Positions 1-64,000 of a DNA stretch of 64,000 nucleotides are shown piece by piece (positions within the stretch are counted from its first letter, which is position 1; the number at the start of each line of letters is the position of its first letter). The stretch covers positions 17,487 through 81,486 of the forward strand of contig NZ_JAPFDR010000010.1 of NCBI RefSeq assembly GCF_026168755.1, in the 5' to 3' direction. A program made the translations under genes and the position numbers. The stretch is from Clostridium sp. (GTDB lineage Bacteria; Bacillota; Clostridia; Clostridiales; Clostridiaceae). A model generated the notes under the pieces. That model worked only from the letters and a program-made list of their open reading frames with translations. It had not been told where the DNA came from and searched no databases.

Positions 1-759
1 AGCTACTTCAAAAAATTCTACTACAATAGTTCTAGTAGAATCCAATCCTGCATTTTTACCTATCATAATATATATTAAATCAAATAACTGGAACATACTA
101 ATAAAACCTGTTACACTTAAGAAAAATATTGTTGGTGAAATACTTGGTATTGTTATTTTGCAAAACTTCTTAAAACTTCCTGCCCCATCTATATCTGCTG
201 CTTCATAAATTGAATAATCTATATTTTGAAGAGCTGCTAATAAAATAATAATTTGAGTGCCAATAACTGACCAAATTAAAATACATACTATAACTATCCA
301 AGAATATTTTGCATTGCTTAACCATTCTACTGCTTCTAAATTAAAAAATTTGAGTATTTCATTAATTATTCCATAGTTATAATTAAATATGTATTTAAAT
401 ACTACTGCTATAGCTGCTGGCATTGTAACTATTGGTAAATAAAATATTACTCTAAAAATTCCCTTTCCCCTAACAGTTGGTGAGTTTAACATATTTGCAA
501 TAATCAAAGAAATCATAATTGATATAGGTAATGCAAATATAGTTATTCTAAATGTATTAATTATAGAATCATATATCTCTTTGTTTTGTAATATAATCTT
601 AAAATTATCCAATCCTATAAAAGTCTTTTCACCAAATCCAATCCACTCATGTAAACTCAAGAAAAAACTTTGTAATATTGGCCAAACTGCAAATATTAAT
701 AACCCTATAACTGCTGGTGCTATAAAAATATATCCCCACATAGCTTCTTGTTTTTTCAC
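1..759 (-). CDS. Carbohydrate ABC transporter permease (3' end runs off the window)
   Basis: Manual translation from GTG at 759 (GGAGTG RBS): MKKQEAMWGYIFIAPAVIGLL...IYEAADIDGAGSFKKF, containing the EAA loop; directly downstream of the solute-binding gene. Not in the ORF track. Confidence 0.9.
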   Translation of the reverse strand, partial: MKKQEAMWGYIFIAPAVIGLLIFAVWPILQSFFLSLHEWIGFGEKTFIGLDNFKIILQNKEIYDSIINTFRITIFALPISIMISLIIANMLNSPTVRGKGIFRVIFYLPIVTMPAAIAVVFKYIFNYNYGIINEILKFFNLEAVEWLSNAKYSWIVIVCILIWSVIGTQIIILLAALQNIDYSIYEAADIDGAGSFKKFCKITIPSISPTIFFLSVTGFISMFQLFDLIYIMIGKNAGLDSTRTIVVEFFEVA

Positions 760-875
760 CTATTTCACTCCATTTCTAAACTTAATCATAAATACTAATG
801 TTTTAAATAAAGGCTAGTCCAACTTAAATTAAATAAACAATATTATTTATTGTATGAACCGCCTTCATTTAGCTT

Positions 876-2126
876 CTATTTTAATATTTTATTAGCTTCA
901 TCGGCTAACATTTTAACTGTTTCTTCTGGCGTAAGATCTCCATTTAGCATTTTTGTAATTATTTCAACTTCTTTACTATCCCATCCTGTTTTTCCTGATT
1001 TAAAATAACCAACACCCCTACTAGCACTTTCTACTGTATCTTTAAGACCAGTAAGATTACTATTAGCCTTATATAGTGTATCTGCAAAGCCATTCTTAGC
1101 AGGCATAACACATGATTTTTCTGCTAAAATTTTATTAGCCTCATCACTTGCCATAAATTCAATAAATTTCTTAGCTTCTTCAGGATATTTAGTGTTTTCA
1201 GCTACTGCTGTTCCAACGCCATGAATTACAGAGCTAATATCATTTTTCCCACTAGTTGGAAGTGGAGCAACATCTATATCCTCTTTATTAGATAATTGTG
1301 ATACCTCTGCTGTAGTCCATACACCTGAGTAAAACATACCTATTTTTTTATTTGCTACTGAAGTTATATTATCAATTCCCTCTAATTTAGTTGGTTTTAT
1401 ACTTAATCCATCTTGAACTAAATTATTATAAAAACTCATAGCTTCTAACGCTTCTGAAGAATCCCATCCACTTGTGCCATCCTCATTTACAATTTCTCCA
1501 CCTGCTTGAATAACTAAATTCCAATAACCTGCTTGATTATCTGTATGAGGAATTAAAATAGGGATTATATTTGGATCATTTTCTTTTAATTTTTTAGCTA
1601 CTTCTATCATTTCATCATATGTTTTAGGTGCTTCTAACCCTAACTCATTAAATAATTTCTTATTATAAAACATTCCAATGGCATCAAAATCCCTAGGTAA
1701 TGCATATATTTTATTATCAACTGTATAAATTTCTGTAACTGCCTGATTAAATTCATTTAAATCAATATTACACTCTGATAAATCCATTAATTTTCCACCT
1801 TCTTGATATTTCAAAAAATTTGGAGCATTAATTGTGAAAATATCTGGTAAATTATTTGCTTGAGCAGCAGTATCTAAAGTTGTAAAATAATTTTTATAAG
1901 GTGTAACTTCTATAACAACGTTAATATCAGGATTCTCTTCATTAAATTTAGTTACAATTTCTTCAAATCCTGGTTTTTGCTCTAAGTCCCATATAGCAAA
2001 ACGAAGTTGTTTTTTACCACTTTCTCCTTGTGAATTGTTTTTAGAATCAGTATTTGTTGAGCATGATACTATGCTTAAACTTAAACATAGTATAGAAGCT
2101 AAAGTAAGTATTTTTTTAAGTTTCAT
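876..2126 (-). CDS. Sugar ABC transporter substrate-binding lipoprotein
   Basis: 416 aa; lipobox LSIVSC; family 1 extracellular solute-binding signatures (PDIF, YALP, FYNKKLF); adjacent to the permease. Confidence 0.9.
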   Translation of the reverse strand: MKLKKILTLASILCLSLSIVSCSTNTDSKNNSQGESGKKQLRFAIWDLEQKPGFEEIVTKFNEENPDINVVIEVTPYKNYFTTLDTAAQANNLPDIFTINAPNFLKYQEGGKLMDLSECNIDLNEFNQAVTEIYTVDNKIYALPRDFDAIGMFYNKKLFNELGLEAPKTYDEMIEVAKKLKENDPNIIPILIPHTDNQAGYWNLVIQAGGEIVNEDGTSGWDSSEALEAMSFYNNLVQDGLSIKPTKLEGIDNITSVANKKIGMFYSGVWTTAEVSQLSNKEDIDVAPLPTSGKNDISSVIHGVGTAVAENTKYPEEAKKFIEFMASDEANKILAEKSCVMPAKNGFADTLYKANSNLTGLKDTVESASRGVGYFKSGKTGWDSKEVEIITKMLNGDLTPEETVKMLADEANKILK

Positions 2127-2171
2127 ATTAAGTATTCCCCCCTAAAACATATAATTTATACAAAAGCTTTT

Positions 2172-2185
2172 TGTAATCGTTTAAA
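2172..2185. promoter_or_regulatory. Possible cre (CcpA)/LacI-type operator upstream of the sugar ABC operon
   Basis: TGTAATCGTTTAAA resembles TGWAANCGNTNWCA with the end mismatched; about 45 bp upstream of the start codon. Confidence 0.3.
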
Positions 2186-2630
2186 ATTTATATTCTTATT
2201 TTCTACTACACACTTTTGAATATTTTGCTAATTAGAATATATTTAAGTTTATTTTTGTTTTTGCTATATACTGGAATTATATTCTTTTTCTTTTTATTAT
2301 ATTCTCTTTACTTTAAATATTTTGTAAAATTTCACAAAAAGGTGCTATATCAATTGTATGTTTCTTTCTGCTTAATAAGCATAAAATAAAAAGAAATCCC
2401 AATTGATTATTTTCAACTAAGATTTCTTAAATAAAAAAACATTTAAATTAGTTAACTTATATTTAAATAAGTTCTTTTCTCATACCATATACTTTTATAA
2501 TTTTCTCTTATTAAATTCATCATACAACTTAGAGTTTACTCTAAGTCAATACTAAAATCTTTTATGTAGCTATTTAATTCACTCATATGAATCATCCCTT
2601 TAATATATTTATCTAAATGCCCCTAATACA

Positions 2631-2920
2631 TTATATATATTTAATAATACAAGAGATAAAATTACCATAATTAACAGCTGCTTCCTTAGCATTCATAGAG
2701 AAAAATAAAGTTAATACACAAACATTAACAGTCCCACCCCCAATACTTAAAAATGAAGATATTGTTCCTAATCCCATACCTATAATAATACATAATAAGC
2801 TATTTTCTATTTTAAACTGCTTCATATTATTTTTATTATTCATATATATAAACACAGCTATAAGCAGTATTGCTAAAATTATATTTTGATATATAATTAC
2901 TTTTGCATCATTTAAATATA
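2631..2920 (-). pseudogene. Sulfite exporter TauE/SafE-like fragment
   Basis: GLGTISSFLSIGGG...V..LTLFFSMNAKEAA motif of the second half of TauE; no N-terminal half and an early stop. Confidence 0.6.
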
Positions 2921-2940
2921 GATTGCTTCTATCCCCTTTT

Positions 2941-2985
2941 AATAAGAGAAAAAGAAGGGCTATCCCTTCCTTTTCCTCTTATATT
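2941..2985 (-). terminator. Long hairpin, probable terminator of the acetyltransferase gene
   Basis: aagagaaaaagaaggg / cccttccttttcctctt imperfect inverted repeat about 50 bp past the stop at 3035. Confidence 0.55.
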
Positions 2986-3034
2986 ACTCTATTTAAATTT
3001 TCTATTAATAAATTTATCTCATAAATAAAAACTT

Positions 3035-3649
3035 TTAGTCTAAAAGTTCTTTGGAAATCATACGATTTTTGAAGTAATATTTTTTATCATGTTCATTAAC
3101 TTCACGAAGCACTTTACACGGATTTCCTACAGCAACTACATTAGAAGGAATATCCTTTGTTACAATACTTCCTGCTCCAATTACAACATTATCTCCTATT
3201 GTAATCCCTGGCAAAATAATTGCACCAGCTCCAATCCAACAATTCTTCCCTATAGTAATAGGCGCATTATATTGATAAGCCTCTTTTCTAAGCTCTGGCA
3301 ATATTGGATGTCCTGCTGTAGCTACAGTTACATTTGGGCCAAACATAGTATAATCTCCTACATAAATATGTGTATCATCTACTAATGTGAGATTAAAATT
3401 TGCATAAATATTCTTTCCAAAGTGAACATGCTTACCACCAAAATTTGCATGAAATGGAGGTTCAATATAACATCCTTCACCAATTTCAGCAAACATTTCT
3501 TTTAACATAGCTTCTCGCTTTTCTAGTTCTGTAGGGCGTGTCATATTAAAATCATATAGTCGATTTAAATATCCCAATTGCTCTTTCATTAATTCTTCAT
3601 TTCCTGGCAAATATAATTCTGTATTATGCATTTTTTCTTTTATACCCAT
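3035..3649 (-). CDS. Maltose/galactoside O-acetyltransferase (hexapeptide-repeat)
   Basis: 204 aa; IEPPFHANFG, hexapeptide repeats IGKNCWIGAGAIILPGITIGDNVVIGAGS, GNPCK. Confidence 0.9.
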   Translation of the reverse strand: MGIKEKMHNTELYLPGNEELMKEQLGYLNRLYDFNMTRPTELEKREAMLKEMFAEIGEGCYIEPPFHANFGGKHVHFGKNIYANFNLTLVDDTHIYVGDYTMFGPNVTVATAGHPILPELRKEAYQYNAPITIGKNCWIGAGAIILPGITIGDNVVIGAGSIVTKDIPSNVVAVGNPCKVLREVNEHDKKYYFKNRMISKELLD

Positions 3650-3795
3650 TTTCTCTCTCCCTAATATGTTTTAAAAAAATTTTTTTATACTATTAATTTA
3701 ACATTATTTTTTATGTAAATCTATAACATAATAATATTATTTTTCATAATTTTATAATAATAGTATATAGGTTTAATCATTTATTTCTCTTCATT

Positions 3796-3826
3796 AAAAA
3801 GAGACTTAGAATTACTACTAAGCCCC
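3796..3826 (-). terminator. Rho-independent terminator after segment 3 of the split oxidoreductase
   Basis: GGGGCUUAG/CUAAGUCUC stem followed by a U-tract on the - strand, 16 bp after the stop at 3842. Confidence 0.65.
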
Positions 3827-3841
3827 TATTATCTTTATACT

Positions 3842-4121
3842 TTATACTAATTTTTGCTCAAATATATTATCTAAATTAACCTTTTTAATTCTATCATTAA
3901 TTTCCTCTTTATCAGTAGTATAAAGACCTAACTCTTGCATTCTCTTAAAATAGCTAGCACCAGCAAAAGTATATCTATCCTTTCTACCTTCCCTAGTTTC
4001 AACTTTTTCATTAGCAAAAGAAATTAAATCGCCTATTGCTATAGAAGAAGGTAAAATTAATAGTGGCATTCCCAGCATTAACCTTACAGCATTATGACCG
4101 GCTAAGCTACCTGTACATATA
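3842..4121 (-). CDS. Segment 3 (C-terminus) of the interrupted GidA/MnmG-related FAD oxidoreductase
   Basis: Reads (HTEA)ICTGSLAGHNAV..., the G-xx-EA-xxxG-xxAG-xNA motif of the GidA family; continues segment 2 in frame across the repeated core. The ORF-track N-terminus MQSGLKISQFSH is element DNA. Confidence 0.9.
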
Positions 4122-4133
4122 GCTTCAGTATGA
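4122..4133. repeat. Element B att core, left copy (GCTTCAGTATGA)
   Basis: Identical to 14329-14340; encodes H-T-E-A on the - strand. Confidence 0.92.
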
Positions 4134-4191
4134 TGACTAAACTGCGAAATTTTTAGTCCACTCTGCACATTTTATGACATCTCTAACATTT

Positions 4192-5790
4192 TTATATTTT
4201 ATTAGAGTATGTAATACTTATTGTATTACATTCACTACCCCAAATAATTTCTTGAAAAATATTCCTTAAAACTTTCTTTTTATCTTCATGATTCAAAAGA
4301 TCGAATGTGCTTTGAAAATTATTTATTTTATTTCTTATACTTTCAATATCTATTTCTTCATTTATGATAGTAGCATTTTTTTGTATTACACTATTTAATG
4401 ATTCTTCTAATTCTTTAATTTGAAAATTAATATCCCTAATTATTTGCTGATATTCTAAAATTATTTCTTTATCTAGATTAGAATCTAAAGTTTGTAATTG
4501 TAAAAACATATTTCCCTTTTTATTCTTTAGTTGTTGAATAGTATTGTTTATTTCATCTACTTCAGTATTATTATTTATTAAGCTATCATTTTTCAATATC
4601 TTATCCAACTCTTCTATTACTTTAGAAGAATCATATCCAACTACCTCTTCAACAATCCTTTTATCTACAATTGCTCCATTTAGATTTTTCATATTACAAA
4701 TTGTATTACTGCTATCTATTTTCATACTGCAAGCGTAATAATAAGGCCTTGTCCCATCTTTTAATTGACGAGCCTTAACTACATTCATTACAGATCCACA
4801 CTTACAACGTAATATACCACTTAAAAGTGCAACATTAGAATTACCTCTATTAGGTTTGTTATGTCTATTCTTAGATATTAACTCTTGTACCTTTATCCAA
4901 TTTTCAGCTGGTATTACACCATCATGCTTTGATGTTGCAGCAAGCTTTGGGTTATTTCTTGTTTTATCATTAGTCCTTTTGCAATAAGTTAAAATACCTT
5001 TTCCCTCTTCTTGTTTAGTTACAATGTAGCCTTGTTCTTCTAAAAACTCTGCAATATCCTCATTGCACATTGCATAAGTTGGATTAACAAGAACACTCAT
5101 AATTGAACTTTTATTAATATATCCACCCTTTTTGCCTCTAACCTTATTTTTAAGGAGATATTTATGAACCTTACTTACTGATTCAAATTCTAAATAAAGA
5201 TTAAACATCTGTATTACTTTATCTATTTCTTCCTCATTAATAACTAATGAACTATAATACCTAGTCTTACCATGTCCATCTATAAAAGATTCTCTTACAT
5301 GATTAAATCCCAAAGGAGCTTGACCTCCAAGCCACCTACCATCTCTAGCTAAAAGGTACATATTATCTGTAATACGTTGTATTAAATCATCTCTTTCAAA
5401 CTGAGATATACTAGCCAAAATAGTTAAAAACATAGTTCCCATTGGACTACTAGTATCTATTTTTTCTGTAACACTGTGTAATGCACATTTATATTCTTTA
5501 AAAATATCAATTGTCTCTAAAATATCTTTAACTTTTCTTCCAAGACGATTAAGTTGATAAACTATAACTGCATCTAACTCTTTTAGCTTAATCATATGAA
5601 TCATATTTTTAAATGCTGGTCTATCTGTATTTTTACCACTATAACCTTCATCTTCAAAGATTTTTATTTCTATATTTTTTTCTTCCATAAATATAAAGTT
5701 TATATAATCTTTACATCTATCGATCTGATTACCAATAGAGTCTCCCTTTCCTGTAAATTTTGACTTTCTCGAATATATAGCAATTTTCAT
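4192..5790 (-). CDS. Large serine recombinase (SpoIVCA/CisA-like), element B
   Basis: 532 aa; YSRKS catalytic motif, EDEGYSGKNTDRP, LNRLGR, recombinase domain GGQAPLGF, zinc ribbon CKC...YYYACS, coiled coil; intact. Confidence 0.95.
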   Translation of the reverse strand: MKIAIYSRKSKFTGKGDSIGNQIDRCKDYINFIFMEEKNIEIKIFEDEGYSGKNTDRPAFKNMIHMIKLKELDAVIVYQLNRLGRKVKDILETIDIFKEYKCALHSVTEKIDTSSPMGTMFLTILASISQFERDDLIQRITDNMYLLARDGRWLGGQAPLGFNHVRESFIDGHGKTRYYSSLVINEEEIDKVIQMFNLYLEFESVSKVHKYLLKNKVRGKKGGYINKSSIMSVLVNPTYAMCNEDIAEFLEEQGYIVTKQEEGKGILTYCKRTNDKTRNNPKLAATSKHDGVIPAENWIKVQELISKNRHNKPNRGNSNVALLSGILRCKCGSVMNVVKARQLKDGTRPYYYACSMKIDSSNTICNMKNLNGAIVDKRIVEEVVGYDSSKVIEELDKILKNDSLINNNTEVDEINNTIQQLKNKKGNMFLQLQTLDSNLDKEIILEYQQIIRDINFQIKELEESLNSVIQKNATIINEEIDIESIRNKINNFQSTFDLLNHEDKKKVLRNIFQEIIWGSECNTISITYSNKI

Positions 5791-5810
5791 TTTTGTATTA
5801 CTCCTTCTAA

Positions 5811-5966
5811 CTAATGTTTATATTCTTCGTCATTAAATTTTTCAATCAACAATCTACAAACTTCAACTCCATATACATTAATTAATGCTCTTGCTATTGA
5901 CTTATAGGCCTCTTCCCCTATTGATTCCTTATTTTCTTTAAGTATTATAATATTGCCTTTTTTCAA
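5811..5966 (-). CDS. 51-aa protein upstream of recombinase B; candidate recombination directionality factor
   Basis: Manual: GGAG RBS, TTG start, MKKGNIIILKENKESIGEEAYKSIARALINVYGVEVCRLLIEKFNDEEYKH*; stop lies 21 bp before the recombinase start. Confidence 0.6.
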   Translation of the reverse strand: MKKGNIIILKENKESIGEEAYKSIARALINVYGVEVCRLLIEKFNDEEYKH

Positions 5967-6002
5967 AACAATTTTTACTCCACAACTAAATTATTATTAT
6001 TA

Positions 6003-6031
6003 TATTGTATTTAAATTATTATTGAAATGTT
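6003..6031 (-). promoter_or_regulatory. Sigma-K-like promoter (one mismatch)
   Basis: AACA-N16-AATACAATA versus the consensus mACm-N16-CATAnnnTA; AT-rich context lowers specificity. Confidence 0.45.
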
Positions 6032-6040
6032 ACAACTTAA

Positions 6041-6086
6041 ATAAAAATGCAGAGTTAGATTTTTACTATCTTACTCTGCATTTTAT
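6041..6086 (-). terminator. Terminator after the Fic pseudogene
   Basis: aaaatgcagagt / actctgcatttt inverted repeat. Confidence 0.6.
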
Positions 6087-6120
6087 GGTTTTATAAATAT
6101 ATTATAATCTATTAACTTCT

Positions 6121-6828
6121 CTACTTCCAAAGATTAGAATACTCATTTTTAAAATCATCTAATGATAATATATATTTTTCTAAAGGTGAAAAGTCTAAAT
6201 CATTACATTCATTAAGTGATTTTCTATATAAATCTTCAGTATCCCATGATATAATTTTCACTTCTAAATTTTGTTCTAACATTTGTTTTAACATTATAAA
6301 CCTTCCTATTCTTCCATTACCATCTTGGAATGGGTGAATAAGTTCAAATCTATAATGAAATTAAGCTACATCTTTTAAAGTAATTTTATTTAATGAATAA
6401 TACCATTCTAAAAGTTCATCTAGTTTACTTTCAACTTCAAATGGTTGAGCTATCTTTGCATTTGTTCCTATAATCATATTGGGAATAACTTTATAAATTC
6501 CTGCATATCCTTTTGCATGCATACTAGTATTAAACATTAAACTTGCATGTATATTTTTAAGAAATTTATGATCTATCTTTTCTCCTAATGTTTCTATAAT
6601 TGTATCAAAAACATAACTTGAATTAACCGTTTCTTGTACATCATCTAAAGTATGCTTACCTTCAACAACATTTTTATCTAATAATAAAGCTAATGCTTCT
6701 GTTGTAAATGTACTTCCTGCAATTTTATTTGAATTATATAAAAAGTTATGTTTTAAAACAGCATATAATGAATTTTTAAAATCCTTAGTTTCATTTAACA
6801 CATCTATAAAAGTTTTTTCGTTAACCAT
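6121..6828 (-). pseudogene. Fic-domain protein with an in-frame nonsense codon
   Basis: Reads ...LKDVA*(TAA 6361-6363)FHYRFELIHPFQDGNGRIGR...NLWK*; the canonical Fic motif lies after the stop. Confidence 0.85.
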
Positions 6829-6914
6829 CCTATATCTTATACCCTTAACTTTCTTCTTATCCTTTATTATAACCTAAATAAATAAACTATTAAACATTGA
6901 AACTAATTCATGTA

Positions 6915-8474
6915 CTACATTTCTTGTATTATACAATCATGCTCTTTAGTTTTTGTGTTATAACAAATAGCAACTGCTAATATTTTTTTATCTGAATATT
7001 CCTTTTTAAACTTAGAAACATATTCTTTCTCTAAAATTTGATTTATCGCAACTTCAGGTAATGTATCTTTTTTAAGTTCAACTATAAAAGGTATATCATT
7101 CTTTCTTCTTGGATGAAATGTAAAATCTGCATAGCCCTTACCTGTTTTCTCTTCTCTTTCAACTCTATAGGTGTCTCTAGCGGAAAGGTATGCTAAAGTA
7201 AGAACACATGACAAACTATTTTCATCATTATATTGAAGTATCGGTATTTCAGAGTTATGAATATCATGCAGTATATTTTCAACAGTTTTTGTATCACCCT
7301 TAACTGTTGCTTTAAGCATTTTTTTAGAGTTTTCAACTATTTCTGAAACATATCCAAATGATTCATCTTTTAAGGCCTTTTGGAACTCTTTCATTAATTC
7401 TTTGTTAGGAATTTTTAAATATCCATTGTTATAAGATAAAAATCCTAGAATTATCATTGCTGAATATATTTCTTCCTTTGTTTTAGGTTCATCTTGACCT
7501 GCTCTAAACTCTTCATCTATATAGATATCAATTTCTTCTCTAGAAACCATTTCTATAACATCATCACGAATTTCTAAGGTATTGTACTTTAAATATTGTG
7601 TTACTTCATCCATTGCACCAGTATTTGTCCAATAACTTTCACAATTATTATTCATAAGTGCTTTAACAACAGACCTTGGATTATACACTTTAATTCCACT
7701 TGCTGTTGTATAGCCATTATACCAACTTTCGAGTTCTCCAAAATCCATTTTTTTATTTTTTAAACACAGCTCTTTAACTTCTTCTTCTGTAAAACCAAAG
7801 AACTCACCAAAGCTTCTATCTCTTAAAAATGTATATTCATCAAACATATTCAGTGCACTACCACTTGAATATTTCTTTATTGGAAGTACCCCTGTCATAT
7901 AGCAAAGAGCTACATAATTTTGATCTTTTAAAAGGTTTCTTAAAAACTCTAAAAAGTCATTTTGATGCTCAGCAAATAAATTATTACAAAAAATATAATC
8001 CCATTCATCAAAGATAAATATAAATTTCTTTTCTGATTTTTGTAAAATTCTTTTTAAGCTATCAGTTTCATTTAAATTATCATTATTAACTAATTCTATT
8101 ATTTCTCGCTTTAATTCTATAATTATGTTATTTATATAATCTTGATATGTTTGCATATTATCACATATCTCATTAAAAGAAATAGCTATTACATTGTATT
8201 TATTTAAATTTTCTTCGTAACTATCTGATTTACTAACTTTAAGGTTATCGAAGATTTCTTTGGCATCTACAGCATTTCCATAATAAGCTCCTAGCATATC
8301 TGCAACAGATGACTTTCCAAACCTTCTTGGTCTAGTAATACAAAGGTATTTGCTTTTTGTAGAAATCCTTTTATTAACCATGTCTATTATTTCTGATTTA
8401 TCAACAAAATACTCTTCTAAAAATAATTCTTTAAAATTTTCAAAGGGTCTAATGCTATTTAAATATATTGCCAC
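6915..8474 (-). CDS. AAA-ATPase-like plus PD-(D/E)XK nuclease (PDDEXK_9/DUF1703-type) protein, copy 1
   Basis: RPRRFGKS Walker A, IFDEWD Walker B, C-terminal REEKTGKGYADF...IVELK. Confidence 0.85.
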   Translation of the reverse strand: MAIYLNSIRPFENFKELFLEEYFVDKSEIIDMVNKRISTKSKYLCITRPRRFGKSSVADMLGAYYGNAVDAKEIFDNLKVSKSDSYEENLNKYNVIAISFNEICDNMQTYQDYINNIIIELKREIIELVNNDNLNETDSLKRILQKSEKKFIFIFDEWDYIFCNNLFAEHQNDFLEFLRNLLKDQNYVALCYMTGVLPIKKYSSGSALNMFDEYTFLRDRSFGEFFGFTEEEVKELCLKNKKMDFGELESWYNGYTTASGIKVYNPRSVVKALMNNNCESYWTNTGAMDEVTQYLKYNTLEIRDDVIEMVSREEIDIYIDEEFRAGQDEPKTKEEIYSAMIILGFLSYNNGYLKIPNKELMKEFQKALKDESFGYVSEIVENSKKMLKATVKGDTKTVENILHDIHNSEIPILQYNDENSLSCVLTLAYLSARDTYRVEREEKTGKGYADFTFHPRRKNDIPFIVELKKDTLPEVAINQILEKEYVSKFKKEYSDKKILAVAICYNTKTKEHDCIIQEM

Positions 8475-8583
8475 GACTTCACCACCTTATACATAGATTA
8501 TTAACGTAACTATTAATTAATTATAACATCTATTTTGATAACGAGGAATAGTTAGTAGTAGCTGTTTCTTGTGGTTGTTTAAC

Positions 8584-10257
8584 CTAAGACACTTTAATCA
8601 TACAATCTTTTTTATAAAAAGTAATTCCATACTTAACTATATTAGTATATCCTTCTTCTAATAATTCTGCATCATACTGTTTTTCTTCTATTTGATTTAA
8701 AGCCTCATCACATTTATCTGACATTTCTTTAAAGTTTTTTGCCACTTTAAGCTCTAAAATAACAGCTTCTCCTCGTCTGTTAGGATATTTAATAATAATA
8801 TCACTTCTACCTTTTCCTGTTTCTCTGTTTGATTTAATTATATATCTCTTAAGGTTAACTAAAGTTCCTAGTAAGAATCCATGATAAAAGTTTTCATATG
8901 CATCATAAAAACTTATACTTTCAGTTAAAAGCTCCACTAATTCATTCTCAAAAGTTAAAGTATCTCCACCTAACATAGCTTCATACATTTTAGATAAATC
9001 CTTAGATTTTATTCCTTCATCAAACCAATTTAAAATTGTATTTTTATAAATTAATCTTATTTCTTCATTTGGAATAGCTAAAGTAATAAGTATTTCATTA
9101 TCTTCATTCATCCTTACACTTACTTTCTTTAAGTATCCTGTAAAAAACAAGAAATTCCATAAATTATCCATAGATGAGTCAATATCTGCATATATTATAT
9201 CTTCATGAATAACCTTTTCTATTGTTTTACCTGCTACAAGTTCTTCAATTTGTGCCTTTGTATCATCATCTGCTTTTTCTATTAATGATTTTACAATACT
9301 ATTAGAGCTTGTATTGGCCCAATATGATATTGGTAGTGCATTAATAGTTCCTGTTAAATCATATATAAATTTATCAACACTCCATGGATTATAAACATTA
9401 CATTCACCAAAAAGATATCCATTGTACCATTTCTTTATAATATCTTCTTTATCTTCAAATCCATAATATTTAAGCATATCAATTACTTCATTTTCTGTAA
9501 AACCAAAATACTCATCATAGTGAGTGTTCAATATAGAAATAATATTTAAGTTATTTAATCCAGTAAAAATACTTTCTTTAGATATTCTCAAGCATCCTGT
9601 CATAATTGCAAACTCTAAATATTCATTTGTCTTTAATGCAGATTCAAAAAGTGATCTTAAAAAATCTATCATTTCATTGTAAAATCCTTTAAAATATGAG
9701 TTTTCTATTGGAACATCATATTCATCTATTAAAATAATAACCTTTTTATTATGGTACTTCTCAAGGCATCTTGATAAAAACTTTAATGCTGTTACCATAT
9801 TACCTTTATTATCTTTTTTATTAATAATATTTAAATAATCTTCTTTTTCATAATGAAGCTTTTCTGAATTTAATACGTAATCATGTCTTTTAAACTCTTC
9901 AATAATCTCATTTACAAGACAATCATATGCTAATTCGTAATTAGGTTGCTTGGCTGATTTTAAAGAAAGATTTATAACAGGATATTGTCCCATATGTGAT
10001 TTGTACTTTTCACCTTCATTCATTATTTTAAGTTTATTGAATAAATATGAATTATCATCCTTACCATTTTCAAAGAAGTATTGTATCATGCTAATATTTA
10101 AAGTCTTACCAAATCTTCTTGGCCTAGTAAATAAATTAACTTTTGCCTTACTATCTAGAATATCCTTTATTAGTAATGTTTTATCTACATAATAATAATT
10201 ATTTAATCTTATATCCTTAAAATTATCTACACCTATTGGTAATGGTTTTAAATTCAT
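8584..10257 (-). CDS. AAA-ATPase-like plus PD-(D/E)XK nuclease protein, copy 2
   Basis: LPIGVDNF, RPRRFGKT, LIDEYD, SNRETGKGRSDI...ILELK. Confidence 0.9.
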   Translation of the reverse strand: MNLKPLPIGVDNFKDIRLNNYYYVDKTLLIKDILDSKAKVNLFTRPRRFGKTLNISMIQYFFENGKDDNSYLFNKLKIMNEGEKYKSHMGQYPVINLSLKSAKQPNYELAYDCLVNEIIEEFKRHDYVLNSEKLHYEKEDYLNIINKKDNKGNMVTALKFLSRCLEKYHNKKVIILIDEYDVPIENSYFKGFYNEMIDFLRSLFESALKTNEYLEFAIMTGCLRISKESIFTGLNNLNIISILNTHYDEYFGFTENEVIDMLKYYGFEDKEDIIKKWYNGYLFGECNVYNPWSVDKFIYDLTGTINALPISYWANTSSNSIVKSLIEKADDDTKAQIEELVAGKTIEKVIHEDIIYADIDSSMDNLWNFLFFTGYLKKVSVRMNEDNEILITLAIPNEEIRLIYKNTILNWFDEGIKSKDLSKMYEAMLGGDTLTFENELVELLTESISFYDAYENFYHGFLLGTLVNLKRYIIKSNRETGKGRSDIIIKYPNRRGEAVILELKVAKNFKEMSDKCDEALNQIEEKQYDAELLEEGYTNIVKYGITFYKKDCMIKVS

Positions 10258-10334
10258 ATTTTCACTTCCTTTTATCTGTTTTTAAGCTATCTATTATTAT
10301 ATCCTAATTGTAAATTTTATTAAACCCACTATTT

Positions 10335-11384
10335 TTAATAAAGCATTGAGTATTTTTGCTTATATCTCAGCCATATATCTCCATTATCAACAAACTTTCC
10401 TATGGCATTATTCCTAGTTAAAAAGTATGGCAAGTGCCACTGAAAGTCATAAAAATAATCGCTATTATAAACATTGGCGTAATTATCAATTGCTTTTTTA
10501 ATTTCATCAAAGCTATATTTAGCCATAGCCTTATTTATACTGTCTATAATCTTAATATTTAAACTAACAACTTTACCTATTCTCTTACTATTCCAATGAT
10601 TAATTATATTTATATATATTTTATTATTTATATATATTTTATTATTTATATTATTATATATATTATTACGTGAAGTAGATACATTATCGTATCTACCTTG
10701 GTAATCACTAGATACATCAGTGTACCTACTTTCTTCATAACTAGATACATCAATGTACCTACCCTGTGTATTACCAGTTACATCAGCGTATCTATCTTCT
10801 TCATTTGTAGATACATCAGTGTATCCACTTTCTTCATAACTAGATACACCAGTGTAACTATTCTGTGCATTACTAGGTACATCATCGTATCTATCTTCTT
10901 CCATTATAGATACATCAGTATACCTACTTTCTTTATAACTAGGTACAGCAGTGTAACTATCCTGTACATTACTAGGCACATCAGCGTATCTACCTTCTTC
11001 CCTTGTAGATACATCAGTGTACCCACTTTCTTCATACCTAGATACATCAGTGTAACTATCCTGTGAATTACTAGGTACATCAGCGTATCTACTTTCTTCA
11101 GAATTATTAAATAATAAATAATCCTTTATTATCACATATATATTTTTCTTTCCATCTTTCTTTTCAATTCTTATATAATTCTTAGCTTGCAATGTTCTTA
11201 AAACACTATAAATAGACTTCTTATTCTTAATACAAAAATAATCTAATAAAGACTGTAATCCTACAGAAATAACATTACTATCTTCAAAATCAAATGCCTT
11301 TAATGCAATAAGCATATCTCTTTCTCTTCTGTTAATTTCTTTATCTAACATAAGCTTATTTAATATATCTAAATTATTCCCCAT
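10335..11384 (-). CDS. Putative replication initiator/replisome organiser with N-terminal HTH and internal tandem repeats
   Basis: N-terminal winged-HTH-like region (KSIYSVLRTLQAKNYI), 11-aa repeats, C-terminal IINHWN...EIKKAIDNY region resembling phage initiators. Confidence 0.6.
   Translation of the reverse strand: MGNNLDILNKLMLDKEINRRERDMLIALKAFDFEDSNVISVGLQSLLDYFCIKNKKSIYSVLRTLQAKNYIRIEKKDGKKNIYVIIKDYLLFNNSEESRYADVPSNSQDSYTDVSRYEESGYTDVSTREEGRYADVPSNVQDSYTAVPSYKESRYTDVSIMEEDRYDDVPSNAQNSYTGVSSYEESGYTDVSTNEEDRYADVTGNTQGRYIDVSSYEESRYTDVSSDYQGRYDNVSTSRNNIYNNINNKIYINNKIYINIINHWNSKRIGKVVSLNIKIIDSINKAMAKYSFDEIKKAIDNYANVYNSDYFYDFQWHLPYFLTRNNAIGKFVDNGDIWLRYKQKYSMLY
10676..11104. repeat. 13 tandem 33-bp units with 99-bp higher-order periodicity
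   Basis: Units start TAG(A/G)TACATCAG at 10676, 10709, 10742 ... 11072, counted by hand. Confidence 0.9.
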
Positions 11385-11552
11385 AACTTAACCCCACCTT
11401 TCTATACCACATAGAGATATAGTTTTTTTCTAACCTCATTTGGTATATTTCATAATTCATATCACCGATTCTATTTAATAATTAAATTTTACCATTGAAA
11501 TGTTAAGGAAATATAAATTTAAAAATTTTTTTTGTTAAATTCTTAAAATAAA

Positions 11553-11730
11553 GGCTCTGTTAGACTAAATTATTGATATACAACTCAAATCTATTATCTG
11601 TATTTACATATATTATTACAAACTTACCTCTTTTTCGAGAAGGTCTTGGCATTTTAAACCTACTCTTTTTATAATTCTCCTTGAAAGACTCAGAAACGAA
11701 TGTTTCGTCCATTTCTACTATACCCTAATT
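11553..11730 (-). mobile_element. IS1595-family remnant (terminal repeat plus transposase fragment)
   Basis: GGCTCTGTTAGAC end at 11553; degenerate GIVEMDETFVSESFK...MPRPSRKRGK, homologous to 14600-14838. Confidence 0.6.
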
Positions 11731-11990
11731 TATAATGAATTAATTTAAGATATTTAAAAGCTGAAAGCTAGATATAATCTAACTTTCAGCCCTCAAAATT
11801 TTTATACTTTCATATGCATTAAAAACAGAATATAGAAAACCAACCCTTTAACTCTAATTTTAAAGTTTAACTTCTTAATAGATTAAAATTATTAACCTTA
11901 ATATAATAGATTTAACAATAAGCTAATTATCATTTATATACTTTAACTAAATTATCCATTCAACTTATAATTAATATAAACAAATTATAA

Positions 11991-13622
11991 TCAATAAACT
12001 TTCTCTTTTATAATTTCCTTCTCTATAATATTCTTCTCCAATCCCTCAATATCTGAAACAAACGTCTTTATATATCTTTTAAAATAATTTCTCAACTCTT
12101 CATCACAAATATAAATATATGTACCTCTAATTCCTCTAGTTAATATTGTCTTGTAAATATTAATAATATACTTTTTTAATTCATTCTCATCTGTTACTGT
12201 TTTTTTACCATTTTTATCGTAATATTTTTCTTTAACTATCTGTATTTTATTATCTCTATATACTATTTCATTTCCTAAAATAACACCTGCATAATTTATA
12301 TCATATCCTTGTGTGGTATGAATACAGCCTACTTCTTTTATTGCATTCTGTGAATTAATCCAATCTTTAGGCTCAGAATTCCATTTAAATTTACTTTCTC
12401 CTATAACTATATCATATTCATCAGGATTTTTTTTACTCTTCCATTCCCAAGCATATCCTGCAATCATACGACAAAGACCATATTCTTTATCTTTATCTAT
12501 TATTTTTCTATGCATTTCATCTAAATTGTCAAATATGTATAATTCATATTCTCCAAAACTTCTAAATTCATCTTGATTTTCATTAATTATATTTTCAATA
12601 TAATTAATATAATCTTCTCCTGCTAAAACTCTCATTTGAGACGTAATTTTATGTTTTTCAAATGGTATTTCTTCAAATTTTTCTGGTCTTACATCTGATG
12701 GTTTTATTGATTGATTTTTATCATAACATAAAATCATATGCTTACTAGAAAGCCTTATCCAATCAAGTTGATCATTATTTTTATCAAGACCAAGCTTTCT
12801 ATTACAATCATCAAAAGACTTCACATTAGTTATATTTACTCTTCTGTTTAACCTATGTGCTTCGTCTACAATCAATATATCATAATCTTTACCAATAACA
12901 TCAGAAGGTCCTAATACCATACTTGCTTTTAAATTTTTAACATTTCTAAATACTTTTTTTAATGTTGTTCTTAATGATGTCATTGGAACTACTAGTCCAA
13001 CTTTTAAATTTTTACTTTCTTCTTTTTCGATTAAATACTTTAATAAATAAATAGCAACTATAGTTTTTCCTGTACCTGGCTCTCCTTGAATGAGATGATT
13101 GCTTTTTTTATTATTAATAATACTATCAACTATTGATTCTACAACTTCAAGTTGCTCAGATGTTAATGACTTATATGGTGAATATTTAAATAAATTACTA
13201 TTTCTAATTTCAAATAATCCTCTTACGACAATTTCTTTTTCTTTTAATTCACTCCAAATAATATCAAATTTCTTAATATATTTGTCCTTTTCATAATAAT
13301 TATGTTTTCTTAATCCACCATTACCATTTTGCAATAAGTATTTACCATCAGCAGCCATATGCTCAATTAATAAAGATTCTAGCTCTAAAGTTGCTGATTT
13401 ATTAAAATCATCATCTGCAACAATATCAATAGTATCTAATTTAATTCTATCCTTATTTTTTAAATGTTCTAAACTTCTATTATAAACTCTACTTGATTCT
13501 CCTACATAAGCTTCTTTATTATTTCTTATTATATAAACAACAGGCCAATTTACTCCATATTTATATCTTTTAATATTATCTAAAAATTCTTCTTTATAAG
13601 CGAAAGTTTTTACTAATCCCAT
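11991..13622 (-). CDS. GIY-YIG nuclease fused to a DUF2075 (Schlafen group 3-like) helicase
   Basis: VVYII...AYVGES, Walker A GEPGTGKT, IVDEAH, C-terminal VGCIHTTQGYD...YKTILTRG. Confidence 0.8.
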   Translation of the reverse strand: MGLVKTFAYKEEFLDNIKRYKYGVNWPVVYIIRNNKEAYVGESSRVYNRSLEHLKNKDRIKLDTIDIVADDDFNKSATLELESLLIEHMAADGKYLLQNGNGGLRKHNYYEKDKYIKKFDIIWSELKEKEIVVRGLFEIRNSNLFKYSPYKSLTSEQLEVVESIVDSIINNKKSNHLIQGEPGTGKTIVAIYLLKYLIEKEESKNLKVGLVVPMTSLRTTLKKVFRNVKNLKASMVLGPSDVIGKDYDILIVDEAHRLNRRVNITNVKSFDDCNRKLGLDKNNDQLDWIRLSSKHMILCYDKNQSIKPSDVRPEKFEEIPFEKHKITSQMRVLAGEDYINYIENIINENQDEFRSFGEYELYIFDNLDEMHRKIIDKDKEYGLCRMIAGYAWEWKSKKNPDEYDIVIGESKFKWNSEPKDWINSQNAIKEVGCIHTTQGYDINYAGVILGNEIVYRDNKIQIVKEKYYDKNGKKTVTDENELKKYIINIYKTILTRGIRGTYIYICDEELRNYFKRYIKTFVSDIEGLEKNIIEKEIIKEKVY

Positions 13623-13640
13623 ATTAACCCCTCATTTAAT

Positions 13641-13958
13641 TTATAGCTCAGTATATTTTTTACTTGATCCCTTAGCCTTTTCAACAGGATACTTTTTCTC
13701 ATTTTTATCCATTTTATTATTTATTATTTCCTCTATATTTACTCCCAAAGAATTTGCCATATGTATACAATAAATAATTACATCTGCTAACTCATTACAT
13801 ACTTCCTCTTTATCAAAATTATTATCCCATAAAAAATGCTCTAATAACTCTGAAGCTTCTATACTTATCGCTTTAGCTAAATTTTCAGGTTTATGAAACT
13901 GTCCCCAATCCCTATCATCTCTAAATTTTTTTATTCTATCTATTGTCTTATCCATCAT
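13641..13958 (-). CDS. MazG-like nucleotide pyrophosphohydrolase
   Basis: RDWGQFHKPENLAKAISIEASELLEHF...ELADV...KNEKKYP. Confidence 0.9.
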   Translation of the reverse strand: MMDKTIDRIKKFRDDRDWGQFHKPENLAKAISIEASELLEHFLWDNNFDKEEVCNELADVIIYCIHMANSLGVNIEEIINNKMDKNEKKYPVEKAKGSSKKYTEL

Positions 13959-14328
13959 ATATCTCCCTTAACTATTTTAATAATCTCCTATATATATTTA
14001 ATTATCATATCAATTTCAGCATTATAAAACTCAGACTTTTCTTCTGTATTCTTAAAACAACTTTTATCCATCATAATACCATAAAAATTTCTCCATTTTG
14101 AAAGAGTATATTCAGCTCTCTTTTTCATCCTAATCCATTGCTTTATAATAAATTATAGTGAATCAATTCTAATAGTATTATAAATATAATTTCTAAATAA
14201 TACAATAATATATAAATGCAATCTATTAAATAATAAATTATTAAATCTATATGAGTTAAATAAATTTTAATCATAAAAAATATATTTATTAGCTATAATA
14301 TGATTTTCTTCGCACTTTAGAATATCAT

Positions 14329-14541
14329 GCTTCAGTATGACCAACAAATAACCCTGCTTTTTCACCTGCACATAAAAGATTATCTACTCCAATAACCTTC
14401 ATATCATTAGCCCTTGGTGCCACAGATAAATATCTTATAGAATTACCCTTACTTCCTGCATAAGGATCAACATACTTAGCATATTCAAGACCTGGGATCT
14501 TTCTAAGCTTTTCAAGTGGATAATAAGTTGTCATAAGCTTT
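14329..14541 (-). CDS. Segment 2 (213-bp middle piece) of the interrupted oxidoreductase
   Basis: (HA)KLMTTYYPLEKLRKIPGLEYAKYVDPYAG...DNLLCAGEKAGLFVGHTEA; in frame with segments 1 and 3 across both cores. Confidence 0.92.
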
Positions 14542-14599
14542 GCATGTGCAGTGTGTACAAAAGTGCAACCTTTGCAACAATATTTGCCCCAATACGTTT

Positions 14600-14838
14600 A
14601 AATTTCCACCTCTATCAATTACTGTTGCTATACAAATCTGCTCATTACTTATACCACGTTTCTTAACTTGCTTACCTCTTTCTCGAGCAGCTCTCGGCAT
14701 TTTAAACCCACTCTTTTTATGATTACACTTGAAAGACTCAGTAACGAATGTTTCGTCCATCTCTACTATGCCATCTACATCACCAACACCCATAAATGCT
14801 CTTATACAATCAAGAACTTTATGTTGCAAGAACGACAC
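14600..14838 (-). pseudogene. IS1595-family transposase fragment
   Basis: GIVEMDETFVTESFK...KKRGISNEQICIATVIDR, typical of the IS1595 DDE region; truncated next to the att site. Confidence 0.8.
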
Positions 14839-15014
14839 ACATAACGTTGCTTACCTTTAAACTTTCCATTCTTCACTACAGAAGTAGATTAGCAATAAGG
14901 ACAACATTGACCCTTGCTAAATCTTGATTCTCTAAACTCTTCATTAAGAGTTACATTAGATATACCCATTTCCCCTATAAACATATTAAAAGGACCTACA
15001 TACGTAAGTCCTAA

Positions 15015-16042
15015 TTATATATACCTTAATTCATTGAAAAACTTTTTTCTTACTAAATCTGACTCCACTCTGTTATCCCTCATTGATAATATCCCTATAA
15101 GTTTTTGAGTTGTAATATGTGCAAGCTTTAAGTTGATAGGTAAAAGTGATATCATATCCATATTAGCCATATTTCTTATGCTAATGTAGTCTTCTTCTTT
15201 TTCAGACACAATTATATTTATTACATTACTAGCATAGCTTGAGGCCAAACTCACAGATATCAATCTTACCATAGCATCTAACCAATCTTCTTTAAATTCT
15301 ACTTCAATGGCTACGGTCAATTCCCCTGTATTATCTCCTATCCATACTACATCAACATAATCTATTTTCTCAAAAGACTTTTCTGATTTTAAATTTGATA
15401 GATCAAGATCTTGCATAGTGGCTATACAAACTGTATTTAAATTAACCCCATATATTTCTTTATTTTTATCATTTTGAGCTAATTTAGATTTATATCCAAA
15501 ATAAACACTAATGCTCCTATTTGAGATTGAATAGCTAGATGATTTTTATCAAACAAATAATACTTCCTCATAACTATAGAATTAATATCAGCCTCATTCA
15601 AAATTATTTTAATTTCACCAGTATATTTTTTACCGATTGTAATTTCATTCTCATCTTTAAAATATCCTTTAATTTTATTAGTAGAGGACTTAATAGTTTC
15701 AAAATACCCCTTTGATACTATCCATTTCATTTCTTCTATCTTTTCAAACAAATCATTAGTATACAGATAAATTACTTTGTCTCCAACAAGCTTAGAGATA
15801 ATGTACTTGCTATCACCCTCTGTTCTTTTTTCTAGCTTATTTAATGCAAAATCTGTAAAATTACTTTTACCACAAGCCCTTACGTAATCATATGGCTGAA
15901 CTATTCCGTATTTTTTTATGATCTTAGTTGCCTCTATATGATCAGCTTCTTTTAATTCTTTTTTTATCTGTTTAGTTTCAATATAATCATTAATTTTAAA
16001 ACTATCCAAAATTTTAATATAATTGTCTTCCACGTTAAGCAC
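15015..16042 (-). pseudogene. Putative type II restriction endonuclease split by a 1-bp frameshift near 15508
   Basis: Adding one base in TTAGTGTTT joins the ORFs 15479-16042 and 15015-15416 as ...HLAIQSQIGALGVYFGYKSKLAQND...; PD-(D/E)XK-like DVVW...AIEVE; next to an MTase. Confidence 0.55.
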
Positions 16043-16088
16043 TCCTTAAACTTACAATTATATTTTAGTTTGGATAGTTTCTTAATTT

Positions 16089-16970
16089 TTATTCATTTTT
16101 CTCTGATAAACTGTTCATTCTATAAATTAAATCATCATATATGTTGGCAACTAATTCACACCCAATAACATTTAATCCTTGTTCTAATCCTGCAATCAAG
16201 GTTGTCCCACTTCCTGCAAAAGGATCTAATATAGTATATCCCACTTTTGATGACATACTTAAACAAAACTTAGGTATGTCTATTGGAAATTTTGCTGGAT
16301 GTGTTATATTACTTTTTTCTGTTCTTCCATAACATCCAACATAACTATACAAATAGTTAGGAGTTATTTTGGAGTCTATATAATTTTCTTCTTGGCAATA
16401 TTTACATTTGAAGTGTGTTTTAACCTTCAATTGTTCAGTATTTATTTTATTCTTCTTTCCTTTTGTAAACGCTAGAATATACTCCCATCCATTTGCTAAA
16501 TAATATGCCTTATGTTTTCCTGCCGGTTGTGGATTTTTCTTTATCCATATTAAGGTATCCCAATGAATAAATCCTATCTTTTTTGCTATCTCTATAAAAT
16601 TACTGCTAAAATCAATTACTTCAAAATTTTCACGAGTATTAGCTATATTAATAAACATAAACCTATTATCCCTTAATACCCCATAACACAGTTGTAAAAC
16701 CTCTTCTATATCTTTTATATATTTATCTTTATCTTTTGTATTACCTATCTCTCCCTTTATCGGATTACCTTGACTAGCATAAACCCATTTAGCAATATTT
16801 CCATCTATCTTTGGTTTTCCTGCATATGACCTTCTATTAAAAAATGGTGGACTGGTCATAATAGTGTCTACAAATTCATTATTATTAATCATTTCTTGTA
16901 ATACATCTTTACAATCTCCTAAATAAACTTTCCAATTTAATTCACCAATTACTCCTTGTTCAAGCTTCAT
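16089..16970 (-). CDS. Amino-DNA methyltransferase, beta class (probably N4-C)
   Basis: Motif IV TSPPF near the N-terminus, HPAKFP, motif I DPFAGSGTT near the C-terminus. Confidence 0.9.
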   Translation of the reverse strand: MKLEQGVIGELNWKVYLGDCKDVLQEMINNNEFVDTIMTSPPFFNRRSYAGKPKIDGNIAKWVYASQGNPIKGEIGNTKDKDKYIKDIEEVLQLCYGVLRDNRFMFINIANTRENFEVIDFSSNFIEIAKKIGFIHWDTLIWIKKNPQPAGKHKAYYLANGWEYILAFTKGKKNKINTEQLKVKTHFKCKYCQEENYIDSKITPNYLYSYVGCYGRTEKSNITHPAKFPIDIPKFCLSMSSKVGYTILDPFAGSGTTLIAGLEQGLNVIGCELVANIYDDLIYRMNSLSEKNE

Positions 16971-17282
16971 TAATATACCCTATCTATACTTGCTATACCT
17001 TACCAATATATTAACTGCTTGTCCTATCTATTCTTAAATATTTTTATTGAGATTTTATTGGCTCATCAGGAACTTCTGTAAACCAAATACTAACTATTGA
17101 AGCATCATATCCAGTTCCATCTTCATCAATTATAAATCTATAATTACTATTAAATTCTCTATCATTAAGCTTTCCTGATATAATAGCACTTGCCCTAGCA
17201 ATCACTAAACACGCCTGTATACTTCTAAAAGAATAACTACTAAACTTTCCTAAATATGGATTACTAAAGTTGCTATTAAATC

Positions 17283-17320
17283 AAAAAAGAGTTAATGCTT
17301 AATACCAAAACATTAACTCT
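17283..17320 (-). terminator. Terminator after AAA copy 3
   Basis: agagttaatg / cattaactct stem with a U-tract on the - strand. Confidence 0.6.
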
Positions 17321-17330
17321 AAAACTATTT

Positions 17331-19031
17331 TTAATCTTTTATTTTTATTAGACAATCCTTTTTATAAAAGGCTATCCCATATTTGAAAATATTCTTATAA
17401 CCTTCACTTCTAAGCTCCATCTCATATTTCCTATCTTCTATTTGCTCTATAGCTTCATCTGCTTTTTTTTCTAAATCATCAATATAATTTGCTATTTTAA
17501 ACTCTATTACTATAGCAATTCCCCTTCTTGAAACTGACTTAATAAATAAATCACTTCTTCCGGTTCCACCTTCTCTATTAGATTTAACTATATATCCTTT
17601 CATATTAGAAAGAACTCCTGCTAAAAATCCATGATAGAAATTTTCATATGCATCGTTAAAGCTTATTGTATCTAAAAGTAAATTGTTTAATTCTACTTCA
17701 AAAAGCTCTGGTTCTTTATTTACTATAGCATTAAACATTTTTGTCATATCATAAAGTTTTATCTGTTCATTAAACCATTTAAGTATCTTAGTTCTAAAGA
17801 TATACTTTACTTCTAAGTTTGGTATTGCTAGCTCTACAAAGTTTTCTTGGGTATTCTCATCCATTCTTTCACTTATCTTTTTGAAATATCCTGTAAAGAA
17901 CATAAAGTTCCATAAGTTATCTAAATTATCATAAACATCTTCGTAGGTTATATCTTCATGTACTGGCTTTTCTATAGTTTTTCCTTCTATTAAAGCCTCT
18001 ATTTCTCCTTTTGTTATGTCATCTGCTCTTTCTATAAGACTTTTTACTATACTGTTTGAGCTAGTATTTGCCCAATATGATTTAGGTAATCTATTTATAT
18101 TAGCCTTTAAGTCATCAACATATTGCATTACACTCCAAGGATTATATACATTTGTTTCTCCAAATATATATCCATTGAACCACTGCTTTATAGTTTCATA
18201 CTTTTGTTGCATATTATAATCATCACAAATTTTTACAACCTCTTCATCTGTAAATCCAAAATGCTCTGCATATCTATCATCTAAAATTGATATGATTTTC
18301 AAGTTATTTAATCCAGTAAAAATACTTTCTTTTGAAATACGTAAGCAACCTGTAATTACTGAAAACTCTAATGATGGATTTGTTTTTAATGCTGATTCAA
18401 ATAGTGATCTTATAAAGCTTATCATTTCATTATAAAATCCCTCAAAAAATGCATTTTCTAAAGGTACATCATATTCATCTATTAAAATGATTACTTTTTC
18501 ATTGTGATATTTATTTAAGCAATTACTTAAAAATTTTAGTGCTGTAATATATAATGACATATCCTTATCATTATTTACAATTTTCATAAAATGTTCTTTC
18601 TCAGCTTTTAATACATCACTTTCTATTATATATTTATGTCTTTTAAATTCATTTGAAATTTCTTCTCTGATGCATTGAAATGCTAAATCCAAACTTCTTT
18701 GCTTTGCTGATTTAAGTGAAAGATTAATTACAGGATACTTACCTATATACTTAGTATATTTTTCACTTTCTCCCTTAATATTTAATCCTTCAAAAAGATA
18801 AGAGTTATCTATTTTCTCTCCAGTAAATTCATCTCTTCTATCTTCAAAATAATATTGAAGCATACTCATGTTTAATGTTTTACCAAACCTTCTTGGTCTA
18901 GTAAATAGATTTACTGCAGCTTTATTATCTAATAAATCCTTTATAAGAAGAGTTTTATCTACAAAATAATATCCCCTTGTTATTAACATTTCAAAATTAT
19001 CTATTCCTATTGGAAGTGGTTTTTGCTCCAT
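17331..19031 (-). CDS. AAA-ATPase-like plus PD-(D/E)XK nuclease protein, copy 3
   Basis: Visibly very similar to 8584-10257 (RPRRFGKT, LIDEYD, YWANTSSNSIVKSLIE, SNREGGTGRSD...IEFK). Confidence 0.9.
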   Translation of the reverse strand: MEQKPLPIGIDNFEMLITRGYYFVDKTLLIKDLLDNKAAVNLFTRPRRFGKTLNMSMLQYYFEDRRDEFTGEKIDNSYLFEGLNIKGESEKYTKYIGKYPVINLSLKSAKQRSLDLAFQCIREEISNEFKRHKYIIESDVLKAEKEHFMKIVNNDKDMSLYITALKFLSNCLNKYHNEKVIILIDEYDVPLENAFFEGFYNEMISFIRSLFESALKTNPSLEFSVITGCLRISKESIFTGLNNLKIISILDDRYAEHFGFTDEEVVKICDDYNMQQKYETIKQWFNGYIFGETNVYNPWSVMQYVDDLKANINRLPKSYWANTSSNSIVKSLIERADDITKGEIEALIEGKTIEKPVHEDITYEDVYDNLDNLWNFMFFTGYFKKISERMDENTQENFVELAIPNLEVKYIFRTKILKWFNEQIKLYDMTKMFNAIVNKEPELFEVELNNLLLDTISFNDAYENFYHGFLAGVLSNMKGYIVKSNREGGTGRSDLFIKSVSRRGIAIVIEFKIANYIDDLEKKADEAIEQIEDRKYEMELRSEGYKNIFKYGIAFYKKDCLIKIKD

Positions 19032-19214
19032 TTTGCCTTACCTCCACTTTCTTTCTTATCTCTTATTATATCCTAATTTTTATGTTGATTAAACAATAAG
19101 TTGAAATTATTTGGACTGTTATTTAAACTGTAATCCAATGGAATAGCGAGTAACCATTATTTATTTTAGTTAATCCCCCACACTCTAACATCTCCCTACT
19201 ATAATAACCAATAA

Positions 19215-20446
19215 CTATAATAGTGCAAAAATACTTGAATAATTTTACAACTGAATAAAATAAAAAACATTTATTATAAATCCTTGCTATAATTGAGTTT
19301 GCACACAACAATAACAGCAAGGAGCTATACATAAATGTTTCATAACACAATTATATCAAATGAATTATCATTACACAAATTTTTTAAACAATTAAATTTT
19401 GATTTATATCTAACTAAACCACAGTTAAACCACTTAGAAAGCATTATAGATGCAATGATATCAAAAGGTTTTAATGGTAAAGTTTCCGACATAGCGGAGC
19501 TTGCACCAGCAAGGCATCGAACTAGCATTACTAGATTTCTTTCAAATAGTTCTTGGGATGAAAAACTTTTAGAAAGAGCTTTAAAGGCGTATATAGTAGA
19601 ACTTATTTGGGCTAGAGCTAGAGAAACTAAGCAACCAATATATTTTATTATTGATGATACTATTTCAGAGAAAACAAAGCCCTCGTCAAAGGCTATAAAT
19701 CCAATTGAAAAGTGTTCATTTCATAATTCACATTTAAAAAGTAAAAATGTATATGGTCATCAAATATTAGTTTCTTTACTATCGTGTGACTGTTTAGTTC
19801 TCCCATATTCAATTAATATTTATGATAAAGAGTCTATGAGTAAAATAAAATTAACTCAAAAATTAATTGCAACACTTCCTAAACCAGAAGATAAAGGATT
19901 TGTTTTATGCGATAGTTGGTATAGTTGTAAAGATATTTTTAATGCTTCTGAAAAAGCTGGCTACAATTATATTGGTGATTTGAAGGATAGAAATAACATT
20001 TCTATTATTTTAAGTTATCCTAAAGATGCTTTTCAAAAAGATAAAGCATTGAAAGCTTTTATTTCCTTAGATAACTCATTAACGTCGTTAGAAATTTTAA
20101 CTCAATATACTGACCGTTGGGCAATTGAACCATTCTTCAGAGATTGTAAAACTTACTTAGGACTAGATGGATATCAAGTAAGAAGTGAAAAAAGTATTAC
20201 TAGATATTTAACAATAATGTTAGTAAACTATACTTATTGCAAAATATATGCTAATGATTCATATCACTTTAATACTGGATATAAAATAGCTAAGAAAGAT
20301 TTAGAAAAATCTAAAGTTATATATATTTACGAAGCTGCCGTAAGCGGTACGCCGATAGAAGCAATTTTTGAGTCATTAAGAATTGCTTAAGAATCTGTTT
20401 TTTTATTCAACTGTAAAATTATTCAAGCAAAACTGCACTATTATAG
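19215..20446 (+). mobile_element. IS701/IS4-like insertion sequence with about 47-bp imperfect terminal inverted repeats
   Basis: Left ctataatagtgca...cttgaataattttaca..tgaataaaa matches the reverse complement of 20400-20446. Confidence 0.75.
19335..20390 (+). CDS. DDE transposase (IS701-like), probably internally deleted
   Basis: IIDDT, CDSWYS, RWAIEPFFRDCKTYLGL; abrupt join at IGDLK/DRNN suggests a missing insertion domain. Confidence 0.75.
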   Translation: MFHNTIISNELSLHKFFKQLNFDLYLTKPQLNHLESIIDAMISKGFNGKVSDIAELAPARHRTSITRFLSNSSWDEKLLERALKAYIVELIWARARETKQPIYFIIDDTISEKTKPSSKAINPIEKCSFHNSHLKSKNVYGHQILVSLLSCDCLVLPYSINIYDKESMSKIKLTQKLIATLPKPEDKGFVLCDSWYSCKDIFNASEKAGYNYIGDLKDRNNISIILSYPKDAFQKDKALKAFISLDNSLTSLEILTQYTDRWAIEPFFRDCKTYLGLDGYQVRSEKSITRYLTIMLVNYTYCKIYANDSYHFNTGYKIAKKDLEKSKVIYIYEAAVSGTPIEAIFESLRIA

Positions 20447-20699
20447 CTAATAAATTTTTTAAACATTTTTCCCCTTTTAATTTAAAAATTTTTTAATATT
20501 CGAAGTAAAAATAAAATTAAAATAAAACTAAAAACAATTAATAAAATTATTATAAAACTTAGAAATGAATAATTTTTTAATTTTATAATACCTAATAAAC
20601 AAATAAAAAGAACAACTAAACCATAAATAGATATTGGTAAAGAAATTTTATTTCTAATATTAATTAAAATAGTTAAATTTGATATTAAAACAAAAATAC

Positions 20700-20960
20700 C
20701 TAAATATAATAACTAAAAGAAATAACATCCCATAAAACAATATAACTAAATCCCTTAGCTCTTAGGTCTTTTATCTCCTGAACTTGTTCATCAGTAAGTT
20801 GTCTTTTCTTAATTTGTAAGTCTATCTTACTCCCTAAATCCTTAATTTTATCTTCAAGCTCTTTTATGTATTTTGTATATTCATTTTTTAATTTTTGAAT
20901 CTCATTTCTGTGTTCTTCATTTAAATCTTTCATTTTCTCTAATTACCTGAATATAACTCA
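20700..20960 (-). pseudogene. Coiled-coil plus Hin-type HTH protein remnant
   Basis: KRQLTDEQVQEIKDLRAKGFSY then divergence; the RBS-bearing ATG near 20960 is out of frame with the called ORF. Confidence 0.45.
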
Positions 20961-21275
20961 TATTTATACCTCATTATATTTGCTATATATCTAATATAAT
21001 ATTTTTGTCTATAAAAAGAATAGGTTAACTACTAATTAACCTATTCAGTCTAATTATTTCATTCGTTTCCTTTTATATTTGTCATGTATTACATATGTCA
21101 TACATGAGTTTTTGATGTATTTTTCTAATGAAATCAACTTATTTTACTATTTGATTTTTATAATTTCGATAAATTATATTTTTGCGAAGAAATAAAAATT
21201 TACGATTTTAAGCCATTTGTAATATATAAAAAAATTAAAAAATAATAGTTTTTAGTTTACTATAAATAAACTTAT

Positions 21276-21323
21276 AAAAAAAGGTACTATTTCGTAACTA
21301 GACTTGCGAAATAGTACCTTTTT
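21276..21323. terminator. Strong inverted repeat (bidirectional terminator or cruciform)
   Basis: aaaaggtactatttcg / cgaaatagtacctttt, 16-bp perfect arms. Confidence 0.55.
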
Positions 21324-21797
21324 ACTCTTACATTTAAGGCATATGCCCTAAAATTAATCACCCAAGCTTTTCGACAATCATAGCCTCAGCATATGTCTTT
21401 TCAGTAGCAGTTGCTTGGTTGCTACACTCTTTTTAAACTGCCATTGAGTAAGAGCAGTACCCATTTGTTACTCGCTATCGGGTTAGAGACCAATAAATCT
21501 ATGTTTTATTATATCATAAAAAAAATTTCTAAATAAACTTTTTTTCTTGGATCTTTGGTTCTCCAATTTTAAGAGAAATAAGTATATTGCAATAGTCAGA
21601 AAGGTATATTTATGCAAATAAATAGAACAGGTACTACGTCCCCTATAATACAAGCTGAAAAAAATGGGGGTATATTATTTTTTACTTGCAAATTGAACTT
21701 TTTAAACAAATAGTGTATAATCACTTTTGAAGAAATGAATATAAAAAAATGAGCTAATTATATTAGCCCATTCTTTTTTAAATACGAAATGTGTCTT

Positions 21798-22232
21798 TCA
21801 AATGTTGTGGTACTGTGAATACCTAACATTATCATTATTTCTTCTCTTGTATTCCTTTTTAGAAATAATTGTAGTCATATAAGTTTCTTCAAGCTCTGGT
21901 AGATATTCATTTTGAATTTCTCTTAAATCATAAATATAATCATACTGCTCTATAACCTTAACAATTGTCTTAGATTTAGAATTAATACTTCCTGGTACTC
22001 TTAATACCCTCGTAGGGTCTAAAGCTTGTCTATCAGCTCCAAACGGCTTTAAAACACTATATAAATATTCTTCTATAGCTTTCCATAATGATAATGCCTT
22101 ACTTGGTACTGAATTTAAAAGCCATATTAAATAAAGTCCTCTCCCACTATCTATGATTAAATTAGGTCTTGGTATTTTTTTATTAAAATAATATGCTTCA
22201 AGGTGAATTATTATTTGCTCCTTAGTGAATTT
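21798..22232 (-). pseudogene. Plasmid-type replication initiator fragment (pIP404/pAMbeta1-like Rep)
   Basis: Startless frame: KFTKEQII...PNLIIDSGRGLYLIW...ALDPTRVLRVPGSINSKS...YDLREIQNEYLPEL. Confidence 0.65.
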
Positions 22233-22479
22233 ATAAATAGAATTAACATATATAGATTATGAGCCGGGTTTAAGGGCAGAGCCTTTTTATATTAAAATAG
22301 CTTGATGTAATCAAGATTTCCTTAGCTGCCGCAGGCTATAAATTCAAATCTTAATAATTAATTCGTTTATTCATGTATAGAAAAATTTAATTTGCAATAT
22401 TGAATATAGATAAAAGTATGAGAATGATTTCTGGATTAGAGATAAATGAATTAAGGATTAAGGTTTCCTTTTTAAAAAT

Positions 22480-22520
22480 AAATCCTCTCTTTTGCAGCTT
22501 AACTGCATATGAGAGGATTT
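22480..22520 (-). terminator. Terminator after the Fic-like gene
   Basis: aaatcctctc / gagaggattt with inner tgcag/ctgca. Confidence 0.65.
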
Positions 22521-22531
22521 ATTTTAACACC

Positions 22532-23278
22532 TTAGATTAATTCATTATATTTTTTATAATTAAATCCATCGAAAAACGTTATACATTTTTCTAATATAAA
22601 CTTTATTACTTCATCAGCTTCTAAAGTTTCATAAAAATCTAGCATTAATTTATTATACTCAACCTTATATCTAGCTGGTATAGAAAGTACTCCTATATCA
22701 TTTGATAACAGGATAAGGTTTGATGAAAGTCTAGCTGTTCTCTTATTTCCATCATAAAAGAACTGACAGTAAGATAACCATAGATTAAGTATAATAGCTT
22801 TTTCAAGTAAATTATCTATAGAATTTATTTTATCTATATCAGCTTTAAATACTTCCTCTAAATCCTCATAATTAATGCACTTATATTCAACAGTACCTGC
22901 AATTCCAATGTTACCCTTTCTAAAGTCACCTACTATTAATGCCTCATCTTTAGCAACTTTACTATGAATATCACAAATAACTTCTTTGTTTAACTCTAAA
23001 GAATTTGTTCTACTCAAATTAACAACATAATCCCATGATGACTTTATATTTAGTATTTGATTTTGATCACTTAACTTATGGCCACCAACAGTAATGCCAT
23101 CAAGTAATGTTTGTACCTCTGGGAAAGTAAATGGATTATTTTCCAAATTTCCCATATCATAAACAAACTCACTAATCATCTGCTTAACATAAGTTAAAAT
23201 ATATCTTTTATCTCCATGTGGTAATTCCTCTTTAAATTTATATCTATATCTAGGAATAAATGTATCCATAGCCAACAC
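22532..23278 (-). CDS. Fic/Doc-family protein with a non-canonical motif
   Basis: NPFTFPEVQTLLDGITVGG; motif CQFFYDGNKRTAR. Confidence 0.8.
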   Translation of the reverse strand: MLAMDTFIPRYRYKFKEELPHGDKRYILTYVKQMISEFVYDMGNLENNPFTFPEVQTLLDGITVGGHKLSDQNQILNIKSSWDYVVNLSRTNSLELNKEVICDIHSKVAKDEALIVGDFRKGNIGIAGTVEYKCINYEDLEEVFKADIDKINSIDNLLEKAIILNLWLSYCQFFYDGNKRTARLSSNLILLSNDIGVLSIPARYKVEYNKLMLDFYETLEADEVIKFILEKCITFFDGFNYKKYNELI

Positions 23279-23407
23279 CTCAAATAAATATTTATTATTT
23301 TTCTCTTACTATTATACACCAAGATTATTCTAGCTTAAACAAAAATTGAATTATTGTTAAGCTGAAATTTCATAGCTAGTATTTATATTGTGACATTCCT
23401 CTCAAGG

Positions 23408-23644
23408 TTATAGTGTAAAGCTACTAACAACCTTAGTTATCTTTTTAATATAATCATCTGCCAGCCCATCAATTCCATCACAAATAAACTTTAAGCTACA
23501 GGTCTCACAGTTCTTAATTATATTTTGATCTATAAGTGAACACTTAAACTCATCATTATATGTTGAATTTCTAATTGCTAAAGCAATACTTAATCTATCA
23601 TAAACTTCTCCCTCTTCAGTAATTTTAATTCTATTAGATATCAT
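23408..23644 (-). CDS. Hypothetical 78-aa Cys-containing protein
   Basis: GGGGTGTGG RBS before the ATG; CETC motif. Confidence 0.55.
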   Translation of the reverse strand: MISNRIKITEEGEVYDRLSIALAIRNSTYNDEFKCSLIDQNIIKNCETCSLKFICDGIDGLADDYIKKITKVVSSFTL

Positions 23645-23848
23645 AATACCACACCCCTTAAATTTTTCTCATTAAAAGAATGTGAAGAAATAGGTTTTGA
23701 AGCACCTGATAAAATAAAAGGTAACTTAGTTCAAGGTTTTTCATTTACAAGTGAGCCAATAAATTTTGCACCTATACCTCAATCTACAATAGAAAAAACT
23801 AAAGTAGAAAAGCAAAAAACTAAAAAGAATAATACAGATATTTTAGAT

Positions 23849-24052
23849 ATGAGAAAACTATCAATAGTAAATGGACTTACCCCTCCAATAGATGGAGAAA
23901 AGCTAGAATATAAAAGATGCTATATGCTAAGATTCTCAACCCTAAAGAGGCTAGAACAAATCAAAGCCATGCATCCAGATATAGTTTATGTCAGCTCTAT
24001 AGTAGATATGGCAATCAATCATTACTTCTACTGTCTATGTGATAACGAATAA
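23849..24052 (+). CDS. Hypothetical protein (possibly a C-terminal remnant)
   Basis: 67-aa ORF followed by a hairpin at 24049-24078; no clear RBS. Confidence 0.4.
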   Translation: MRKLSIVNGLTPPIDGEKLEYKRCYMLRFSTLKRLEQIKAMHPDIVYVSSIVDMAINHYFYCLCDNE

Positions 24053-24146
24053 ATCAGTATAAAAACTTACTGATTTATTTTTTTATAAGTAAATATACTA
24101 TCTACTTCCCTCTTCAAAACCATATATATTATTTGGAGGTGATATT

Positions 24147-24334
24147 ATGGAACATTTAGATCTTATATCATTAATAGGCAATACTGGCTTCCCAATAGCT
24201 ATTACAGCCTATCTATTGATTAGACTAGAAAAGCAACTTACTTCACACTATCAAATAGTATAAATACATTAAATACTATTGTTTCAGTAAAATTAGGTGC
24301 TGTTGTAAAAGATGAAAAAGACAAAGCAGCATAA
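24147..24334 (+). pseudogene. YvrJ-family small membrane protein, frameshifted
   Basis: GGAGGTG RBS; MEHLDLISLIGNTGFPIAITAYLLIRLEKQL, then a shift to ...SNSINTLNTIVSVKLGAVVKDEKDKAA*. Confidence 0.7.
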
Positions 24335-24452
24335 TATAAAAAAATCTGATAGGCCAAAAGTTTATCATATTTTTTATATTTTATTATTAACTTTTGATTT
24401 CTTCTTTTTAAACCATATATATTAAATACCAAGCTACAAGGAGGTGAATAAC

Positions 24453-24680
24453 ATGGCAATTTCAAAAGAATTAATGACAAATACTTTAAGTATTGAAGTA
24501 CAAAGCGGTGTTGATAAAGATGGTAATCCATCATACAAGAAAAAGAATTTTTCAGGTATTAACGGAGATGCTACACCAGAAGCTCTAGCAACCGTTGCAG
24601 ATGCAATTAAATTAGTGTTAGCTAATGAAACTAGATATACCTTAGTTAATGAAATATCTGCACTAGAAGATAACGCTTAG
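24453..24680 (+). CDS. DUF1659-family protein
   Basis: GGAGGTG RBS favours the ATG at 24453; GVDKDGNPSYKKKNFSGI...ALATVADAI. Confidence 0.75.
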   Translation: MAISKELMTNTLSIEVQSGVDKDGNPSYKKKNFSGINGDATPEALATVADAIKLVLANETRYTLVNEISALEDNA

Positions 24681-24718
24681 CTTTATTAATTTAAATATTA
24701 TAGAAAGGGGGAGAAACC

Positions 24719-24937
24719 TTGGAATACTCATTACAAATGGTCTTTCTATGTGAGAGTGGTGAAAAAAGTTCAATTACAATATCTGAAGTAAAATCTGGAC
24801 TTACAAACACAGATGTAATAGCCCTAATGGACACCATTATCGCAAGTAATATCTTTGAAACAAGTAAAGGTGCATTAATTAGTAAATATAGCGCTCAAGT
24901 TGTACAAAGAGAAGTTACAAAATGGGATCTTAACTAG
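24719..24937 (+). CDS. DUF2922-family protein
   Basis: LQMVFLCESGEKSSITI...MDTIIASNIF...SAQVVQREVT; follows DUF1659 as in the usual pair. Confidence 0.75.
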   Translation: MEYSLQMVFLCESGEKSSITISEVKSGLTNTDVIALMDTIIASNIFETSKGALISKYSAQVVQREVTKWDLN

Positions 24938-24940
24938 TTT

Positions 24941-24973
24941 AAAGGCATTGGATTTCGAATCCAATGCCCTTTT
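24941..24973 (+). terminator. Terminator after DUF2922
   Basis: ggcattggatt / aatccaatgcc 11-bp stem plus T-tract. Confidence 0.75.
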
Positions 24974-25100
24974 GGTAACTAGTACTATATTTGTATCATT
25001 AAGTTATTAATGTTATATACTCTATAGTAAATATTAATAAAAATAAATTATACAATATAATCCAAAAACTCATTTGCGATTTCACATCTAATTTTTATTA

Positions 25101-28100
25101 TTATAACTTAATAGTAAATCTCTTTGCTTCTCTACTAAAAAGCTTACATATCGCATCATACACAACTCTTTTAACTTTGACTTCTGATCCTATTATATAA
25201 GGAACTCTATAGCTTCCAGTATCAACATCATCAAAACAAACTTCCCACTTAGAGTACTTCACCACGGTCTCCCCTGTTCTATCTATGCCAATTATCCCTT
25301 CACCATTATCTGTAATCTTAATTCCGAGAACATCCAAAATTTCTCCCCTAATACTTAGATAATCATATGGTCTAAATGTTAAATAAATATCCTCATTAAT
25401 CTTAAGATTAGAAGCAACTAATAGTGAATTTCTTTTAAGATAATCTGGTTTAATAAACTCATTATTTTCATCATATAGCCTATACTCTTTTTTAAGTTTC
25501 ATTAAAGGAACAACATCCTCTTTATCTGTGAATACTACACCAGAAATTACTATTGTTGAATCTATATTCTCTATTAAATTATTCTTATACTTTTCTCTTT
25601 TATTATAACAACGTTCATAGTAAGCTAATGAAATCCATTCTTCAGAATACACATCAGTTATTGAGTCAGTAACTTCTTCAGGCATATTAATATCCAATGG
25701 ACGAGGAATAATTGAGTTGCAATTGGCAATTAAATACTCTATATCATCAATCAATATTTCATTCATTTTTTCTTCTATTTCACTTAAAAATGGTAATTCT
25801 ACAAATCCATTGAGGAATGCTTCTACTTCACGACTCATATGCTTCATTAATATATCATAAAAATAAACATTTGGTACAAGTACACTATATGATCTATCAT
25901 ATATTATATCTTGTAGATTTTCTCGTGTAGACTTATCGTTTATTTCACGAAAATAATTCTTAGCAATATTCCCAATATCAACACCGCTATCCTTTAGTAA
26001 AGCAACCCTATTATCTGTCTCAGTTAAGATTTCTATAAAATAATTAATACTGTCATCTCCACCATCATATGAGTGAACATACTTTTCGTAATTTCTTTCA
26101 TCTTTCAGCCCAGTAATGTTCCTAATCAAGTAGTTTACAATCCCATTATCAGTTGGATAAATACTTAGTAAATCATTAATTAAATTGTTTTTACGTAACT
26201 CTTCTTCAGTAAACCACTTTCTAATAAGCCACAATAAAATAATTAGTGAGTAGTCAATGAATCTATCCTTCTTTTCAATATAACGCTTGAAAGGTTTTAT
26301 GAAACATATACGATACTCTGGCTGCTCTAACATTTTGTTAAGCGAAGATATAATCCATCTATAACGATTTGCTTCACCATATTTTAAACGAGTAAGTAAT
26401 AGAAACATTGCTTTTTCTATAGAAGAGAACTCTTTAGACTTTTCAACTATTTCCTTATAATTATAATCATATTGTCCTGATAGTCTAAAATTAATTATCT
26501 CAAACAATGACTCCCAATAATGAAGAATTAATTCACCATCATATCCAACCGCTGTTAACGCATTTATTATTTTATCACCTACTGCCAAATTATAGTCAAC
26601 CCGATAAAGATTATTATAAAAATATTCAAAAAAATACTCCTCTGCAACTTCTCTATTATATTCTACTGCTTTAATATAATATCCTGTTTCAGTTAACCTC
26701 TGATACCACCCATCTTTATGATTCAAAAACATCGCTATGTAAATATACGCCATAACTTCTGAATTTAAATCTAAAGCATCAATAACTTTTAGTATTCTTT
26801 CTCTACTTTCATCATCGCTCCTTCTATCATATGTGTGCTTTATTAGGTTGTTGATAAACATTTTTGAGTCATCACTCAACTCACTAATTGACTGCAAGTA
26901 TATATACAATCCTTGAATATCACTTTCATTTATTCCAAAATCAACAATATACTCAAGTATTTCCTCAAAAGACATTACATCAAAACTTAAACGACTCACA
27001 TGTTTATCATAACTAAACTTCTTTCCTCTACCTATATCATATGTTCTATTTGAACTACAATTTAATATAATTTCAGAATTAAATTCTACGTTCAGTTGCT
27101 CACACAATCCTTTTATTTTCTCATAATCATCTTCATAGATTCCTTTCGGATATCTATTTATCAATTCTCTCATAGAAACTCTAGCTAATTCCTTTTGAGA
27201 ATTATTACTTAAAACTCGTATGTTGTTTAAATAACTACTAATAGTGCTAGGACTAATTTCATTAGGTCTCGTTTTAAAAAGAGAATTTTCTATAATAGGA
27301 TCTACTTCACTATTCATACTCTCTAAAAGATTATCTAAACTTTCTTCTAATGCCCAATAATTTGATGAATCCAATAGCTCATAACTCAGATATGTCATAG
27401 CAATATCTCTGTTAGTTCTAGCCAAAACCTCGAACCACTCTTTTGGATAAGTTTGTGTACTTCTGCCATCAGTATGATATACAACGGCATCGGCTAATGG
27501 CTTTAGTCTTAATATATTCTGAATACCAGTTTCCTCATCAATTTTATAAATACTCTCGACACTATCTATCAGTCGACTTAGTGTACGATCCTTTCTAAAT
27601 GAATAAGACAATAGATACTCTACACCTCTTCGAAATTCAACTTTTGCTTTGTCTAACCGACCACCCTTTGAAAGGATAATTGCATGTTTAAAACTATAAT
27701 CAGCCAAATATGAATAAAATCTTCGTTTATCCTCATCGCCTATTTTTTCTTCAAATATTTCTGTTAAAACTGTACAATTTATATCATTTGCTATTACTAA
27801 GAATAACTCGAAAAGTTTGTACGTAGGTAGTGGACCGCAAGTAGCCCCCATTAGCGTAGACATAGTTTTACTTGACATCTCAGCAATCAAACCAAGTATT
27901 GTACGCCATGTAGATTCAGTTGATACTAGTTCAAGTGGTGATACTATTGATTCAAATATAATTGTCTTATAATTGTACAAATCACAAGTACGCGGTTTAC
28001 CCTTAAAGCATTCCATGTCCTTTGTTAACCATAAATATGCTTCTATTAGTTTTGACTCATCAATAGACTTATTTTCTTTTGCTTCAACAATTACTTTACT

Positions 28101-30869
28101 CACTTTAAATACATATATTAACCAATTATAATACCAATTTCTATTTTCAGCACACTTAATAAAATCATTTAATTTATTTGAATGGTTTGTAATAATCCAT
28201 TCAATGTTACTAATATAGTAATTTAGCGCAATTAAAGTGTCATTAGAGTATGAATCTGAGTCCAATAATATCTCAAGAGCAGTATCAAGATATTGTTCAT
28301 CAATTATATACTTACCCTCGAATACATCTATACTTTCTACCCAATGTTCTTGTTCCTCAAGTTGGTTTACCAGTGCTTTTAATTCTTCAATTAATCCTCT
28401 CCTTGAATATTCAGTTATTATCACCGTCCTCTTATCATATGCGTCTTTAACTGCAACTTTTTCAATCTTATCAATCATATTTCGGCCAGTATCTAAACAT
28501 GCACAAATAAAATATCTATACTCTTCTAATTGCTCATCATGACTCTTTCGCACTACTTGATTAGATTTCTTTGATTCTATGAGTAACCTTATATACTCGT
28601 CCCATTCAGGAATTACATTATTTTCAGAGCAGAGATAACAGACTTTTAATCCTTCACTGCAACTTAGTGCATTTCGTCCTTCGTAAACTAAAATATTTTC
28701 AAGTTTTTCGAACCCATTAATAAGACCTAATCCAAGATAATAATACTGAGAAACCTCATCAAATGAATATTCTAGACTGTAAATCATATTACTCAATTCA
28801 GTACATATGATTACAGCGCCATAATTTTTAGCTTTACAAGATGCCTTCATTAAAATCTCAAAATTGCTTTTTATAAAATTAATGTTATTACCATAAAAAA
28901 CGCTGTCAACAACAAATTCCTTATTGCAATATTCTAAAATTTCTTCATAGCGTTTAGCTTCAAAAAGAAGTCCAAGTAAATTTAGATACGACTTTCTATC
29001 TTCATAGAATCCCTTTTTTTTCAACCAGTCTATCAAGTATGAATAAATGGCTTTATCTACACTAACTTCATTTTCTTCTAGTAATTCAAGAACATATCTT
29101 CTAAAACTTTCATGATAAATTTTATAACATCCAGAGCAACTACTATAAGATAATATACTTCTAATAGCCTCTAAACTTTTAGAAACATATACACCTAAAG
29201 AAGTAATCTCCTTAAGTTCAGATTCTGTTAATGGAAATGGAGAACCTGCCAATATTTGTGGCACCTTTTGACTTTCAGAGAGTTTTGTCATTAAAAATGA
29301 ATAGTAATTTTCCAAATTGATATTATAAGCTGGGAATCCTTCAATCAATTCTCTTGTTATCATAACATGAGTATATTTAGATAATTCGTTTACTAAATAC
29401 GTTAAATATAATGGATTCCCTTAACTTTTTTCAATCAATAAGTCTGATAACATACAGTGAAAATCCAGCTCAACGTCTGTTAAGCTATTATTTGTAATAA
29501 ATTCTTTTACTTCACCAATGTCCCAAGGTTTCACTGAAAACTCCTTAAAGTTATGATTGCACAAATTAATAACCTCAGTAATTGGCTGTGAGGCTAAAAT
29601 AACTTTTACGTTGTCAGGAAACATCAGCCGTGATATTACTTCCACAATTTCAGTCTCAATTTGTTTCATTGTTTCTTTATGAAAACTATATATTCTACCA
29701 ATATGATCTAATCCATCTACAATTAATACTACTTCTTCTTTTATATTATTAATTAAAACTTGCAATTCATCAAAATCCACCCCATATTTCGAAATCTTAT
29801 ATGACTCTAAGTGTGGAAATGCCTCAATAATGGCATTTATTAAATTCGCTAAGAATACATTTATAGTTATTCTTTCTTTTTCATATAGATCATCTATTCC
29901 CGTATAACAATAATGCTGAATAACTTTAATTCCTTGTTCATCGAGAAAGCTTATAAAGTTTTGAATGAACCAAGACTTTCCTGAACCTGGTTCACCAAGT
30001 AGACATACTTTATTGTTTGTAAATACAAAATCCTTAAATTCATGATATCTTGTTGAATTTAGTACATTAATAGATCTATCAATCTTAAAACTCTGCTCAA
30101 TGTTTCCGTAACTTTTCTTCAGACCTAAGTCAAAAATCAATTTATTTAGTTCAATAACTTCACCTCTTGCACGTAGTCCTTTAATGATATATATCAAGTG
30201 CATGGAAACATCAACTACTGATTTCTTATCATTTGGAAATTTCCCAATACCAAAGAGCCTTAGGCTATTTATAACCAAATTCTCTAAGTCACCAGGATTA
30301 GTAAAATCTGTACTTGATTTTGGAAGATTCACTTCAATAGTTAAATCATTAATAAATTTCTGAAATTCATCTCTATTAATATCCGTGGACTTCCCTCTTA
30401 ATCGTCTCCATGATGAAATAGGAATTCCATCTGAAGGCCATATACTTTCAAGATTAATTTTTAACACTTTAACATCATTACTTTTATACAAATTAGTTAC
30501 ATCTTGCTCTACTAAAAAATCAATGTCTTGAGAATCCATAAGCAACTCCCATGCCAAACAAATCCTGATATCAATATTCTTGTCTTTCGGTAATTCTTGC
30601 CATGATCTAAATAATGTATCTAGTGCTAAATCGTATTTTTCAGAAGACAAATCTGCTTTTTCAAATATTTTATTATCACTATACTTAATCTGTTTCTTCA
30701 TTATTGAATCACTTGTAATAATAGTAATATCATCAAACTTATCATTTTCAGATTCTTTTTGATCAATCTTGAAGATAGCACTGTCATCAGTTAATAACAT
30801 ATTTATAATATGATATGCCGTAAATAAATCTTGGTATTCATATCCTTTATGAGCATCTAATAAACTCAT
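25101..30869 (-). pseudogene. Avs (AVAST)-like nuclease-STAND ATPase-helical sensor, 1922 codons with one in-frame stop
   Basis: N-terminal GYEYQD...DD...KQIK nuclease, Walker A GEPGSGKS, Walker B IVDGLDH; TAA at 29421-29423 in EKS*GNPLYL, then in frame into the 1420-aa ORF. Confidence 0.8.
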
Positions 30870-31138
30870 AATCTAAACCTCCTTCAAGTTTCTATATTTC
30901 TAACTATATAGCATAATCTCAATTTATTTATGATTTGGTTATCTTTTCATTATTCTAAATAATTAAGTTAAATAAAAATTTCTATTTCACTCATAATTTT
31001 AGTAATTTATTTACTATATATCAACATAATTTACCTAACAATTCCAAAAAACCATTTATATTTTATGAGCTCTACATAAAATTCATTATATAAATTAATA
31101 CATATATCATAAAGATAATAGATTTATAATTATATATA

Positions 31139-31888
31139 CTACTCTAATCTTCTCATCTTTATATAAACATAAATACCACCATCAACATCATTACACACCA
31201 CATCATTGCCAGTATAAATAAACCCTGGATAAAGCTTCTCAAAGACTTCTCTTTCCCCTTGGTTTTGTGATAGCTCATATAATTTTTTATTTGAATACTT
31301 ATAATCATTAATCTTTGGCAATGGTATAATTATATTCTTAGATTGACTCCATCTTTTCTTTCCTCTAGGATCCTTTGAAAGATAATTTGCTAATTCTTCA
31401 AAACCTAGTTCATTAGCTTGCATTCTATTTGCATTAGCTGTGCCTTTTCCCCATAGTTCTTCTGCCTTATCTCTATCCATTCCAGATATTATAATGTGAT
31501 GGTGGATTCTTGTTTTTGTTCTTTTATCATCTGTAGCTTCTCTATATTCTAAAACTGCTATATATTTTAATTCATCAAGTCCATTCCTCTTCCTAAAGTT
31601 TTTAATTCTCCTAATATAATTATTTCTATCACGAATAGCAGTCTCTTCACTATTTGGAAGATTAGCTGCATCATAACTAAGGCTAACTATTAAATCCTTA
31701 TTATCAAAGTTAGCATGAATTCTTCTTCTTAAATTCTTTCTTGCATTTTTATCATTTAGGTTCTTTTGTTCCTTTCTACTCTCCTTCTTTTTCTTTGATC
31801 TACTTTTCTTTTGTTCATATTTAGAAATAGGATATATTTCTACTTCTAAATATTTACCACATAGAAATCTCTTCTCTCTAATAGCCAT
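31139..31888 (-). CDS. HUH rolling-circle replication initiator-like protein
   Basis: RIHHHIII (HUH) and LANYLSK (catalytic Tyr); GGGG RBS; intact. Confidence 0.75.
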   Translation of the reverse strand: MAIREKRFLCGKYLEVEIYPISKYEQKKSRSKKKKESRKEQKNLNDKNARKNLRRRIHANFDNKDLIVSLSYDAANLPNSEETAIRDRNNYIRRIKNFRKRNGLDELKYIAVLEYREATDDKRTKTRIHHHIIISGMDRDKAEELWGKGTANANRMQANELGFEELANYLSKDPRGKKRWSQSKNIIIPLPKINDYKYSNKKLYELSQNQGEREVFEKLYPGFIYTGNDVVCNDVDGGIYVYIKMRRLE

Positions 31889-32057
31889 ACCCTTTACCCC
31901 TATAACTTTATTTCTTAAATTTAAATAACGTTCTAAAGATAATACCTATTACAAGCTCTCAAAGTCCTTAAATTAAGTACCTTTAAAAAACAGTTTATTT
32001 ACAGAGAAAACTCCCTATTGTATAATAAAAATAGAGAGTTTTATTAAACTTTTCATC

Positions 32058-32100
32058 AAGACACATTGAGATTAATCTTGCCGGATTGCCAATGTGTCTT
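32058..32100. repeat. 11-bp perfect inverted repeat upstream of the HUH Rep
   Basis: AAGACACATTG-N21-CAATGTGTCTT. Confidence 0.7.
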
Positions 32101-32489
32101 TTGCTGGTAAAATATTATTTTCATAGCTTAATCTCCAAAATCTTAAGTGTACCAGACCATTTAATATATCTAAAATTCTTGTTCCCTTTTTTAAAAACTT
32201 GTATTTTACTAAATTCTTCTTCTGTAACATATGTGCTTTTTACACATTACCTTCACTCTAGTTCTAAAACTAATTTCAAAGTATTAATATCTCTTAATTC
32301 AACCATGTAACCTCTTCACCTTTAAGAACACTTAACTCAACCCTAAGCCAAATCAGCATACTTCTTAAAACCTCTATTTCAAACTTTATATTTTCAATGG
32401 AACTCTTCATTAAATAATACCTGATTTTAGCTAAGTCTCTATTAAGTCTAAGCTGTGCAATTTTCCCATACCTCTATATTAATTTCCAT

Positions 32490-32798
32490 ATTTTATCCCT
32501 CCACATTTAATAATTTAATTTCATTTTCTAGCACCAATGGAACTTTATAATTAATAATTATTTCTTTTACCATATCTATAGAAATTGCATTATCTATTAC
32601 TGTAGTCACTGGATTCTTTAAATTATTGGTTGCTCTTTTTTAAGCCACCCTTATAAAATCAATTTCTTCCTCAAATCCATACTCAACCATTCTTCGGAAC
32701 CAATCCTTATACTTAGTTCCTATTTCTAAAAACTCATCTAATTCTCTACCACTTACTAATTGTCTACCTTCTCTTTCTATTATCTTAATTAATTCCAT
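32490..32798 (-). pseudogene. AntA/AntB phage antirepressor remnant
   Basis: MELIKIIEREGRQLVSGRELDEFLEIGTKYKDWFRRMVEYGFEEEIDFIRVA*KRATNNLKNP; TAA at 32640-32642. Confidence 0.75.
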
Positions 32799-32918
32799 TA
32801 CTTAATCACTCCATTTCTAATTATCTCCTTAGCTAATACTTATTAAATTCACCATTTAACAAATTCTTTATTATGTTAATCCTTATTGGTTAAGGCTAAT
32901 TAGCCTATTTTTCATAAG

Positions 32919-33074
32919 TTAATCAAAGTACTTACAATCATTTTCTTCAAGATAATCAACAATTAAATCTATTTCCTCAGACGTAAATTTTTGTATTGCA
33001 ATATCTGTTAATATATCTATTAACTTATTTTCTAAAATACTCATATCTTCTGGATAAATACATGTAATCGTCAC
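32919..33074 (-). CDS. 51-aa acidic protein divergent from recombinase A; candidate recombination directionality factor
   Basis: Manual: GGGGG RBS, GTG start, MTITCIYPEDMSILENKLIDILTDIAIQKFTSEEIDLIVDYLEENDCKYFD*. Confidence 0.65.
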   Translation of the reverse strand: MTITCIYPEDMSILENKLIDILTDIAIQKFTSEEIDLIVDYLEENDCKYFD

Positions 33075-33101
33075 TATCTCGCCCCCTATAAATTAATAAT
33101 C

Positions 33102-33130
33102 TATACTATGCTTGTACACTTCTTTTGGTT
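33102..33130 (-). promoter_or_regulatory. Sigma-K-type promoter for the 51-aa ORF
   Basis: AACC-N16-CATAGTATA, a full match to mACm-N16-CATAnnnTA, 28 bp before the GTG. Confidence 0.65.
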
Positions 33131-33257
33131 ACACTTAGTAATACTTTATACACTAAAGAAAAGATTGAGATTGTATTTATCTAAAGAACTTATTAGGATA
33201 AATCTAAAATATATTTATTTTAAAATAATGTTGCATATATTAAACTGAGGTGATTAG

Positions 33258-34895
33258 ATGAAGATTGCTATTTACTCAAGAAAGAGCAAATACACAGGAA
33301 AAGGTGATTCCATAGGTAACCAAATTCAAATGTGTAAGGACTACATTGAGACTAATTATAGAAATAAAGACCATGAATATATTATTTATGAAGACGAAGG
33401 ATTTTCTGGTGGAAATATCAACAGGCCAAAGTTCCAGAAGCTTCTTAATGATATTAAAAAAGAAAAATTTGATATTCTAATATGCTATAGACTTGATAGA
33501 ATTAGTAGAAATGTATCTGACTTCTCCACTACCTTAGATGAAATTCAAAGCTATGGAGTTGATTTTATAAGTGTTAAAGAACAATTTGATACAACTACTC
33601 CAATGGGAAGAGCTATGATATACATAGCATCAGTATTTGCCCAACTTGAACGTGAAACCATTGCTGAACGCGTAAGAGATAATATGATTGAACTAGCCAA
33701 GTCAGGAAAATGGTCTGGAGGTAGAACCCCTCTTGGCTTTGATAGTGAAGGTTCATCTTATATTGATGAAGAAGGAAATGAAAGAAGATTAGTTAAACTT
33801 GTGAAAAATGATGAGGAGCTAAAACTAGTTAATCTTATTTATGATACTTATCTAAGAGAAGGTTCATTGCATAAAACAGAAACTTACTTTGCTTCTCACA
33901 ACATTAAATCAAATAGAAATATCCTTCTTGAAAAAACATCATTAAAGGTAATCTTAAATAATCCTGTTTATGCAATAAGCTCTCCAGAACTTAAGAGGTG
34001 GCTTGAGGATGATGGATGGAATGTATATGGTGAACCTGATGGCAAACATAGCTATCTTAGTTATAATAAGACAAAGCACGTAACTAGAAATGGGAAATCA
34101 ATGAAAATACCAAACGATAAAGAAAATTGGATAGCTGCAATAAGTAATTGCCCTGGTATAATTGAAGCAGATAAATGGATTCAAGTACAAGAACAATTTA
34201 AAGGCAATAGAGGTTCATTCCCTAAAAAAGCAAGAACCCACGATGCAAAACTTGTTGGAAAAATATATTGTGCCCACTGTAATAACTACATGCAGGTGAT
34301 TCATGGAAATATTAAAAAAGATACAGGAAAAAGACAACACTACTACTCCTGCTCATTAAAAAAGAAATCCAAAAATGAATTATGCAAAAACAAAAATGTT
34401 AAGATAGATGCTGTAGAAGATTTATTACTCCAAGAGCTAGAAAGACTAGATAAAAATAAAAAAAGCTATATTCAAAGCCTTAAAAAGAAAAATAACTCAG
34501 TTAAGAAAAATAAAGATGTAAAACAAAAGCAGATATCAATACAAAAAGAAATTGATGCCAAACAAAAAATACTTAATAATTTAATAGATAAGTTAGCAAT
34601 TGCTGATGACCTAGATGATATAATAATACAAAGAATAAGATCCACTAAAAATGAAATGCAAGAGTTACAGAAACAACTAGATGAAATATCAAAAGAGATA
34701 GAAGATTCAAACTACAAGAAATTAGACCTAGACTTTATAAAAAGCTTACTAGAAAAGTGTGCTGATATAAGAGAACTAGATTCTAATGAACAAAGACTCC
34801 TAATAGGTGTTTTAGTAGATAAGATTCTATGGGATGGTAATACTCAAGATGTAACAGTATATTTCATTGGAAGTGGAGACGTAAAAAAAAAGTAG
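33258..34895 (+). CDS. Large serine recombinase (SpoIVCA/CisA-like), element A
   Basis: 545 aa; YSRKS, EDEGFSGGNINRP, RLDRISR, GGRTPLGF, zinc ribbon CAHC...YYSCS; intact with GAGGTG RBS. Confidence 0.95.
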   Translation: MKIAIYSRKSKYTGKGDSIGNQIQMCKDYIETNYRNKDHEYIIYEDEGFSGGNINRPKFQKLLNDIKKEKFDILICYRLDRISRNVSDFSTTLDEIQSYGVDFISVKEQFDTTTPMGRAMIYIASVFAQLERETIAERVRDNMIELAKSGKWSGGRTPLGFDSEGSSYIDEEGNERRLVKLVKNDEELKLVNLIYDTYLREGSLHKTETYFASHNIKSNRNILLEKTSLKVILNNPVYAISSPELKRWLEDDGWNVYGEPDGKHSYLSYNKTKHVTRNGKSMKIPNDKENWIAAISNCPGIIEADKWIQVQEQFKGNRGSFPKKARTHDAKLVGKIYCAHCNNYMQVIHGNIKKDTGKRQHYYSCSLKKKSKNELCKNKNVKIDAVEDLLLQELERLDKNKKSYIQSLKKKNNSVKKNKDVKQKQISIQKEIDAKQKILNNLIDKLAIADDLDDIIIQRIRSTKNEMQELQKQLDEISKEIEDSNYKKLDLDFIKSLLEKCADIRELDSNEQRLLIGVLVDKILWDGNTQDVTVYFIGSGDVKKK

Positions 34896-34943
34896 ACTCT
34901 CTACTTCCTGATTTATTCCAATTGTTGCAAATTCAACCACACA

Positions 34944-35728
34944 GCATGACCAGTATCAAGTAAAACTATATTTTCTGCAAACTCCTTAAGTGCATATTGT
35001 TGACATACCTTTGTACTAAGCTTACCATAATTTACATCTTCATCAGGAACCTTTAAAACAACTACCCCTGTTTTATCTAGTTGCTCTCTAATTTCATTAG
35101 ATAAACTTTCCTTTGCAAGCTTACAAGATCCTGAAAATGCTCCAAGTGCATCTCCATCTCTTTCACCTTGAATATCTGAAACTCCACATCTTGCACTTAT
35201 ACTTAATCTTGGTCCAAAAGCAGGGCAACGCAATATACACATAGAACATCCATTACCATATCTTAAACAATTCCCCATAGGTCCTGTTGAACCAGTTGTT
35301 TCAATAAACACATCACCTTTAACGTAAGTGTCATCACTTAATAAAATTCCCCTTATCTTATTGTTTTCAACATCAACATCTTTAACACGACTCTCTAAAT
35401 GAAGATGTATTCCTAATGATTTCAAATAATCTCTTACTACACCTTCAATAATATTAACATCATAAAGAGTTGCATGTTTATGACCAGGGAATTCTATATT
35501 AGCATGTCTTGCACATTTATCTGTTATTTCAATTAAGTCTCCTGCCCCTAAAGCTATAAGCTCTTCTGATGCAGTATAACGTCCATTATTTCTCATTATA
35601 CCACCAACATTACCAAGTCCAAGTAAAAGATCTGTTTTTTCATAGATATGGACATCTGCTCCAGCTTTCTTCGCTGTTATTGCGGCAGCACAGCCTGACC
35701 AACCTCCCCCAACAACTACTACCTTCAT
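34944..35728 (-). CDS. Segment 1 (N-terminus) of the interrupted GidA/MnmG-related FAD oxidoreductase
   Basis: VVVGGGWSGCAAA FAD-binding motif; native sequence ends at DTGHA (codon 262); the tail VWLNLQQLE* to 34913 is element DNA. Confidence 0.92.
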
Positions 35729-36717
35729 ATTAATCTCCTCCCCTCAAAAATACCTCTTGGACTAGCTTGTACTTTACAAAATCTCTTTACTCTATGACCT
35801 GAAAATCTAGCTGTACAACTTCCGCATACACCTTCTCCACAACACATCTTAAAATTATTGCAACATGATAAATCTATATCTTTTCTATCTAAAGAATCTA
35901 AAAAATCAATAACACTATAAGTTAATATATCTGCTCCAGCTATATGGATTAAAGATATATTATTATATTTAACAATAGATTTTATAGCAACCTTTCCCTC
36001 TGGTGATAACTCTCCTTTTTCTATTAAATTCATCTCTTGAGGTACTATATTTAATTTATCTAACCACTCCGAAACATATATTTCCTTAAAAGGTTGTTTA
36101 TCTAATAAAAGTGTTACTGTATTACCATTTTCGACTAATCTGTCAATTACAGGCATCATAGGTGCCATACCAATACCTCTAGCAATAACTAAAGCCTCAT
36201 TATTTTTTTGTTTTCTTATGTTTTTTAATCCAAATACTCCGTTCCAATAAGGTCCTCTTATTGTTATATTTCCTCCAGACTCAATATTTAATAATTGCTT
36301 AGTCTTAATTCCTCTTATTTCTATCATAATAGATATTATATTAGTTTCTATATCTGATTCTAAAATCGAAATAGGAACATCAAAATATACATTTTCTTCA
36401 CTTCTAATAAAAATAAAGCTACCAGGCCTTGCTAAATCTATTACAAGCTTATGCGGTGCTTCAAATTTAATTAATAATACATCATCTGGATATAATACCT
36501 TTTCACATACTTTACAAGTATACGTTTTTCTTTGCTCTTTTGCCTTGTTTCCATTATCATGAAGTTCTTGATATATACATACTCCCTTCCAATTTAAACA
36601 ATCACAAAAATGACTTCCTTGCAATTGTGAACAAAGAATACATTCACCCTTCTCAGCTAAGTGACACGGGCAAAATTCAGTCCCTGCATCTATACAATCA
36701 ATTGTCTCCTTAAACAT
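35725..36717 (-). CDS. Ferredoxin-NADP reductase/PyrK-like FAD/NAD-binding Fe-S protein
   Basis: RPGSFIFI, RGPYWNG, ARGIGMAP, C-terminal MCCGEGVCGSC [2Fe-2S] motif, Cys-rich N-terminus; 4-bp overlap with the oxidoreductase start. Confidence 0.85.
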   Translation of the reverse strand: MFKETIDCIDAGTEFCPCHLAEKGECILCSQLQGSHFCDCLNWKGVCIYQELHDNGNKAKEQRKTYTCKVCEKVLYPDDVLLIKFEAPHKLVIDLARPGSFIFIRSEENVYFDVPISILESDIETNIISIMIEIRGIKTKQLLNIESGGNITIRGPYWNGVFGLKNIRKQKNNEALVIARGIGMAPMMPVIDRLVENGNTVTLLLDKQPFKEIYVSEWLDKLNIVPQEMNLIEKGELSPEGKVAIKSIVKYNNISLIHIAGADILTYSVIDFLDSLDRKDIDLSCCNNFKMCCGEGVCGSCTARFSGHRVKRFCKVQASPRGIFEGRRLI

Positions 36718-36946
36718 TTAAACTCCTAAAGTAATACTATACACTATATAGATTATTTTAAAAATTTCTTTTTGTTACTATAAGTCCTCTGATATATAAA
36801 ATATTCTACTATATTTTAATAAATAAACTTATTACATGTTTAATAAGAAATTATTCATATATTTAATATAATTTATAAACATAAAAAGCCACAACATATA
36901 TAAAATAGTTAACTATCTTATATATGTTGTGACTAAAATGTCTTCT

Positions 36947-38293
36947 TTAATCTTCAGCGAATTTTCTGCTAATTACTTTTTCTTTACTTTTCCAGAATAA
37001 TACTGCTGATATTATTACTAATAAACAGAATCCTGCATATATCCAGAACAACTGATTACCCATACTACCAAATAGAATTATTAATGATCCTATTATAGCT
37101 AATGTTGGATTTATTTTAGAATTCCAAACGCCTTTAATTTCACCACTTCTTCCCAGTTGTAATACCTTAAAGTATAAAATAATATATAAAGTATAACTCA
37201 TTGTTATTGATATTTCTGATATATCTGAATTTGGAAGAATTTCAAATTTAGTTGTTATATAATGAACAACAAACCATACTAAAGATACTAAAAATGCAAC
37301 TAAAGCAGAATTTACAGGCATTAATAATTTTTCATTTACTTTAGAAACAAACTCTGAATTAGGGACCATATTTCTTTCTGCTAAAGAATGTGGTAATCTT
37401 ATCATCCCTAATGTTAATCCGTTAATTGTTCCCATTATAGATATTATTACAAACACTAATACTATTTTAGCTCCCCATGGACCTAATAAATTATTAGCTG
37501 CTAAATCAACATGAGCATCACCAAGAGCCATAATTGTTTCTGGTCCTAAATAAATACTTATACCAACAAAATATAACACATACATAGCTAAAATAAATAT
37601 TGGTGCTATTATTAAAGCCTTTGGTAAATTTCTTTTCGAATCTTTTATTTCATGTCCTATAGATGTAGACACTACCCAACCATCAAATGAAAATGCAATT
37701 GGTGCTATGGCAGCAATCCAACCAACTGATTGCATTGATGTTACATGACTTAATGTAATATTGCTTGTATCACCAAAAATTAACCCTGCAATTGCAATTA
37801 AAATCAAAGGTATTAATTTTATAACGGTAGATGCATTTTGAAATAATCCACCTAACTTTGCAGATAAAGTATTCATTATAAATAAGAATGCCATAATAGC
37901 AAAACCTATTAACATTTGTATTTCTAAAGTACCTTCTACTCCAAATAACATACATATATATATTCCTGATACCCAAGAAACAACTGCTATTAAAGTAGGA
38001 AAATATAAAAATGTTTGGAACCATCCAAATGCACATGCTAGTGATTTATTATAATTCTCTTCTGCATATGCTATTATTCCTCCTGATTGTGAGCTTCTAG
38101 ATGCAAGTTGTGATATTGTTAAACTTCCAAATATTATTGCAATAGCTGCTATACAAAATACTAATACTCCTAAAGCAATACTTCCATCTGTCGCGACTAA
38201 TATATTATCGCTTTTAAAGAATATCCCAGATCCTATAACTATACCAACTATCATAGTTATGGCTGTAAACAATCCATATTCGTTCTTCTTCAT
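36947..38293 (-). CDS. APC-family amino acid permease
   Basis: GIVIGSGIF, FSFDGW, KRNLPKA; about 12 TM segments. Confidence 0.9.
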   Translation of the reverse strand: MKKNEYGLFTAITMIVGIVIGSGIFFKSDNILVATDGSIALGVLVFCIAAIAIIFGSLTISQLASRSSQSGGIIAYAEENYNKSLACAFGWFQTFLYFPTLIAVVSWVSGIYICMLFGVEGTLEIQMLIGFAIMAFLFIMNTLSAKLGGLFQNASTVIKLIPLILIAIAGLIFGDTSNITLSHVTSMQSVGWIAAIAPIAFSFDGWVVSTSIGHEIKDSKRNLPKALIIAPIFILAMYVLYFVGISIYLGPETIMALGDAHVDLAANNLLGPWGAKIVLVFVIISIMGTINGLTLGMIRLPHSLAERNMVPNSEFVSKVNEKLLMPVNSALVAFLVSLVWFVVHYITTKFEILPNSDISEISITMSYTLYIILYFKVLQLGRSGEIKGVWNSKINPTLAIIGSLIILFGSMGNQLFWIYAGFCLLVIISAVLFWKSKEKVISRKFAED

Positions 38294-38497
38294 GTTTTTC
38301 CCCCCATTGTTCTTTCATAACTTTTCTTAAAAATAGAGCTTTTCACCTTTTATTTCCTATGAAAATAAAGGTTAATTATTCTATTATCTGCTACGTTTCT
38401 ATAAATATATCATGAATTTATTATTTAGTAAATATTAGATTGTATTTTTTTTATTTTATCAATTTTATTTTAACATTTTTAACAATTTATTGAAATA

Positions 38498-39121
38498 TCA
38501 TTCAAAAATCTTATTTCCCATTTGAATAAAGCTTTGTAAGGCCATAAAGAATTTTATATCACATCTTTCATTACTATTTATTATTTTTATAGCATCTTCT
38601 TTAGATAACAATATTGTTTCTATATCCTCATCTTCTTCTAAATTTTCATCAGATACTTTTCCAGAACATGTACAATAAACTAAAGAAACTGATTCATCTG
38701 TCATTCCTGGTGATAAATATAATTTTTGCCCCATTTTATTTTCTATAACTTTATCTAAATCTAACCCTGTTTCTTCCTTTAACTCTCTTTTTACTGTTGA
38801 TATAATATCATCATTATTATCTATTAAACCTGCTGGTAATTCGTAAACATAATTATTTAGAGGTATTCTAAATTGTCTTATTGCCACTAATTTCTTCTCT
38901 TCCTTATGATAAGCTAATATAACAACTGCATCAACTTTATCCTCTTTTCCATTAAAGAATTGCTCTTCTAATACTTCTTTGCTTTTTCTAGTGGCAATAG
39001 TCCAAGTCTTTTTATTTCCACCTTTATTTATATAATTAGCATTATAAAGACTTAAAAATTTAGTTTGTGCTAATGCCTCTATATTTTGTACTTTATTTTT
39101 CATTTTACAATTCTCCTCCAT
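38498..39121 (-). CDS. NUDIX hydrolase (ADP-ribose pyrophosphatase-like)
   Basis: ELPAGLI...RELKEETG Nudix box; SPGMTDE. Confidence 0.9.
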   Translation of the reverse strand: MEENCKMKNKVQNIEALAQTKFLSLYNANYINKGGNKKTWTIATRKSKEVLEEQFFNGKEDKVDAVVILAYHKEEKKLVAIRQFRIPLNNYVYELPAGLIDNNDDIISTVKRELKEETGLDLDKVIENKMGQKLYLSPGMTDESVSLVYCTCSGKVSDENLEEDEDIETILLSKEDAIKIINSNERCDIKFFMALQSFIQMGNKIFE

Positions 39122-39233
39122 TTTATCCTATAGATATATTTTTTTATATAATACTATCTTAAAACTCCTTTATAATTATAACTTATATATTTATATTTTA
39201 TAACATAAATTTATGCAATAAAAGAAAAAAGCA

Positions 39234-40433
39234 CTAATAATTAGTGCTTCCTTTATTAACTATTTCTTCAAATTCATTTTCCGTTATATCTTTACCACAA
39301 ATCAATGCTTTTTTTACTAATTCTTCTCCCTGATTATTTAAAGCTACTTTACCGATTATATCTCCAGAATTTTTATTTATTGTATTGAAAACTTCTACTT
39401 CTATAGACCCTTCACCCTTAAATCCATATTCAAAGTCACACTCTTCAATAACACTTCCTAAACTGATAAATTCTGATGTTTTTGCAATATCCTTTACATT
39501 TTCATTCTTAAAGGAATAGTTATCTACAACATATTTATATATATTTTCTGTAACATTCCATCTATCACTACAATTTAAAACAACTATAATTATATTTCTT
39601 CCTTCATGTTTAACTGAAGATACTAAGCATTTTCCTGCTTGCCCTGTATAACCTGTTTTAACTCCATTTGCTTCTGGAATTTTATATAATATCTTATTTA
39701 TATTGTTATAATCTCTTGTAAAATTTGAAGTATCCATAGTTATACTTTTTGTTCCACAAATTTGACAAAACAACTCACTTTCCATAGCTTTTGTAGTTAA
39801 AAGAGCTAAATCATATGCACATGTATAATGTTTAGCACTATCTAACCCATGTGGACTTTCAAAGTGTGAATTTATTAATCCCAAACTAATAGCATAATCA
39901 TTCATTATCTTAGCAAACCCTTCAACACTTCCTCCTATATCTTCAGCAATTGCTATAGCTGCATCATTACCTGATTTATACATTAATCCGTATAACAACT
40001 CTCTTAATCTTATTTTCTCTCCTGCTACATATCCTACTTTTGACCCTCTAATAGATGCTGCATTTTTACTTATAGTAACTTCTCTATCTAAGTCTCCATG
40101 AGTTATTGCAACCAAAGCTGTAAGGATTTTTGTTGTGCTGGCCATTGGTACTATTTCATCAGCATTTTGTTCAAATAAGACTTGCTTTGTTTTGCTATCT
40201 AAGGCTATTGCGTTCCTTGCTGAGACTTTAATACTATTTAGTATATTATTCATATCTACATCATCTATTTCATCATCTTCAAGTATTGCTAATTCATTAT
40301 CATCTTCATCTTCAAAACATTGAGCATATGCACAATTACTTAATAATTGAAAAATTATTAAAAACAAACTCAAAGTTATTCCTACTTTTTTAAATTTTAT
40401 CATTAGTATCACTCCTATTTTCTCCTTACACAT
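39234..40433 (-). CDS. D-Ala-D-Ala carboxypeptidase (peptidase S11, DacB-like)
   Basis: STTK, SGN and KTG motifs; real start probably MIKFKK near 40403. Confidence 0.88.
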   Translation of the reverse strand: MCKEKIGVILMIKFKKVGITLSLFLIIFQLLSNCAYAQCFEDEDDNELAILEDDEIDDVDMNNILNSIKVSARNAIALDSKTKQVLFEQNADEIVPMASTTKILTALVAITHGDLDREVTISKNAASIRGSKVGYVAGEKIRLRELLYGLMYKSGNDAAIAIAEDIGGSVEGFAKIMNDYAISLGLINSHFESPHGLDSAKHYTCAYDLALLTTKAMESELFCQICGTKSITMDTSNFTRDYNNINKILYKIPEANGVKTGYTGQAGKCLVSSVKHEGRNIIIVVLNCSDRWNVTENIYKYVVDNYSFKNENVKDIAKTSEFISLGSVIEECDFEYGFKGEGSIEVEVFNTINKNSGDIIGKVALNNQGEELVKKALICGKDITENEFEEIVNKGSTNY

Positions 40434-40535
40434 GTAGTATTTTCATTTATAAAAATTTTAAACCTAAATAATAAATTTTTATGATTTATATTTTATTTTT
40501 GTGGCAATACTATAAAAAGCTAGTGGAGGTTAATT

Positions 40536-41117
40536 ATGTTTTTTTTTGTAATCATTATTTTTTTAATATTAATTTTATTTATACCTATTCCTTTAAAGTT
40601 TAAGCTTCATTATTCAAAAGATATGTATTATATAAAATTTTATAATATTAATATAATATCTCATGATGATGGTATGCTTAAAAGTTTTTTAGATAAAAAA
40701 AAGAAAAAAGATATAAATATAAAAGATTCAAAAACAAAAAGTTCTAAACTTAAAGATTGTATTGATATTGATTCTAAGAAAAAAAATTTAAAACCTCTTA
40801 TAAAAACCATTTATATTACTCTAAAAAAAAATAAATTCAAACCATCAATAAAGTTTTCTAGTGATATTATTTATTCTCTAGGAGATGCAAGCAAAACTGC
40901 TATATGTTTGGGTCTATTTTATAATATTAACCCCATTTTAATTTATATTTTTTCTATATTATTTAAAGTTAAATTATTAAAGAATAATTTTAAGCCAATA
41001 TTTAAAGATGAAATACTATTTGAGTTTACAATAAGTAGTATAATTACCTTTAATTTAGCTCAAATTATTTATATATTCTTTATTATTTATAAATCTATTC
41101 GTAAAAATAGGAGGTGA
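40536..41117 (+). CDS. DUF2953 / YtfI-like protein
   Basis: Hydrophobic N-terminus, YSLGDASKTAICLG; directly upstream of ytfJ. Confidence 0.7.
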   Translation: MFFFVIIIFLILILFIPIPLKFKLHYSKDMYYIKFYNINIISHDDGMLKSFLDKKKKKDINIKDSKTKSSKLKDCIDIDSKKKNLKPLIKTIYITLKKNKFKPSIKFSSDIIYSLGDASKTAICLGLFYNINPILIYIFSILFKVKLLKNNFKPIFKDEILFEFTISSIITFNLAQIIYIFFIIYKSIRKNRR

Positions 41118-41139
41118 CTCCCTAAATATAGGGATTATT

Positions 41140-41547
41140 ATGACTGATAAACATGAATTAGAAAACTTAATGAGAAGCACTATGGAAAACTTACGTGATA
41201 TGATAGATGTTAATACTATAATTGGAGATGTTGTAGAAACTAGTGATGGTACTTCTATTGTTCCAATTTCTAAAGTTTCTTTTGGTTTTGCATCTGGTGG
41301 AAGTGAATTTGGTAATCATACTTCCCTAAGAAGAGAAGATGAAAAATATCCTTTTGGTGGTGGATCTGGTGCTGGAGTTAGTGTTAAACCAATTGCTTTT
41401 TTAATTATTAAAGATGGAATGGTAAGATTACAACCAGTTGATTATGATAATAGTGTCGATAGACTAGTTGACTCTATCCCTCAAGTTCTCGATATGGTAA
41501 AGGGATTCTTTAGTGATAAGAAAGTCGATAATAACGATATAGTATAA
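41140..41547 (+). CDS. ytfJ: GerW/YtfJ-family sporulation protein
   Basis: DVNTIIG...PISKVSFGFASGGSE...FGGGSGAGVSVKPIAFL. Confidence 0.92.
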   Translation: MTDKHELENLMRSTMENLRDMIDVNTIIGDVVETSDGTSIVPISKVSFGFASGGSEFGNHTSLRREDEKYPFGGGSGAGVSVKPIAFLIIKDGMVRLQPVDYDNSVDRLVDSIPQVLDMVKGFFSDKKVDNNDIV

Positions 41548-41590
41548 AAAAATATAGCTACTGAAAAAACTATTCAGTAGCTATATTTTT
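41547..41590. terminator. Bidirectional terminator between ytfJ and scpB
   Basis: aaaaatatagctactgaa / ttcagtagctatattttt. Confidence 0.8.
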
Positions 41591-42331
41591 TTATACTTCT
41601 TTATCTGATGCAACTTCTGCATCTTCTATATAATTTTCAGTGTTCTCATCTTGCATTTCATCATTAATATCTTCAGAGTTCATATCCTTAAGTGCTTGAT
41701 TTAGAACATCCATAGAGCTCTTAGCCTCTTCACCATTATACAAATCAAGTGATGGCAATTCTTTTAATGTTTCTAATCCGAATTGTCTTAAGAATTCATC
41801 TGTAGTTCCATAAAGTATAGGTCTGCCTGGAACTTCTAATCTTCCTATATCCTTTATCAATCCCTTTTCAACAAGCTTTTGAATAGCTGACTCTGATTTA
41901 ACACCTCTTATTTCATCTATATCAATACGTGTAATTGGTTGCTTATATGCTATAATTGCTAAGCTTTCTATAGATGCTTGTGAAAGTGAATGTCTTTTAT
42001 TCTTCTTTAATAACTTTTGAATATAATCTGAATTTTCACTTTTAGTAACTAGTTGATAAGCTCCATTTATACTTATTAATCTAATTCCTCTGCTTTCCTC
42101 TTCATACTCACTCATCATTTCTTTTATTATTTCTTCAACAACCTTATCCTTAATTTCTAAATTATTACTTAAATCTCTTAATGATAAAGGTTCTCCACTT
42201 ACAAATAGCATTGATTCTATAGCTGATTTTATATTGGCCTTTCTAGATAGCTCTTTAAATTCATACTGCTTCACATCAATATTACTCACTATCTCTCCTC
42301 CTCTTGATAAGTATATTTCCAAAACTCTCAT
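41591..42331 (-). CDS. scpB: SMC-Scp complex subunit ScpB
   Basis: IESMLFVSGEP, LAIIAYKQPITR, IRGV, GRPILYGTTDEFL; real start probably slightly downstream of the called one. Confidence 0.95.
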   Translation of the reverse strand: MRVLEIYLSRGGEIVSNIDVKQYEFKELSRKANIKSAIESMLFVSGEPLSLRDLSNNLEIKDKVVEEIIKEMMSEYEEESRGIRLISINGAYQLVTKSENSDYIQKLLKKNKRHSLSQASIESLAIIAYKQPITRIDIDEIRGVKSESAIQKLVEKGLIKDIGRLEVPGRPILYGTTDEFLRQFGLETLKELPSLDLYNGEEAKSSMDVLNQALKDMNSEDINDEMQDENTENYIEDAEVASDKEV

Positions 42332-43034
42332 CTTGATAGACGTTAATAGTTCTAATTTTTATAAGCTCAAGTAACGCTAAAAATGTAACTACAGTTTCAA
42401 GTTTACAAGAACTTTCTTTCATTAAATCCTCAAATCCAATTACTTTATTTGAATTAACTCTCTCTAAAAGCTCGTTCATTTTATCTTCAACTTTATACTT
42501 ATCTACGTATATTTTCTTTTGTACTACATTAAATTTATTTTGCTTTTCTCTATAGTTTTCTAATATTTTATTGTAAATATTATATAAATCTAATAATGTT
42601 ATATTTTTAAATATATCAACATTATTAACTGGTTCACTTTTAACTTCCTCAATTATTTCTGGCTTCTTACTATAAACATCGCCTTGATTTATATATCTCT
42701 CTTTAAAGAATTCAGATACTGATTTTATCTTCTTATACTCAATTAATTTTTCCATTAATCTCTTTTCAATATCTTCTTCATTTTCTTCCTCTTCTACTTT
42801 TATCTTAGGAAGAAGATTTTTTGATTTTATCTCTATTAATGTAGCTGCAACAACAATAAATTCTGATGTTATCTCAAGATCCATAACTTTTCTTGTATTA
42901 AGATACTCTAAATATTGATTTGTAACTTTATATATTTCTACATTATATATATCCATCTTATTCTTCTTTATAAGATGTAATAATAAATCAAAAGGTCCTT
43001 CAAAATCTGCCACTTTAATCTTTGGCAATTCCAT
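42282..43034 (-). CDS. scpA: Segregation and condensation protein ScpA
   Basis: FEGPFDLLLHLI, EIKSKNLLP, FLALLELIK. Confidence 0.95.
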   Translation of the reverse strand: MELPKIKVADFEGPFDLLLHLIKKNKMDIYNVEIYKVTNQYLEYLNTRKVMDLEITSEFIVVAATLIEIKSKNLLPKIKVEEEENEEDIEKRLMEKLIEYKKIKSVSEFFKERYINQGDVYSKKPEIIEEVKSEPVNNVDIFKNITLLDLYNIYNKILENYREKQNKFNVVQKKIYVDKYKVEDKMNELLERVNSNKVIGFEDLMKESSCKLETVVTFLALLELIKIRTINVYQDESFGNILIKRRRDSE

Positions 43035-43123
43035 TAATTCATCCCGCCTTTATGTTTTTATTATGCTAATTTTAAGGGTTTCATAACTTATATAATAACA
43101 ATTTTCTTTTAAAAGAACAAGCC

Positions 43124-43798
43124 TTAAAGATGCTCATGAAAATATATATCTTTAGGCTCATCTTGTAATGTGTAATCCTCTACTAAAACATAAAAATCAC
43201 TATCAAAACGTATCTTACCATAAATATTAATCCATTGCCCTTCTTCTAAATTAGATTTTATACCCTTTAATTTTATTTGTATTTTTTCCTTATCAGCTTG
43301 ACAGCATTTTATCACTTGCCTAGTTATAATCATAAAATCTGAATTATTTTCATCTTTATCAATATATCCTAAAAATAATATATTTTTCCCTTCATATTCA
43401 TCTTTATGTTCTTCAATTTTATTTAATATATCATAATTTTCACTATTTATAATTATTGCATCAGTATGATTTTTAAATAATAAATCATCATTTATATCCT
43501 CATTTCCTTTTAACAATGGGAAAAGGTATAATAATATTACTCCAATACACAATGTGAATGTTACAGGAATAAATTTATTTGTAGTTTCTACTCTCCTCTT
43601 TATTGTAAAAATTCTACCAAATTGAAATACAGTAAAAATACTTAATATTATTATGCTTAAATAGAAATAAATAATCATATCACTACTTACAAAATTAGTT
43701 ATATTTCCACTTCTTATTAAAAATACTATAGACAAATCTAATAATATTAATATAATAAACCATATTAACTCATCAATATTAAATTTCTTCATACACAC
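43124..43798 (-). CDS. TIGR03943/DUF1980-family membrane protein
   Basis: Three N-terminal TMs; RQVIKCCQAD motif; follows the permease. Confidence 0.7.
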   Translation of the reverse strand: MCMKKFNIDELIWFIILILLDLSIVFLIRSGNITNFVSSDMIIYFYLSIIILSIFTVFQFGRIFTIKRRVETTNKFIPVTFTLCIGVILLYLFPLLKGNEDINDDLLFKNHTDAIIINSENYDILNKIEEHKDEYEGKNILFLGYIDKDENNSDFMIITRQVIKCCQADKEKIQIKLKGIKSNLEEGQWINIYGKIRFDSDFYVLVEDYTLQDEPKDIYFHEHL

Positions 43799-43848
43799 CT
43801 CTTATATTAGTCAAAAGCTAAAAACTTAATTATCCAATATTTTTGAAT

Positions 43849-44757
43849 TTATACTACTGCTAAGCATATTCCAAATACAACTATACAAATTATTAAAAGT
43901 AATTGTAATACAAAGCTCTTTTTAAAAAAACCAAAAGATAATATTAAATTTTTTAAATCCATCATTGGCCCTAATATTAAAAATGCTATTACTGCCGCCA
44001 CTCCAAAATTATCCATAAATCCTTTTGCAACAAAGGCATCTGCTTCTGAACATAAAGATAATAAAAATCCTAATAGCATCATTATTCCTATTCCAGCTAC
44101 TTTTCCTGATGTCATATTATTAATTAAACTATCTTGAAGAAATACCACAAAAATACTTGAAAGAAGCGCCCCAAAAATAAAATAAACACTAATATTTAAA
44201 AACTCATTAGATGCATTTAAAAATAAATTTTTGATTTTACCTTTTAATGAAATATAATAATTATTACTAAAAGTACAACAATCACAGTAAAGAGCAACTT
44301 CTTCACTTTTTAAAACTTCTGTATTTTTCTTTTTATCATAAATGAATCCAACAATCCTTCCAACTATTAAAGCTCCTATTACTCCACCTATTGTTCTATA
44401 TATAGCAATATTAATATCATTTGGAAATGCATAATATGTAGACATAATTACAACAGGATTAACTATAGGAACTGCTGACATAAACGTTATTCCAACTCCT
44501 ATGGGTAATCCTTTTTTTATTAAACTTCTTGTAATTGGAACTATTGCACATTCACATACTGGAAAAAGTATTCCTGATATAGCTGCTATAAAATATGCTA
44601 TGATACTATTTTTAGGAATTATTTTTTTTATTAATTCATCTGATACGTAAATTTGAATTAAAGCTGATAATACTGCTCCTATTAATAGAAACGGTAATGC
44701 TTCAACGATAATCCCTAGGTAACTCCACATCCATGATTCAAATTTACTTATACTCAC
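43849..44757 (-). CDS. DUF318-type predicted permease
   Basis: PVCECAIVP, SLCSEADAF, GPMMD. Confidence 0.85.
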   Translation of the reverse strand: MSISKFESWMWSYLGIIVEALPFLLIGAVLSALIQIYVSDELIKKIIPKNSIIAYFIAAISGILFPVCECAIVPITRSLIKKGLPIGVGITFMSAVPIVNPVVIMSTYYAFPNDINIAIYRTIGGVIGALIVGRIVGFIYDKKKNTEVLKSEEVALYCDCCTFSNNYYISLKGKIKNLFLNASNEFLNISVYFIFGALLSSIFVVFLQDSLINNMTSGKVAGIGIMMLLGFLLSLCSEADAFVAKGFMDNFGVAAVIAFLILGPMMDLKNLILSFGFFKKSFVLQLLLIICIVVFGICLAVV

Positions 44758-44773
44758 TTTCTCACCCGCTATC

Positions 44774-45409
44774 TTACTTTCTCATATACTCTATTAATTT
44801 TACCCTCATATTTCTTACTAGCTTTTCCTCTAACAACTTACTATTTTCTAAGGCTAAATTAAAATCATTATTGCCTTCTGTTTTTATTATTTGTGCCTTA
44901 TGATTTAAACTTTCCAATAGTTTAACCCCCTTTTCTACTTCCAAACTTTTTTCTACATTATAATTATTAATTACAATTACATCACTATTTTGTATAAATG
45001 GTAATAATATTTCTCCCATATTCATAACATAGAACTCAATTTTTCTTCCATCACAAATAAAATAAATAGTTGAAAGCTTTATAAATTTACCTGTTTCATT
45101 ATCAAATACGCACTTATATAAATGCTCTAATGTATCTGTTCCGTTATATTCTATAATTATTCTATGAGGTTTATATTTTTTTACTATTTCATAAATTTCA
45201 TTATTAATTTCTAGACTATCCCCCATAAAACTAATATGTTTTACACTTTGTCCATTTTCATTAAATTCATTTATTTGAGTCTTGCCACTTTCACAAGTAA
45301 CAACAACTATTTTTTCTTTATCTGCAATTGTTTTATTTATTAAGGAATTAATAAAGGCTGACTTACCAGCCCCTAAAAATCCAGTAACTACATCTATGCC
45401 AACCTTCAT
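44774..45409 (-). CDS. CobW/COG0523-like GTP-binding protein (lacks CxCC)
   Basis: GFLGAGKS, IIEYNG. Confidence 0.75.
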   Translation of the reverse strand: MKVGIDVVTGFLGAGKSAFINSLINKTIADKEKIVVVTCESGKTQINEFNENGQSVKHISFMGDSLEINNEIYEIVKKYKPHRIIIEYNGTDTLEHLYKCVFDNETGKFIKLSTIYFICDGRKIEFYVMNMGEILLPFIQNSDVIVINNYNVEKSLEVEKGVKLLESLNHKAQIIKTEGNNDFNLALENSKLLEEKLVRNMRVKLIEYMRK

Positions 45410-45448
45410 TTCTCCACCTTCTTAACTAATTAAAATTTTGACTTTTAC

Positions 45449-46399
45449 TTATAAGAAAAACTTCTTAATCTTCTCTTTATCTAAGTTCGTCCCAATAAAT
45501 GAAATAACAGTTTCTCCTCTATATGCTATCTTTTGCATATTTATTTCAGATAAGGTGTAATCAAATTGTTCTTTACCATTTTTAGTATTAACAATCCCCT
45601 TTGCCCTAATTATTTCACCAAATTCAAAACTACTTTTTATAAAATTAAACTTACTTAATAATTCCTCTCTAGATACATCTCTATCTATTTTTAAAGCAAA
45701 GCTTTCAAATAAATTTTCTTCACTTTTTTCCTTTTTAATATTTCCATAATTGAGATTACTCTTTCTAAAGTTAGCTTTTTCCTTTACATAGCTTCTATCA
45801 TTAAAGAAAAATACTTTTGGAATTAACTCCTCTGATTTTGTATTATCCCATTGTTTTCCCATTATTATTGCCTTAGAATTTAATTTATTGATTTCAGATT
45901 GTAATCTTCTCACTTCTTCATTACTAATATTTTGAGTTCTACTTAAAATTATAATATCTGCATTTTTTATCTGGTTAATAAAAAAACTCTTAAAGTTAGT
46001 TAAGTACAAATCAAACTTTTCTGCATCTACTACAGTTATAGATTTCTCTACTTCTGCTATACCCTTAAATTCTTTTTCAGTAAATACCTTTTTTATGTCA
46101 CTTAATTTAGCAACTCCTGTTGGTTCAACTAATAATCTATCTACATTGCAATTTTCCACAACATCTAATATTGATTCTTTAAAATCTCCAGTAACTTGAC
46201 AACAAATGCATCCTGCATTTATCTCTTTTACTAAAGTATTTGTTCTTTTTAAAACTGCACCATCAATACTTACTTCTCCAAATTCATTTTCAATTATGGC
46301 AATTTTCTCTTTATAATAACCTTCTTCTATAAGCTTTTTAATTAATTGTGTTTTTCCTGCTCCAAGAAACCCTGAAAAAATCTCTACTTTAACACTCAT
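45449..46399 (-). CDS. CobW/COG0523 metallochaperone GTPase
   Basis: GFLGAGKT, ENEFG, GCICC, EPTG, C-terminal RAKG. Confidence 0.9.
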   Translation of the reverse strand: MSVKVEIFSGFLGAGKTQLIKKLIEEGYYKEKIAIIENEFGEVSIDGAVLKRTNTLVKEINAGCICCQVTGDFKESILDVVENCNVDRLLVEPTGVAKLSDIKKVFTEKEFKGIAEVEKSITVVDAEKFDLYLTNFKSFFINQIKNADIIILSRTQNISNEEVRRLQSEINKLNSKAIIMGKQWDNTKSEELIPKVFFFNDRSYVKEKANFRKSNLNYGNIKKEKSEENLFESFALKIDRDVSREELLSKFNFIKSSFEFGEIIRAKGIVNTKNGKEQFDYTLSEINMQKIAYRGETVISFIGTNLDKEKIKKFFL

Positions 46400-46558
46400 A
46401 ACTCATTACTTTCCCTTATTATTGTTCTCAAAAAATTCTATGATTTATATGTAATATTTATGCAAATTTTATTTCTTAAAGAATACTGAATATTAAATTT
46501 ATCTTATACATATAATAATATTGTAAACGTATCTCTGAGTTGTGAACGTTATACAACA

Positions 46559-46589
46559 AAAAGGAGCTGCTATTTAGCAACTCCTTTTT
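46559..46589 (-). terminator. Terminator after mgsA
   Basis: aaaggag.tgct / agca.ctccttt hairpin. Confidence 0.7.
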
Positions 46590-46607
46590 ACTTATATTTT
46601 ATTATTC

Positions 46608-46973
46608 TTATTTGTGCAAAGCATCTAAAACTAATTGAGCTGTAGAAATATTTGTTGCAAGTGGTATTGCGTATACATCACATAATCTTAGTAATGCATT
46701 AATATCTGGCTCATGTGGCTGTGATGTTAATGGATCTCTTAAGAATATAACTAAATCTAGCTTTTGCTCTGAAACTAGAGCTCCTATTTGTTGATCTCCA
46801 CCAAGTGGCCCACTTTTTAATCTATGAATCTCTAAATTAGTATTTTCCATTATTCTTAGACCAGTAGTTCCTGTTGCATAAAGTTCTAATTTAGATAATC
46901 TTTCCTCATTTGCTTTTGCAAAATTAACCATTTCGTCTTTTTTCTTATCATGTGCAATTAATGCTACTCTCAT
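46608..46973 (-). CDS. mgsA: Methylglyoxal synthase
   Basis: [36 protein letters not shown]. Confidence 0.97.
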
Positions 46974-47028
46974 TTGTACTCTCTCCCTCTTCTACTAAAC
47001 TTTATATAAATTTTAATTTATAACTTAA

Positions 47029-47640
47029 TTATTTTTTTGAAACATATATGTTATCTTTTATATAGAATCTCCATAAGAAATCTTTTGCCTCTTCAGCATA
47101 ATCTATTCCTATTCTCTTGCTTTCAACAATTTCAAAGTTTTCATTATTATCATCAGTAATATATACTGCTCCCTTTTCATAAAGCTTTACTGCATTTAAA
47201 TCCTTATTTAATAAATAAGCTAAACATAACTTTGATGGACCATTAGTTAAATTTTTTGATTGAACTTTTGTAAGTTCATCATATCTCTTATTATACCGTA
47301 TATTAGAAATATAATCTAGTTCATTAATTGGTTCAATAGCTCGAATTAAAACAGCTTCAGCTACATCTTTTTTATTAGTAACAACGTTAAAGCAATGATA
47401 TAAGCCATATATAAAATAAATATATGAAACTCCTGCATCCTCATATAATATTTCTGTACGCTTAGTTCTACGTCCATTATATGCATGACACGCTTTATCT
47501 ATAGCTCCTATATAAGCTTCTGTTTCAACTATTTTTCCTTTTAGAACTTTACCGTCAACTTCTCTAACTAATACTTTTCCAAGTAAATCTTGTGCAACCT
47601 CTAGAGCACTTCTATTATAAAACTCTTTACTTATAATCAT
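47029..47640 (-). CDS. DNA-3-methyladenine glycosylase (MPG family)
   Basis: [31 protein letters not shown]. Confidence 0.93.
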
Positions 47641-47789
47641 TTGTATCTCCTAAATTCAAATAAATCTATATTATTATTATTAATAGTATTTCTTATAATA
47701 ACTATTAAAATACTTCCTTATTTAACCTTCGCACCACATTCACCACAGAATTTTTCTCCTTCAATTAAGCTTTCACTACAATTTTTGAT

Positions 47790-48422
47790 TTATAATATTG
47801 ATCCATATAATTTATCTTCTTTTGTATATACAGTAACAGTAAATGTTCCTAATGGTCTAAAGTTTCCATTAGTAGCAGATAAGTATCCTCTAAATTCTAA
47901 CGTTACTTGATCTTCCAGCTTCTCTTGTAAAATTACTTTATCTATTTTAAAGTAAACTGGATCATTTTCACCTATTCCAAATTGTTCTCCTAAAAAATAT
48001 ACATTTTGCATAACACTTTCTTTTTCTTCACCTGAAATTAACTCAACTTCATCACTTGTGCTATCCCATTCACTTACAATAAAATCATATACTCCTTGAT
48101 TTTTAGCTAAATATTCTGTTAATAAATTTAATCCAAAATCTACTTCCTTATATTCACCTTCAACGTATGGAATATCTCCATAATCATGATATATTAAATC
48201 TCCATTATTTAGAATATTTATGTCTTTACTAGATTCATATATTTTTCCAAGCGCGGTAAACTGTGTATATACCTTAGGTTCTTCTACTACCTCTTCAGTT
48301 TCTGTAACTTCATTATTTATATTATCATTGATATTTACATTATTCTTATTATTACCTGAACAACCAGTTAATAATCCTAACATAATAATTGCACATATTA
48401 TCTTTTTATTCAAAATACTCAC
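47790..48422 (-). CDS. Hypothetical lipoprotein
   Basis: Lipobox LLTGC after a basic/hydrophobic leader. Confidence 0.7.
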   Translation of the reverse strand: MSILNKKIICAIIMLGLLTGCSGNNKNNVNINDNINNEVTETEEVVEEPKVYTQFTALGKIYESSKDINILNNGDLIYHDYGDIPYVEGEYKEVDFGLNLLTEYLAKNQGVYDFIVSEWDSTSDEVELISGEEKESVMQNVYFLGEQFGIGENDPVYFKIDKVILQEKLEDQVTLEFRGYLSATNGNFRPLGTFTVTVYTKEDKLYGSIL

Positions 48423-48508
48423 CTTCCCATATTTACATTTTAATATAAAAAAAGAGATTAATCCATTATATTAAATGTTTTAATCTCTTTGAAATATATT
48501 AATTTTCT

Positions 48509-49723
48509 TTAAACACCTTTTTTAAATAAATTTTTCATATTATCCTTTAAGTTATCTATGAATCCGCCTTTTTCAACGTCTCTATCACAATATAAATCAA
48601 CTTCTCCAACTTTTTGATCCCCTAGATATACTTCACATTTTCCTACAACTTCACCTTCTGTATAGCTAGCTTTCATTTCATCTAGTACTATTTTGTTTAT
48701 TGGTTCTCCATCGCTACCCTTTAAAGTAACAACGATTAAATCATCTTTTGCTTTTGCTATAAAGAATCTATCATTGCTCTTACCTAAATAAACAGTTTCT
48801 ACATCATCATCTTTATTAAATAATTTCTTTCCTTCGTATTTAGAAAATCCATAATTCATTAGCATACTTGCATCACGGTTTCTAACTTTATATGTTGGAG
48901 CTCCCATTATTACTGCAAGCATTCTAACATTATTCCTAACTGATGTAGCACTTATACAATATTTAGCTTCTTGTGTAAAGCCTGTTTTTAATCCATCACA
49001 GCCATCAAAGAAACGAACTAATTTATTATGATTTACTAATTCTATTGGGCTTTTTCTTCCTTCAGATATAGTATCCATATATGTGCCACTATATTTTAAT
49101 ATAGTGGGATGCTTTAATAATTCTAATGACATTATAGAAATATCTCTTGCAGTTGTTACATGACCTTCTTCTGGTAAGCCATTACAATTTTTAAATGTTG
49201 TATTTGTCATACCTAATTCTTTAGCACGTTCATTCATAGCCTTTACAAATTCATCTGTTGAACCAGCTAAAAATTCTGCCATAGCAACAGCAGCATCATT
49301 TCCTGATGCAATAGCTATACCTTTTAGTATGTCTTCTACTGTTCTAACTTCACCAACATCAAGAAGCATAGTGCTTCCACCCATTTTCTTGGCATTTTCA
49401 CTACAAATAATCTTGTCATCCAAGCTTATTTTTCCACTATCTACAGCTTCCATTGCAAGTAACATTGTCATTATCTTTGTAACAGATGCTGGCGCAAATT
49501 TTTCGTCTGGATTCTTTTCATACAATACTGCTCCACTTATAGGCTCAATAAGTATTGCAGATTTTGCATCTACATTCATTCCATCTTCTAAACATGCAGT
49601 ATAAACATCATTTGGATATTCCTCCTCTGAAGCTTCCTTAACTGCAGCAATTGGAACAACTGTATTTAAACATAATAAACATAAAAGAATAATAGAGATT
49701 TTGTTAAATATTTTCTTTTTCAT
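48509..49723 (-). CDS. dacF: D-Ala-D-Ala carboxypeptidase DacF-like
   Basis: SVTK, SGN, KTG and a PBP5 C-terminal domain; position after pdp. Confidence 0.8.
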   Translation of the reverse strand: MKKKIFNKISIILLCLLCLNTVVPIAAVKEASEEEYPNDVYTACLEDGMNVDAKSAILIEPISGAVLYEKNPDEKFAPASVTKIMTMLLAMEAVDSGKISLDDKIICSENAKKMGGSTMLLDVGEVRTVEDILKGIAIASGNDAAVAMAEFLAGSTDEFVKAMNERAKELGMTNTTFKNCNGLPEEGHVTTARDISIMSLELLKHPTILKYSGTYMDTISEGRKSPIELVNHNKLVRFFDGCDGLKTGFTQEAKYCISATSVRNNVRMLAVIMGAPTYKVRNRDASMLMNYGFSKYEGKKLFNKDDDVETVYLGKSNDRFFIAKAKDDLIVVTLKGSDGEPINKIVLDEMKASYTEGEVVGKCEVYLGDQKVGEVDLYCDRDVEKGGFIDNLKDNMKNLFKKGV

Positions 49724-49895
49724 TTGTTCTCCTCCTTTTAAGCTTATTATTTCCTAAAAAAATAAAAATATGATAAAAAGAATTTAACATTCTTTTTATC
49801 ATATTTTATAAACATTAAGTTATTATAAAACTTATTTAGATTGCCAGAATCCCCTTCAGTAATTCTAACTTAAATCTAAAAGTCGCTTAATAAAA

Positions 49896-51200
49896 CTATC
49901 TTACTATATCATATATTAATGGTATATTTAAATCATAATTATCTTCAATAACTATATTTTCTAAAATACTTTTTCTAGCCTTTTCAATTTTCTCCTCACT
50001 ATTTGAGTGTATGTATGCTAGAACATCTCCTTTATTGACCTTTTCGCCTCTTTTCTTATTTAAAACAATACCTACAGCTAAATCAATTTCACTTTCTTTA
50101 GTTGCACGCCCTGCGCCTAATTCCATAGCTATAAGGCCAAATGCTTCTGCATGAATTTTTGTTATATAACCATCTACAGGTGAAGTAACTTTCTCTACAT
50201 ATTTTGCTTGAGGGAACTTGCTATAATCATCAATTGGGCTAATATCTCCACCTTGCGCCTTAACAAAGTCTTTAAGCTTTTCTAGCCCTTTTCCATTTTC
50301 TATATTTTCCATAAGCATTTTTCTTGCTTCTTCTTCACTTTCTGCCATCTTAGCACAAAGTAACATATTTGAACCAATTGTTAATGTTAACTCTAAAAGA
50401 TCTTTAGGACCATTGCCTTTTAATAATTCTATAGCTTCTATAACTTCTAAGCTATTTCCAATAGCATATCCTAAAGGTTGATCCATATCAGATATAACCC
50501 CAATAGTTTCTCTTCCTAAATGCTTTCCTATATCAACCATTTCTTGTGCTAGTTCTTTAGCTGTTTCTGGTGTTTTCATAAATGCACCATCACCAACCTT
50601 AACATCTAAAACTATTGCATCTGCACCTGAAGCTAATTTCTTACTCATTATGCTTGATGCTATTAATGACATATTATCGACTGTTGCAGTAACATCTCTT
50701 AATGCATATAATTTTTTATCTGCTGGAACTAAGTTTCCACTTTGCCCCATTATAGCAATATTAATTTTATTAACATTTTCCATAAACTGTTCTTCTGTTA
50801 GTTCAACTGAAAATCCCTTAAATGTTTCTAGCTTATCAATAGTTCCTCCAGTATGACCAAGTCCTCTTCCTGACATTTTTGCAACTGGAATTCCAAGTGA
50901 TGCTACTAAAGGAGTTAAACAAATTGAAGTTTTATCTCCAACTCCACCTGTAGAGTGTTTATCTACCTTTACACCTTTTATATTACTTAAATCTATTTTA
51001 TCTCCAGACTCAACCATAGAATTAGTTAAATCTGCTGTTTCTCTCTTATTCATCTTATTAAAGAAAATTGCCATAAGCATTGCTGATGCTTGATAATCTG
51101 GGATTTCCTCTTTAGTAAATCCATCAACAAAAAAGTTAATTTCTTCTGTTGTTAATTCTTCACCTTTTCTTTTCTTCATAATTAAATCATACATTCTCAT
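49896..51200 (-). CDS. pdp: Pyrimidine-nucleoside phosphorylase
   Basis: [29 protein letters not shown]. Confidence 0.96.
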
Positions 51201-51218
51201 AAGTCATTTCTCCTCCAG

Positions 51219-52391
51219 CTACTTTATTATATCCTTCAAGAAACTTTTACCTACTAATTCATTTTGTACATTAAAGAAATCTAATATAGTTTTTCCTATA
51301 TCAGCGAATGTTTCTCTTGTTCCAATGTTAACACCTGGTTTAACACTTTTACCATATACAAGAACTGGTATATGTTCTCTTGAATGATCTGTACTGCTAG
51401 TAGTTGGATCGCAGCCGTGGTCTGCTGTAATTATAAGAATATCTTCTTCCTCCATTTTACTATAGATTTCTTGTAATCTATTATCAAAATCTTCAAGTGC
51501 TTTTCCATATCCAGCTGGATCATTTCTATGTCCATACAACATATCAAAGTCAACTAAATTTGTAAAGATAAGTCCTTCTTTTACAGTGTCCATATATTCT
51601 AAAGTCTTATCTACACCATCCATATTGCTCTTAGTATGAACCGCACTTGTAATACCCTTTTTATTATAAATATCTTCTATTTTACCAACAGCTGCAACTT
51701 CATAATTTGCATCCTTTAAATATTCAAGCATAGTTTTATTAAATGGATCTAATGCATAATCTCTTCTGTTAGAAGTTCTTTTAAAGCTTGGAGCTTCACC
51801 AATGAAAGGTCTTGCAATAACTCTTCCTACTGCCCACTTATCAACAAGCATATTTCTTGCTATTTCACACATTTCATACAACTTCTCAACTGGAATAACA
51901 TCCTCATGCGCAGCAATTTGGAATACGCTATCTGCAGAAGTATATATAATAGGATATCCAGTTTTTACATGCTCTTCTCCCAAATCTTCAATTATTTGAG
52001 TTCCTGAAGCTACTATATTACCTAATATACCTTCAATATTTGCTCTTTTCTTAAATTCATTTATTATATCATCAGAAAATCCTTCTGGATAAGTATTTAA
52101 AGGTTCTTCAAGTATAACTCCACTTATCTCCCAATGTCCTGTTACTGTGTCCTTTCCCTTAGATGCTTCTTCACATCTACCAAATGATCCTATTGCATTA
52201 TCACATTTTTTAGGGCCATTTACACCTTCTATATTACCTATTCCTAGTTTCTCTAATTCATTTATTTTAATACCCTTGCATGTTTTATATACATTGTCTA
52301 ATGTATGACTTCCTTCATCTCCATAACTTTTGGCATCTTTTAATTCTCCAACTCCAACACTATCTAATACTATTAATATAGCTCTTTTCAT
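51219..52391 (-). CDS. deoB: Phosphopentomutase
   Basis: [37 protein letters not shown]. Confidence 0.97.
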
Positions 52392-52434
52392 ATTGTTTTC
52401 TCCTTTCGTATATAAAGCCCCTTTTTCAAAGCTC

Positions 52435-53331
52435 TTAAGCTCTTGGATGGGAGTTCTTATAAACTAAGTTTATTTTATCATTGTTTATTATTTCATAGTA
52501 AGTATCCATATAAGTTAATACTTGATTTCCCAAAAGCTTTTGTACTGCTCTTACATTTGCTCCATTTTGTAATAAATGTACAGCAAAGGAATGTCTAAAG
52601 GTATTTAAATTAACATCTTTATTTATTCCAGCTTTATGAGAATACTCTTTTACTATTCTCCAAACACCTTGCCTAGTTAATTGATTGCCATTTAAATTTA
52701 CAAATAAATTTGCTACTCCAGCAGAAGCAATTATATCTCTTACAGATAAATATTCCTTTAATGCAGATTCTGCACTTCTGCCTATTGGTATAAGTCTTTC
52801 ATAATTTTTATTATCATGACATCTAACATAGAGTAAATCAAGGTTTACATCCTCTACTGCTAGACTTATTATTTCAGAAACCTTCATACCAGTTGCATAC
52901 ATTAACTCTAATAAAGCATTATCTCTTATTCCCTTATTGCAATCTTTATCAACTATCTTAATTATCTTATCTACTTCCTCCACAGTTAATATTTCTGGAA
53001 GTTTTTTAGATTGGTCCGTACTCTTATAATATATCTTGGGTATATCTCTAATTATTTTTTGATCCTTTAAATAATTATAAAAACTTCTTAAGCTAATAAC
53101 AATTCTACTTATAGACCTTTCAGATTTTCCCTCTTCTAAAAGATGATCTATATAATTTTTAACTGTTACATTATCAGTTTCATCTAAATATATATCTTTA
53201 CCATTTAGATATTTAATATACAAATTAACATCAGTTACATAAGCATAAACAGTATTATCACTTTTATGACTTTCAAGCAATGACTCCCTATATTCATTTA
53301 CTATTTCTTTCATAATTCTCCCCATTCCCAC
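52435..53331 (-). CDS. xerD: XerD-like tyrosine recombinase with atypical catalytic residues
   Basis: Syntenic spoIIM-xerD-deo[23 protein letters not shown] substitutions at the catalytic R/H/H positions. Confidence 0.75.
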
Positions 53332-53387
53332 CTTATTTATTATTATTCGACACTTGCTTTTAATTTCCTTTTATAATTATCTATTTA

Positions 53388-54023
53388 TTAAACAACTTTA
53401 TAAACATTTGTTACTACAAATTTAATGATATTTGGACAAATATATGCTTCAATAAAAGTACCGATAATAAATATACATGCAAATACCCCTATCTTTAAAA
53501 TTAGTTCTCTCTCTACTATTCTATTTACTTTACCTTTATTAAAGAACCTTTCTTTAAGTTTTGTTGAAGAAAATTCAATTCCAACTATACTTAATGCAAT
53601 AAAACAAGGAATATAAATAATATTTTGTGGTATTGTGGAGGCTAAAGCAAGCCATAATCCCTTTCCTTCAAAAGTTGAAATTAGAAAACTAAAAGTATAT
53701 CCTAGTGTAAATCCTTTAACAAGATTTACAAGTAAAATTACTGGTGTACCAAATATAGTAAATGATAATGCTATTATTATTGTTATAAGTATCAAATTCT
53801 TCTTAAGCACACTTAATAATAAAACCTTACTATTAACTGGTTCCTTAACAATACTTTCTGTAAATGTAGAAAAATAGCTTGTAAGATCATTTGCATCATT
53901 TGCATTCATATACTTTACTATATATGTACCTAAAGCTATTCCTACACAGAAAAATATAAAAACCATTAAATAAAAAAATTTATTTTCCTTTTTATTTAAA
54001 TTTAATTTACCTATTATATTCAC
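53388..54023 (-). CDS. spoIIM: Stage II sporulation protein M
   Basis: GFTLGYTFSFL, PQNIIYIP, IEAYICP; GGAGGTG RBS favours the GTG at 54023 over the ORF-track start at 54083. Confidence 0.9.
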   Translation of the reverse strand: MNIIGKLNLNKKENKFFYLMVFIFFCVGIALGTYIVKYMNANDANDLTSYFSTFTESIVKEPVNSKVLLLSVLKKNLILITIIIALSFTIFGTPVILLVNLVKGFTLGYTFSFLISTFEGKGLWLALASTIPQNIIYIPCFIALSIVGIEFSSTKLKERFFNKGKVNRIVERELILKIGVFACIFIIGTFIEAYICPNIIKFVVTNVYKVV

Positions 54024-54052
54024 TAAAAACACCTCCATATTGTTATATCTTA

Positions 54053-54081
54053 ATAATATGATGGTATTTTCAAGTATATTC
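54053..54081 (-). promoter_or_regulatory. Sigma-E promoter of spoIIM
   Basis: GAATATA-N14-CATATTAT matches kmATAww-N14-cATAnnnT; spoIIM is an established sigma-E gene. Confidence 0.7.
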
Positions 54082-54108
54082 ATAAGTGAATATATGTAAA
54101 TTATAATT

Positions 54109-54777
54109 TTATATAATTTTTTTGATTTTTTTAATTTTTTCTCCTATTTCATTTAACTCTAAATCATAATTTGCTTCTAATATTTTTATAACCTTCTGAA
54201 TATCTTCAATTTCATTTAACTTTTTTTCTTTTTCAACTTGCCCCCTTCCTAATCTATCACTTACAAACATTAGAATCATATCATTTAAATCTACTTCTTT
54301 TACTAATTCATTTGTTTTAGCAAAAGGTAAATTTTTAATTATATACAAATGATGCATATGATATTTTACTAAGGTTGAAATCCTTTTCTTTTCATCATCT
54401 TCATAATCATAATATGTTAATAACTTATCTGCTATTTTTTCTCCTTCAATATCATGATTATATGATATTAATTTCCCTTGTTTATTTTTTTTAGTTGTTA
54501 CACCCTTTCCTAAATCGTGTAATAAGGCACCTAACATGAAGCTTGCTTTATCATTTGCAAAATCTCTTATTTTAGCTGCAGTATCTACTACTTGCTTTAA
54601 ATGATTCCATACATTTCCCTCAGGATGATATTGTTTATTTTGCTCTATTTTTTCTAAATTTATCAATACTTCTAAAGGAGTATTTTTTAGTGAAGTTTTT
54701 ATTTCTTCTAAATAAATTGATGGTCTATCATAAATAAGTAAATTTTCTTGTATTTCTTTTAATTTATTTACTTCCAT
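54109..54777 (-). CDS. HD-domain protein
   Basis: YHPEGNVWNH, LLHDLGK, HDIEG, YHMH, SDRLGR. Confidence 0.85.
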   Translation of the reverse strand: MEVNKLKEIQENLLIYDRPSIYLEEIKTSLKNTPLEVLINLEKIEQNKQYHPEGNVWNHLKQVVDTAAKIRDFANDKASFMLGALLHDLGKGVTTKKNKQGKLISYNHDIEGEKIADKLLTYYDYEDDEKKRISTLVKYHMHHLYIIKNLPFAKTNELVKEVDLNDMILMFVSDRLGRGQVEKEKKLNEIEDIQKVIKILEANYDLELNEIGEKIKKIKKII

Positions 54778-54945
54778 AGTTTTCTCCTTTTTAATATTTT
54801 TTCATATATTCTTTTTATAATTAGTTTTCCTACATTATCATATTTTAAAACAAATTATTTTTTATAATAATAATTTATTTTATTGTAATAATATTTTTAA
54901 TTTTAGGGTAATTTAAATATATTATTTATTTGAGGTGTAGTTGTT

Positions 54946-55281
54946 TTGGAAGAATTATTTAATAAATATTTACCTATACTTATTCATTTATTTGAACTTA
55001 TGGGAATTTTAATATTAACATTAGGAGTTTTTACAGCCTTTTATCACTATATTCAAAAAAGATTCTTTAAGAAAAAAGTTAATATTAAATATGAATTTGC
55101 AGATGTTATGATTACAACTTTAGATTTTAAGTTAGCTTCAGAAATATTAAAAACTGTTACTATAAAAAGTATGGATGAGGTCGTAATATTAGCATCAGTG
55201 TTTATTATAAGAATAATCATGACATTTGTTTTAGAAAAAGAAATGCAGATAGAAGAAAGCAAAAAAGACACTTCTCATTAA
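54946..55281 (+). CDS. DUF1622-family membrane protein
   Basis: LDFKLASEILKTV...LASVFIIRIIMTFVLEKE. Confidence 0.8.
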   Translation: MEELFNKYLPILIHLFELMGILILTLGVFTAFYHYIQKRFFKKKVNIKYEFADVMITTLDFKLASEILKTVTIKSMDEVVILASVFIIRIIMTFVLEKEMQIEESKKDTSH

Positions 55282-55301
55282 TTTATTTAATGAGAAGTGT
55301 C
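55267..55301. terminator. Bidirectional terminator between DUF1622 and GH20
   Basis: gacacttctcatta / taatgagaagtgtc, 14-bp perfect arms. Confidence 0.75.
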
Positions 55302-55371
55302 AAATGAATTATCACTAACAAATTTTCATCTATTAATACAACTAATTATTAAATTATAGTTATTTAACTAC

Positions 55372-58300
55372 TTATTTTCTATTCTTTTTTCTACTTAATC
55401 CTAATCCACCAAGTAAAGCAATAACTCCACTCATTAATGTTCCAGCAACACCTGCTGTTCCTGTTTGTGGTAACTTACCATTACTTGAAGTTCCACTATT
55501 GTTATTATTTGAACCTGACGCTTGATTATTATTTGAATTTGATGAACCTGAACCTGAAGTTGAATTTGCAACTAAAGAATTCTTAGCTTTTTCAAGATTT
55601 GCTAAAGCTGTGTTTACTTCTTCTTGCGTAGCTTCTTCATTTGCCACTACTTCCTCAGCTAATTTAACTGCTTCTTTTAAAGCTTTTATTGTTTCTTCAG
55701 TATATTTATCAGCTTCATTTGCTATTATATTCTTAGCATTTTCTATAGCTGAAGTTAATTCAGATTTGTTTACTGCTTCTTTAATAGTTGTTGTTACTGT
55801 TGAAGTCTTAGTTTCTTCTTCTACACCCTCACCATCAGCAACCTTACCATTTATTAAATCAAATGCTACATTTTCTCCACTAGCTTTTGCTGTGAATGTT
55901 AATTTAACAATATCCTTAACATTTTCTAAAGCAGCTCCTAGTCCAGCTACTACTACCTTAACTTTTCCGTCTGCATCTTTTGCTTGAACAAAATATTTAT
56001 CTGCATCTACTGAAATTGCTTCTTTAAATTCTACCTTTGTTTCATCATAATCAACTTCAAATTCCATAGCATACATATTTTCTTTTATATCACTTAAGTT
56101 AACATTAACATCAAAGTCATTTCCAACTGTTACTTCTTCTGCTACAGTCATATTAATTCCAGTTTGAACTTCTTCTGGTATTTCTTCTGCTACCTTATGA
56201 ATAGTAAATTCTGCAGCTGAAGCAAATTTATTTGTACTATTTGTTGCTCCATCAGTAACCTTTATCTTAATATATCTAGCATCTACAGCATCAAACTTAG
56301 CAAGTTTATTAGACATATTATTATCCCAAGTAAATGTGCCAACACTAGTATATTCATCATCAGCATTAACCTTTACTGATATTTCACACTTTAATACTCT
56401 TCCATTTGCACTACCATCTTGTCTTGGAATATAAGTTATTTTATCTATATTTTGAACTTCTTTCATATCCACTTCAACTGTTGCTGGCAATGCTTTATAC
56501 GGACTATAGTTTGAATGCCAAATAGTATTTAAATCATTATCAAATGCTAAATATGCAGGACCTTCAGTTCCATTGCCTGCTAATGGATTTTCATTGTCTG
56601 ATGTAACTACGAAGTTAGTTGAATCTATAATAGTTTCATCTTGTGGTAATTCACTTCCAAGGACTATTCCATCAATTAATCCCTTAAATGAATTTGTAGT
56701 ACTTCCTATACGTTCAAATGGAATAAGTAAAGTTGCAACTGGCCTATTACCTAAAGTATCAACTAATTCATTATTAACGTATAATGATGTTCTTTCATTT
56801 TGACTTGTAATAGTTAAATATACCCATTCATCATCTGGTAGTTGATAATTAAATGAGAAATTATCTCTTTCTCTTGTAAATCCAACATTACCATTAGCAT
56901 CTACTGCTTTTATAGCATAATTATCAAATTTAGATGGTGATTCAAATAGGATTTGTTCTCCTTCAGGAGCATTTCCATCCTTCTTAACCCAGAAAGAAAT
57001 TGAGTTTGGAAGTCCAACTCTCTTAATCGGAGTCTCTACATAACTTTCGCCCCCATTAAGTCTTAAAGCTTGTCCTTTCTTTCCTGCTTCAAGTGATACA
57101 TTTTTCTTAGAAATTGAATTATATTCATTTCCTGATTTATCCAATATTTCTTCTTCTTCAAAATCATATTCTACATAGTTAGGAGTATCTGATTCTACAG
57201 TGTAATATGGGTTAGTGTTTGGAGCAGTACCTGTAATTGCAGATAATTCATTTAATTCTGCATATGTCTTATCTTCTCCTTCTCCCCACATTTTTTCTGA
57301 AAGTGCTGGAAGCGCTTTAAAAAATCTATCAAATACATCATATTCAGATACCTTTTGATTTCTCTTATCTATTTGGTCATTCCAAATAGCATAAGCAGCA
57401 CCTAACATTTGGTCATCACCAGCTGGGAATTCCTTTCCTGCCATTACATTTGGTTCCCAATTATTATAAAGGTTTTGAGCATTTAAATAGTTTGCATAAT
57501 AATTAGCTGCTGGAACTATATAAAGACTTGAATCAAGAGTGTTTATTAAATCATATCCTGCATTATACATCTGAGTTGGCTCTGCCCAATCTCTTGACCA
57601 AACATTTAATTGAACTCCTTCAGATCTAACTGGAGTTGTTCCATTAAGCCAAGTTAATCCACCCCACATACGAACTGTTCTGTCATTATCTTGAATATGT
57701 CCAAGAACAGCATCAGTAAATGCTCTATATTGTTCCTTATTAGCTTCATATTCATCAGTACCTACATGAACTGTCGTTTCAGTATCAAATACTGGGTTTT
57801 CACCTTCCATATATTCATTAAATAAATTCTTAACAAATTCTAAAGACTCTGGATTTCCTAAATCTAAATGATCTAAAACTGGTCTATTAGTTATTCTTGG
57901 GTTCCAGCCATCTAATGCTAAGTTTCTGAATACTTTAGTGAATGCTAAAGCATGAGCTGGAGTATCTATTTCTGGAACTACATTTATTCCCAATTCTCTT
58001 GAAGATTGAATGAAATCTCTAAACTCATCCTTAGTATAGAATACATCTGTAGATGTTATACCTTCACCTTTTTCATTTCTAAGATCAGATTCTAATCTAA
58101 ATGCAGAATATGCATTGTATGCATCCTCTATATTAGACTTATCTGAATTTATATAATCTTCTAAGAATATATAGTTATCATTTAAGTGAACTTGTAAGTC
58201 ATTTAGCTTATACCATGCCATTGTTTCAGCAAGTTCCTTTAATGAATCTAATTCATAAGATTTTCTTGCAACATCTAAAATAAATCCTCTTACTTTATAT

Positions 58301-60012
58301 TTCGGATAATCTCTAACAATACCTTGTGGTAATGTAGATTTTGTTTGTTTTAATACTTGTAATACAGAACGAGTTCCATAGAAAGCACCTTGTGCTGATT
58401 TCGCTTCAATTTTAACAGAATCAGTAATTGTTATGATATTCCCTTCATTACAAAGACCACCATCTTCAGTTGCTAAAGTTAAAAAGAAACTATTTGCTGT
58501 CGCTTTAGTACCTTCTTCAACAGATATGTTTTTACCTAAAATATCCTCATAATCACTAGCAAATTTATTAGCTGTTTCCATTAATTCATCTTTATAATTA
58601 CTATCTACAATTATCTTTGTGCTATCTGAAATTTCAAAATTTCCTTCTGTTCCATACCATTCAGCTAACTCTGGAATAACTTTAGGTTTTTCATTACCAA
58701 CATTAGCTTCATATTTTCCTGGAACAAGTACTTGTAATGCTGCTGTAGTTTTTTCCTCTTCACCCTTCTTAACTTTGAAGTTAACTTCTACAGTTGTATC
58801 AACTAACGGCTCATATATAGTGCCATCCGCACCTATAATCTGTTCGTAATCTGCACCAACAAACTCTACCTCAAACCCTTCTGGAACTTCTGGCATTTGC
58901 ATTTTTGAATCACCTTTATTTATAACTGGTGCTGTTATTGAAGCTACAACATCATCAATTGTGTAAGCTGGTAAATCTAATTTATTAGAGTATAATTCAA
59001 ACTCATATATTGAAACTGTATTCCATTTATTAGTTACTCCAGATGCATTTGTACCTGCTTGGTCAAAATTATTTATTTTAACTCTAACATATTTAGCAGT
59101 CTTAGGTTGATCAAAGTTGGCAGCTACCCTACAATTATCATTTTTAGAAGTTCTTGACCATGCAGTTTCCCATTCTTGTCCATCATTAGAAACTTGAATT
59201 TCGTAATCAATTACATTATTTCTCTCCCAATTAATAACAAAACTTTGGATTGTTTTAGCTTCTGGTAATTCAATTTGTAACCAATGTGGATTTTCATTTG
59301 TTGCACTTCTAACTTCACTTGCCCATCTAGTAGTATCATTTCCATCATTAACCTTATCTGCTGTAAAGTTATCAGTCTCAGAAGCATTTGCTGTTGCTGT
59401 TCCTTTAAGTGCAAGGTTTTCAACTTCTTGATACTGATTTACTTCAAGTTCAAATACTGATACTGTATTCCAAGTTACACTTTTATTGCTTCCATCAGTA
59501 TCTCTCTTATCTGCTGTTTCTGAATAATTTGAAATAGATAAACGAACATAACGTGCAGTTTCTGATGAATCAAGTGCAACTACTTGTCTATATTCACTTG
59601 GTGCACTTGTAAATTCTTTAATAGTTTTCCAAGTTGTATCGTCATTACTTACTTCAATTATATAATTAGTTGCATTTTTTCTTTCCCAATCGATTACTAT
59701 TTCATCAAAGTTTTTAACTTCACCTAAATCAATTTTTAACCACTTTTTATTTTCTGTAGTTGCTGATGTTGTATTACTAGCCCATCTAGATTGTTTTCCT
59801 GAATTTTCATAATCAACTATTCCATCAATTGCTTTGCTTCCCGTAAAATCTGATGTTTCATCATCAGATGTTGTTGCTACTACTCCATCTTCTAATGCAA
59901 GATTTGTCTTTACCATATTAGTTTCCGCTTTTACATAGGTAAATGAATTAACAGCCATCATCATGCTTAAAATCATTACGCATAACTTTTTATTTCTCCT
60001 AATCATTCTCAT
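55372..60012 (-). CDS. Cell-wall-anchored GH20 beta-N-acetylhexosaminidase with CBM32 modules, cohesin, FIVAR and LPxTG
   Basis: RGFILDVAR, HVGTDE catalytic pair, three F5/8 modules, cohesin-like module (TGINMTVAEEVTVGNDFDV...), LPQTG plus TM and basic tail. Confidence 0.9.
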   Translation of the reverse strand: MRMIRRNKKLCVMILSMMMAVNSFTYVKAETNMVKTNLALEDGVVATTSDDETSDFTGSKAIDGIVDYENSGKQSRWASNTTSATTENKKWLKIDLGEVKNFDEIVIDWERKNATNYIIEVSNDDTTWKTIKEFTSAPSEYRQVVALDSSETARYVRLSISNYSETADKRDTDGSNKSVTWNTVSVFELEVNQYQEVENLALKGTATANASETDNFTADKVNDGNDTTRWASEVRSATNENPHWLQIELPEAKTIQSFVINWERNNVIDYEIQVSNDGQEWETAWSRTSKNDNCRVAANFDQPKTAKYVRVKINNFDQAGTNASGVTNKWNTVSIYEFELYSNKLDLPAYTIDDVVASITAPVINKGDSKMQMPEVPEGFEVEFVGADYEQIIGADGTIYEPLVDTTVEVNFKVKKGEEEKTTAALQVLVPGKYEANVGNEKPKVIPELAEWYGTEGNFEISDSTKIIVDSNYKDELMETANKFASDYEDILGKNISVEEGTKATANSFFLTLATEDGGLCNEGNIITITDSVKIEAKSAQGAFYGTRSVLQVLKQTKSTLPQGIVRDYPKYKVRGFILDVARKSYELDSLKELAETMAWYKLNDLQVHLNDNYIFLEDYINSDKSNIEDAYNAYSAFRLESDLRNEKGEGITSTDVFYTKDEFRDFIQSSRELGINVVPEIDTPAHALAFTKVFRNLALDGWNPRITNRPVLDHLDLGNPESLEFVKNLFNEYMEGENPVFDTETTVHVGTDEYEANKEQYRAFTDAVLGHIQDNDRTVRMWGGLTWLNGTTPVRSEGVQLNVWSRDWAEPTQMYNAGYDLINTLDSSLYIVPAANYYANYLNAQNLYNNWEPNVMAGKEFPAGDDQMLGAAYAIWNDQIDKRNQKVSEYDVFDRFFKALPALSEKMWGEGEDKTYAELNELSAITGTAPNTNPYYTVESDTPNYVEYDFEEEEILDKSGNEYNSISKKNVSLEAGKKGQALRLNGGESYVETPIKRVGLPNSISFWVKKDGNAPEGEQILFESPSKFDNYAIKAVDANGNVGFTRERDNFSFNYQLPDDEWVYLTITSQNERTSLYVNNELVDTLGNRPVATLLIPFERIGSTTNSFKGLIDGIVLGSELPQDETIIDSTNFVVTSDNENPLAGNGTEGPAYLAFDNDLNTIWHSNYSPYKALPATVEVDMKEVQNIDKITYIPRQDGSANGRVLKCEISVKVNADDEYTSVGTFTWDNNMSNKLAKFDAVDARYIKIKVTDGATNSTNKFASAAEFTIHKVAEEIPEEVQTGINMTVAEEVTVGNDFDVNVNLSDIKENMYAMEFEVDYDETKVEFKEAISVDADKYFVQAKDADGKVKVVVAGLGAALENVKDIVKLTFTAKASGENVAFDLINGKVADGEGVEEETKTSTVTTTIKEAVNKSELTSAIENAKNIIANEADKYTEETIKALKEAVKLAEEVVANEEATQEEVNTALANLEKAKNSLVANSTSGSGSSNSNNNQASGSNNNNSGTSSNGKLPQTGTAGVAGTLMSGVIALLGGLGLSRKKNRK

Positions 60013-60096
60013 ATCCCCCTATTTTTTTATTTTACTAAAAAAAATATTCTGTTAAATTAGATAAATGGTATATATCAAATAAAAATTAATTCTATA

Positions 60097-63000
60097 TTAG
60101 TTTCCAAATATATTATCAGTAATAAGCTTTAAATCATCTGTGTTTACTACACCATCTTTATTTATATCAGATTTTTCACTTAATTCATTTCCTGATACTA
60201 TATTTCCAAAATTCTTAGATACTATAGATAAATCTCCTATAGTTATATCTCCATCTCCGTTAATATCTAAAACTAATTCTGGTTCTACATCACCTAATAC
60301 ATAGTTTATAGTATACACATTTTTTGTTCCAGCTTCTGAACGAACTACTATTAATGATTTATTGTTGTAAATAGGTAATACAGTTACAGCTGCATTACTT
60401 TGCCCTATAGCTTCTACTATTGTAGGTAATTCTTCCACTTCAACAGTATATTCCATTTTATCTGGAGCAAAGTTATCTAAAGGTTTACCATCTAACTTAA
60501 TTTCAGATAAAACAGCTGATAGATTTGCACTTACCTTTGGAACATATTCATAAACAGCTATTTCAGTTAAACCAATACAGTTACCAACCGCAGATTGTTG
60601 CATATAAACACGAATACTATCTGTGTTTATTACATTATCTAAACGATAAGTTGTTTCCCCTGATAAATATGATACTTCTGTTGTATTTGTATGTGGAACA
60701 ACAACATATTCTCCAGCATCATTTTTATATCTAATTTCTACTTTCTTTGGAAGTTTAGCAGCTCCATTATCAGTGAATAGCCATAAATCTAAGCGGTCAA
60801 TAGCATGCTTATTTGACCAATCTAATTGAACATAAGCTCCCTTAGGTTCTCCATCAACAGTTAATTCACGTTCTCCCCAGTTTGTCCAACGTTCATTTGT
60901 ATTAGAGCTATTATTTTTAATTCCATTATTAATAGAGTCTAAGTTATCAGAAGTTTTAGTACAACTTTGAGAAAGTTTTGGAATATCATTATTTGTTTCA
61001 TTATTTATTGAAATGTTAGCTGCATTTTTTAATGCTTCAACAATACGTACTGAAGCAGTAACAGGATACTCCTTACCTAATAATTGAACTTTACCATTAA
61101 TAACTACAGTTTCACCAACATTTGTGAAATCTTTACCTTCTAAGTCCCAATTAACAACGAAATCTTCACTATCACCACCATCTACTAAATAACCTTTTAC
61201 AGTTTTAGGAAGTGATGGCACTGTTCCAGAATAAGTGAAAGTTGAATAATTTTCCATAGCAACTACATCACCTATAATATGAACATTAACAACTACAGCT
61301 ATATCTGTACCTTCTAACTTACCAGTTAACTTAACTATTTGTGGAGTGTTTAATATTTCTTCATCATAAGCATTCCATTCAATATTAAAGTTAGCTGTTG
61401 TTCCATCACTGTATCTTCCTTCTACAGTTTTTGGCAATTCTGGCTTTTCACCTAAAGCAACATAATAATTCTTAACTATATCATATGATTCTAAATATTT
61501 ATCTTCTCCAGCTCTATTTTCAGTATTAATTGTTATAGATTGAGATGCTAAACCTTCACCTGAAACTGTTAATTCCATTTCCCCTGCATCCTTAGTAGAT
61601 TGAACTATTACTAAAGCTTTACCATTATAAGCACTTCTAGTACCAGTTGTATCAGTGGTTGGCTTATATGAATCTGTATCAGTGGCATCACCATTATCTA
61701 AACCTACAATCTTACCATTTCCTTCAAGGGTATAAGTTAATTCATTATTAGCACCACCAACAATATTTCCATCTTCATCTACTAAATCAACAGTAATATA
61801 AGATAAATCATATCCATCAGCAGCAATAGTTGTATTATCTGCACTTAAATCTACAGTAACGGCTTCCCCTGTAGTTGTAACAGAACTTCTACCTTCTGTA
61901 TTAGTTATTTCTCTGCCATCTTTATCAAAAGCTTTAGCTTCTAATGTACCTTCTTCATAAGTTACATTAAATGTTGGATATAATTCATCATTACCAAATG
62001 TATAATATTTATATCCTGCTTCAGTAGTATTCTCTTTAGCAGTTGCTTCATCAATTTTTTTACCATTTAAATATAGCTCAACTTTATAAGCATCTGTAAA
62101 TACTTGAACCGTTGCTACACCATTGTTTAGATATATGTCTTCACTATTCCATGTAGGTAATAAATGTAATGTATTTACCTCATCATTCCATTGGCTTTGA
62201 TATAAATAATAAATATCTTTTTCAAAACCAGCAGTATCAACTATACCAAAGTAGCTTGATTTAGGAGCTGGGCCTTGACCACTTACAGAACCTGGTGTTA
62301 CACCATTCCAAGGAGTTGGCTCACCTATATAGTCAAATCCTGTCCATACAAACTCACCTGCATTTCTATCATTTTTTATAACATATTTCCATGCATTACT
62401 TGCTGAATGCCCCCATCCAACTCTGTTTTCATCATTATCATATTCAGCCATTTGAAGATTACTATTATCTCTTCCCCAAGTTTTATAATGCCCTCTACTA
62501 TGAACAGCACTACTAGTTTCTGAATCATATGCTATCCAATCTTCATGCTTATCTAATAAGCTATTAAATTGACTCATATCTGTGTAGTTAAATCCAACTA
62601 TACCACCATTTTCAGTTATTATATCATTGATTTCTTGAGCATTTTCCCAGTTTGATTTACTTTTATTATCACCTATAGTAACTGGTCTTGTTGAATCTTC
62701 TTCCTTAATCCAATCTATAATATCTTGAGCAATTGTTGAATAATTAGAAGAGTCTCCACCAATACCTTCAAAAATTTCATTACCAATTGACCACATGATT
62801 ACTGAAGGATCATTTTTTGAACTATTAACCATTGCTTTAGCTTCAAATTCTCCCCAAGTCATACCTGTTTCACCATTGATAATTTTATTATCTTCATCAA
62901 TTTCTACATTAAAGTACTTTGAAAAATCATTGCCATTACCATTCTTAGAATTTGTCCAGGTGTCAAATGCTTCATTAATTACTAATAATCCTAAACGATT

Positions 63001-64000
63001 ACAAATTTCTAATAATGTTTCACTGGCTGGATTATGAGTAACACGTATTGCATTAACTCCCATTTCCTTCATTATTTCCATTTGTCTTTCTACAGCTCTA
63101 TAATAAGATGCTGCCCCTAAAGACCCTTGATCATGGTGCATACAAACACCCTTAAGCTTCATCATTTCACCATTTAATGTAAATCCTTTATCTCTATCAA
63201 AGTTATAATATCTAAATCCAAAGTCAGTAAAATAAGTATCTACAACTTCGTCTCCTACTATAACTTCTGTTTTTACTTGATACATATTAGGGTTATCAGT
63301 TGACCAAAGATTTGGATTATTAACCACTACTGTTTGTTCAACAGTTTTAGTTGCATCTTTTGCAACATTTTCAGTAGTTGTTACTGGTTTACTAACTGCT
63401 TGTCCATCTGTGTCTATTATAGTAGTCTTAACTGTAACATTTGAATTATCTAAAGATTCATTTTCAATAACTGTTTCTACATTTACATCTACAGCGCCAT
63501 CTTTTTGCTCTTTAAGATTTGGAGTAGTAACAGTTGTTCCTAAATGAGAAACATGTATAGAATCTGTAACACTTAATGTAACATCTCTATAAATACCACT
63601 TCCTGAATACCACCTACTTGTTGGTACAGGATTAGAAACTTTTACTGCAATTATATTTTCAGTTTGTCCATCACAAACTAATTCATCTGTAATATCAAAA
63701 GCGAAACCTGTATATCCATAATTATGTTCTCCTACCTTTTGTCCATTTACATAAACTTCAGCATTCATGTAAACACCATCAAAATTTAAAGTAAAATCTC
63801 TACCTTCAAATTTTTCTGGAACTACAAAATGTTTACGATACCATCCAGTACCACCTAATAGAAATCCACTTTCAGCTTCCCCCTGAACTGTGAATTCACT
63901 TTCAATACTCCAGTCATGTGGTAAATTTAAATTTCTCCAAGCTGAATCATTAAAATCTGTTCCTTCAGCTCCAGATGGATTTCCCTTAAAGAAACGCCAA
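60097..64000 (-). CDS. Secreted GH2 beta-galactosidase with Ig-like domains and a C-terminal dockerin (5' end off the window)
   Basis: The frame stays open to 63999 (WRFFK...LPHDWSI); GVCMHHDQG, WSIGNE, SET; dockerin repeats DINGDGDITIGDL / DINKDGVVNTDDL. Confidence 0.9.
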   Translation of the reverse strand, partial: WRFFKGNPSGAEGTDFNDSAWRNLNLPHDWSIESEFTVQGEAESGFLLGGTGWYRKHFVVPEKFEGRDFTLNFDGVYMNAEVYVNGQKVGEHNYGYTGFAFDITDELVCDGQTENIIAVKVSNPVPTSRWYSGSGIYRDVTLSVTDSIHVSHLGTTVTTPNLKEQKDGAVDVNVETVIENESLDNSNVTVKTTIIDTDGQAVSKPVTTTENVAKDATKTVEQTVVVNNPNLWSTDNPNMYQVKTEVIVGDEVVDTYFTDFGFRYYNFDRDKGFTLNGEMMKLKGVCMHHDQGSLGAASYYRAVERQMEIMKEMGVNAIRVTHNPASETLLEICNRLGLLVINEAFDTWTNSKNGNGNDFSKYFNVEIDEDNKIINGETGMTWGEFEAKAMVNSSKNDPSVIMWSIGNEIFEGIGGDSSNYSTIAQDIIDWIKEEDSTRPVTIGDNKSKSNWENAQEINDIITENGGIVGFNYTDMSQFNSLLDKHEDWIAYDSETSSAVHSRGHYKTWGRDNSNLQMAEYDNDENRVGWGHSASNAWKYVIKNDRNAGEFVWTGFDYIGEPTPWNGVTPGSVSGQGPAPKSSYFGIVDTAGFEKDIYYLYQSQWNDEVNTLHLLPTWNSEDIYLNNGVATVQVFTDAYKVELYLNGKKIDEATAKENTTEAGYKYYTFGNDELYPTFNVTYEEGTLEAKAFDKDGREITNTEGRSSVTTTGEAVTVDLSADNTTIAADGYDLSYITVDLVDEDGNIVGGANNELTYTLEGNGKIVGLDNGDATDTDSYKPTTDTTGTRSAYNGKALVIVQSTKDAGEMELTVSGEGLASQSITINTENRAGEDKYLESYDIVKNYYVALGEKPELPKTVEGRYSDGTTANFNIEWNAYDEEILNTPQIVKLTGKLEGTDIAVVVNVHIIGDVVAMENYSTFTYSGTVPSLPKTVKGYLVDGGDSEDFVVNWDLEGKDFTNVGETVVINGKVQLLGKEYPVTASVRIVEALKNAANISINNETNNDIPKLSQSCTKTSDNLDSINNGIKNNSSNTNERWTNWGERELTVDGEPKGAYVQLDWSNKHAIDRLDLWLFTDNGAAKLPKKVEIRYKNDAGEYVVVPHTNTTEVSYLSGETTYRLDNVINTDSIRVYMQQSAVGNCIGLTEIAVYEYVPKVSANLSAVLSEIKLDGKPLDNFAPDKMEYTVEVEELPTIVEAIGQSNAAVTVLPIYNNKSLIVVRSEAGTKNVYTINYVLGDVEPELVLDINGDGDITIGDLSIVSKNFGNIVSGNELSEKSDINKDGVVNTDDLKLITDNIFGN

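Follow-up and report, generated by a model that had tools for sequence, protein, structure and literature searches.

Genes of the sporulating mother cell that are interrupted by an element and restored by its excision have been described in several cases. The skin elements are excised by a large serine recombinase (LSR), SpoIVCA in Bacillus subtilis and CD1231 in Clostridioides difficile, the latter being a constitutive enzyme which acts with the mother-cell factor CD1234 (PMC5025042). In B. subtilis, spsM is reconstituted by excision of SPbeta through the LSR SprA and the factor SprB, which is expressed from a sporulation promoter (PMC4191935, PMC5499854), and gerE of Bacillus cereus ATCC 10987 carries the element gin, which codes for three recombinases, among them the LSR GirC, and for the tiny sporulation-expressed factor GirX of 42 aa (PMC5595907). 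From the genus Clostridium, the element yin is known, which interrupts yabG in C. botulinum V73 and contains an LSR gene as well as a gene for an acidic 53-aa candidate factor behind a putative SigK promoter (PMC10747680). Several elements interrupting one gene are already known from heterocyst-forming cyanobacteria, where nifD, fdxN and hupL are affected and the nifBHDK genes of Calothrix NIES-4101 are divided into 13 parts (PMC4874684, PMC11249958).

The locus described here lies in a window of 64,000 nucleotides (the whole stretch of DNA analysed) from a gut Clostridium and contains a single gene in three pieces, all on the minus strand. Segment 1 (34944..35728, 785 nt, codons 1-262; Pfam GIDA/FAD_oxidored) ends with the 5-nt core CATGC, and segment 2, a 213-nt 'exon' (14329..14541, codons 262-333), with the 12-nt core TCATACTGAAGC, these being the cores repeated at site 1 and site 2, respectively; segment 3 (3842..4121, 280 nt) provides codons 333-425 and the stop. 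Joining the reverse complements of the three segments yields 1278 nt, i.e. 425 codons plus stop without any internal stop, and the joints read ...LLDTGHA/KLMTTYY... and ...LFVGHTEA/ICTGSLAGHNA... in the rejoined frame. Intact orthologues are abundant (425-426 aa, identity up to 95-97%) and collinear with this frame, identical residues continuing across either joint, so the joints are exact and not a matter of chance, and the three-piece in-frame gene proposed in the first-pass annotation is borne out. No further copy of the gene was found in the genome besides the three pieces. As judged from its sequence, the product is an uncharacterised GidA-like Fe-S flavoprotein. The reconstructed attP sequences of both sites show imperfect dyad symmetry about the core.

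According to the junctions, site 1 (codon 262) is occupied by element A, an LSR-bounded island of 20,402 bp (14542..34943), and site 2 (codon 333) by element B, another such island of 10,207 bp (4122..14328). The gene for LSR-A (33258..34895, plus strand, 545 aa; Pfam Resolvase, Recombinase and Zn_ribbon_recom) is located at the element end and convergent with segment 1, and that for LSR-B (4192..5790, minus strand, 532 aa; Pfam Resolvase, Recombinase and Zn-ribbon) lies directly 5' of segment 3. Both recombinases are indeed intact, as had been claimed, being of full length with the complete domain set and the invariant R8-K9-S10 motif. They share 33% identity and the cores of their sites differ, which upholds the anatomy of two separate elements that would both have to be removed. 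Element A further contains, on the minus strand throughout, a gene for a rolling-circle Rep (REP_ORF2-G2P, 31139..31888; Pfam PF23343, 4.7e-9), which is present in some variants of the element, and an Avs-like STAND defence gene (25101..30869; Pfam NACHT and Cap4_nuclease) composed of a Cap4-nuclease/NACHT N-terminus and a 1420-aa C-terminal part, with a single in-frame stop at codon 483 in an otherwise continuous frame. Its backbone consists of three genes (15015..19031), coding for an AAA-ATPase_like/PDDEXK_9 protein (17331-19031), an N6/N4 DNA methylase (16089-16970) and a frameshifted NmeDI-like endonuclease (15015-16042). A minimal version of 6.6 kb without Rep occurs in relatives and comprises the LSR, a small ORF, the AAA-ATPase/PDDEXK and methylase genes and the NmeDI-like endonuclease gene. 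Element B carries MazG-like, SLFN/DUF2075 helicase and two AAA-ATPase_like/PDDEXK_9 genes, as well as a truncated Fic-like PDC-S04 gene. The cargo of both islands is of the defence type, and neither contains phage or conjugation genes; element A has no DNA match among phage records and element B none among plasmid records.

Each element also contains a small ORF for a 51-aa protein, regarded as candidate recombination directionality factor. The acidic product (pI 4.05) of orfA (32919..33074, minus strand) has neither a Pfam family nor a source name, and orfB (5811..5966, minus strand), which lies 21 nt upstream of LSR-B, is homologous to orfA (HMM, 7e-27) and kept beside LSR-B relatives. Members of this family were found with the HMM in every LSR element within the flavoprotein gene and presumably represent the directionality factors. 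A sigma-K consensus promoter, GTAACC-N16-CATAGTATA (33102..33132, minus strand), is located 27 nt 5' of the orfA start and is one of only two strict sigma-K matches in the 64 kb. The motif recurs at the same spot 5' of the small ORFs in G006, G018 and L051, the LSRs of which are only 43-50% identical. In the four site-1 elements sharing it, among which LSR identity is only 43-62% and the flanks cannot otherwise be aligned, the strict form AC-N16/17-CATAnnnTA lies 18-27 nt before the ribosome-binding site of the small ORF. In a larger set, it precedes 8 of 27 related small ORFs; for other small ORFs, the figure is 19 of 2831 (Fisher 4e-11), or 6 of 201 if the comparison is restricted to controls with a ribosome-binding site (3e-5). 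Elsewhere in the genome, which contains an intact sigK and spoIIID, the strict motif occurs mostly 5' of coat-like, CwlC-like and CotJC-like genes. These patterns suggest that sigma-K may drive the small ORFs. However, orfB and its homologues in the site-2 elements G004 and G008 carry a weaker variant with a C to A exchange, represented 5' of orfB by the promoter-like, sigma-K-like motif GTAACA-N16-AATACAATA (6003..6033, minus strand); a motif of this class also precedes the host operon.

The first gene of this operon codes for a PyrK-like FAD/NAD(P)-binding Fe-S partner of 330 aa (35725..36717, minus strand; NCBIfam NF004470 (PRK05802), 5e-141) and overlaps the split gene by ATGA, which couples the translation of the two; in strains of the same species, a third element interrupts the partner gene, too, at codon ~15. 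The promoter-like motif of the operon, GTAACA-N15-AATAATCTA (36749..36778, minus strand), is conserved at this place in 37 out of 59 species, among them C. perfringens; genome-wide, 4 of the 15 matches to its class fall in the split-gene locus. It resembles a sigma-K promoter with A for C in the -10 region, and its GTAACA part is similar to the SpoIIID box, KRTAACARK (PMC5025042). The first -10 position is A and never C in the 59 species, a CATA never being present. The promoter class is ambiguous, a sigma-A-like GTAACA-N17-TAnnnT being an equally good reading of the motif. The gene order in C. perfringens is dacB, PyrK-like gene and flavoprotein gene, and CPR_1769, an 'oxidoreductase' gene beside dacB (CPR_1770), is listed in a sporulation-induced class with more than 5 log2 (PMC4433262). 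With CPR_1769 as the counterpart, an assignment drawn from synteny in a different C. perfringens genome and not from the gene sequence of SM101, C. perfringens appears to induce the target operon during sporulation.

A view on the genes abutted by related recombinases in species genomes shows that, among the best 80 relatives of LSR-A, 20 adjoin pieces of the flavoprotein gene, about 20 sigK (split at residues ~113-116), three yabG (TIGR02855, 8e-86), two yunB, and one each a Mn-catalase/CotJC-like gene and the gene of the PyrK partner. Likewise, sigK is abutted by 39 of 79 LSR-B relatives. In the LSR tree, the clades targeting the flavoprotein gene are interleaved with those targeting sigK, yunB and yabG. 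LSR-A belongs to a site-1 clade with neighbouring clades directed at yabG, SsuA and PilB, and LSR-B forms a clade with the enzymes of G004, G008 and L050b, the sister group being PyrK-targeting LSRs. Like sigK, the flavoprotein operon has been targeted convergently by four or more LSR clades.

The flavoprotein gene is split at three sites in many Clostridium species, with four or more LSR clades involved; of 38 related species, about 10 are affected. Double splits are common, and a third element is present in some strains. The stranded segment-2 piece also occurs in L023, L024, L029, L047-L050 and C. magnum, the last being an independent occurrence. The initial impression that the case stands alone in its gene family needs correction, the tripartite layout being common in related lineages and the interruption of one gene by several elements being established in heterocyst-forming cyanobacteria (PMC11249958). 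Uninterrupted and singly interrupted alleles, which the first-pass annotation had proposed to seek in relatives, both exist; splitting is therefore not an obligatory state of the gene. Between this stretch and the L047 lineage, the dS values are 0.16-0.18 for host genes, 0.167 for LSR-A and 0.197 for its neighbour gene, indicating that element A has diverged in step with its host and that its insertion is not recent. A dead gene, which should be recognizable by elevated dN/dS, had been named as the alternative at the outset. Segment 1 differs from that of L047 by 25 synonymous and 7 non-synonymous changes (p = 3e-11; dN/dS 0.07) and segment 3 from that of L029 by 12 and 6 (p = 3e-5), and no stop codon was seen against ~11 expected under neutrality. 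By these counts the split alleles are under purifying selection; since intact and split alleles occur side by side in one species-level lineage, it could act partly through intact copies and recombination. The intact allele of L297 nests between two split lineages and shows synonymous differences only to L047, a placement which implies precise excision in nature. A frameshifted allele in the complete genome P0135 indicates that growth in culture, at least, does not require the gene.

Of the double skin-like rearrangement proposed initially, the anatomy has stood, and the developmental timing, at first an analogy, is now suggested indirectly by the kinship of the LSRs, the sigma-K motif at an RDF-like ORF, the operon induction and the signs of selection. 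We consider it probable, with some reservation, that both elements are excised in a process timed to sporulation, i.e. a skin-like event occurring twice in one gene. Two unrelated non-phage integrative islands, 213 nt apart and each equipped with its own LSR and att sites, interrupt a two-gene redox operon that appears to be switched on during sporulation, and each would provide a directionality factor of ~51 aa whose gene would be controlled by a mother-cell promoter of the sigma-K type. As long as cells grow vegetatively, and likewise in the forespore, neither island would be excised and the gene would remain silent. The late mother cell would produce the small factors, and these would switch LSR-A and LSR-B to the excision reaction. 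The complete 425-aa reading frame would arise, and be expressed, only after the loss of both circles, presumably for a role of the flavoprotein in spore formation. The spore would retain the split copy and the islands would be inherited with their anti-phage cargo at no cost to the host. Excision would probably be confined to the mother cell, although sigma-K is also active early in sporulation in Clostridium sensu stricto (PMC10747680), which would blur a strict confinement.

Rejoining in frame does not in itself argue for a programmed rearrangement, since any precise site-specific insertion by an LSR yields in-frame pieces. Plain, precise and fairly recent insertions of mobile elements into a dispensable hotspot, inactivating the gene without any developmental program, would also agree with the multi-site nature of the hotspot and the share of related species affected, with the coexistence of intact, singly split, doubly split and frameshifted alleles, and with a strain-variable cargo typical of mobile defence islands in which several genes have decayed. 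This explanation appears unlikely, as it conflicts with the host-like dS of LSR-A and its neighbour gene (~0.17) and with the low dN/dS and missing stops noted above; it also leaves unexplained why a sigma-K consensus precedes the small ORF in deeply diverged elements and why the nearest LSR relatives reside in sigK, yabG, yunB and a CotJC-like gene.

It is likewise rather doubtful that sporulation-timed excision serves the elements only, the circles, one of them with a rolling-circle Rep, spreading after amplification in the mother cell or release at its lysis, and the restored flavoprotein being incidental and without a role in spore formation. The Rep gene of element A, the location of the sigma-K promoter in the element rather than in the host operon, the ambiguous class of the host promoter and the growth of P0135 despite its gene loss are compatible with such a benefit, but Rep is missing from the minimal element A, purifying selection acts on the gene segments of split lineages, the operon counterpart of C. 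perfringens appears strongly sporulation-induced, and a convergence of at least four LSR clades on the operon is expected if an interruption is without cost for the sole reason that only the mother cell requires the gene (PMC6957869). A reversible ON/OFF switch by stochastic or stress-induced excision in vegetative cells, independent of sporulation as in active lysogeny or phase variation, is very improbable: in C. botulinum, circles of yin were seen at every time point (PMC10747680), and empty and occupied sites are mixed in one lineage, but neither LSR has an SOS-type or immunity module beside it in the 64-kb window, and the promoter of the candidate factor agrees with sigma-K, a match that has been conserved. 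Moreover, no rejoined allele identical to this lineage is found among assembled sequences, and the exact 425-aa protein expected from one is absent from a collection of 15 billion proteins, in which the truncated form occurs in 27 blocks; this absence also weighs against the sporulation-timed excision favoured here.

A sporulation-timed double excision would share features with each of the known systems. SPbeta resembles the present elements in combining an LSR with a factor under a sporulation promoter to reconstitute a mother-cell gene, but is an active phage that can also leave by another, SOS-driven route, whereas phage genes are absent here. The skin elements also restore a mother-cell gene by LSR excision, and it is not the LSR that makes them specific for the cell type but a small factor controlled by a mother-cell sigma factor, as would be the case here, and many relatives of LSR-A and LSR-B are sigK-splitting recombinases; in contrast, the target here is a redox enzyme gene instead of a regulator, the candidate factor has a sigma-K type promoter instead of sigma-E plus SpoIIID, and two elements lie in tandem in a genome with uninterrupted sigK. 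Like the islands described here, gin is not a prophage, carries restriction-modification genes as cargo, and shows variable gene content around a conserved recombination unit with an LSR and a tiny factor, but it is present singly, codes for three recombinases and interrupts another gene in another genus. With yin, the elements share the genus, the LSR at the element end beside the 5' gene fragment, flanks with a short direct-repeat core, the small acidic candidate factor behind a putative SigK promoter and the restoration of a late mother-cell gene, which is predicted here; yabG-abutting LSRs are among the nearest relatives of LSR-A (47-48% identity). However, yin is prophage-like, single and restricted to one strain (PMC10747680), whereas the present elements are not phage-like, carry defence cargo, are widespread, interrupt an uncharacterised target and number two, in some strains three, within one operon. 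The elements of heterocyst-forming cyanobacteria differ in phylum, cell type and largely in their recombinases, with no tie to sigma-K or spores, but they likewise place several independent elements in one gene or operon, whose product can form only after removal of all of them, and they provide the precedent for the multi-excision AND logic in a terminally differentiated cell that is proposed here.

The flavoprotein gene lies in the window in three pieces on the reverse strand (segment 1, 34944-35728; segment 2, 14329-14541; segment 3, 3842-4121), parted at codon 262 (site 1) by element A (14542-34943, 20,402 bp) and at codon 333 (site 2) by element B (4122-14328, 10,207 bp), both of which are inserted in the coding sequence and bounded by a large serine recombinase (LSR). 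The first-pass annotation had held that these stretches rejoin exactly and that both recombinases are intact, and both points were borne out: the joined reverse complements give 1278 nt, i.e., 425 codons plus stop with no stop inside, and LSR-A (33258-34895, forward strand, 545 aa, 49 nt from the site-1 joint) and LSR-B (4192-5790, reverse strand, 532 aa, 71 nt from the site-2 joint) possess the complete Resolvase/Recombinase/Zn-ribbon architecture and the R8-K9-S10 motif with the catalytic serine. The two recombinases share only 33% identity. Rejoining in frame is the automatic outcome of any precise insertion. The rejoined frame is collinear with intact orthologues of 425-426 aa, which are abundant in Clostridium and reach 95-97% identity; since these read straight across, running LLDTGHAKLMTTYYPLEKL and LFVGHTEAICTGSLAGHNA unbroken, both joints are precise. 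The repeated core is CATGC at site 1 and TCATACTGAAGC at site 2, and both reconstructed attP sites show the imperfect dyad symmetry expected for LSR sites. No second copy of the gene occurs elsewhere in the host genome (3.29 Mb, 28% G+C, a Clostridium close to C. celatum). An exact look-up of the rejoined 425-aa protein in the protein collection returned nothing, which is uninformative for rare mother-cell products. In a complete genome of a sister lineage at NCBI (3.5-Mb contig, protein P0135), the gene is intact except for a frameshift at about residue 232, so that either the gene may be lost in at least one strain or a sequencing error is present.

The split gene codes for a FAD protein of the GidA/TrmFO fold (Pfam GIDA, 2e-42) with a C-x6-C-x2-C-x3-C motif, and it overlaps by ATGA with the upstream gene for a PyrK-like FAD/NAD-binding Fe-S protein (35725-36717; PRK05802, 5e-141). 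True orthologues of this partner family (NF004470) are absent from the named control genomes, and therefore no model-organism annotation is available for it. In C. perfringens, the gene order is scpB, ytfJ, ytfI, dacB, PyrK-like gene, flavoprotein gene, iscR, iscS. In strain SM101, dacB is CPR_1770, and the neighboring "oxidoreductase" CPR_1769 is one of the 106 Cluster 1 genes, which rise by more than 5 log2 during sporulation and include sigK, cotJB/JC, yabG, and sleC (PMC4433262); from this synteny, we infer that the flavoprotein operon corresponds to CPR_1769/1768. A motif upstream of the operon, tGTAACAaaa-N-AAATAnnnTA, is kept in 37 of 59 species, including C. perfringens, and is of the same class as the promoter motif of orfB, one of the two small ORFs described below; its GTAACA resembles the SpoIIID box of C. 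difficile, KRTAACARK (PMC5025042). Four of its 15 genome-wide matches fall within the 32-kb locus, the motif having been defined after these sites were seen. A canonical sigma-K promoter of the host operon is not supported, as none of the 59 species has the canonical C of CATA, all have AATA, and a sigma-A-like reading is equally possible. A perfect sigma-K match 60 nt upstream of the flavoprotein start (35788-35814, reverse strand) was rejected as a promoter. It falls within the partner gene's 3' end, in the conserved T-A-R-F-S-G-H-R-V coding stretch, and species differ freely in its final positions wherever a change is synonymous, so that it is probably a coding coincidence.

Each element contains a 51-aa ORF regarded as a candidate recombination directionality factor, namely orfA (32919-33074, pI 4.05) and its homologue orfB (5811-5966). 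A hidden Markov model built from the two finds a relative of 50-60 aa in every LSR element inserted in the flavoprotein gene; the family has no Pfam model and no name in the sources used, and a word-based search with orfA returned near-identical proteins only. Upstream of orfA, GTAACC-N16-CATAGTATA represents one of only two strict sigma-K consensus matches in the 64-kb window. The homologous ORFs of two related species (G006, G018) and of a CRISPR-carrying element (L051) also have the strict consensus, at an equal distance from a GGGGG or GGAGGG ribosome-binding site, with a perfect GTAACA-N15-CATATTTTA in L051. The LSRs of the site-1 elements sharing this motif are only 43-62% identical, and the flanking DNA is unalignable. 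In the set of 80 LSR loci, 8 of 27 such ORFs have the strict motif in the 90 nt preceding them, compared with 19 of 2831 other small ORFs (Fisher, 4e-11); among control small ORFs which also have a ribosome-binding site, the frequency is 6 of 201 (3e-5). The variant AATAnnnTA (C to A) of orfB and its homologues in G004 and G008, and the CATATAAT or CATATACT boxes of the site-3 elements and of G035, are weaker evidence. Scoring was done with the sigma-K consensus of Bacillus and C. difficile (PMC3789822), which seems to be valid in the host, because genome-wide combinations of strict motif, ribosome-binding site, and ORF mostly precede genes for Cys-rich or low-complexity coat-like proteins, a CwlC-like amidase, and a CotJC-like protein. 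The host genome also contains an intact sigK and spoIIID. In a sister strain (L013), an IS of the IS66 family lies between LSR-A and orfA and parts the promoter from its usual context.

The distribution of related recombinases was analyzed by scanning one genome per species with an alignment of LSR-A-type proteins, keeping the best 80 loci (37-93% identity) and identifying the target gene from the sequence directly past the LSR stop codon. Among these best 80 loci, 20 adjoin a fragment of the flavoprotein gene and about 20 adjoin sigK, split at residues ~113-116, which is the skin position. Other neighbors in this set are yabG (three loci; TIGR02855, 8e-86), yunB (two), a Mn-catalase/CotJC-like gene (one), the PyrK-like partner (one), a SsuA-family binding protein gene (five), and a PilB/GspE-type ATPase gene (two). 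The relatives of LSR-B adjoin sigK in 39 of 79 cases, the flavoprotein gene in six, and its partner and yabG in one each. In a maximum-likelihood tree, the LSRs of the flavoprotein gene form no fewer than four clades, each specific to one site (site 1 with one clade, site 2 with two, site 3 with one), and these are interleaved with the yabG, sigK, and yunB clades. Judged by the genes adjoined by their nearest relatives, LSR-A and LSR-B are related to the recombinases of intervening elements, and the flavoprotein operon is used by the sigK- and yabG-splitting recombinase family in the same way. As a separate observation, the genes found split beside LSR-A relatives include those for the SsuA-family ABC substrate-binding protein (L147, L150, L154, L205, L211) and the PilB/GspE-type ATPase (L141, L165), and the SsuA-family orthologue in the host genome (contig C97:94537) has a strict sigma-K consensus promoter; both may be unrecognised mother-cell genes.

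A view on the related species shows how often the operon has been used as a landing site. About 10 of the 38 species having the flavoprotein gene carry a split version, interrupted at codon ~262 (G006, G018, G040), at codon ~333 (G004, G008, G035), or at a third site at codon ~87 (G017, G024), and an LSR adjoins every sequenced junction; over the whole operon, three insertion sites lie in the flavoprotein gene and one or more in the partner gene. Both uninterrupted orthologues and alleles split at one site, for which a search had been suggested, were found. The tripartite layout of segment 1, island, 69-aa segment 2, second island, and segment 3 recurs in metagenome and isolate assemblies: in the lineage of the window itself (L013/L023, L014/L024), in a second lineage, whose truncated protein (P0167) is found in 197 collection blocks, and with different cargo in L029. 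In C. magnum DSM 2767 (L161), whose gene is 69% identical, an independent double split leaves a 71-codon equivalent of segment 2 (KLMT...GHTEA) with foreign DNA on either side, and the LSR at site 2 is only 44% identical to LSR-A. Related insertions are also present in C. sporogenes LCP25S3_F4 and C. paraputrificum NCTC 11833, and C. celatum DSM 1785 has an intact allele. Among the quite different elements hosted at site 2, one contains a phage-type HTH/M78 module. In strains of the same species or sister lineages (L013-L016, L020, L296, L298), the PyrK-like partner is split by a third element at codon ~15, at the counterpart of position ~36670, where the site is empty in the window. This third element carries an HTH gene and an AAA-ATPase/PDDEXK gene at its near end and, as cargo, type I restriction-modification, SMODS, KAP NTPase, or a PLD gene together with a kinase-helicase. 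Every combination of empty and occupied sites is present in the C. celatum-like lineage. In a close relative with an intact gene (L045 on contig C75 of G007, and L046), a defence-like island without recombinase occupies the 14 kb downstream of the gene. It contains MrfA Zn-binding/helicase, UvrD-like, and Hsp70-like genes, and scattered through it are fossil pieces from the 3' part of the flavoprotein gene with ~80% identity (residues 245-425 and 366-425), which look like remnants of earlier insertions or replacements.

Besides LSR-A and orfA, element A encodes a rolling-circle Rep, an Avs-like protein, a Fic protein, an IS with a 351-aa DDE_Tnp_1 transposase (19335-20390, forward strand), an AAA-ATPase_like/PDDEXK_9 protein, a N6/N4 methylase, and a NmeDI-like endonuclease. 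The Avs-like STAND gene (25101-30869, reverse strand), combining a Cap4-type nuclease, NACHT, and a long C-terminal part, is a frame of 1922 codons with a single in-frame stop at codon 483. Of the restriction pair (15015-16970, reverse strand), the methylase is intact and the endonuclease is frameshifted (187 + 133 aa); relatives with the minimal element A (L047) have an intact endonuclease of 339 aa, and the methylase in the window looks orphaned by nuclease loss. Element B encodes LSR-B, orfB, a truncated Fic-like PDC-S04 gene, two AAA-ATPase_like/PDDEXK_9 genes, a 349-aa ORF without Pfam match (10335-11384, reverse strand), a SLFN/DUF2075 helicase, and a MazG-like protein. The three paralogous AAA-ATPase_like/PDDEXK_9 genes (6915-8474, 8584-10257, 17331-19031, all on the reverse strand) gave no matches in a PADLOC scan, nor did a 1420-aa protein. 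One copy belongs to the conserved backbone beside LSR and orfA in the minimal element A, which measures 6.6 kb and otherwise holds only the methylase and endonuclease, and another occurs in the third element upstream of the partner gene; these genes may belong to a mobility or maintenance module instead of the cargo.

Among the ORFs of at least 80 aa in both elements, no Pfam matches to capsid, tail, terminase, or lysis genes were found. Relaxase, coupling protein, and type IV secretion genes are likewise absent from both, the rolling-circle Rep of element A standing alone. The DNA of element A does not match any of 50,697 phage records, and that of element B does not match plasmid records. 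The integrase of phage CP51 resembles only the N-terminal two thirds of LSR-A (55%), and the int-proximal region of this phage showed no core in common with the C. perfringens gene. The elements should therefore not be classed as temperate prophages or integrative conjugative elements. They have the character of defence islands: they are integrase-bounded and vary among strains, and their cargo consists mostly of anti-phage systems, in the window the methylase with the dead endonuclease, the Avs-like STAND gene, the Fic/PDC-S04 genes, and the SLFN-like helicase with MazG, and at the same site in relatives type I restriction-modification, SMODS, kinase-helicase, or a complete type I-B CRISPR-Cas system. 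The last (cas1, cas2, cas4, cas8b, cas7, cas5, cas3) lies in an LSR-bounded element at site 1 in another lineage (L051-L053) and is a CRISPR-Cas locus on a skin-like element.

We consider it probable that these features reflect a skin-like system in duplicate, in which two orthogonal LSR defence islands reside in a gene required solely by the late mother cell and are excised in sporulation. The small sigma-K-driven factor of each element would be made and lead to excision of that element, and the enzyme would not appear until both elements, or in some strains all three, had left. A broader reading, to which we give about even chances, is that the skin-type LSR family uses a late-sporulation flavoenzyme operon as a multi-site pad for carrying defence islands, its expression requiring two or three orthogonal sigma-K-timed mother-cell excisions. 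A gene simply killed in an insertion hotspot appears unlikely in view of the substitution patterns. Between the window and the likewise doubly split L047 lineage, segment 1 has a dN/dS of 0.07, with 25 synonymous changes and 7 non-synonymous ones (p = 3e-11 against neutrality), and the elevated dN/dS named beforehand as the mark of a dead gene is not seen in segment 3 compared with L029 (12 synonymous, 6 non-synonymous; p = 3e-5). No stop codons have arisen in the split alleles compared, where ~11 would be expected. The insertion of element A also appears old: dS between the same two lineages is 0.184, 0.164, and 0.159 for host stretches, 0.167 for LSR-A, and 0.197 for its neighboring gene, so that element A has most simply been in place since they split, and some cargo genes with dS of 0.02-0.07 have evidently been exchanged. 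On the other side, part of the purifying selection could act through intact copies, because such copies circulate; together with the frameshift in P0135, this limits the selection argument without reversing it.

The intact allele L297 differs from L047 by 11 nucleotides in 785, all synonymous, compared with 32 between the window and L047; it therefore nests between two lineages carrying the orthologous element and is best explained by a presumed precise excision in the germ line. The mixture of empty and occupied sites within one lineage would suit stochastic switching in vegetative cells, which we regard as very improbable next to the strict sigma-K motifs preceding the candidate factors. These motifs, which belong to the elements, would also fit a further alternative, excision timed to sporulation and serving the elements only, as would the ambiguous promoter class of the host operon; this alternative is given little credence beside the sporulation-induced CPR_1769 and the purifying selection on the segments. 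The broader reading of a multi-site pad, if valid, would mean that developmental DNA rearrangement in an endospore former is here combinatorial for the first time, establish a new family of directionality factors, and mark the PyrK-like/GidA-like pair as a sporulation function. Confirmation of the finding would widen the skin paradigm from single to tandem orthogonal elements, forming a natural two-input and sometimes three-input DNA AND gate, and would place among the late sporulation functions a Fe-S flavoenzyme operon that is conserved throughout Clostridium, C. perfringens included, with natural knock-in and knock-out alleles for its study. Mother-cell-only genes would then provide cost-free parking for restriction-modification, Avs-like, and CRISPR-Cas islands, linking spore development to the inheritance and exchange of anti-phage immunity in gut clostridia, and several LSRs with candidate directionality factors and defined attB/attP sites would become available as reversible pairs for genome engineering.

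Several elements interrupting one gene are already known from heterocyst-forming cyanobacteria (PMC4874684, PMC11249958). The literature covered, which is limited and thus weak evidence, contained neither the flavoprotein gene as an attachment site nor a doubly split sporulation gene in Firmicutes. The first-pass annotation's remark that no tandem case was known stands as far as published descriptions in this limited literature go; as to the genomes, the layout recurs in related lineages and independently in C. magnum. New are the target operon, the breadth of its splitting across Clostridium, the defence cargo up to CRISPR-Cas, the small-ORF family with its conserved promoter, and, with no described case in the limited literature search, the presence of tandem or triple elements in an endospore former. 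Elements A and B share with skin, SPbeta, gin, and yin the position within a gene, the short core, the frame-restoring join, and an own LSR at one end. The arrangement of orfA and orfB mirrors that of yin, whose acidic candidate factor of 53 aa has a putative SigK promoter (PMC10747680), and that of skinCd, where the LSR is constitutive and the factor is mother-cell-specific (PMC5025042).

Follow-up and report, generated by a model that had tools for sequence, protein, structure and literature searches.

Phage-type serine integrases such as those of A118/LI, phiC31, Bxb1 and TP901-1 are three-domain proteins that act on a pseudo-palindromic attP of about 50 bp with half-sites of roughly 25 bp. 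The attP dyad, a 2-bp non-palindromic crossover that sets polarity, attP/attB identity limited to a short core, and conservative insertion without target duplication are established features of this family (PMC3783163). In the model for the LI integrase, the outer (zinc-ribbon) motif lies about 5 bp closer to the centre in attB than in attP (PMC3783163). A second group comprises the gene-intervening elements of spore formers, among them gin of B. cereus (GirC and GirX), skin (SpoIVCA), SPbeta (SprA and SprB), skinCd and yin, which lie inside protein-coding genes (PMC5595907, PMC5499854, PMC5025042). The gin element is small and not a phage, and one of its ends encodes a large serine recombinase with a very small ORF alongside (GirX, 42 aa; PMC5595907). 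At its junctions, as at those of other sporulation elements, inverted repeats flank a short direct repeat. CcrB and CcrC of the staphylococcal cassettes and XisF of Anabaena are large serine recombinases that mobilise or excise cassettes of non-phage origin, at sites within genes or at gene ends.

We analyzed a window of 64,000 nucleotides from a gut Clostridium, a member of an endospore-forming genus. The window carries element B, an integrative island of 10.2 kb inside a flavoprotein gene. Element B shares with the phage-type systems a three-domain recombinase, a predicted pseudo-palindromic attP with a 2-bp crossover, a short core and conservative insertion. With gin it shares a small non-phage element within a protein-coding gene, the recombinase at one end, a very small ORF alongside and repeat-bounded junctions, and with the Ccr and XisF systems a non-phage cassette moved by a large serine recombinase. 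Unlike in gin and skin, the target is a flavoprotein gene and no known sporulation gene, and it has at least three separate recombinase sites, two of which are filled here.

Element B and the gene it interrupts

The sequence GCTTCAGTATGA occurs twice on the plus strand of the window, at 4122-4133 and 14329-14340, and no third copy exists on either strand. The offset of the two copies is 10,207 bp, in agreement with the 12-bp core and the element size proposed in the initial annotation. The 12-mer repeat by itself is not significant because the AT-rich window contains 1279 distinct direct repeat pairs of at least 12 bp; the core is the sole 12-mer among the 100 bp past the recombinase stop that recurs in the window. 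The first copy lies at the recombinase-proximal junction, which is attR in the coding direction of the target gene, and the second at the recombinase-distal junction.

When 4122-14328 is deleted in silico, the flanks join in frame (...GLFVGHTEA-ICTGSLAGHNAV...), and this removal of one core copy with the intervening DNA restores a 430-aa GIDA-family FAD-oxidoreductase gene that is colinear and gap-free with the intact gene in 12 genomes of the same genus. The empty site equals the flanks joined via one core copy, as in conservative insertion. Both the boundaries of element B and its empty site are established.

The gene lies on the minus strand in three fragments, which were located by blastn with the intact gene of another genome (G003) as the query. 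The 3' fragment (3842-4133; query 1002-1293 aligned to window 4133-3842) comprises the C-terminal ~96 codons and the stop and covers positions 305-389 of the Pfam GIDA profile. The middle fragment (14329-14552; query 790-1013 aligned to 14552-14329) is stranded between element B and a second recombinase element, element A (about 14553-34942, recombinase at 33258-34895 on the plus strand), which also splits the gene. Beyond element A lies the 5' fragment (34943-35728; query 2-801 aligned to 35742-34943), covering GIDA positions 1-210. The genome holds these fragments and no paralog, and the gene is present in 114 of the 123 scored genomes of the genus. It has at least three separate attB sites, near residues 88, 264-267 and 337; all three fall at a Gly-His codon pair (GGN-CAY), and GGTCATRCT is common to the A and B sites. 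By a manual count from the genus listing, the B site is interrupted in ~13-15 species representatives and the A site in ~20.

In Clostridium disporicum, which has a recombinase 87% identical to that of element B, the break is at the same base position and the arms are homologous, the cargo is different and the A site is empty; element B is therefore an independent unit. An uncultured Clostridium (UMGS990; 96% recombinase identity) carries the same element with the same recombinase-side junction. This is the reverse of the refuting condition set in the initial annotation, under which relatives would have other element boundaries. Tiny elements of about 4.6, 5.2 and 6.5 kb are found at the B site in genomes G349, G353 and G301, all three with separate A-site and B-site elements, and large elements of 42-80 kb, by size like ordinary prophages or islands, also occupy this site. 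Many genomes have one of the two sites occupied, not both.

Predicted attP and crossover dinucleotide

Joining 14309-14340 to 4134-4148 yields TTCGCACTTTAGAATATCAT-GCTTCAGTATGA-TGACTAAACTGCGAA, which reproduces the circle junction predicted in the initial annotation. The arms given there, AGCATGATATT-CTAAA-GTGCGAA and AGTATGATGA-CTAAA-CTGCGAA when read outward from the central TC, are correct, and so is the 1-bp difference in spacing: the outer motif lies at -22 to -11 on one side of TC and at +12 to +23 on the other, and likewise in C. disporicum. Its likeness to a serine-integrase attP also held: among 8000 window positions drawn at random, 0.26% reach its dyad score of 11. Across the 3.29-Mb genome there are three occurrences of the arm motif TTCGCA[CG]TTTAG or its complement, two of them at the element ends.

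We propose an attP of ~47 bp, TTCGCACTTTAGAATATCATGCT-TC-AGTATGATGACTAAACTGCGAA, with two predicted recombinase-binding half-sites. Dyad score, junction comparison and the genome motif search point to the recombinase-distal half-site at 14309-14331 (plus strand), and dyad score together with junction and arm comparison to the recombinase-proximal one at 4127-4148 (plus strand). Each half-site has an inner AGYATGAT block by the centre and, about 12-23 bp away from it, an outer CTAAA-S-TGCGAA block; if the A118/LI integrase structure is a guide, the zinc-ribbon domain would bind at the outer blocks. Dyad symmetry is in the top 5% of background for ten of the 12 reconstructed attPs at the B site, that of element B included. 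The C. disporicum attP scores 17 (0.04% of background) and contains a perfect 8+8 palindrome, ATCATGCA-GA-TGCATGAT, with the same centre as ours. Among elements of the same-orientation class, every recombinase-proximal arm keeps T[TC]GCA[GA]TTT at -22 to -13. By the score used for attP, attB has no dyad symmetry and, unlike in the LI integrase model, the 5-bp-shifted outer motif was not seen by eye (2/10 and 4/12 matches between attP and attB half-sites at this shift); coding constraint obscures any attB motif.

For 12 elements at the B codon, our own and 11 from other genomes, we recovered both junctions. The attL/attR identity blocks of the eleven are 3-13 bp long and have a single dinucleotide in common, coding-strand GA, the only one inside all 12 blocks as well. 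The block is TCATACTGAAGC in element B, CAGA in C. disporicum and G083, AGAA in G084, TGA in G035, GAAGC in G320 and G399, CAGAAGCT in G008, CTGAAGC in G349 and CAGAAGCAATTTG in G004, and the blocks of G301 and G354 end at GA. The reading of attB in G035 is confirmed by the intact gene in G033. Additional information comes from G083 and G163, sister tips on very short branches of the recombinase tree with near-identical recombinases. The two have homologous arms but different centres, A-GA and T-TC on the recombinase strand, and their insertions are oppositely oriented, as serine-integrase rules predict.

These comparisons make a crossover at TC/GA well supported, consistent with the central TC of the initial annotation. 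Strand exchange would take place at a 2-bp stagger at TC, at 4125-4126 and 14332-14333 (plus strand; GA on the coding strand), and the 12-bp copies would represent the stretch where the element attP and the chromosomal attB happened to match. This logic presumes one cut register relative to the target gene across all family members, and our clade is on a long branch (1.47) of the recombinase tree; data from the clade alone, that is from C. disporicum, leave CA, AG or GA as the crossover, from which the dyad centre then picks GA.

Recombinase, small upstream ORF and cargo

The recombinase gene (4192-5790, minus strand) is intact and encodes 532 aa with matches to Pfam Resolvase (PF00239, 1.9e-34, residues 3-153, over full-length profile positions 1-145), Recombinase (PF07508, 9.5e-12, residues 186-308) and Zn_ribbon_recom (PF13408, 3.9e-10, residues 322-383), and to the integrase family phrog_95 (4.8e-99). 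Its start, MKIAIYSRKS, contains R8 and S10 of an R-x-S motif, numbered as in gamma-delta resolvase, with S10 as the catalytic serine. Unlike the phage-type integrases, this recombinase has only distant relatives among solved proteins, the closest being the TP901-1 integrase catalytic domain (3.5e-22). The best NCBIfam models, CcrB/CcrC and XisF, gave partial matches (9.8e-41, 8.4e-32 and 3.9e-29) with 140, 110 and 102 bits, far under the curated cut-offs of 900, 900 and 375; the recombinase is therefore not a member of these families. The junction is 58 bp from the recombinase gene, and in 20 of the 29 loci with recombinase relatives the target-gene fragment also begins past the recombinase stop, mostly by ~30-100 bp.

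Excision is expected to require a directionality factor, for which a 51-aa ORF (5811-5966, minus strand) 21 bp upstream of the recombinase is a candidate. The ORF has no Pfam or PHROG match; a counterpart lies upstream of the recombinase in the uncultured Clostridium and, strongly diverged, in C. disporicum (~45% identity estimated by eye from the translations), the relative at which visible conservation ends.

All cargo genes described here are on the minus strand. A PDC-S04-type Fic-like defence-candidate gene (6121-6828) is split into two ORFs, 6361-6828 and 6121-6294, which match PADLOC PDLC04837 at 1.2e-67 (profile positions 3-155) and 5.4e-14 (positions 179-232). Two paralogous genes with Pfam AAA-ATPase_like and PD-(D/E)XK (PDDEXK_9) domains follow (6915-8474 and 8584-10257), and the copy of the element in the uncultured Clostridium is without window 6903-9408. 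A 349-aa protein with an internal tandem-repeat region (10335-11384) has no family match. A transposase-like remnant at 11560-11712 (translation MDETFVSESFKENYKKSRFKMPRP...) resembles the frame at 14512-14838; neither frame has a Pfam match, and we assume that both are of IS1595 type. The remaining genes encode a GIY-YIG / Schlafen-group-3 (DUF2075) helicase (11991-13622; PF09848, 8.5e-68) and a MazG-like pyrophosphatase (13641-13958; PF12643, 1.2e-22). Weak Nhi/PDC matches were also recorded in 11991-13958.

PHROGs matches in element B are limited to integrase, helicase-type, pyrophosphatase and unknown-function families, and no capsid, structural, packaging, tail, terminase or lysis genes were found. 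Unlike the elements of phage integrases, element B is thus not a phage and does not qualify as a temperate prophage.

Residence, possible excision and the wider family

Support for element B comes from an empty site that matches relatives, the attP dyad and the 11 related elements. The explanation that we consider very probable is that its own large serine recombinase put the 10,207-bp element into one codon-level site, codons G-H-T-E-A of the conserved GIDA-family gene, by a crossover at TC and from an attP of ~47 bp with two half-sites.

The same att sites could instead belong to a gene-intervening element of the skin, SPbeta or gin kind, fixed in the germ line of a spore former and excised in the mother cell. 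The recombinase, together with a small directionality factor driven by sigma-K, would then excise element B with element A during sporulation and rebuild the flavoprotein gene. We regard this as possible but unlikely. The host genus is Clostridium, the split gene is protein-coding, divided in frame, widely conserved and without a paralog here, and the number of interrupted species is consistent with such a role. Several B-site elements are below phage-genome size, as is gin (PMC5595907), the cargo of element B has no phage structural or conjugation-type family matches, and the element looks vertically inherited with the uncultured Clostridium. A sigma-K-like AC-N17-CATAnnnTA motif lies upstream of the 51-aa ORF (exact in C. 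disporicum, one mismatch in element B), but this motif is cheap in 27% GC DNA, with an estimated ~1% chance per 100 bp, and the ORF is neither assigned to a family nor visibly conserved past the 87% relative. The target gene, however, has no specific NCBIfam assignment and no sign of a sporulation or mother-cell role, inspection by eye of the region upstream of its operon showed no clear sigma-E, sigma-K or other sporulation promoter, and the 42-80 kb elements at the B site look prophage- or island-sized.

Somewhat less likely still, element B could be a fixed relic with correct boundaries, its recombinase or sites dead and the gene permanently inactivated in this lineage. The split PDC-S04 gene and the transposase-like remnant point to cargo decay, the assembly contains neither attP nor attB, and the element is common to the sister species, the uncultured Clostridium, at about flank-level divergence (95.6-99% identity in the element, 94-99% in the flank). 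Such divergence would fit long vertical residence, and the element may be immobile now. The recombinase ORF, however, retains its full length and every domain, with 96% identity to the copy in the uncultured Clostridium, the family motif is kept in both half-sites and the small upstream ORF is intact. Finally, a chance 12-bp repeat and a different true unit, such as a composite from 4.1 to 34.9 kb, could be suggested by the plentiful 12-bp repeats and by the two recombinases, placed convergently at either end of the 31-kb region, but this extremely improbable reading is refuted by the 224 bp of target-gene sequence at 14329-14552 in the right order and frame, by B junctions that agree at the base level across 12 elements and by the B-site element of C. 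disporicum beside an empty A site, and is further opposed by the separate A and B elements of G301, G349 and G353 and the many genomes with one site filled.

As an insertion by its own recombinase, element B adds a clear new case to a well-known mechanism and leaves the known serine-integrase mechanism unchanged. For its uncharacterised large serine recombinase it provides base-accurate attP, attB, attL and attR and a well-supported crossover dinucleotide. The 11 further sets of recombinase and sites, with both junctions and one attB, are material for specificity and orthogonality studies, and laboratory central-dinucleotide swap experiments have a parallel in nature in the G083/G163 pair. A single conserved Clostridium gene is a multi-site hotspot for this recombinase clade and is interrupted in a sizeable minority of the species of the genus, which raises the question of developmentally excised intervening elements. 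It is conceivable, if about as doubtful as the relic, that the flavoprotein gene serves as a dedicated landing pad used by a single diversifying clade of large serine recombinases in Clostridiaceae and neighbouring families, small cargo-poor elements such as B and A being skin- or gin-like and excised in the mother cell through the recombinase and a tiny directionality factor under sigma-K control; the outer attP motif (TCGCAA / TTGCGA type) may be kept while the target position shifts. If this is true, the gene would be silent during vegetative growth and restored in sporulating cells only.

Attachment sites of element B and the gene that it interrupts

The 12-bp core GCTTCAGTATGA occurs on the forward strand at 4122-4133 and 14329-14340, with no further copy on either strand of the window. 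This spacing of 10,207 bp agrees with the size that the initial annotation had assigned to element B. A repeat of this length on its own was rejected as significant, since the window, at 27% G+C, holds 1279 distinct direct repeat pairs of at least 12 bp and the match is not beyond chance. No other 12-mer in the 100 bp that follow the stop codon of the recombinase has a second copy anywhere in the window. The junction word is predicted to be ATCATGCTTCAGTATGATGAC for attP, the circle junction, and GGTCATACTGAAGCTATATG for attB, the empty site. The circle junction and the two outward-read arms proposed initially are exactly those given by the window sequence, including their 1-bp spacing difference: the outer block TTCGCAGTTTAG lies on the recombinase side at -22 to -11 from the central TC and its partner CTAAAGTGCGAA on the opposite side at +12 to +23.

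Of 8000 positions drawn at random from the window, 0.26% reached the dyad score of the reconstructed attP. By the same score dyad symmetry is absent from attB (scores of 1-3, where the background averages 3), and a 5-bp-shifted copy of the outer motif was looked for in attB and not seen. In the 3.29-Mb assembly there are three copies of the 12-nt arm motif (TTCGCA[CG]TTTAG, either strand), two of these being the ends of element B in inverted orientation. Allowing up to three mismatches, no attP or attB copy was found in the whole assembly, only the hybrid junctions attL and attR.

Once 4122-14328 is deleted, two ORF fragments of the minus strand are fused in frame (...GLFVGHTEA joined to ICTGSLAGHNAV...), and their product is the C-terminal portion of an FAD protein of the GIDA family (PF01134). 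This 430-aa gene is gap-free through the insertion point in twelve genomes of the same genus, and the closest intact gene, from genome G003, is identical for at least 12 bp on either side of the core. With the G003 gene as blastn query against the window, positions 2-801 matched 35742-34943, 790-1013 matched 14552-14329 and 1002-1293 matched 4133-3842, all on the minus strand; the target gene is therefore present as 5', middle and 3' pieces, and the inserts are elements B and A. No intact copy or paralog was found in its own assembly. The upstream neighbor encodes a sulfide/dihydroorotate-dehydrogenase-like FAD/NAD-binding protein, and the two genes overlap at stop and start.

The observation made in the initial annotation is confirmed and its interpretation is supported. 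Integration would most likely begin with recombinase dimers on attP and on attB, followed by synapsis of these complexes; cleavage of all four strands with a 2-bp stagger (TC/GA), a turn of one half by 180 degrees and religation would then yield the hybrid sites seen at 4111-4148 and 14309-14352. This is textbook serine integration, a mechanism already known.

Crossover position and arm motifs in related elements

Both junctions were recovered for 12 elements at the B site, our own included, and blocks of identity between attL and attR were read on the coding strand. The block is TCATACTGAAGC in our element, CAGA in G403 (Clostridium disporicum) and G083, AGAA in G084, TGA in G035, where the attB reading was confirmed by the intact gene of its congener G033, GAAGC in G320 and G399, CAGAAGCT in G008, CTGAAGC in G349 and CAGAAGCAATTTG in G004; in G301 and G354 the identity ends right after GA. 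The only dinucleotide common to all blocks is GA, which is TC on the forward strand at 4125-4126 and 14332-14333, the same central TC that had initially been derived from symmetry alone. Serine recombinases require an identical 2-bp overhang in both partners (PMC3783163). The attP of G403, which belongs to the clade of element B, is a perfect 8+8 palindrome, ATCATGCA-GA-TGCATGAT, about the same center.

Elements at the B site were found in both orientations relative to the target gene, and orientation flips within tight clades of the recombinase tree. In this tree G083 and G163 pair as sister tips, their branches being very short, and their attP arms are homologous on both sides. Their recombinase-strand centers are A-GA and T-TC, and they occupy the same attB in opposite orientations, as predicted by the rule that the central dinucleotide alone sets polarity. 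On sequence comparison, this pair independently marks the central dinucleotide as the crossover.

In the same-orientation class, every recombinase-proximal arm has T[TC]GCA[GA]TTT at -22 to -13. The opposite-orientation class has TGTCAA, TAGCAA or TATCAA at the same distance, followed in most by TTTAG (loci L030-L033), the exceptions being AACTAG in L028 and AGTTAT in L036. At a third site, near residue 88 of the target gene, the arms of the elements show GTCGCAAT or TATCGCAAT, lying about equally far from the junction. The structure of LI integrase on attP has positions 16-24 of the 25-bp half-site read by the zinc-ribbon domain (PMC3783163), so that by analogy the outer block of the element B arms is most likely the zinc-ribbon motif.

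Gene content and close relatives of element B

The large serine recombinase (532 aa, 4192-5790, minus strand) comprises resolvase, recombinase and zinc-ribbon domains; 58 bp separate its end from the left core copy. Family profile searches showed non-phage cargo: a split PDC-S04 Fic-like gene, two AAA-ATPase-like/PD-(D/E)XK genes, a repeat-containing protein, a GIY-YIG/Schlafen-type helicase with a MazG-like pyrophosphatase, and a transposase-like remnant without a family match at 11560-11712. This remnant is similar to a frame at 14512-15000, and neither matches Pfam; we take both to be IS1595-type. The second frame, with frameshifts and stops, lies at the left end of element A and directly adjoins a target-gene fragment.

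The recombinase is preceded, at a distance of 21 bp, by a 51-aa ORF (5811-5966, minus strand). G346 (uncultured Clostridium sp. UMGS990) has this ORF too, as does G403 in strongly diverged form (about 45% identity, estimated by eye from printed translations); it had no match in Pfam or PHROGs. A sigma-K-like AC-N17-CATAnnnTA precedes it, exact in G403 and with one mismatch in the window. Just upstream of this motif and the ORF, at 5970-6100, is a strong terminator-like hairpin (AAAATGCAGAGT...ACTCTGCATTTT), so the ORF would be transcribed together with the recombinase as a separate unit. Excision should require a directionality factor, for which this ORF is the only candidate.

Among 401 genomes of the family searched for recombinase relatives, two have close recombinases, G346 (96% identity) and G403 (strain 2789STDY5834856, 87%); the next tier is at 35-42%. 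At the element boundaries, G346 shares the recombinase-side junction and G403 the arms. G346 contains the same element B, 95.6-99% identical to the window, with flanks 94-99% identical. Its copy is without 6903-9408, and its distal end was not found, the contig stopping within the repeat gene. The missing 2.5 kb take in one AAA-ATPase/PD-(D/E)XK gene plus a portion of its paralog, a difference that could stem from a deletion between paralogs in G346 or from a duplication in the window. With up to three mismatches the recombinase-distal arm had no match in G346 or G403; in G403 it was located via the target gene and differs at 4 positions. Since G403 combines the same recombinase and arms with different cargo, the recombinase and its two half-sites form a conserved module.

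The similar divergence of element and flank between G346 and the window suggests long residence. This fits element B being a fixed relic. It also fits a skin/gin-type intervening element (PMC5595907). Nothing found so far ties the target gene to sporulation: no specific functional assignment was obtained for it, and nothing convincing as a sporulation promoter was seen upstream of its operon.

Recurrent insertion into the target gene

Of the 29 loci that contain recombinase relatives, 20 show a target-gene fragment downstream of the recombinase stop, mostly within about 30-100 bp. The break points cluster at about residue 88, at about 264-267 (the A site here) and at 337 (the B site here). For L041, tblastn suggested a fourth site at residue 353; this was rejected, being the B site in opposite orientation with an alignment that ran on into the element. 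The target gene is present in 114 of 123 scored genomes of the genus, and by manual count from the listing it is interrupted at B in roughly 13-15 genus genomes and at A in about 20. Both sites are occupied, as in the window, in G301, G349 and G353, with B-site elements of 6.5, 4.6 and 5.2 kb.

Element A (about 14553-34942, ~20.4 kb) has its own large serine recombinase (33258-34895) and splits the target gene upstream of the B site, at a distance of 212 bp. A composite A+B element was rejected: blastn places a target-gene piece between A and B, and G403 has a B-site element with an empty A site; B is therefore independent of A. The junction repeat of element A (14541-14552, 34943-34954) is imperfect, TGCATGTGCAGT versus AGCATGACCAGT, with GCATG..CAGT in common. 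A third AAA-ATPase_like + PDDEXK_9 gene, in element A at 17331-19031, matches a portion of the element B paralog in its G346 version with 69% DNA identity, so elements A and B share cargo types.

On the coding strand the A site, ACTGGTCATGCTAAA, resembles the B site, GGTCATACTGAAGC, with GGTCATRCT in both, and both lie at a Gly-His codon pair. The residue-88 site is used in L040, L042-L044, L046, L048 and L050, whose recombinases are 35-38% identical to that of element B. At this point the uninterrupted gene of G003 encodes P-G-H-K-H-A (GGTCATAAACATGCA). In the residue-88 loci the codons directly after the junction vary (QAHA, HAHA, HVHA, QGHA), and among these loci the Gly-His pair is directly visible only in the opposite-orientation L042 (PGHEHA). 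In genome G007, contigs C75 (L001) and C64 show several partial copies of the target-gene 3' end on one contig (query residues 2-182, 122-182 and 159-182), an arrangement suggestive of elements in tandem or nested, or of a duplication of gene ends.

What is gained is base-accurate attachment sites for 12 related recombinases, a naturally occurring demonstration that the central dinucleotide sets polarity, and the recognition of one Clostridium gene as a three-site hotspot for the recombinase clade of element B.

Follow-up and report, generated by a model that had tools for sequence, protein, structure and literature searches.

A conserved 51-codon gene with a sigma-K-like promoter motif upstream of a large serine recombinase: a candidate directionality factor in a gene-splitting element of Clostridium sp.

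Introduction

For attL x attR recombination, a large serine recombinase (LSR) normally depends on a recombination directionality factor (RDF), and RDFs bind the recombinase at the junction between DBD2 (the zinc ribbon) and the coiled coil (PMC12286644). As a functional class, to which SprB, GirX, CD1234 and Skr belong, RDFs stimulate attL x attR and inhibit attP x attB recombination by their cognate recombinase. Four described systems come closest to the locus that is reported here. In Bacillus subtilis, SPbeta splits a gene, spsM, and is excised to restore it; its LSR SprA is accompanied by SprB, a small protein of 58 aa that belongs to no family, and sprB has its own mother-cell promoter (sigma-E/K type) with an imperfect element (PMC4191935). 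The gin element in gerE of Bacillus cereus is a non-phage intervening element. Its RDF, GirX, is tiny (42 aa) and often left unannotated, it came to light as the single gene that related elements keep together with the recombinase, and girC and girX are both expressed in mid/late sporulation (PMC5595907). In skin(Cd) of Clostridioides difficile, a clostridial LSR (CD1231) is found with CD1234, a small RDF of 72 aa without homologues. The promoter of the RDF gene is specific to the mother cell and thereby limits excision, and a SpoIIID box, TGTAACAAT, which contains GTAACA, lies upstream of that gene (PMC5025042). Finally, the yin element in yabG of Clostridium botulinum V73 encodes an LSR together with a 53-aa protein that AlphaFold models of the complex led its authors to propose as the RDF; the gene of this protein has a putative SigK promoter, which matches the SigK control of the interrupted yabG (PMC10747680).

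We describe here a 51-codon ORF (the small ORF) and the LSR gene directly downstream of it (recB, encoding recombinase B), which lie at the edge of a gene-splitting element (element B) of Clostridium sp. The whole 64,000-nt stretch of DNA that was analysed is called the window, and all coordinates refer to it. By analogy, this pair would work like SprA/SprB, GirC/GirX, CD1231/CD1234 and the yin candidate without being a sequence relative of them, and the differences from each are clear. SprB has no sequence similarity to the small protein, the host genes differ, and sprB is not adjacent to or upstream of sprA in an operon; furthermore, SPbeta is an active phage, whereas element B has no phage genes in the part examined and its cargo is decayed. 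GirX likewise shows no homology to the small protein, the genus and target gene are different, and the activity of GirX was proven in vitro, whereas that of the small protein is predicted. CD1234 is dependent on sigma-E and SpoIIID, and its recombinase gene is separate and driven by sigma-A; in contrast, the small ORF has a -35 with the AC of the sigma-K type, and recombinase B appears to share its promoter in the lineage of the window. The target of skin(Cd), sigK, is uninterrupted in this genome. The yin element differs in target gene and protein family and its RDF gene is not adjacent in the same way (PMC10747680); it was reported as unique to one strain, whereas the recB module occurs in at least eight lineages belonging to several species. 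Compared with all four, the recB pair is distinguished by the tight upstream-adjacent position of the small gene, which in the lineage of the window appears to form an operon with recB, the sigma-K-type -35, a new target and the presence of a second element in the same gene. The kind of system is already known, and this pair is most likely a previously undescribed example of it.

Results

The small ORF is a conserved gene

A preliminary description of this DNA, made from the letters alone, had pointed out a 51-aa ORF just ahead of recombinase B. The ORF is present, and its coordinates and sequence elements are correct; it is also close to the recombinase start as described, but the distance had been given as 21 bp and the gap is 20 nt. 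The features of the region are as follows.

6044-6084, minus strand: terminator-like hairpin (-18.4 kcal/mol, z -7.76; 0 of 200 shuffles fold as well)
6028-6033, minus strand: -35-like hexamer GTAACA (GTAAC invariant in 8 lineages, position 6 being A or G)
6003-6011, minus strand: -10-like element AATACAATA (xATAnnnTA), 16 nt after GTAACA
5978-5981, minus strand: GGAG, ribosome-binding site of the small ORF by direct reading, 11 nt before the TTG
5811-5966 including the stop, minus strand: small ORF, 51 codons with a TTG start, candidate RDF gene of recombinase B
5791-5810, minus strand: intergenic spacer of 20 nt, holding the recombinase ribosome-binding site GAAGGAG (5801-5807)
4192-5790, minus strand: recombinase B, LSR of 532 aa (Resolvase, Recombinase and Zn_ribbon_recom)

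The small ORF starts with TTG at 5966, closes with a TAG stop ending at 5811 and encodes the 51-aa product MKKGNIIILKENKESIGEEAYKSIARALINVYGVEVCRLLIEKFNDEEYKH (5.9 kDa, pI 6.6). The ATG of recombinase B is at 5790, and its Pfam E-values are 1.9e-34 for Resolvase, 9.5e-12 for Recombinase and 3.9e-10 for Zn_ribbon_recom.

A homologue search across 5.8 billion proteins returned 14 homologues of the small protein with 63-94% identity, all of them 51-58 aa long. When 1.8 billion cluster representatives were searched with a profile, only four more small clusters (48-54 aa) came to light; the long multi-stretch matches that were also returned were set aside as low-complexity noise. Over eight diverged lineages the homologues are 48-59 aa in length, and the reading frame is open in all eight, including three distant ones. 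The distant types of the protein (L015, L018, L019/L020) have 30-40% identity, and 11 alignment columns are invariant among the homologues down to 36% identity. Seven lineages start with TTG and one with GTG, and GGAG or GGTG stands 7-11 nt ahead of the start codon in all of them. Codon alignments without gaps were available for six lineages; in pairwise comparison, the more divergent of these (pS 0.29-0.48) have dN/dS values of 0.16-0.28, and close pairs carry too few changes to be of use. These codon comparisons show that the amino-acid sequence of the small ORF is under purifying selection, and the ORF is almost certainly a real protein-coding gene.

In public collections the homologues of the small protein are all unnamed. 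Independent pipelines annotate the small ORF as a gene.

The AF2 monomer model of the small protein, built on an 11-sequence alignment, has two confident helices (residues 18-32 and 34-50) and a mean pLDDT of 75; its N-terminus is of low confidence, and the model shows helices only. Most homologues outside the lineage of the window are basic (pI 7.9-9.3). There were no significant matches in Pfam, NCBIfam, PHROGs or the PDB sequences, Foldseek against the PDB gave no fold relative of the model, and no copy of the protein was found among the INPHARED phages. Profile and fold matches to the RHH (Arc/MetJ/CopG) and excisionase families were likewise absent; the best PDB sequence match to an RHH protein was the non-significant one to ORF56. 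The small ORF of L020 is in frame with its recombinase gene, and a fusion of the two, with the four spacer stops read as Gly, was modelled with AF2 as a single-chain surrogate for the complex. In this model, the output of which came without contacts or PAE, the recombinase part folded normally, and the small-protein part had a pLDDT of 33-47.

The small ORF is the constant partner of one recombinase clade

A recB orthologue lies directly downstream of every small-ORF homologue whose context is readable. Intact recB orthologues, 72-97% identical to recombinase B, are present in seven lineages (intact pairs in L006, L009, L010/L011, L014, L015, L018, L019 and L020/L021); in L001-L005 the small ORF is intact and the recB orthologue has decayed to fragments. 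The clade is sharply bounded, with identities of at least 70% inside it and at most 44% to its next relatives. No such small ORF is found upstream of the LSRs of L016 and L017, which are 35% and 28% identical, or with LSRs that belong to other clades and are inserted in this host gene (G004, G008, G017, G024, G006, G018). On the 5' side of the small ORF the genes vary by lineage (Fic, AAA-ATPase, another LSR, VanZ/acetyltransferase). Among the loci examined, the small ORF is thus the only constant partner of recombinase B: it is encoded in the same element and kept wherever the recB clade occurs (seven intact lineages and one decayed). When domain-wise identities were compared, the divergence of the small protein showed no clear co-variation with that of the coiled-coil region of the recombinase; L015, for example, has 87% identity in the recombinase and 36% in the small ORF.

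The two genes are separated by 95-124 nt in five lineages, and this longer spacer contains a nearly invariant 24-nt block, ACACAAATACCTTACTAAATAATT, with the consensus ACACAAATA(T)CCTTACTAAATAATT. No convincing terminator or RNA structure was found in the long spacer of these other lineages, the consensus fold being weak (-3.95 kcal/mol). In the lineage of the window (the window, L006, L009 and L014) the spacer has been shortened, and the last 20 nt with the ribosome-binding site were kept. The earlier suggestion that the promoter of the small ORF could also drive the recombinase is plausible for this lineage: only 20 nt and no terminator lie between the two genes, so that they are probably co-transcribed.

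The promoter of the small ORF

The hairpin at 6044-6084 is followed by UUUUUAUUU, with a U-run at about 6035-6043. This strong terminator-like structure ends the decayed Fic gene upstream and sets the small-ORF unit apart. Different hairpin and T-run sequences stand at the same place in L006 and L001.

Downstream of the hairpin, the preliminary description had noted an AACA-N16 match to a sigma-K promoter. The match is indeed there, with AACA at 6028-6031 inside GTAACA and one mismatch (C to A) to mACm-N16-CATAnnnTA. When the eight lineages were aligned, GTAAC(A/G)-N16-(A/C)ATAnnnTA was present in all of them, with the ATA...TA of the -10 invariant and a spacer that is always 16 nt long and scrambled in sequence; that is, the sigma-K-like elements first proposed from the window coincide exactly with the conserved positions, and the spacer between them is variable. 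The mean information content is 1.87 bit per position in the -35 hexamer, 0.51 in the 16-nt spacer and 1.16 in the -10 nonamer. Across lineages, 31-38 nt lie between the -10 and the start codon. Measured against the sigma-K pattern (AC at -35, the -10 and a spacer of 16-17 nt), the window has one mismatch and L015 and L021, with CATAnnnTA, are perfect; the consensus C is absent in six of the eight lineages.

How often such a match occurs by chance was judged from the 3.29-Mb genome (28% GC), whose two strands contain 115 sites of the form AACA-N16-[AC]ATAnnnTA, a chance of about 0.1% per 80-nt window for that one pattern. The variant found in the window, AACA-N16-AATAnnnTA, occurs 76 times against 50-93 at other spacings, with no excess at N16. 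AACA-N16-CATAnnnTA has a modest peak at N16 (39 against about 24 at other spacings), and the sigma-A peak of the genome lies at N17 (TTGACA-N17-TATAAT, 33 against about 3). Taken as a single site, the promoter match of the window is therefore weak and not above background; it is the conservation across lineages that makes the promoter call more than chance. Conservation of this promoter as such is regarded as highly likely.

In clostridia, AC in the -35 marks sigma-K promoters and ATA sigma-E promoters (PMC3789822). Sigma-K is favoured over sigma-E because the AC is invariant. A sigma-E reading was discarded, since the ATA that it requires is missing at the appropriate distance. GTAACA is also similar to the SpoIIID box TGTAACAAT, and whether it is read as a sigma-K -35 or as a SpoIIID box, it points to the mother cell. 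From these sequence features the promoter is probably of the mother-cell class, with sigma-K as the presumptive sigma factor. Both sigK and spoIIID are intact and uninterrupted in this genome. Elsewhere in it, perfect mACm-N16/17-CATAnnnTA sites followed by a ribosome-binding site precede, among others, genes for an Amidase_3+SH3 protein (CwlC-like), a ferritin/rubrerythrin-like protein and a GT4 glycosyltransferase, products that are plausible as late mother-cell functions.

Element B and the gene it splits

Element B measures 10,207 bp and carries recombinase B at one end. The features that define it, together with those of the host operon and of a second element (element A), are listed below.

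3842-4121, minus strand: C-terminal piece of the split FAD oxidoreductase gene, from about residue 335 to 425
4122-4133: 12-bp core repeat GCTTCAGTATGA (plus strand), exact copy at the recombinase end of element B
14329-14340: second 12-bp core, at the end of element B opposite the recombinase, 10,207 bp from the first
32919-33074, divergently oriented: 51-aa ORF of element A, adjoining recombinase A, pI 4.05
36744-36779 (approximate), minus strand: host-operon promoter region, GTAACA-N15-AATAATCTA

The two copies of the 12-bp core, at 4122 and 14329, are the only exact ones in the window. The element is inserted at the motif GHTEA, codon ~334, of a gene for a GIDA/TrmFO-like FAD-dependent oxidoreductase, which is the second gene of an operon with a gene for a PRK05802-type FAD/NAD-binding protein. 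It thus lies inside a coding sequence and is flanked by a direct-repeat core, and its excision would restore the frame: joining the three pieces of the gene gives a protein of 425 aa that is 94-96% identical over its full length (1-425) to intact orthologues. All recB-clade copies with downstream sequence adjoin the same FAD-gene piece, which starts near residue 320 and is 75-92% identical to the piece in the window. The recB module has thus stayed at one site through species-level divergence, with the pieces of the split gene remaining open. Open pieces, together with a joined protein that agrees with intact orthologues, imply that precise excision still happens. The related loci come from organisms named Clostridium sp., C. 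disporicum and C. saudiense, L015 being from a strain of C. disporicum.

The third piece of the gene results from a second, unrelated element, element A, which is inserted in the same FAD gene at DTGHA, codon ~263. Its recombinase (recombinase A, 33258-34895) is 33-38% identical to recombinase B. The preliminary description had drawn attention to a 51-aa ORF beside recombinase A as equal in size to the small ORF and loosely similar to it. The sizes are equal; the likeness was not borne out, as BLASTP gave no alignment at E <= 100 and the pI is 4.05 against 6.6, and the match in size is a coincidence. The element A ORF was likewise without similarity to a divergent 60-aa ORF in G017.

The motif seen ahead of the small ORF recurs at the promoter of the host operon (GTAACA-N15-AATAATCTA), and with N15 or N16 also in five related species (L026, L027, L031, L032/33 and L036); two other relatives differ. 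Because the host-operon promoter carries the same motif as that of the small ORF, co-regulation of the excision switch with the interrupted gene is suggested, as has been put forward for yin and yabG (PMC10747680). Judged from this promoter motif alone, the host operon may be sporulation-specific; in the literature, no link of the FAD gene to sporulation or to intervening elements was found.

Alternative explanations

The case for the small protein as the RDF of recombinase B is one of context. Among the loci examined, no other gene constantly accompanies the recombinase, and it was by this argument that sprB and girX were identified (PMC4191935; PMC5595907). Moreover, an RDF is to be expected, since an LSR element that restores a gene needs one, and no other conserved candidate was seen. 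The protein has no sequence or fold homology to any characterised RDF (Pfam, NCBIfam, PHROGs, PDB, Foldseek). RDFs are, to our knowledge, non-homologous to one another, so that the lack of similarity is neutral rather than negative. We regard an RDF role as the best reading, and as somewhat probable. It is distinctly unlikely that the protein is instead a small regulator or a factor for maintaining the element, for instance one that represses or activates the recombinase gene by binding DNA, perhaps at ACACAAATACCTTACTAAATAATT. Such a role would fit the strong conservation of the 24-nt block in the 95-124-nt spacer of five lineages, the persistence of the small ORF beside a dead recombinase in L001 and the basic character of most homologues outside the lineage of the window; a beta-like N-terminus (E5-10 in the fusion model) followed by two helices is loosely RHH-like, and the weak, non-significant match to the RHH protein ORF56 has an E of 0.52. 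However, no RHH or HTH family was matched significantly, the monomer model has helices only, the lineage of the window has lost the spacer block while its small ORF is still under selection, and the RDF that such an element needs would then have to be sought elsewhere. The ORF might also be a leader, whose translation rather than its product tunes recombinase expression, a reading that would accommodate the weak TTG or GTG start conserved in all lineages and the mere 20 nt to the recombinase gene in the lineage of the window. It is very unlikely, given that the amino acids themselves are under purifying selection (dN/dS 0.16-0.28, with the 11 invariant columns reaching down to 36% identity) and that the 95-124 nt between the ORF and the recombinase gene in most lineages are too great a distance for the two to be translationally coupled. 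That the frame is open merely by chance, in an intergenic leader rich in AT, has a negligible probability: shortness, a non-ATG start and the lack of a family match are what one would expect of such a frame, but the homologues, the invariant columns and the dN/dS values effectively refute it, the frame being open in eight lineages down to 36% identity with synonymous changes in excess, a conserved ribosome-binding site and independent gene calls.

As to the promoter, the motif could be read as a housekeeping sigma-A promoter, GTAACA-N18-TAnnnT, in which case the pair would be expressed in growing cells and excision would be rare or stochastic. A consensus scan scores GTAACA-18-TACAAT at 9/12, TAnnnT lies inside the -10 box of every lineage and is a perfect TATAAT in L019, the recombinase CD1231 of C. 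difficile is driven by sigma-A (PMC5025042), and the host gene encodes a metabolic-looking flavoenzyme with no known sporulation role. Against this, G1 and A3 of GTAACA are non-consensus and never drift toward TTGACA in the eight lineages; the invariant A residues that flank TAnnnT are left unexplained by sigma-A but match CATAnnnTA; and the 18-nt spacer is suboptimal where the sigma-A peak of the genome itself is at N17. Constitutive expression of an LSR with its RDF would furthermore cure the element, yet elements with decayed cargo persist across species with the split gene intact. Because of the residues that never drift, the flanking A residues and the expected curing, sigma-A is judged the less likely reading and is in our view unlikely, and the mother-cell class remains the preferred assignment.

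Discussion

The best explanation overall, to which we give a probability of about 0.58, is that the small ORF and recombinase B form a two-gene excision module under a mother-cell promoter, with the small protein as RDF. The pair sits at the edge of the 10.2-kb element. Transcription would start a few bases downstream of GTAACA-N16-xATAnnnTA, in the mother-cell (sigma-K-type) class, and in the lineage of the window the transcript would read through the small ORF into the recombinase gene. The small protein, predicted to consist mainly of two helices, may, on the model of SprB, GirX and CD1234, bind the recombinase near the junction of zinc ribbon and coiled coil. This binding would make recombinase B excise (attL x attR) rather than integrate (attP x attB), and element B would be removed in the terminal mother cell at the stage when the host operon is expressed from its promoter with the shared motif. 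Which sigma factor acts and when, the protein-protein contact and the RDF activity are what we infer from the arrangement of the locus.

A wider proposal can be made only tentatively and is rather doubtful. The FAD-oxidoreductase operon might be an unrecognised late mother-cell operon of the sigma-K class that serves as a landing pad for at least three unrelated families of serine-recombinase elements, at codons ~87, ~263 and ~334, in several genera. The recB family would have copied the host promoter signature, GTAACA-N16-AATAnnnTA, onto its RDF gene, so that excision would fire exactly when the interrupted gene is needed; in the present genome two independent modules would both have to fire for the one gene to be rebuilt. 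The recurrent targeting of the flavoenzyme gene adds interest to the recB pair.

If the small protein is the RDF, the pair would be a new set of recombinase and directionality factor for genome engineering, with a defined att core and an RDF of only 51 aa. The other LSR system of this cell has no sequence relationship to the small protein, and so the two systems may be orthogonal. The small ORF also illustrates how commonly genes of this size go unnoticed or without a name, and its promoter footprint offers a clean and testable case in which the excision switch of an element has been fitted to the type of promoter that the interrupted gene has. If the proposed module is real, developmentally excised intervening elements would extend to gut commensal Clostridium (the C. 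saudiense/disporicum group), and their new target gene would be a flavoenzyme, which would then be implicated in late sporulation.

Promoter motifs of the interrupted operon and of the small ORFs

The operon that is interrupted by elements A and B carries a promoter motif, GTAACA-N15/16-AATAnnnTA, which is of the same type as that preceding the small ORF of element B (the 51-aa gene adjoining recombinase B). This motif of the host operon is kept in several species (L026, L027, L031, L032, L033 and L036). Element A, the second element, contains its own 51-aa ORF, which has a perfect AACC-N16-CATAGTATA site together with an RBS, and this site was recovered by a genome-wide scan for sigma-K-type sites. 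When the two 51-aa ORFs were compared, their sequences were found to be unrelated.

36744-36779 (approximate), minus strand, host-operon promoter motif
32919-33074, minus strand, 51-aa ORF of element A

In the long-spacer lineages, a 24-nt block, ACACAAATA(T)CCTTACTAAATAATT, is almost invariant just upstream of the recombinase RBS; it is deleted from the window lineage. It might serve as an operator, as an additional promoter or as an element acting in the RNA. The stretches concerned are the following.

L010, 680-795
L015, 3877-4000
L018, 647-761
L019, 545-639
L020, 5163-5282

Decay and rearrangement around the small ORF

Two ORFs lie upstream of the small ORF and appear to be fragments of a single broken gene.

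6121-6294, minus strand, ORF of 57 aa
6361-6828, minus strand, ORF of 155 aa

In L009, a locus with the same DNA as the window here, an intact 242-aa Fic gene is found directly upstream of the small ORF, and in L006 an AAA-ATPase gene sits between the Fic gene and the small ORF. The cargo of element B is in decay, but both the recombinase gene and the small ORF are still intact. At L001-L005 (6001-7270) an intact small ORF with 82% identity is present, but deletion and frameshifts have left only fragments of the adjoining recombinase. This locus is not in the FAD-dependent oxidoreductase gene; it follows an opp operon and a gene for an M42 peptidase. This variant is recorded in many public assemblies (50 blocks of the collection listed in the index).

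In Clostridium disporicum (L015:1984-5620), a small-ORF homologue is placed between two large serine recombinase genes, one of 530 aa and 29% identical to recombinase B, the other a 539-aa recB orthologue. The two recombinase genes stand in tandem, and this arrangement suggests nested or tandem elements. Furthermore, a 26-codon remnant (AFFILCRTFYNVYGADVCKLLVEKFS) with 50% identity to the C-terminal half of the small ORF was observed at L006:2001-2078 and L007:1260-1337, in both cases with an intact small-ORF copy about 2 kb downstream. The remnant is possibly what is left of a module that was once present there.

The FAD-dependent oxidoreductase gene as insertion target

The FAD-dependent oxidoreductase gene is divided into three pieces in the window.

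3842-4121, piece of the split gene
14341-14546, piece of the split gene
34913-35728, piece of the split gene

The gene is unbroken in most of the relatives (40 compared), and three distinct split positions were found among them.

Near codon 87: G017, G024
Near codon 263: G006, G018, G040
Near codon 334: G004, G008, G035

Two families are represented among the genomes with a split gene. In the relatives whose adjoining DNA was read (G004, G008, G035, G017, G024, G006 and G018), the pieces are adjoined by serine recombinases of differing clades. This gene is a landing site that has been used repeatedly.

Follow-up and report, generated by a model that had tools for sequence, protein, structure and literature searches.

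How does a 20.4-kb mobile element (element A, approximately 14547 to 34948) come to lie inside a Clostridium FAD-oxidoreductase gene, which it splits, and which bases at its ends does its integrase use? We addressed these questions in the window, meaning the whole 64-kb stretch of DNA that was analyzed, and in relatives of the element and of its host gene.

The host gene was reconstructed from its separated parts. The N-terminal part (34949..35728, minus strand) encodes amino acids 1 to 260/261 of a GIDA-family protein of 425 amino acids. Two elements, A and B, lie inside this one gene, and its middle part (14329..14544, minus strand; amino acids about 261 to 332) is stranded between them. In-silico excision, joining 35728..34944, 14541..14329, and the sequence from 4121 onward, regained the 425-amino-acid protein, which is 95 to 96% identical to intact 425-amino-acid proteins of relatives, collinear over the full length, and free of indels. 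At the DNA level, gap-free alignments were obtained between the rebuilt site and the empty sites of 12 relatives. The gene product is an uncharacterized FAD oxidoreductase, encoded in an apparent operon (4-bp overlap) with a PRK05802-type flavoprotein; identity with TrmFO was ruled out (38 bits against a cut-off of 429).

Both junctions retain an intact GCATG core, at 14542..14546 (plus strand), from which host sequence continues leftward, and at 34944..34948 (plus strand). The junctions thus share a short core with a nonpalindromic 2-bp crossover, and excision in silico restores the target exactly. We place the crossover dinucleotide, TG, at 14545-14546 and 34947-34948. A preliminary description of this DNA had singled out the shortness of the core, which is not notable, as only the central 2 bp are known to have to match in serine integrases.

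Adjacent to the right junction is a gene for a large serine recombinase of 545 amino acids (33258..34895, plus strand). It has all three defining domains intact: a resolvase N-terminal domain (PF00239, residues 3-152, 6.5e-40), a recombinase domain (PF07508, residues 186-317), and a zinc ribbon (PF13408, residues 332-394). When its N-terminal domain is aligned with the one in TP901-1 integrase, YSRKS falls opposite YTRVS, which we take to hold the catalytic serine. The protein is full length and 90 to 93% identical to the integrases of four relatives; among phage integrases, that of vB_CpeS-CP51 (CP51) is closest, at 55% identity. The reading frame ends 51 nt short of the crossover dinucleotide, and the core ATG lies in a different frame, so attP is not inside the integrase gene of element A.

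When joined, the element ends form an attP of about 50 bp, an imperfect inverted repeat centered on TG (34947-48/14545-46). The integrase-proximal arm (34923..34946, minus strand) reads outward TGCTGTGTGGTTGAATTTGCAACA, and the integrase-distal arm (14547..14570, plus strand) reads TGCAGTGTGTACAAAAGTGCAACC. They match at 16 of 24 positions, including TGCAAC at positions 18-23 of both (34924-34929 and 14564-14569). Every other center within +/-6 bp gave at most 10 matches of 24, and in a scan that also allowed gaps of 0 or 1 bp nothing rivaled TG except the trivially equivalent gap-0 reading in the same register. By chance, 5e-4 of window positions reach a score of at least 16, as do 2e-4 of random end pairs (null P = 2-5e-4). 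Both arms recur in relatives: the integrase-proximal arm is found with few or no changes in G130, G078, G060, and G126, and the first 23 nt of the integrase-distal arm are identical (23/23) in G007, G126, G078, G060, and G130. The core at each end, the arm match, and the distal TGCAAC were thus as the preliminary description had given them, as was a perfect 11-bp inverted repeat between 14571-14581 and 34921-34931.

Elements occupy exactly this target site in 20 or more further species of the genus, with integrases 46 to 93% identical to that of element A. Most of these relatives are prophage-sized (37 to 58 kb). All of their junctions run from host sequence through CATGC into an arm, with the core common to every junction examined. 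The arms are 23 nt long and end in (G/A)CAAC at positions 19-23. Across 35 distinct arms, T1, C3, C20, A21, and A22 are invariant, while positions 24-30 carry at most 0.5 bits. Arm symmetry around the same dinucleotide was found in 18/18 elements using this site and ranges from 14 to 21 of 24. The lineage of the window lies at the bottom of that range (14-16/24), and its attP is the least symmetric of the family, so the earlier term "strongly symmetric" was overstated. The arms co-vary: the two arms of one element agree at more positions with one another (18.2 of 23) than with arms from other lineages (15.8 of 23; permutation P = 2e-5). In many relatives the arms double as coding sequence, and protein constraint could thus explain part of their conservation.

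Two further comparisons bear on the site. Elements G096 and G080, whose integrases are 74% identical, have the same arms, but one is inserted in reverse relative to the other and its central dinucleotide is inverted; this pair supports a TG/CA center because only there is the arm register equal in both. The free phage CP51 carries a contiguous attP, GTTGTCTTTTTATTCACACAGCA followed by TG and TCCAGCATGAATAAAAAGACAAC. Two other phages were set aside: Terrisporobacter phage TPELB_ph1 (integrase 50% identical) has a differing symmetric site, and Clostridium phage HM T (integrase 46% identical) has no such site in the stretch read. A literature search for the att sequences themselves gave no matches, and one on CP51 integration, this attB, and attP sites inside int genes gave nothing relevant.

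The host half-sites follow the pattern published for LI integrase, in which the zinc-ribbon domain (ZD) motif lies at attP positions 16-24 and is shifted 5 bp inward in attB, the offset that distinguishes attB from attP in that model (PMC3783163). Outward from the crossover, the attB half-site on the N-terminal gene part (34949-34972) reads ACCAGTATCAAGTAAAACTATATT, and that on the middle part (14521-14544) reads TGCAAAGCTTATGACAACTTATTA, with GACAAC at positions 13-18. A weight matrix derived from positions 16-24 of attP was tried at 25 offsets along each attB arm and peaked at start 11 in both. The right arm scored +5.5, and the left arm scored -2.4, a weak match with a negative score at the predicted offset. 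The distal motif thus lies 5 bp nearer the center in both attB arms than in attP, as the zinc-ribbon-domain model predicts.

Taken from sequence comparison, these observations argue that element A very probably was inserted into the 425-amino-acid gene by serine-recombinase attP x attB recombination, with strand exchange at TG within GCATG. The restored gene, reuse of the site by the family, co-variation of the arms, the CP51 attP, the G096/G080 pair, and the motif shift in attB all support reading the ends as attachment sites. In the proposed mechanism, exchange would occur at TG (window plus strand; CA in gene sense) within the common GCATG, and each 23- to 24-nt attP arm would be a half-site for one integrase subunit. 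Inner positions 1-13 (consensus TGCtGTGTGAACA) would be read by the recombinase domain and linker, and the distal (G/A)CAAC at positions 19-23 by the zinc-ribbon domain, which in the host attB arms would meet the same motif 5 bp nearer the center. The nonpalindromic central dinucleotide would set the orientation of insertion. This assignment of domains to contacted bases is inferred, and the decayed element may or may not still recombine. Element A would then be a further, genuine case of a known system, with ordinary large-serine-integrase attachment sites.

The proposals of the preliminary description are therefore upheld in part. That the ends are junctions of a large-serine-recombinase element is supported by the restored gene, the empty sites, the integrase domains, and the family site. 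The choice of TG as the probable crossover draws support from the symmetry and the G096/G080 flip; sequence identity alone resolves only the 5-bp core. TGCAAC as a likely zinc-ribbon-domain site agrees with the conserved distal motif of the family, the ZD position in the LI model (PMC3783163), and the 5-bp inward shift in attB.

Whether element A still moves is a separate matter. There is an appreciable chance, though short of an even one, that the sites are correct and the element is a fixed relic that does not excise, the gene being permanently inactivated and not conditionally restored. The cargo has decayed: an IS1595-family transposase fragment (14512..14838, minus strand; NF033547, E = 1.1e-11, profile positions 44-107 of 215) replaces a helix-turn-helix (HTH) gene at the left end, the HTH frame is down to 40 codons, and an IS4-like transposase lies inside the element. 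In addition, the assembly holds only the integrated state. Given the IS1595 fragment, the IS4-like transposase, and the lost HTH gene, element A may no longer be mobile. Against this, the integrase is full length with its three domains intact and close to those of four relatives (90 to 93% identity), the integrase-distal arm matches those of relatives at 23/23 positions, the integrase-proximal arm differs from theirs little or not at all, and GCATG is intact at both ends.

The lost HTH gene also bears on how attP is embedded in coding sequence. In nine relatives and phage CP51, the int frame of the excised form runs, in silico, through attP into a tail of 64 to 96 amino acids with an HTH domain; the CP51 attP sits inside a 655-amino-acid int-HTH reading frame. 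The HTH frame of relatives is 91 to 97 amino acids long with a PF01381 HTH domain. In the window, a remnant of this frame starts at the core ATG (MCSVYKSATFATIFAPIRLN...) and extends over 40 codons (14544..14666, plus strand). We tentatively suggest, as a possibility below even likelihood, that the core is a gene junction, where integration cuts an XRE-type HTH tail off int and leaves the tail to begin at the ATG within GCATG. The integrase and HTH proteins of the phage would then differ between its free and integrated states, and element A would be a decayed descendant in which a second copy of the 11-mer TTTGCAACAAT is left over from the frame and is less likely an extra integrase-binding site. 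The literature searched gave no description of a state-sensing switch of this int-HTH kind for serine integrases. A parallel is integration-dependent immunity in mycobacteriophages, in which attP lies in an open reading frame and integration alters the product; the nine relatives and CP51 have such an arrangement, whereas element A lacks it.

That second copy of TTTGCAACAAT (14571..14581, plus strand; arm positions 25-35) had been put forward as an accessory site. Its inverted-repeat partner (34921..34931, minus strand; arm positions 16-26) overlaps the distal motif of the integrase-proximal arm. The 11-mer occurs exactly twice in the 64 kb, once near each end of the element and each time within 35 bp of a junction, against about 0.15 occurrences expected by chance. 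The second copy is also a closer match to the distal 9-mer of the other arm than is the canonical copy at positions 16-24, and TGCAAC is kept at its place in five of the six elements of the lineage. Despite these points, we regard it as unlikely that the copy is an accessory or alternative zinc-ribbon-domain binding site modulating synapsis or directionality. It is missing from all other lineages with the same attB, where arm positions 24-30 carry little information. It lies 9 bp past the canonical motif, outside the approximately 50-bp site needed by serine integrases and probably farther out than the linker joining the recombinase and zinc-ribbon domains can span. Its codons read in frame as F-A-T-I of the conserved HTH frame, homologous to the T-T-F-x-x-I-F linker of other lineages. 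The sixth element of the lineage, G126, has TGCAAT at this place, and the integrases of the six are 90 to 98% identical, too close for conservation to inform. A simple sigma-70 scan of the window and relative L055 for a role of the copy as the -35 box of the adjacent HTH gene gave no promoter using it. To our knowledge, serine integrases do not need accessory sites. Because the copy is confined to one lineage and lies inside the start of the HTH reading frame, the accessory site is unsupported; the copy is most likely a lineage-specific by-product of a frame that begins at the core ATG.

It is very improbable that strand exchange falls at GC, CA, or AT (plus strand) of the core instead of TG: in each element examined, junction identity does no more than confine the exchange to the 5-bp core, and as CATG is palindromic an AT center could in principle account for both insertion orientations, but symmetry is 16/24 at TG against at most 10 elsewhere, the same symmetric position recurs in all 18 elements and CP51, the integrase-proximal arms of G096 and G080 meet the same host dinucleotide only with a TG/CA center, and GC and AT are palindromic and so would give no polarity.

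Element A can be compared with several known systems. The A118/LI prophage integrase (Rutherford et al. 2013, PMC3783163) has the same domain order and is about 32% identical over residues 1-362. In both systems attP forms an imperfect inverted repeat with a 2-bp crossover at its center, the distal motif falls within positions 16-24 and lies 5 bp farther inward in attB, and the element inserts within a gene. They differ in the motif (TTTAGTATC for A118/LI, (G/A)CAAC here) and the target gene. The Clostridium perfringens temperate phage CP51 (KC237729) shares the attP architecture and the GCATG/TG center, with GACAAC at arm positions 18-23. It is, however, a complete 39-kb phage with attP within its int-HTH frame, whereas element A lacks virion genes, has an integrase frame that ends ahead of attP, and has lost its HTH gene to destruction. 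Experiments with Bxb1 and phiC31 (Ghosh 2003; Smith 2004), as recounted in PMC3783163, have orientation set only by the central dinucleotide; G096 and G080 form a natural parallel to that account, drawn from genome comparison and not from experiment. Gene-intervening elements of spore formers include skin in sigK, SPbeta in spsM, and gin in gerE (PMC4191935, PMC5595907, PMC5025042). Like them, element A is a serine-recombinase element splitting a protein-coding gene in a Clostridium-like spore former; if it were excised precisely, the frame would be regained. Unlike them, its host gene, an FAD oxidoreductase, has no known sporulation role, and most relatives at its site are 37 to 58 kb.

These findings leave the accepted model of serine integrase action unchanged. 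The family provides a series of integrases, 46 to 98% identical, in which one attB is kept while the attP arms co-vary, and is thus useful material for studies of DNA recognition; related integrase tools might come from it as well. The family further offers a natural example of polarity reversal through inversion of the central dinucleotide. If the gene-junction proposal is true, the int-HTH frame would be a state-sensing switch in the phage. For the host, the boundaries of element A are now fixed to the base, and its precise excision would restore the oxidoreductase gene.

The window is Clostridium DNA of low GC content (about 27%). On its minus strand, a GIDA-family FAD-oxidoreductase gene is broken into three: the N-terminal piece spans 35728..34949, the middle piece (0.2 kb) 14544..14329, and the C-terminal piece about 4121..3842. 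Element A, with a large serine recombinase at 33258-34895 (+), lies between the N-terminal and middle pieces, and element B, with a large serine recombinase at 4192-5790 (-), between the middle and C-terminal pieces. Joined at the cores, the pieces give a 425-aa protein that matches intact 425-aa proteins from end to end at 95 to 96% identity, and the restored DNA (...GATACTGGTCATGCAAAGCTTATGACAAC...) aligns without gaps to the unoccupied sites of 12 related genomes. As judged by these alignments, the element A junction is exact. Element B spans about 10.2 kb and is flanked by the 12-bp direct repeat TCATACTGAAGC (gene sense; 4122-4133 and 14329-14340); the recombinases of elements A and B share only 34% identity. 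A hairpin, GTAGA-CTC-TCTAC (34883-34904), overlaps the element A integrase stop codon. It has a weak stem with 2 G-C pairs, is followed by a nine-T run on the minus strand, and could act as a terminator of read-through out of the truncated host gene.

The features named in the preliminary description are present: a GCATG core at 14542-14546 and 34944-34948, arms identical at 16 of 24 positions, TGCAAC at positions 18-23 of each arm, and exactly two occurrences of the 11-mer TTTGCAACAAT (14571-14581 and 34921-34931). About 0.15 copies of this 11-mer are expected per whole window, and both observed copies lie at most 35 bp from a junction. Centered on TG, the arms score 16/24, while any other center within 6 bp on either side gives 10 or less; scores of at least 16 have a frequency of 5e-4 among window positions and 2e-4 among random end pairs. 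Calling this attP strongly symmetric was an overstatement, as the window's lineage ranks lowest, at 14 to 16/24, versus 14 to 21/24 among the 18 elements with both ends available.

Of 126 genomes of the genus, 78 have homologues of the integrase (E <= 1e-60; 32 to 93% identical), and in more than 20 species the oxidoreductase gene is split at exactly the position of element A. Every junction read has the order host-CATGC-arm (gene sense), and the arms of the 18 elements are symmetric about the same dinucleotide. The 35 distinct arms have the consensus TGCtGTGTGAACAAAAntaCAAC, with T1, C3, C20, A21, and A22 invariant. Using one element per integrase lineage, we found that an element's own arms agree at 18.2/23 positions, versus 15.8/23 across lineages (permutation P = 2e-5). 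Paired arms therefore co-evolve, as would be expected if one protein reads both. Part of the arm conservation may be due to protein-coding constraint in the relatives.

Across the genus, the oxidoreductase gene (window 3842-35728, -) is hit at three separate positions: aa 261/262 (site A, more than 20 species), aa about 332 (site B; element B, G004, G008, G035, G130, and G061), and aa about 87 (site C; G017 and G024). Double occupancy, as in the window, is seen in G130 and G061. One site A insertion (L070; G050:C1:1019500-1024600) is a minimal 4.6-kb element with little beyond the integrase; its arms are highly symmetric, scoring 21/24. In several other lineages (N-side arms of L013, L015, L038, and L045), the distal motif of the integrase-proximal arm forms the 5' half of a hairpin, e.g., AAATGCAACA-TTAG-TTGTTGCATTT. 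Genome G007 (L001, L019) has an intact gene copy, 96% identical to the restored protein. A more diverged copy in this genome is occupied at its C-side junction, and there are further C-terminal fragments; paralogues or a mixed assembly could explain this.

Sequence identity alone limits the exchange point to the 5-bp core. Within it, symmetry and a natural polarity flip both point to TG (+ strand) as the probable crossover. The integrase gene is at the opposite insertion end in G090 (L028), G080 (L030), G055 (L031), and G115 (L033). Compared with G096 (L029), these members of one integrase family sit in reverse orientation at an identical host dinucleotide. G096 and G080 have the same two arms in opposite orientations, with integrases 74% identical, and, read in the direction of the integrase gene, one has TG as its central dinucleotide and the other CA. 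TG/CA is the sole center that keeps the 23-nt arm register equal in both orientation classes. This flip mirrors experiments with Bxb1 and phiC31 (cited in PMC3783163).

In the structure of the LI integrase with attP, the zinc-ribbon domain reads attP positions 16-24, and in that system its motif sits 5 bp nearer the center in attB than in attP (PMC3783163). We scanned both attB arms with a weight matrix of positions 16-24 from attP arms of element A's integrase family. The best start was 11 in both. In the right arm, TGCAAAGCTTATGACAAC, with GACAAC at positions 13-18, this was the only positive offset (+5.5); in the left arm, where the distal-motif match is weak, it scored -2.4, still the top of 25 offsets. 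Placing the zinc-ribbon domain on the distal TGCAAC, as suggested earlier, is therefore consistent with the published model, and we infer that this domain would make the contact. Cross-species comparison corroborates both the center and the distal motif, in support of the attachment-site reading.

The closest phage integrase, at 55% identity, is that of Clostridium perfringens phage vB_CpeS-CP51. Its packaged genome has the contiguous site GTTGTCTTTTTATTCACACAGCA-TG-TCCAGCATGAATAAAAAGACAAC, which scores 19/24 and is the top symmetric site in 700 bases scanned across the int gene end; the architecture predicted from the joined ends of element A therefore exists in an unintegrated phage. Site A relatives are mostly of prophage size (37 to 58 kb), the G050 remnant being 4.6 kb. 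Element A is without virion genes and carries an HUH-type Rep, a STAND/Cap4-like NTPase with an adjoining 1420-aa protein, a Fic protein, an N6/N4 DNA methylase, an AAA-ATPase/PD-(D/E)XK protein, and an IS4-like transposase. It seems to descend from CP51-type prophages, through decay or a swap of cargo, and its integrase and attachment arms are intact.

The second TTTGCAACAAT copy (14571-14581), earlier proposed as an accessory site, is real and no chance match. It is confined to the window's lineage (G007, G078, G060, and G130; G126 has TGCAAT instead), and arm positions 24-30 show no conservation in other lineages. In nearly all lineages, a frame of 91 to 97 aa opens with the ATG inside the GCATG core, crosses the integrase-distal arm, and has an XRE-type HTH domain (PF01381) at its end; the second copy encodes F-A-T-I where a conserved T-T-F-x-x-I-F segment stands. 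As a -35 box it found no support in a simple promoter scan. Being coding and restricted to one lineage, it is quite unlikely to be an accessory integrase site. In the window, an IS1595-family transposase fragment (14512-14838, -), at the position of the relatives' HTH gene, shortens the frame to 40 codons; the left end of element A is remodelled.

When the ends are joined in silico in nine related prophages and in free phage CP51, the integrase frame continues through attP into a 64- to 96-aa tail with an XRE-type HTH (L013/L014, L035/L064, L038/L062, L039/L063, L045/L067, L046/L072, L047/L066, and, in CP51 at 3000-3460, L073). The fused CP51 frame is 655 aa in the GenBank annotation. The fusion is missing from element A and from the G096/G080 and G018/G050 lineages, and our literature search found no description of an attP-spanning integrase-HTH fusion for serine integrases. 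Integration would cut off the HTH tail, whose first codon would then be the ATG within GCATG, and the fusion may be a state-dependent switch. Judged by sequence, the element A sites are an ordinary example of serine-integrase attachment sites, surrounded by a useful comparative series.

Follow-up and report, generated by a model that had tools for sequence, protein, structure and literature searches.

A conserved family of small acidic proteins linked to one clade of large serine recombinases in Clostridium, with a sigma-K-type promoter

The split flavoprotein gene and its two elements

The window analysed here, a 64,000-nt stretch of a Clostridium sensu stricto genome that is most closely related, among named organisms, to C. 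disporicum, C. lentum and Clostridium sp. CAG:221, contains a gene for a GidA-like FAD oxidoreductase that is interrupted by two elements, A and B, at about codons 262 and 340. The gene lies on the minus strand in three exons, namely a 5' exon at 34944-35728 that reaches to about codon 262 (the listed ORF, 34913-35728, runs on into element A), a 213-bp middle exon at 14329-14541 between the two elements, and a 3' exon at 3842-4133. The core CATGC marks each junction of element A (14542-34943; 20,402 bp), at 14542-14546 and at 34944-34948, and element B (10,207 bp) is delimited by the 12-bp core TCATACTGAAGC at 4122-4133 and its second copy at 14329-14340. Joining the exons in silico at CATGC (5 bp) and at TCATACTGAAGC yields a single frame of 425 aa that is 93.6% identical to the intact protein of a relative, and the gene is uninterrupted (423-433 aa) in most relatives.

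The cargo of element A, which is in part of the defence type, includes a NACHT/Cap4-nuclease STAND protein, a Fic protein, a methylase, AAA/PDDEXK proteins, an IS transposase and a Rep-like protein; the element is devoid of phage structural genes. Near its right end, on the plus strand, lies the gene for the large serine recombinase (LSR) A (33258-34895; 545 aa), which stops 49 bp short of the element junction. Its product has Resolvase, Recombinase and Zn_ribbon_recom domains and a coiled-coil-bearing C-terminal region, and among solved structures the TP901-1 integrase catalytic domain comes closest to it. The corresponding gene of element B, for recombinase B, lies at 4192-5790 on the minus strand.

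Occupation of the flavoprotein gene is not confined to the window genome. LSRs of the same clade as recombinase A (clade A) occupy it at about codon 262, in either orientation, in at least 12 other genomes, and other LSR lineages enter it near codons 10, 88 and 340, such that the gene is occupied at four different sites by different recombinase lineages. Sister elements of the recombinase A type split other genes as well. In two loci (L032 and L033) the interrupted gene encodes an SsuA-like binding protein; this gene is intact in the window genome, where it carries a strict sigma-K-type motif. In a third, L060, it is yabG, for which the TIGR02855 match ends at profile position 221 of 283. The genes that this clade interrupts are compatible with late functions in the mother cell.

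The 51-aa ORF, its family and its recombinase

Back-to-back with recombinase A, on the minus strand, lies an unannotated ORF for an acidic protein of 51 aa (32919-33074), which starts with a GTG at 33074 and is the candidate recombination directionality factor (RDF) gene for recombinase A. A ribosome-binding site, GGGGG (33082-33086, minus strand), is found 7 nt 5' of the GTG and reads GGAGG in close relatives. Further upstream on the same strand, a -35 element GTAACC (33127-33132, containing AACC at 33127-33130) is followed after a 16-nt spacer by a -10 element CATAGTATA (33102-33110), which fits CATAnnnTA and ends 27 nt 5' of the GTG. Just 3' of the stop codon, a palindromic hairpin AGGCTAATTAGCCT (32893-32906) is kept in relatives and could be a weak or bidirectional terminator. 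The original prediction had described AACC-N16-CATAGTATA, a GGGGG site and an acidic 51-aa ORF divergent from the recombinase, and this description is exact.

The encoded protein has a pI of 4.05 and a net charge of -10. It had also been predicted to be helical, which agrees with an AlphaFold2 model built from a 13-sequence alignment (mean pLDDT 82), in which residues 1-11 are extended and residues 12-29 and 32-44 form two helices. Searches of Pfam, NCBIfam, PHROGs and PDB sequences, and of the PDB with Foldseek, gave no meaningful match for the protein and 12 of its homologues. In particular, a ribbon-helix-helix protein was not matched in Pfam, NCBIfam, PDB sequences or Foldseek; the predicted topology is compatible with this fold, and the protein is acidic.

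Between the window and four close relatives (L038-L041), the variable codons of the ORF comprise 8 synonymous and 3 conservative non-synonymous changes, and on this codon-level comparison the ORF is a real gene under purifying selection. Two of these relatives, C. disporicum (L041) and C. lentum (L039), have modules that are nearly identical to that of the window. More distant homologues of 47-61 aa and 30-43% identity are present in 27 other genomes, covering 13 of the 59 genera of the family, and many of them start with GTG or TTG. We refer to this family of small proteins, for which there is no existing name, as A1. Its members share the pattern V-x-V-x-[LY]-P-x-D-x-x-x-L-E-x-K ... K-L-x-x-x-E-[IL]-x-x-L-I-x-x-L, and a profile search of 1.8 billion representatives recovered 113 A1 clusters, 105 of which are small proteins with a median length of 53 aa and a median pI of 5.0. 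Similarity to proven RDFs was detected neither by hhalign against the Xis protein of TP901-1 (probability 0.1%, no homology) nor by tblastn of one A1 member against 50,697 phage records (no match at E <= 0.1).

A divergent recombinase of the same clade accompanies the A1 ORF in 18 of 19 other genomes. In 16 of the 19 a clade-A recombinase of 45-93% identity is divergent from the A1 ORF at a distance of 150 nt to 15 kb, ten of these pairs, with recombinases of 45-92% identity, lying within 2.5 kb and the other six at 4.6-15 kb on the same contig, in prophage-like lysogeny modules. Two of the remaining three genomes have a more distant LSR, and the third (G316) has an A1 ORF and no detectable clade-A recombinase; for one genome (G208) the flanks were covered to 3 kb. 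The pair also persists in two mini-elements within the same host gene, L037 (4.65 kb) and L036 (5.8 kb), which keep only the LSR, the A1 ORF and 2-4 cargo genes. The A1 gene is absent from genomes in which the elements in this gene use other LSR lineages (L049 and L050). Among clade-A elements, one (L042) has no A1 ORF within 5 kb, and in another (L043) the ORF is probably present, 5.6 kb away. Such co-occurrence with the recombinase, mini-elements included, is the pattern expected of a cognate accessory factor.

The surroundings of the A1 ORF suggest a phage origin of the pair. In C. lentum (L039), what is left of an Xre-type regulator gene and of an ImmA-like protease gene lies ahead of the A1 ORF and an intact gene for a 234-aa AntA antirepressor follows it, and where the A1 ORF occurs in a prophage it is flanked by Xre-type regulators on one side and by replication genes on the other. 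The window has lost the Xre and ImmA remnants and has AntA as a pseudogene, yet the 51-aa ORF and its promoter are intact. The recombinase A module resembles what a TP901-1-type lysogeny module might leave behind, one arm being made up of integrase, ImmA-like protease and repressor and the other of Xre-like regulator, RDF and antirepressor. Its phage control genes would have decayed, and the sporulation-type promoter and RDF gene would have been retained.

The same surroundings can be read differently, with the 51-aa protein as a ribbon-helix-helix-like or other small regulator of a phage early operon that has since decayed, such as one that acts with the AntA antirepressor or represses the recombinase gene, and with its link to the recombinase as a matter of shared lysogeny-module ancestry. 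The position of the prophage A1 ORF between Xre-type regulators and replication genes and the intact AntA gene behind it in L039 would suit such a regulator, as would the extended N-terminus followed by two helices and the V-x-V-x-L-P-x-D...L-E pattern, both of which resemble ribbon-helix-helix proteins; in addition, a typical ribbon-helix-helix ORF overlaps the recombinase start in L043. However, neither this fold nor any other was matched in Pfam, NCBIfam, PHROGs or Foldseek, and the strong acidity of the protein and its family suits DNA binding poorly. The A1 ORF is moreover kept in mini-elements stripped of all phage regulatory genes, it is intact and under purifying selection in the window although AntA has become a pseudogene there, and a sporulation-type promoter would have no obvious use for a lysis-lysogeny regulator. 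We regard this explanation as unlikely, though not negligible, and prefer that of an RDF.

Promoters of the small ORFs and of the target operon

Transcription of the 51-aa ORF is predicted to start at about 33095, giving a leader of about 21 nt that resembles those of sprB (20 nt; PMC4191935) and CD1234 (14 nt; PMC5025042). In C. difficile, AC as opposed to ATA at -35 tells sigma-K from sigma-E promoters (PMC3789822), and the promoter of the 51-aa ORF combines AC at -35 with a 16-nt spacer and CATAnnnTA, a geometry that is kept in homologues. No sigma-70-type site was found upstream of the ORF on the same strand. The motif mACm-N16-CATAnnnTA is present twice in the 64,000-nt window, where 1.19 occurrences are expected, and 29 of 100 shuffled sequences contain it at least twice; since the motif by itself is at chance level in the window, the significance of the promoter derives only from comparison across genomes.

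Such a comparison reveals a clear footprint. The pattern AC-N16-17-CATAnnnT, fixed beforehand, is found 5' of 5 of 13 diverged homologues against a background of 1% (P ~1e-7), and a relaxed pattern that allows A as the first -10 base, chosen post hoc, 5' of 9 of the 13 against 3.2% (P ~2e-11). With more homologues, the likewise post hoc pattern AC-N16/17-[C/A]ATAnnnT is present in 13 of 20 distinct upstream regions, 8 of these 13 carrying GTAAC, and the seven A1 homologues that are left have no recognisable motif, several of them lying inside phage early operons. Among diverged homologues the spacers are not alignable and the -35 and -10 elements are retained. In the close relatives L038-L041, homology extends from TGTAAC through the -10 element, the ribosome site and the ORF to the hairpin, and the DNA 5' of TGTAAC is unrelated. 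Upstream of the clade-A recombinase genes, by comparison, no promoter is kept beyond close relatives. The 51-aa ORF appears to be read from a late mother-cell promoter of the sigma-K type, with sigma-K dependence as the presumption that the sequence suggests.

That motif and ORF are chance features of AT-rich intergenic DNA might be argued from the motif frequency at expectation, the shortness and GTG start of the ORF and the lack of a family match, but a protein that is conserved in 13 genera, is under purifying selection, keeps its place beside the recombinase and carries a promoter footprint renders this highly improbable, and the comparative data effectively refute it.

The 51-aa protein could also be an RDF with a promoter independent of sigma-K, one that is used instead by sigma-E together with SpoIIID, like that of CD1234, or by some other factor, with timing that would be earlier or non-developmental. 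The -10 elements of sigma-E and sigma-K are nearly identical (PMC3789822), TGTAAC resembles the C. difficile SpoIIID box KRTAACARK (PMC5025042) at 7-8 of 9 positions by eye, many A1 promoters have A rather than C as the first -10 base, and the yabG promoter of the window genome has no AC at -35. On the other hand, AC at -35 with 16-17 nt spacing marks sigma-K, the ATA of sigma-E is absent (PMC3789822), and elsewhere in the genome strict matches are found upstream of genes of the late mother-cell kind. Although we consider a sigma-K-independent promoter quite unlikely, the yabG case, with a -10 element CATACTATA and no AC at -35, leaves the local sigma-K consensus uncalibrated.

The strict matches elsewhere stand in front of genes for a CwlC/CwlD-like amidase, a CdeC-like protein, a cysteine-rich DUF4489 protein, a rubrerythrin-like protein and a GH25 lysozyme, which is suggestive of late mother-cell functions. 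A promoter of the same type, GTAACA-N15-AATAATCTA (36749-36778, minus strand), lies 31 nt 5' of a PyrK-like gene (35725-36717) that forms a two-gene operon with the interrupted flavoprotein gene, the products being a PyrK-like Fe-S/FAD protein and the GidA-like enzyme. This target operon promoter is conserved in three relatives (L003, L004 and L008), and its resemblance to the other promoters hints at a possible sporulation role for the operon; the C. difficile regulon paper that was checked for the operon gave no literature link.

Element B contributes a third case. Its small ORF (5811-5966, minus strand; 51 aa, TTG start) lies immediately 5' of recombinase B in the same direction, with a promoter-like sequence GTAACA-N16-AATACAATA (6003-6033, minus strand) upstream. 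It too is a real gene, with 14 clusters of 63-94% identity that are always directly 5' of an LSR and co-directional with it, and its homologues retain the -35 and -10 elements with a diverged spacer between them. The AlphaFold2 model (pLDDT 72) shows an N-terminal extension and a helical hairpin, similar to the A1 layout. The ORF is absent from the B-like elements or recombinases of two genomes (G004 and G029). As a homologue of A1 it was rejected (hhalign probability 1.7%), and because of this lack of homology we treat its product as an analogue of the A1 protein. The original prediction had called it the equivalent ORF of element B, and this stands insofar as the ORF is conserved, linked to a recombinase and provided with a -35/-10 footprint, but not in the sense of homology, and its -10 element AATACAATA starts with A instead of C. 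The further proposal that both elements are wired to the same sporulation sigma factor gains from the same promoter type at the target operon, with dependence on sigma-K again suggested by the sequences. Across the 3.29-Mb genome, GTAAC[AC]-N15-16-[CA]ATAnnnTA occurs 15 times, six times with a downstream ORF, and three of these six are the target operon, the 51-aa ORF of element A and the small ORF of element B, a count that is illustrative and no clean test, as the pattern was partly derived from these same sites.

A candidate directionality factor and its known counterparts

Large serine recombinases require a directionality factor for excision and on their own only integrate (attP x attB), and the known sporulation-linked directionality factors are small and acidic. 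On these grounds, and with SprB as a precedent, we infer that the 51-aa protein is an RDF, and we favour, with a probability of roughly 0.6, the reading that it is the cognate RDF of recombinase A and is made from a sigma-K-type promoter. Recombinase A alone would be limited to integration by attP x attB; during sporulation, GTAACC-N16-CATAGTATA would drive synthesis of the small acidic helical protein, which, by analogy with SprB, may bind recombinase A at the hinge between DNA-binding domain 2 and the coiled coil, where an RDF would activate attL x attR recombination and inhibit that of attP x attB. In the mother cell, which is terminally differentiated, the bound recombinase would be redirected to excision by attL x attR, leaving an element-free gene there, and the germ-line copy in the spore would keep the element. 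Given that the target operon has the same promoter type, the gene, once repaired, would be expressed at that same stage. The suggestion in the original prediction that excision is developmentally timed is supported by comparison, that is, by gene conservation, linkage with the recombinase, the conserved AC promoter geometry and the promoter type of the target operon, with excision activity as the predicted property.

One functional precedent is SPbeta, which interrupts spsM in B. subtilis and is excised by SprA with SprB (PMC4191935, PMC5499854, PMC11722253). SprA and SprB are sufficient for excision during sporulation, and the sprB promoter is of the sigma-E/K type (PMC4191935, PMC5499854, PMC11722253). 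SprB is an acidic, helical protein of 58 aa with a mother-cell promoter (PMC4191935, PMC11722253) and binds DNA-binding domain 2 and the coiled-coil hinge (PMC11722253). The pairing of A1 with its recombinase parallels the sufficiency of sprA and sprB for SPbeta excision (PMC4191935), as both systems combine a large serine recombinase with a small acidic helical protein that has its own mother-cell-type promoter and a leader of about 20 nt, and, like SprB, A1 in prophage contexts is also part of a phage early operon. In contrast to SPbeta, the host gene and genus are different and no similarity was detected by tblastn of an A1 member against the phage collection; in addition, the function of SprB is proven by experiment and cryo-EM, whereas that of A1 is a prediction.

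In skinCd, which interrupts sigK in Clostridioides difficile, the recombinase CD1231 acts with CD1234 (72 aa, pI 5.5; PMC5025042). This element shares with element A the combination of a large serine recombinase and a small acidic protein; it is non-lytic, and its excision is timed by the mother-cell-specific promoter of CD1234. CD1234 differs from the 51-aa ORF in its use of sigma-E and SpoIIID, with ATA at -35 where the 51-aa ORF has AC and a sigma-K-type promoter, and the gene interrupted there is sigK itself; CD1234 was compared by description. The gin element in gerE of Bacillus cereus ATCC 10987 encodes GirC with GirX, the latter a protein of 42 aa with no known motif that is unannotated in some genomes (PMC5595907). 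Like element A, gin is an island of non-phage cargo, and its RDF, like the candidate of element A, comes from a very small ORF. It interrupts a late mother-cell gene, as element A may do, and a further likeness is the presence of more than one serine recombinase in one island. The two differ in protein family and host, and both genes of gin are expressed in sporulation, whereas the promoter of the clade-A recombinase is not conserved.

Lactococcus phage TP901-1 (integrase with Xis/Orf7) provides the closest solved integrase catalytic domain and the same lysogeny-module layout, and its experimentally shown excisionase is encoded in the early operon beside the antirepressor, as the A1 ORF is beside AntA in L039. 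However, its Xis (64 aa) is not homologous to A1, and TP901-1 is a functional phage without sporulation control.

Within the genus Clostridium, the yin element in yabG of C. botulinum V73 carries the recombinase HEQ52_18485 and a putative RDF, HEQ52_18460 (PMC10747680). The latter is a protein of 53 aa with a pI of 4.9 that follows XRE regulators, has a putative SigK promoter and was predicted from an AlphaFold complex only, and yabG is described as SigK-controlled (PMC10747680). Element A and yin have the genus and a large serine recombinase in common, the A1 medians of 53 aa and pI 5.0 lie next to the 53 aa and pI 4.9 of the yin RDF, and the sister element L060, with a recombinase of the A type and an ORF of the A1 kind, also splits yabG. 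Distinct from yin are the target, a GidA-like flavoprotein gene, the loss of the phage regulators and the presence of two elements in one gene. By description rather than sequence, the yin RDF is probably an A1 member; a comparison of A1 representatives with its reported start (MV), length and pI gave no clear match.

Elements with a mother-cell-timed directionality factor are already known from SPbeta, skinCd and gin, with yin as a prediction. New here are the target gene, its double occupancy, a sizeable family of candidate factors tied to one LSR clade and the shared promoter class. A bolder version, which we hold tentatively as possible, would see in A1 a widespread directionality-factor family of about 105 clusters, specific to one TP901-1-like Clostridium recombinase clade that has repeatedly entered late mother-cell genes (GidA-like, yabG and SsuA-like), with recombinase, factor and sigma-K-type promoter as all that outlasts phage decay. 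Under this version, two unrelated factor-recombinase pairs and the target operon would share a rare promoter class (15 copies per genome) and act together as a switch, doubly locked and self-timed, on an as yet unrecognised sporulation gene that four independent recombinase lineages have singled out.

If the favoured reading is true, a whole clade of large serine recombinases would gain a candidate directionality factor with many diverged orthologues, and the single published yin element of C. botulinum would join a much larger family. Finding directionality factors is difficult, and there is demand for them as reversible switches in genome engineering. Mother-cell promoters on factor genes would be a common timing device in Clostridium as in Bacillus, and the two-gene flavoprotein operon, whose GidA-like gene is targeted by at least four recombinase lineages, would be flagged as having a probable late sporulation function.

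Insertion sites of the elements and of their sisters

The GidA-like flavoprotein gene, of which pieces lie at 34944-35728, 14329-14541 and 3842-4133 in the window, is an insertion hotspot for differing serine-recombinase lineages, as seen in the window and at the loci L049, L050, L068 and L070. Insertion occurs at about codon 10 in L050, at about codon 88 in L049 and genome G017, at about codon 262 in the clade of element A, and at about codon 340 in element B as well as in genomes G004, G008 and G029. The site of the element A clade is also occupied in L043 by an element whose clade-A recombinase shows 57% identity. The start of that recombinase gene is overlapped by a 63-aa ORF of typical ribbon-helix-helix type (L043 4819-5010).

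Sister elements were also found in other genes. In genome G313, yabG, which encodes a sporulation protease and is also the target of the published C. botulinum element yin (PMC10747680), is split by one that has both a clade-A recombinase and an A1 small ORF (L060 7536-8138), and two others split a gene for an SsuA-like ABC substrate-binding lipoprotein (L032 2762-3007 and L033 2337-3146). The SsuA-like gene is intact in the window's own genome, near 94537 on contig C97, and a strict sigma-K-type motif, AACA-N16-CATAATATA, lies 41 nt upstream of it. In locus L034 of genome G299, two tandem A1 paralogues (4514-4645 and 5001-5135) precede a single recombinase, an arrangement that resembles the two adjacent 53-aa ORFs of yin, HEQ52_18460 and HEQ52_18465.

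Phage-module remnants and cargo

The A1 small ORF in the window is followed by fragments of an AntA/AntB antirepressor gene (32493-32798). This gene is whole in C. lentum, where it encodes 234 aa (L039 3356-4060), and the copy in the window is therefore a pseudogene. In close relatives, the stretch that separates the small ORF from the recombinase retains remnants of an Xre-type regulator and of an ImmA-like HEXXH protease (L039 4421-4961). The window has lost these roughly 470 bp, and the sporulation-type promoter is thereby the sole one still visible there.

Among the cargo is a two-ORF STAND gene (25101-30869), in which a 482-aa ORF, carrying a Cap4-nuclease and a NACHT domain, is followed by a 1420-aa ORF for which no family match was found; a stop codon may have broken what was an Avs-like defence gene. 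Both elements contribute to a set of three paralogues (6915-8474, 8584-10257 and 17331-19031) whose products combine AAA-ATPase_like and PDDEXK_9 domains. The 249-aa product of 31139-31888 has a match in PF23343, a family of rolling-circle Rep proteins (E 5e-9), and the element around it is without phage or conjugation genes.

Sporulation-type motifs beyond element A

Elsewhere in the genome, three strict sigma-K-type motifs fall inside 4 kb of contig C64 (82.5-86 kb), ahead of genes for two cysteine-rich proteins, one CdeC-like and one with DUF4489, and for an asparagine-rich protein of 285 aa; the genes of this region probably form a cluster for the spore coat or exosporium.

Element B has a conserved 51/52-aa ORF of its own, which immediately precedes recombinase B (4192-5790) in the same direction, and a GTAACA-N16-AATAnnnTA footprint is conserved with it (together 5811-6033). 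Should this footprint act as a promoter, production of recombinase B itself would be confined to sporulation, as that of spoIVCA is.
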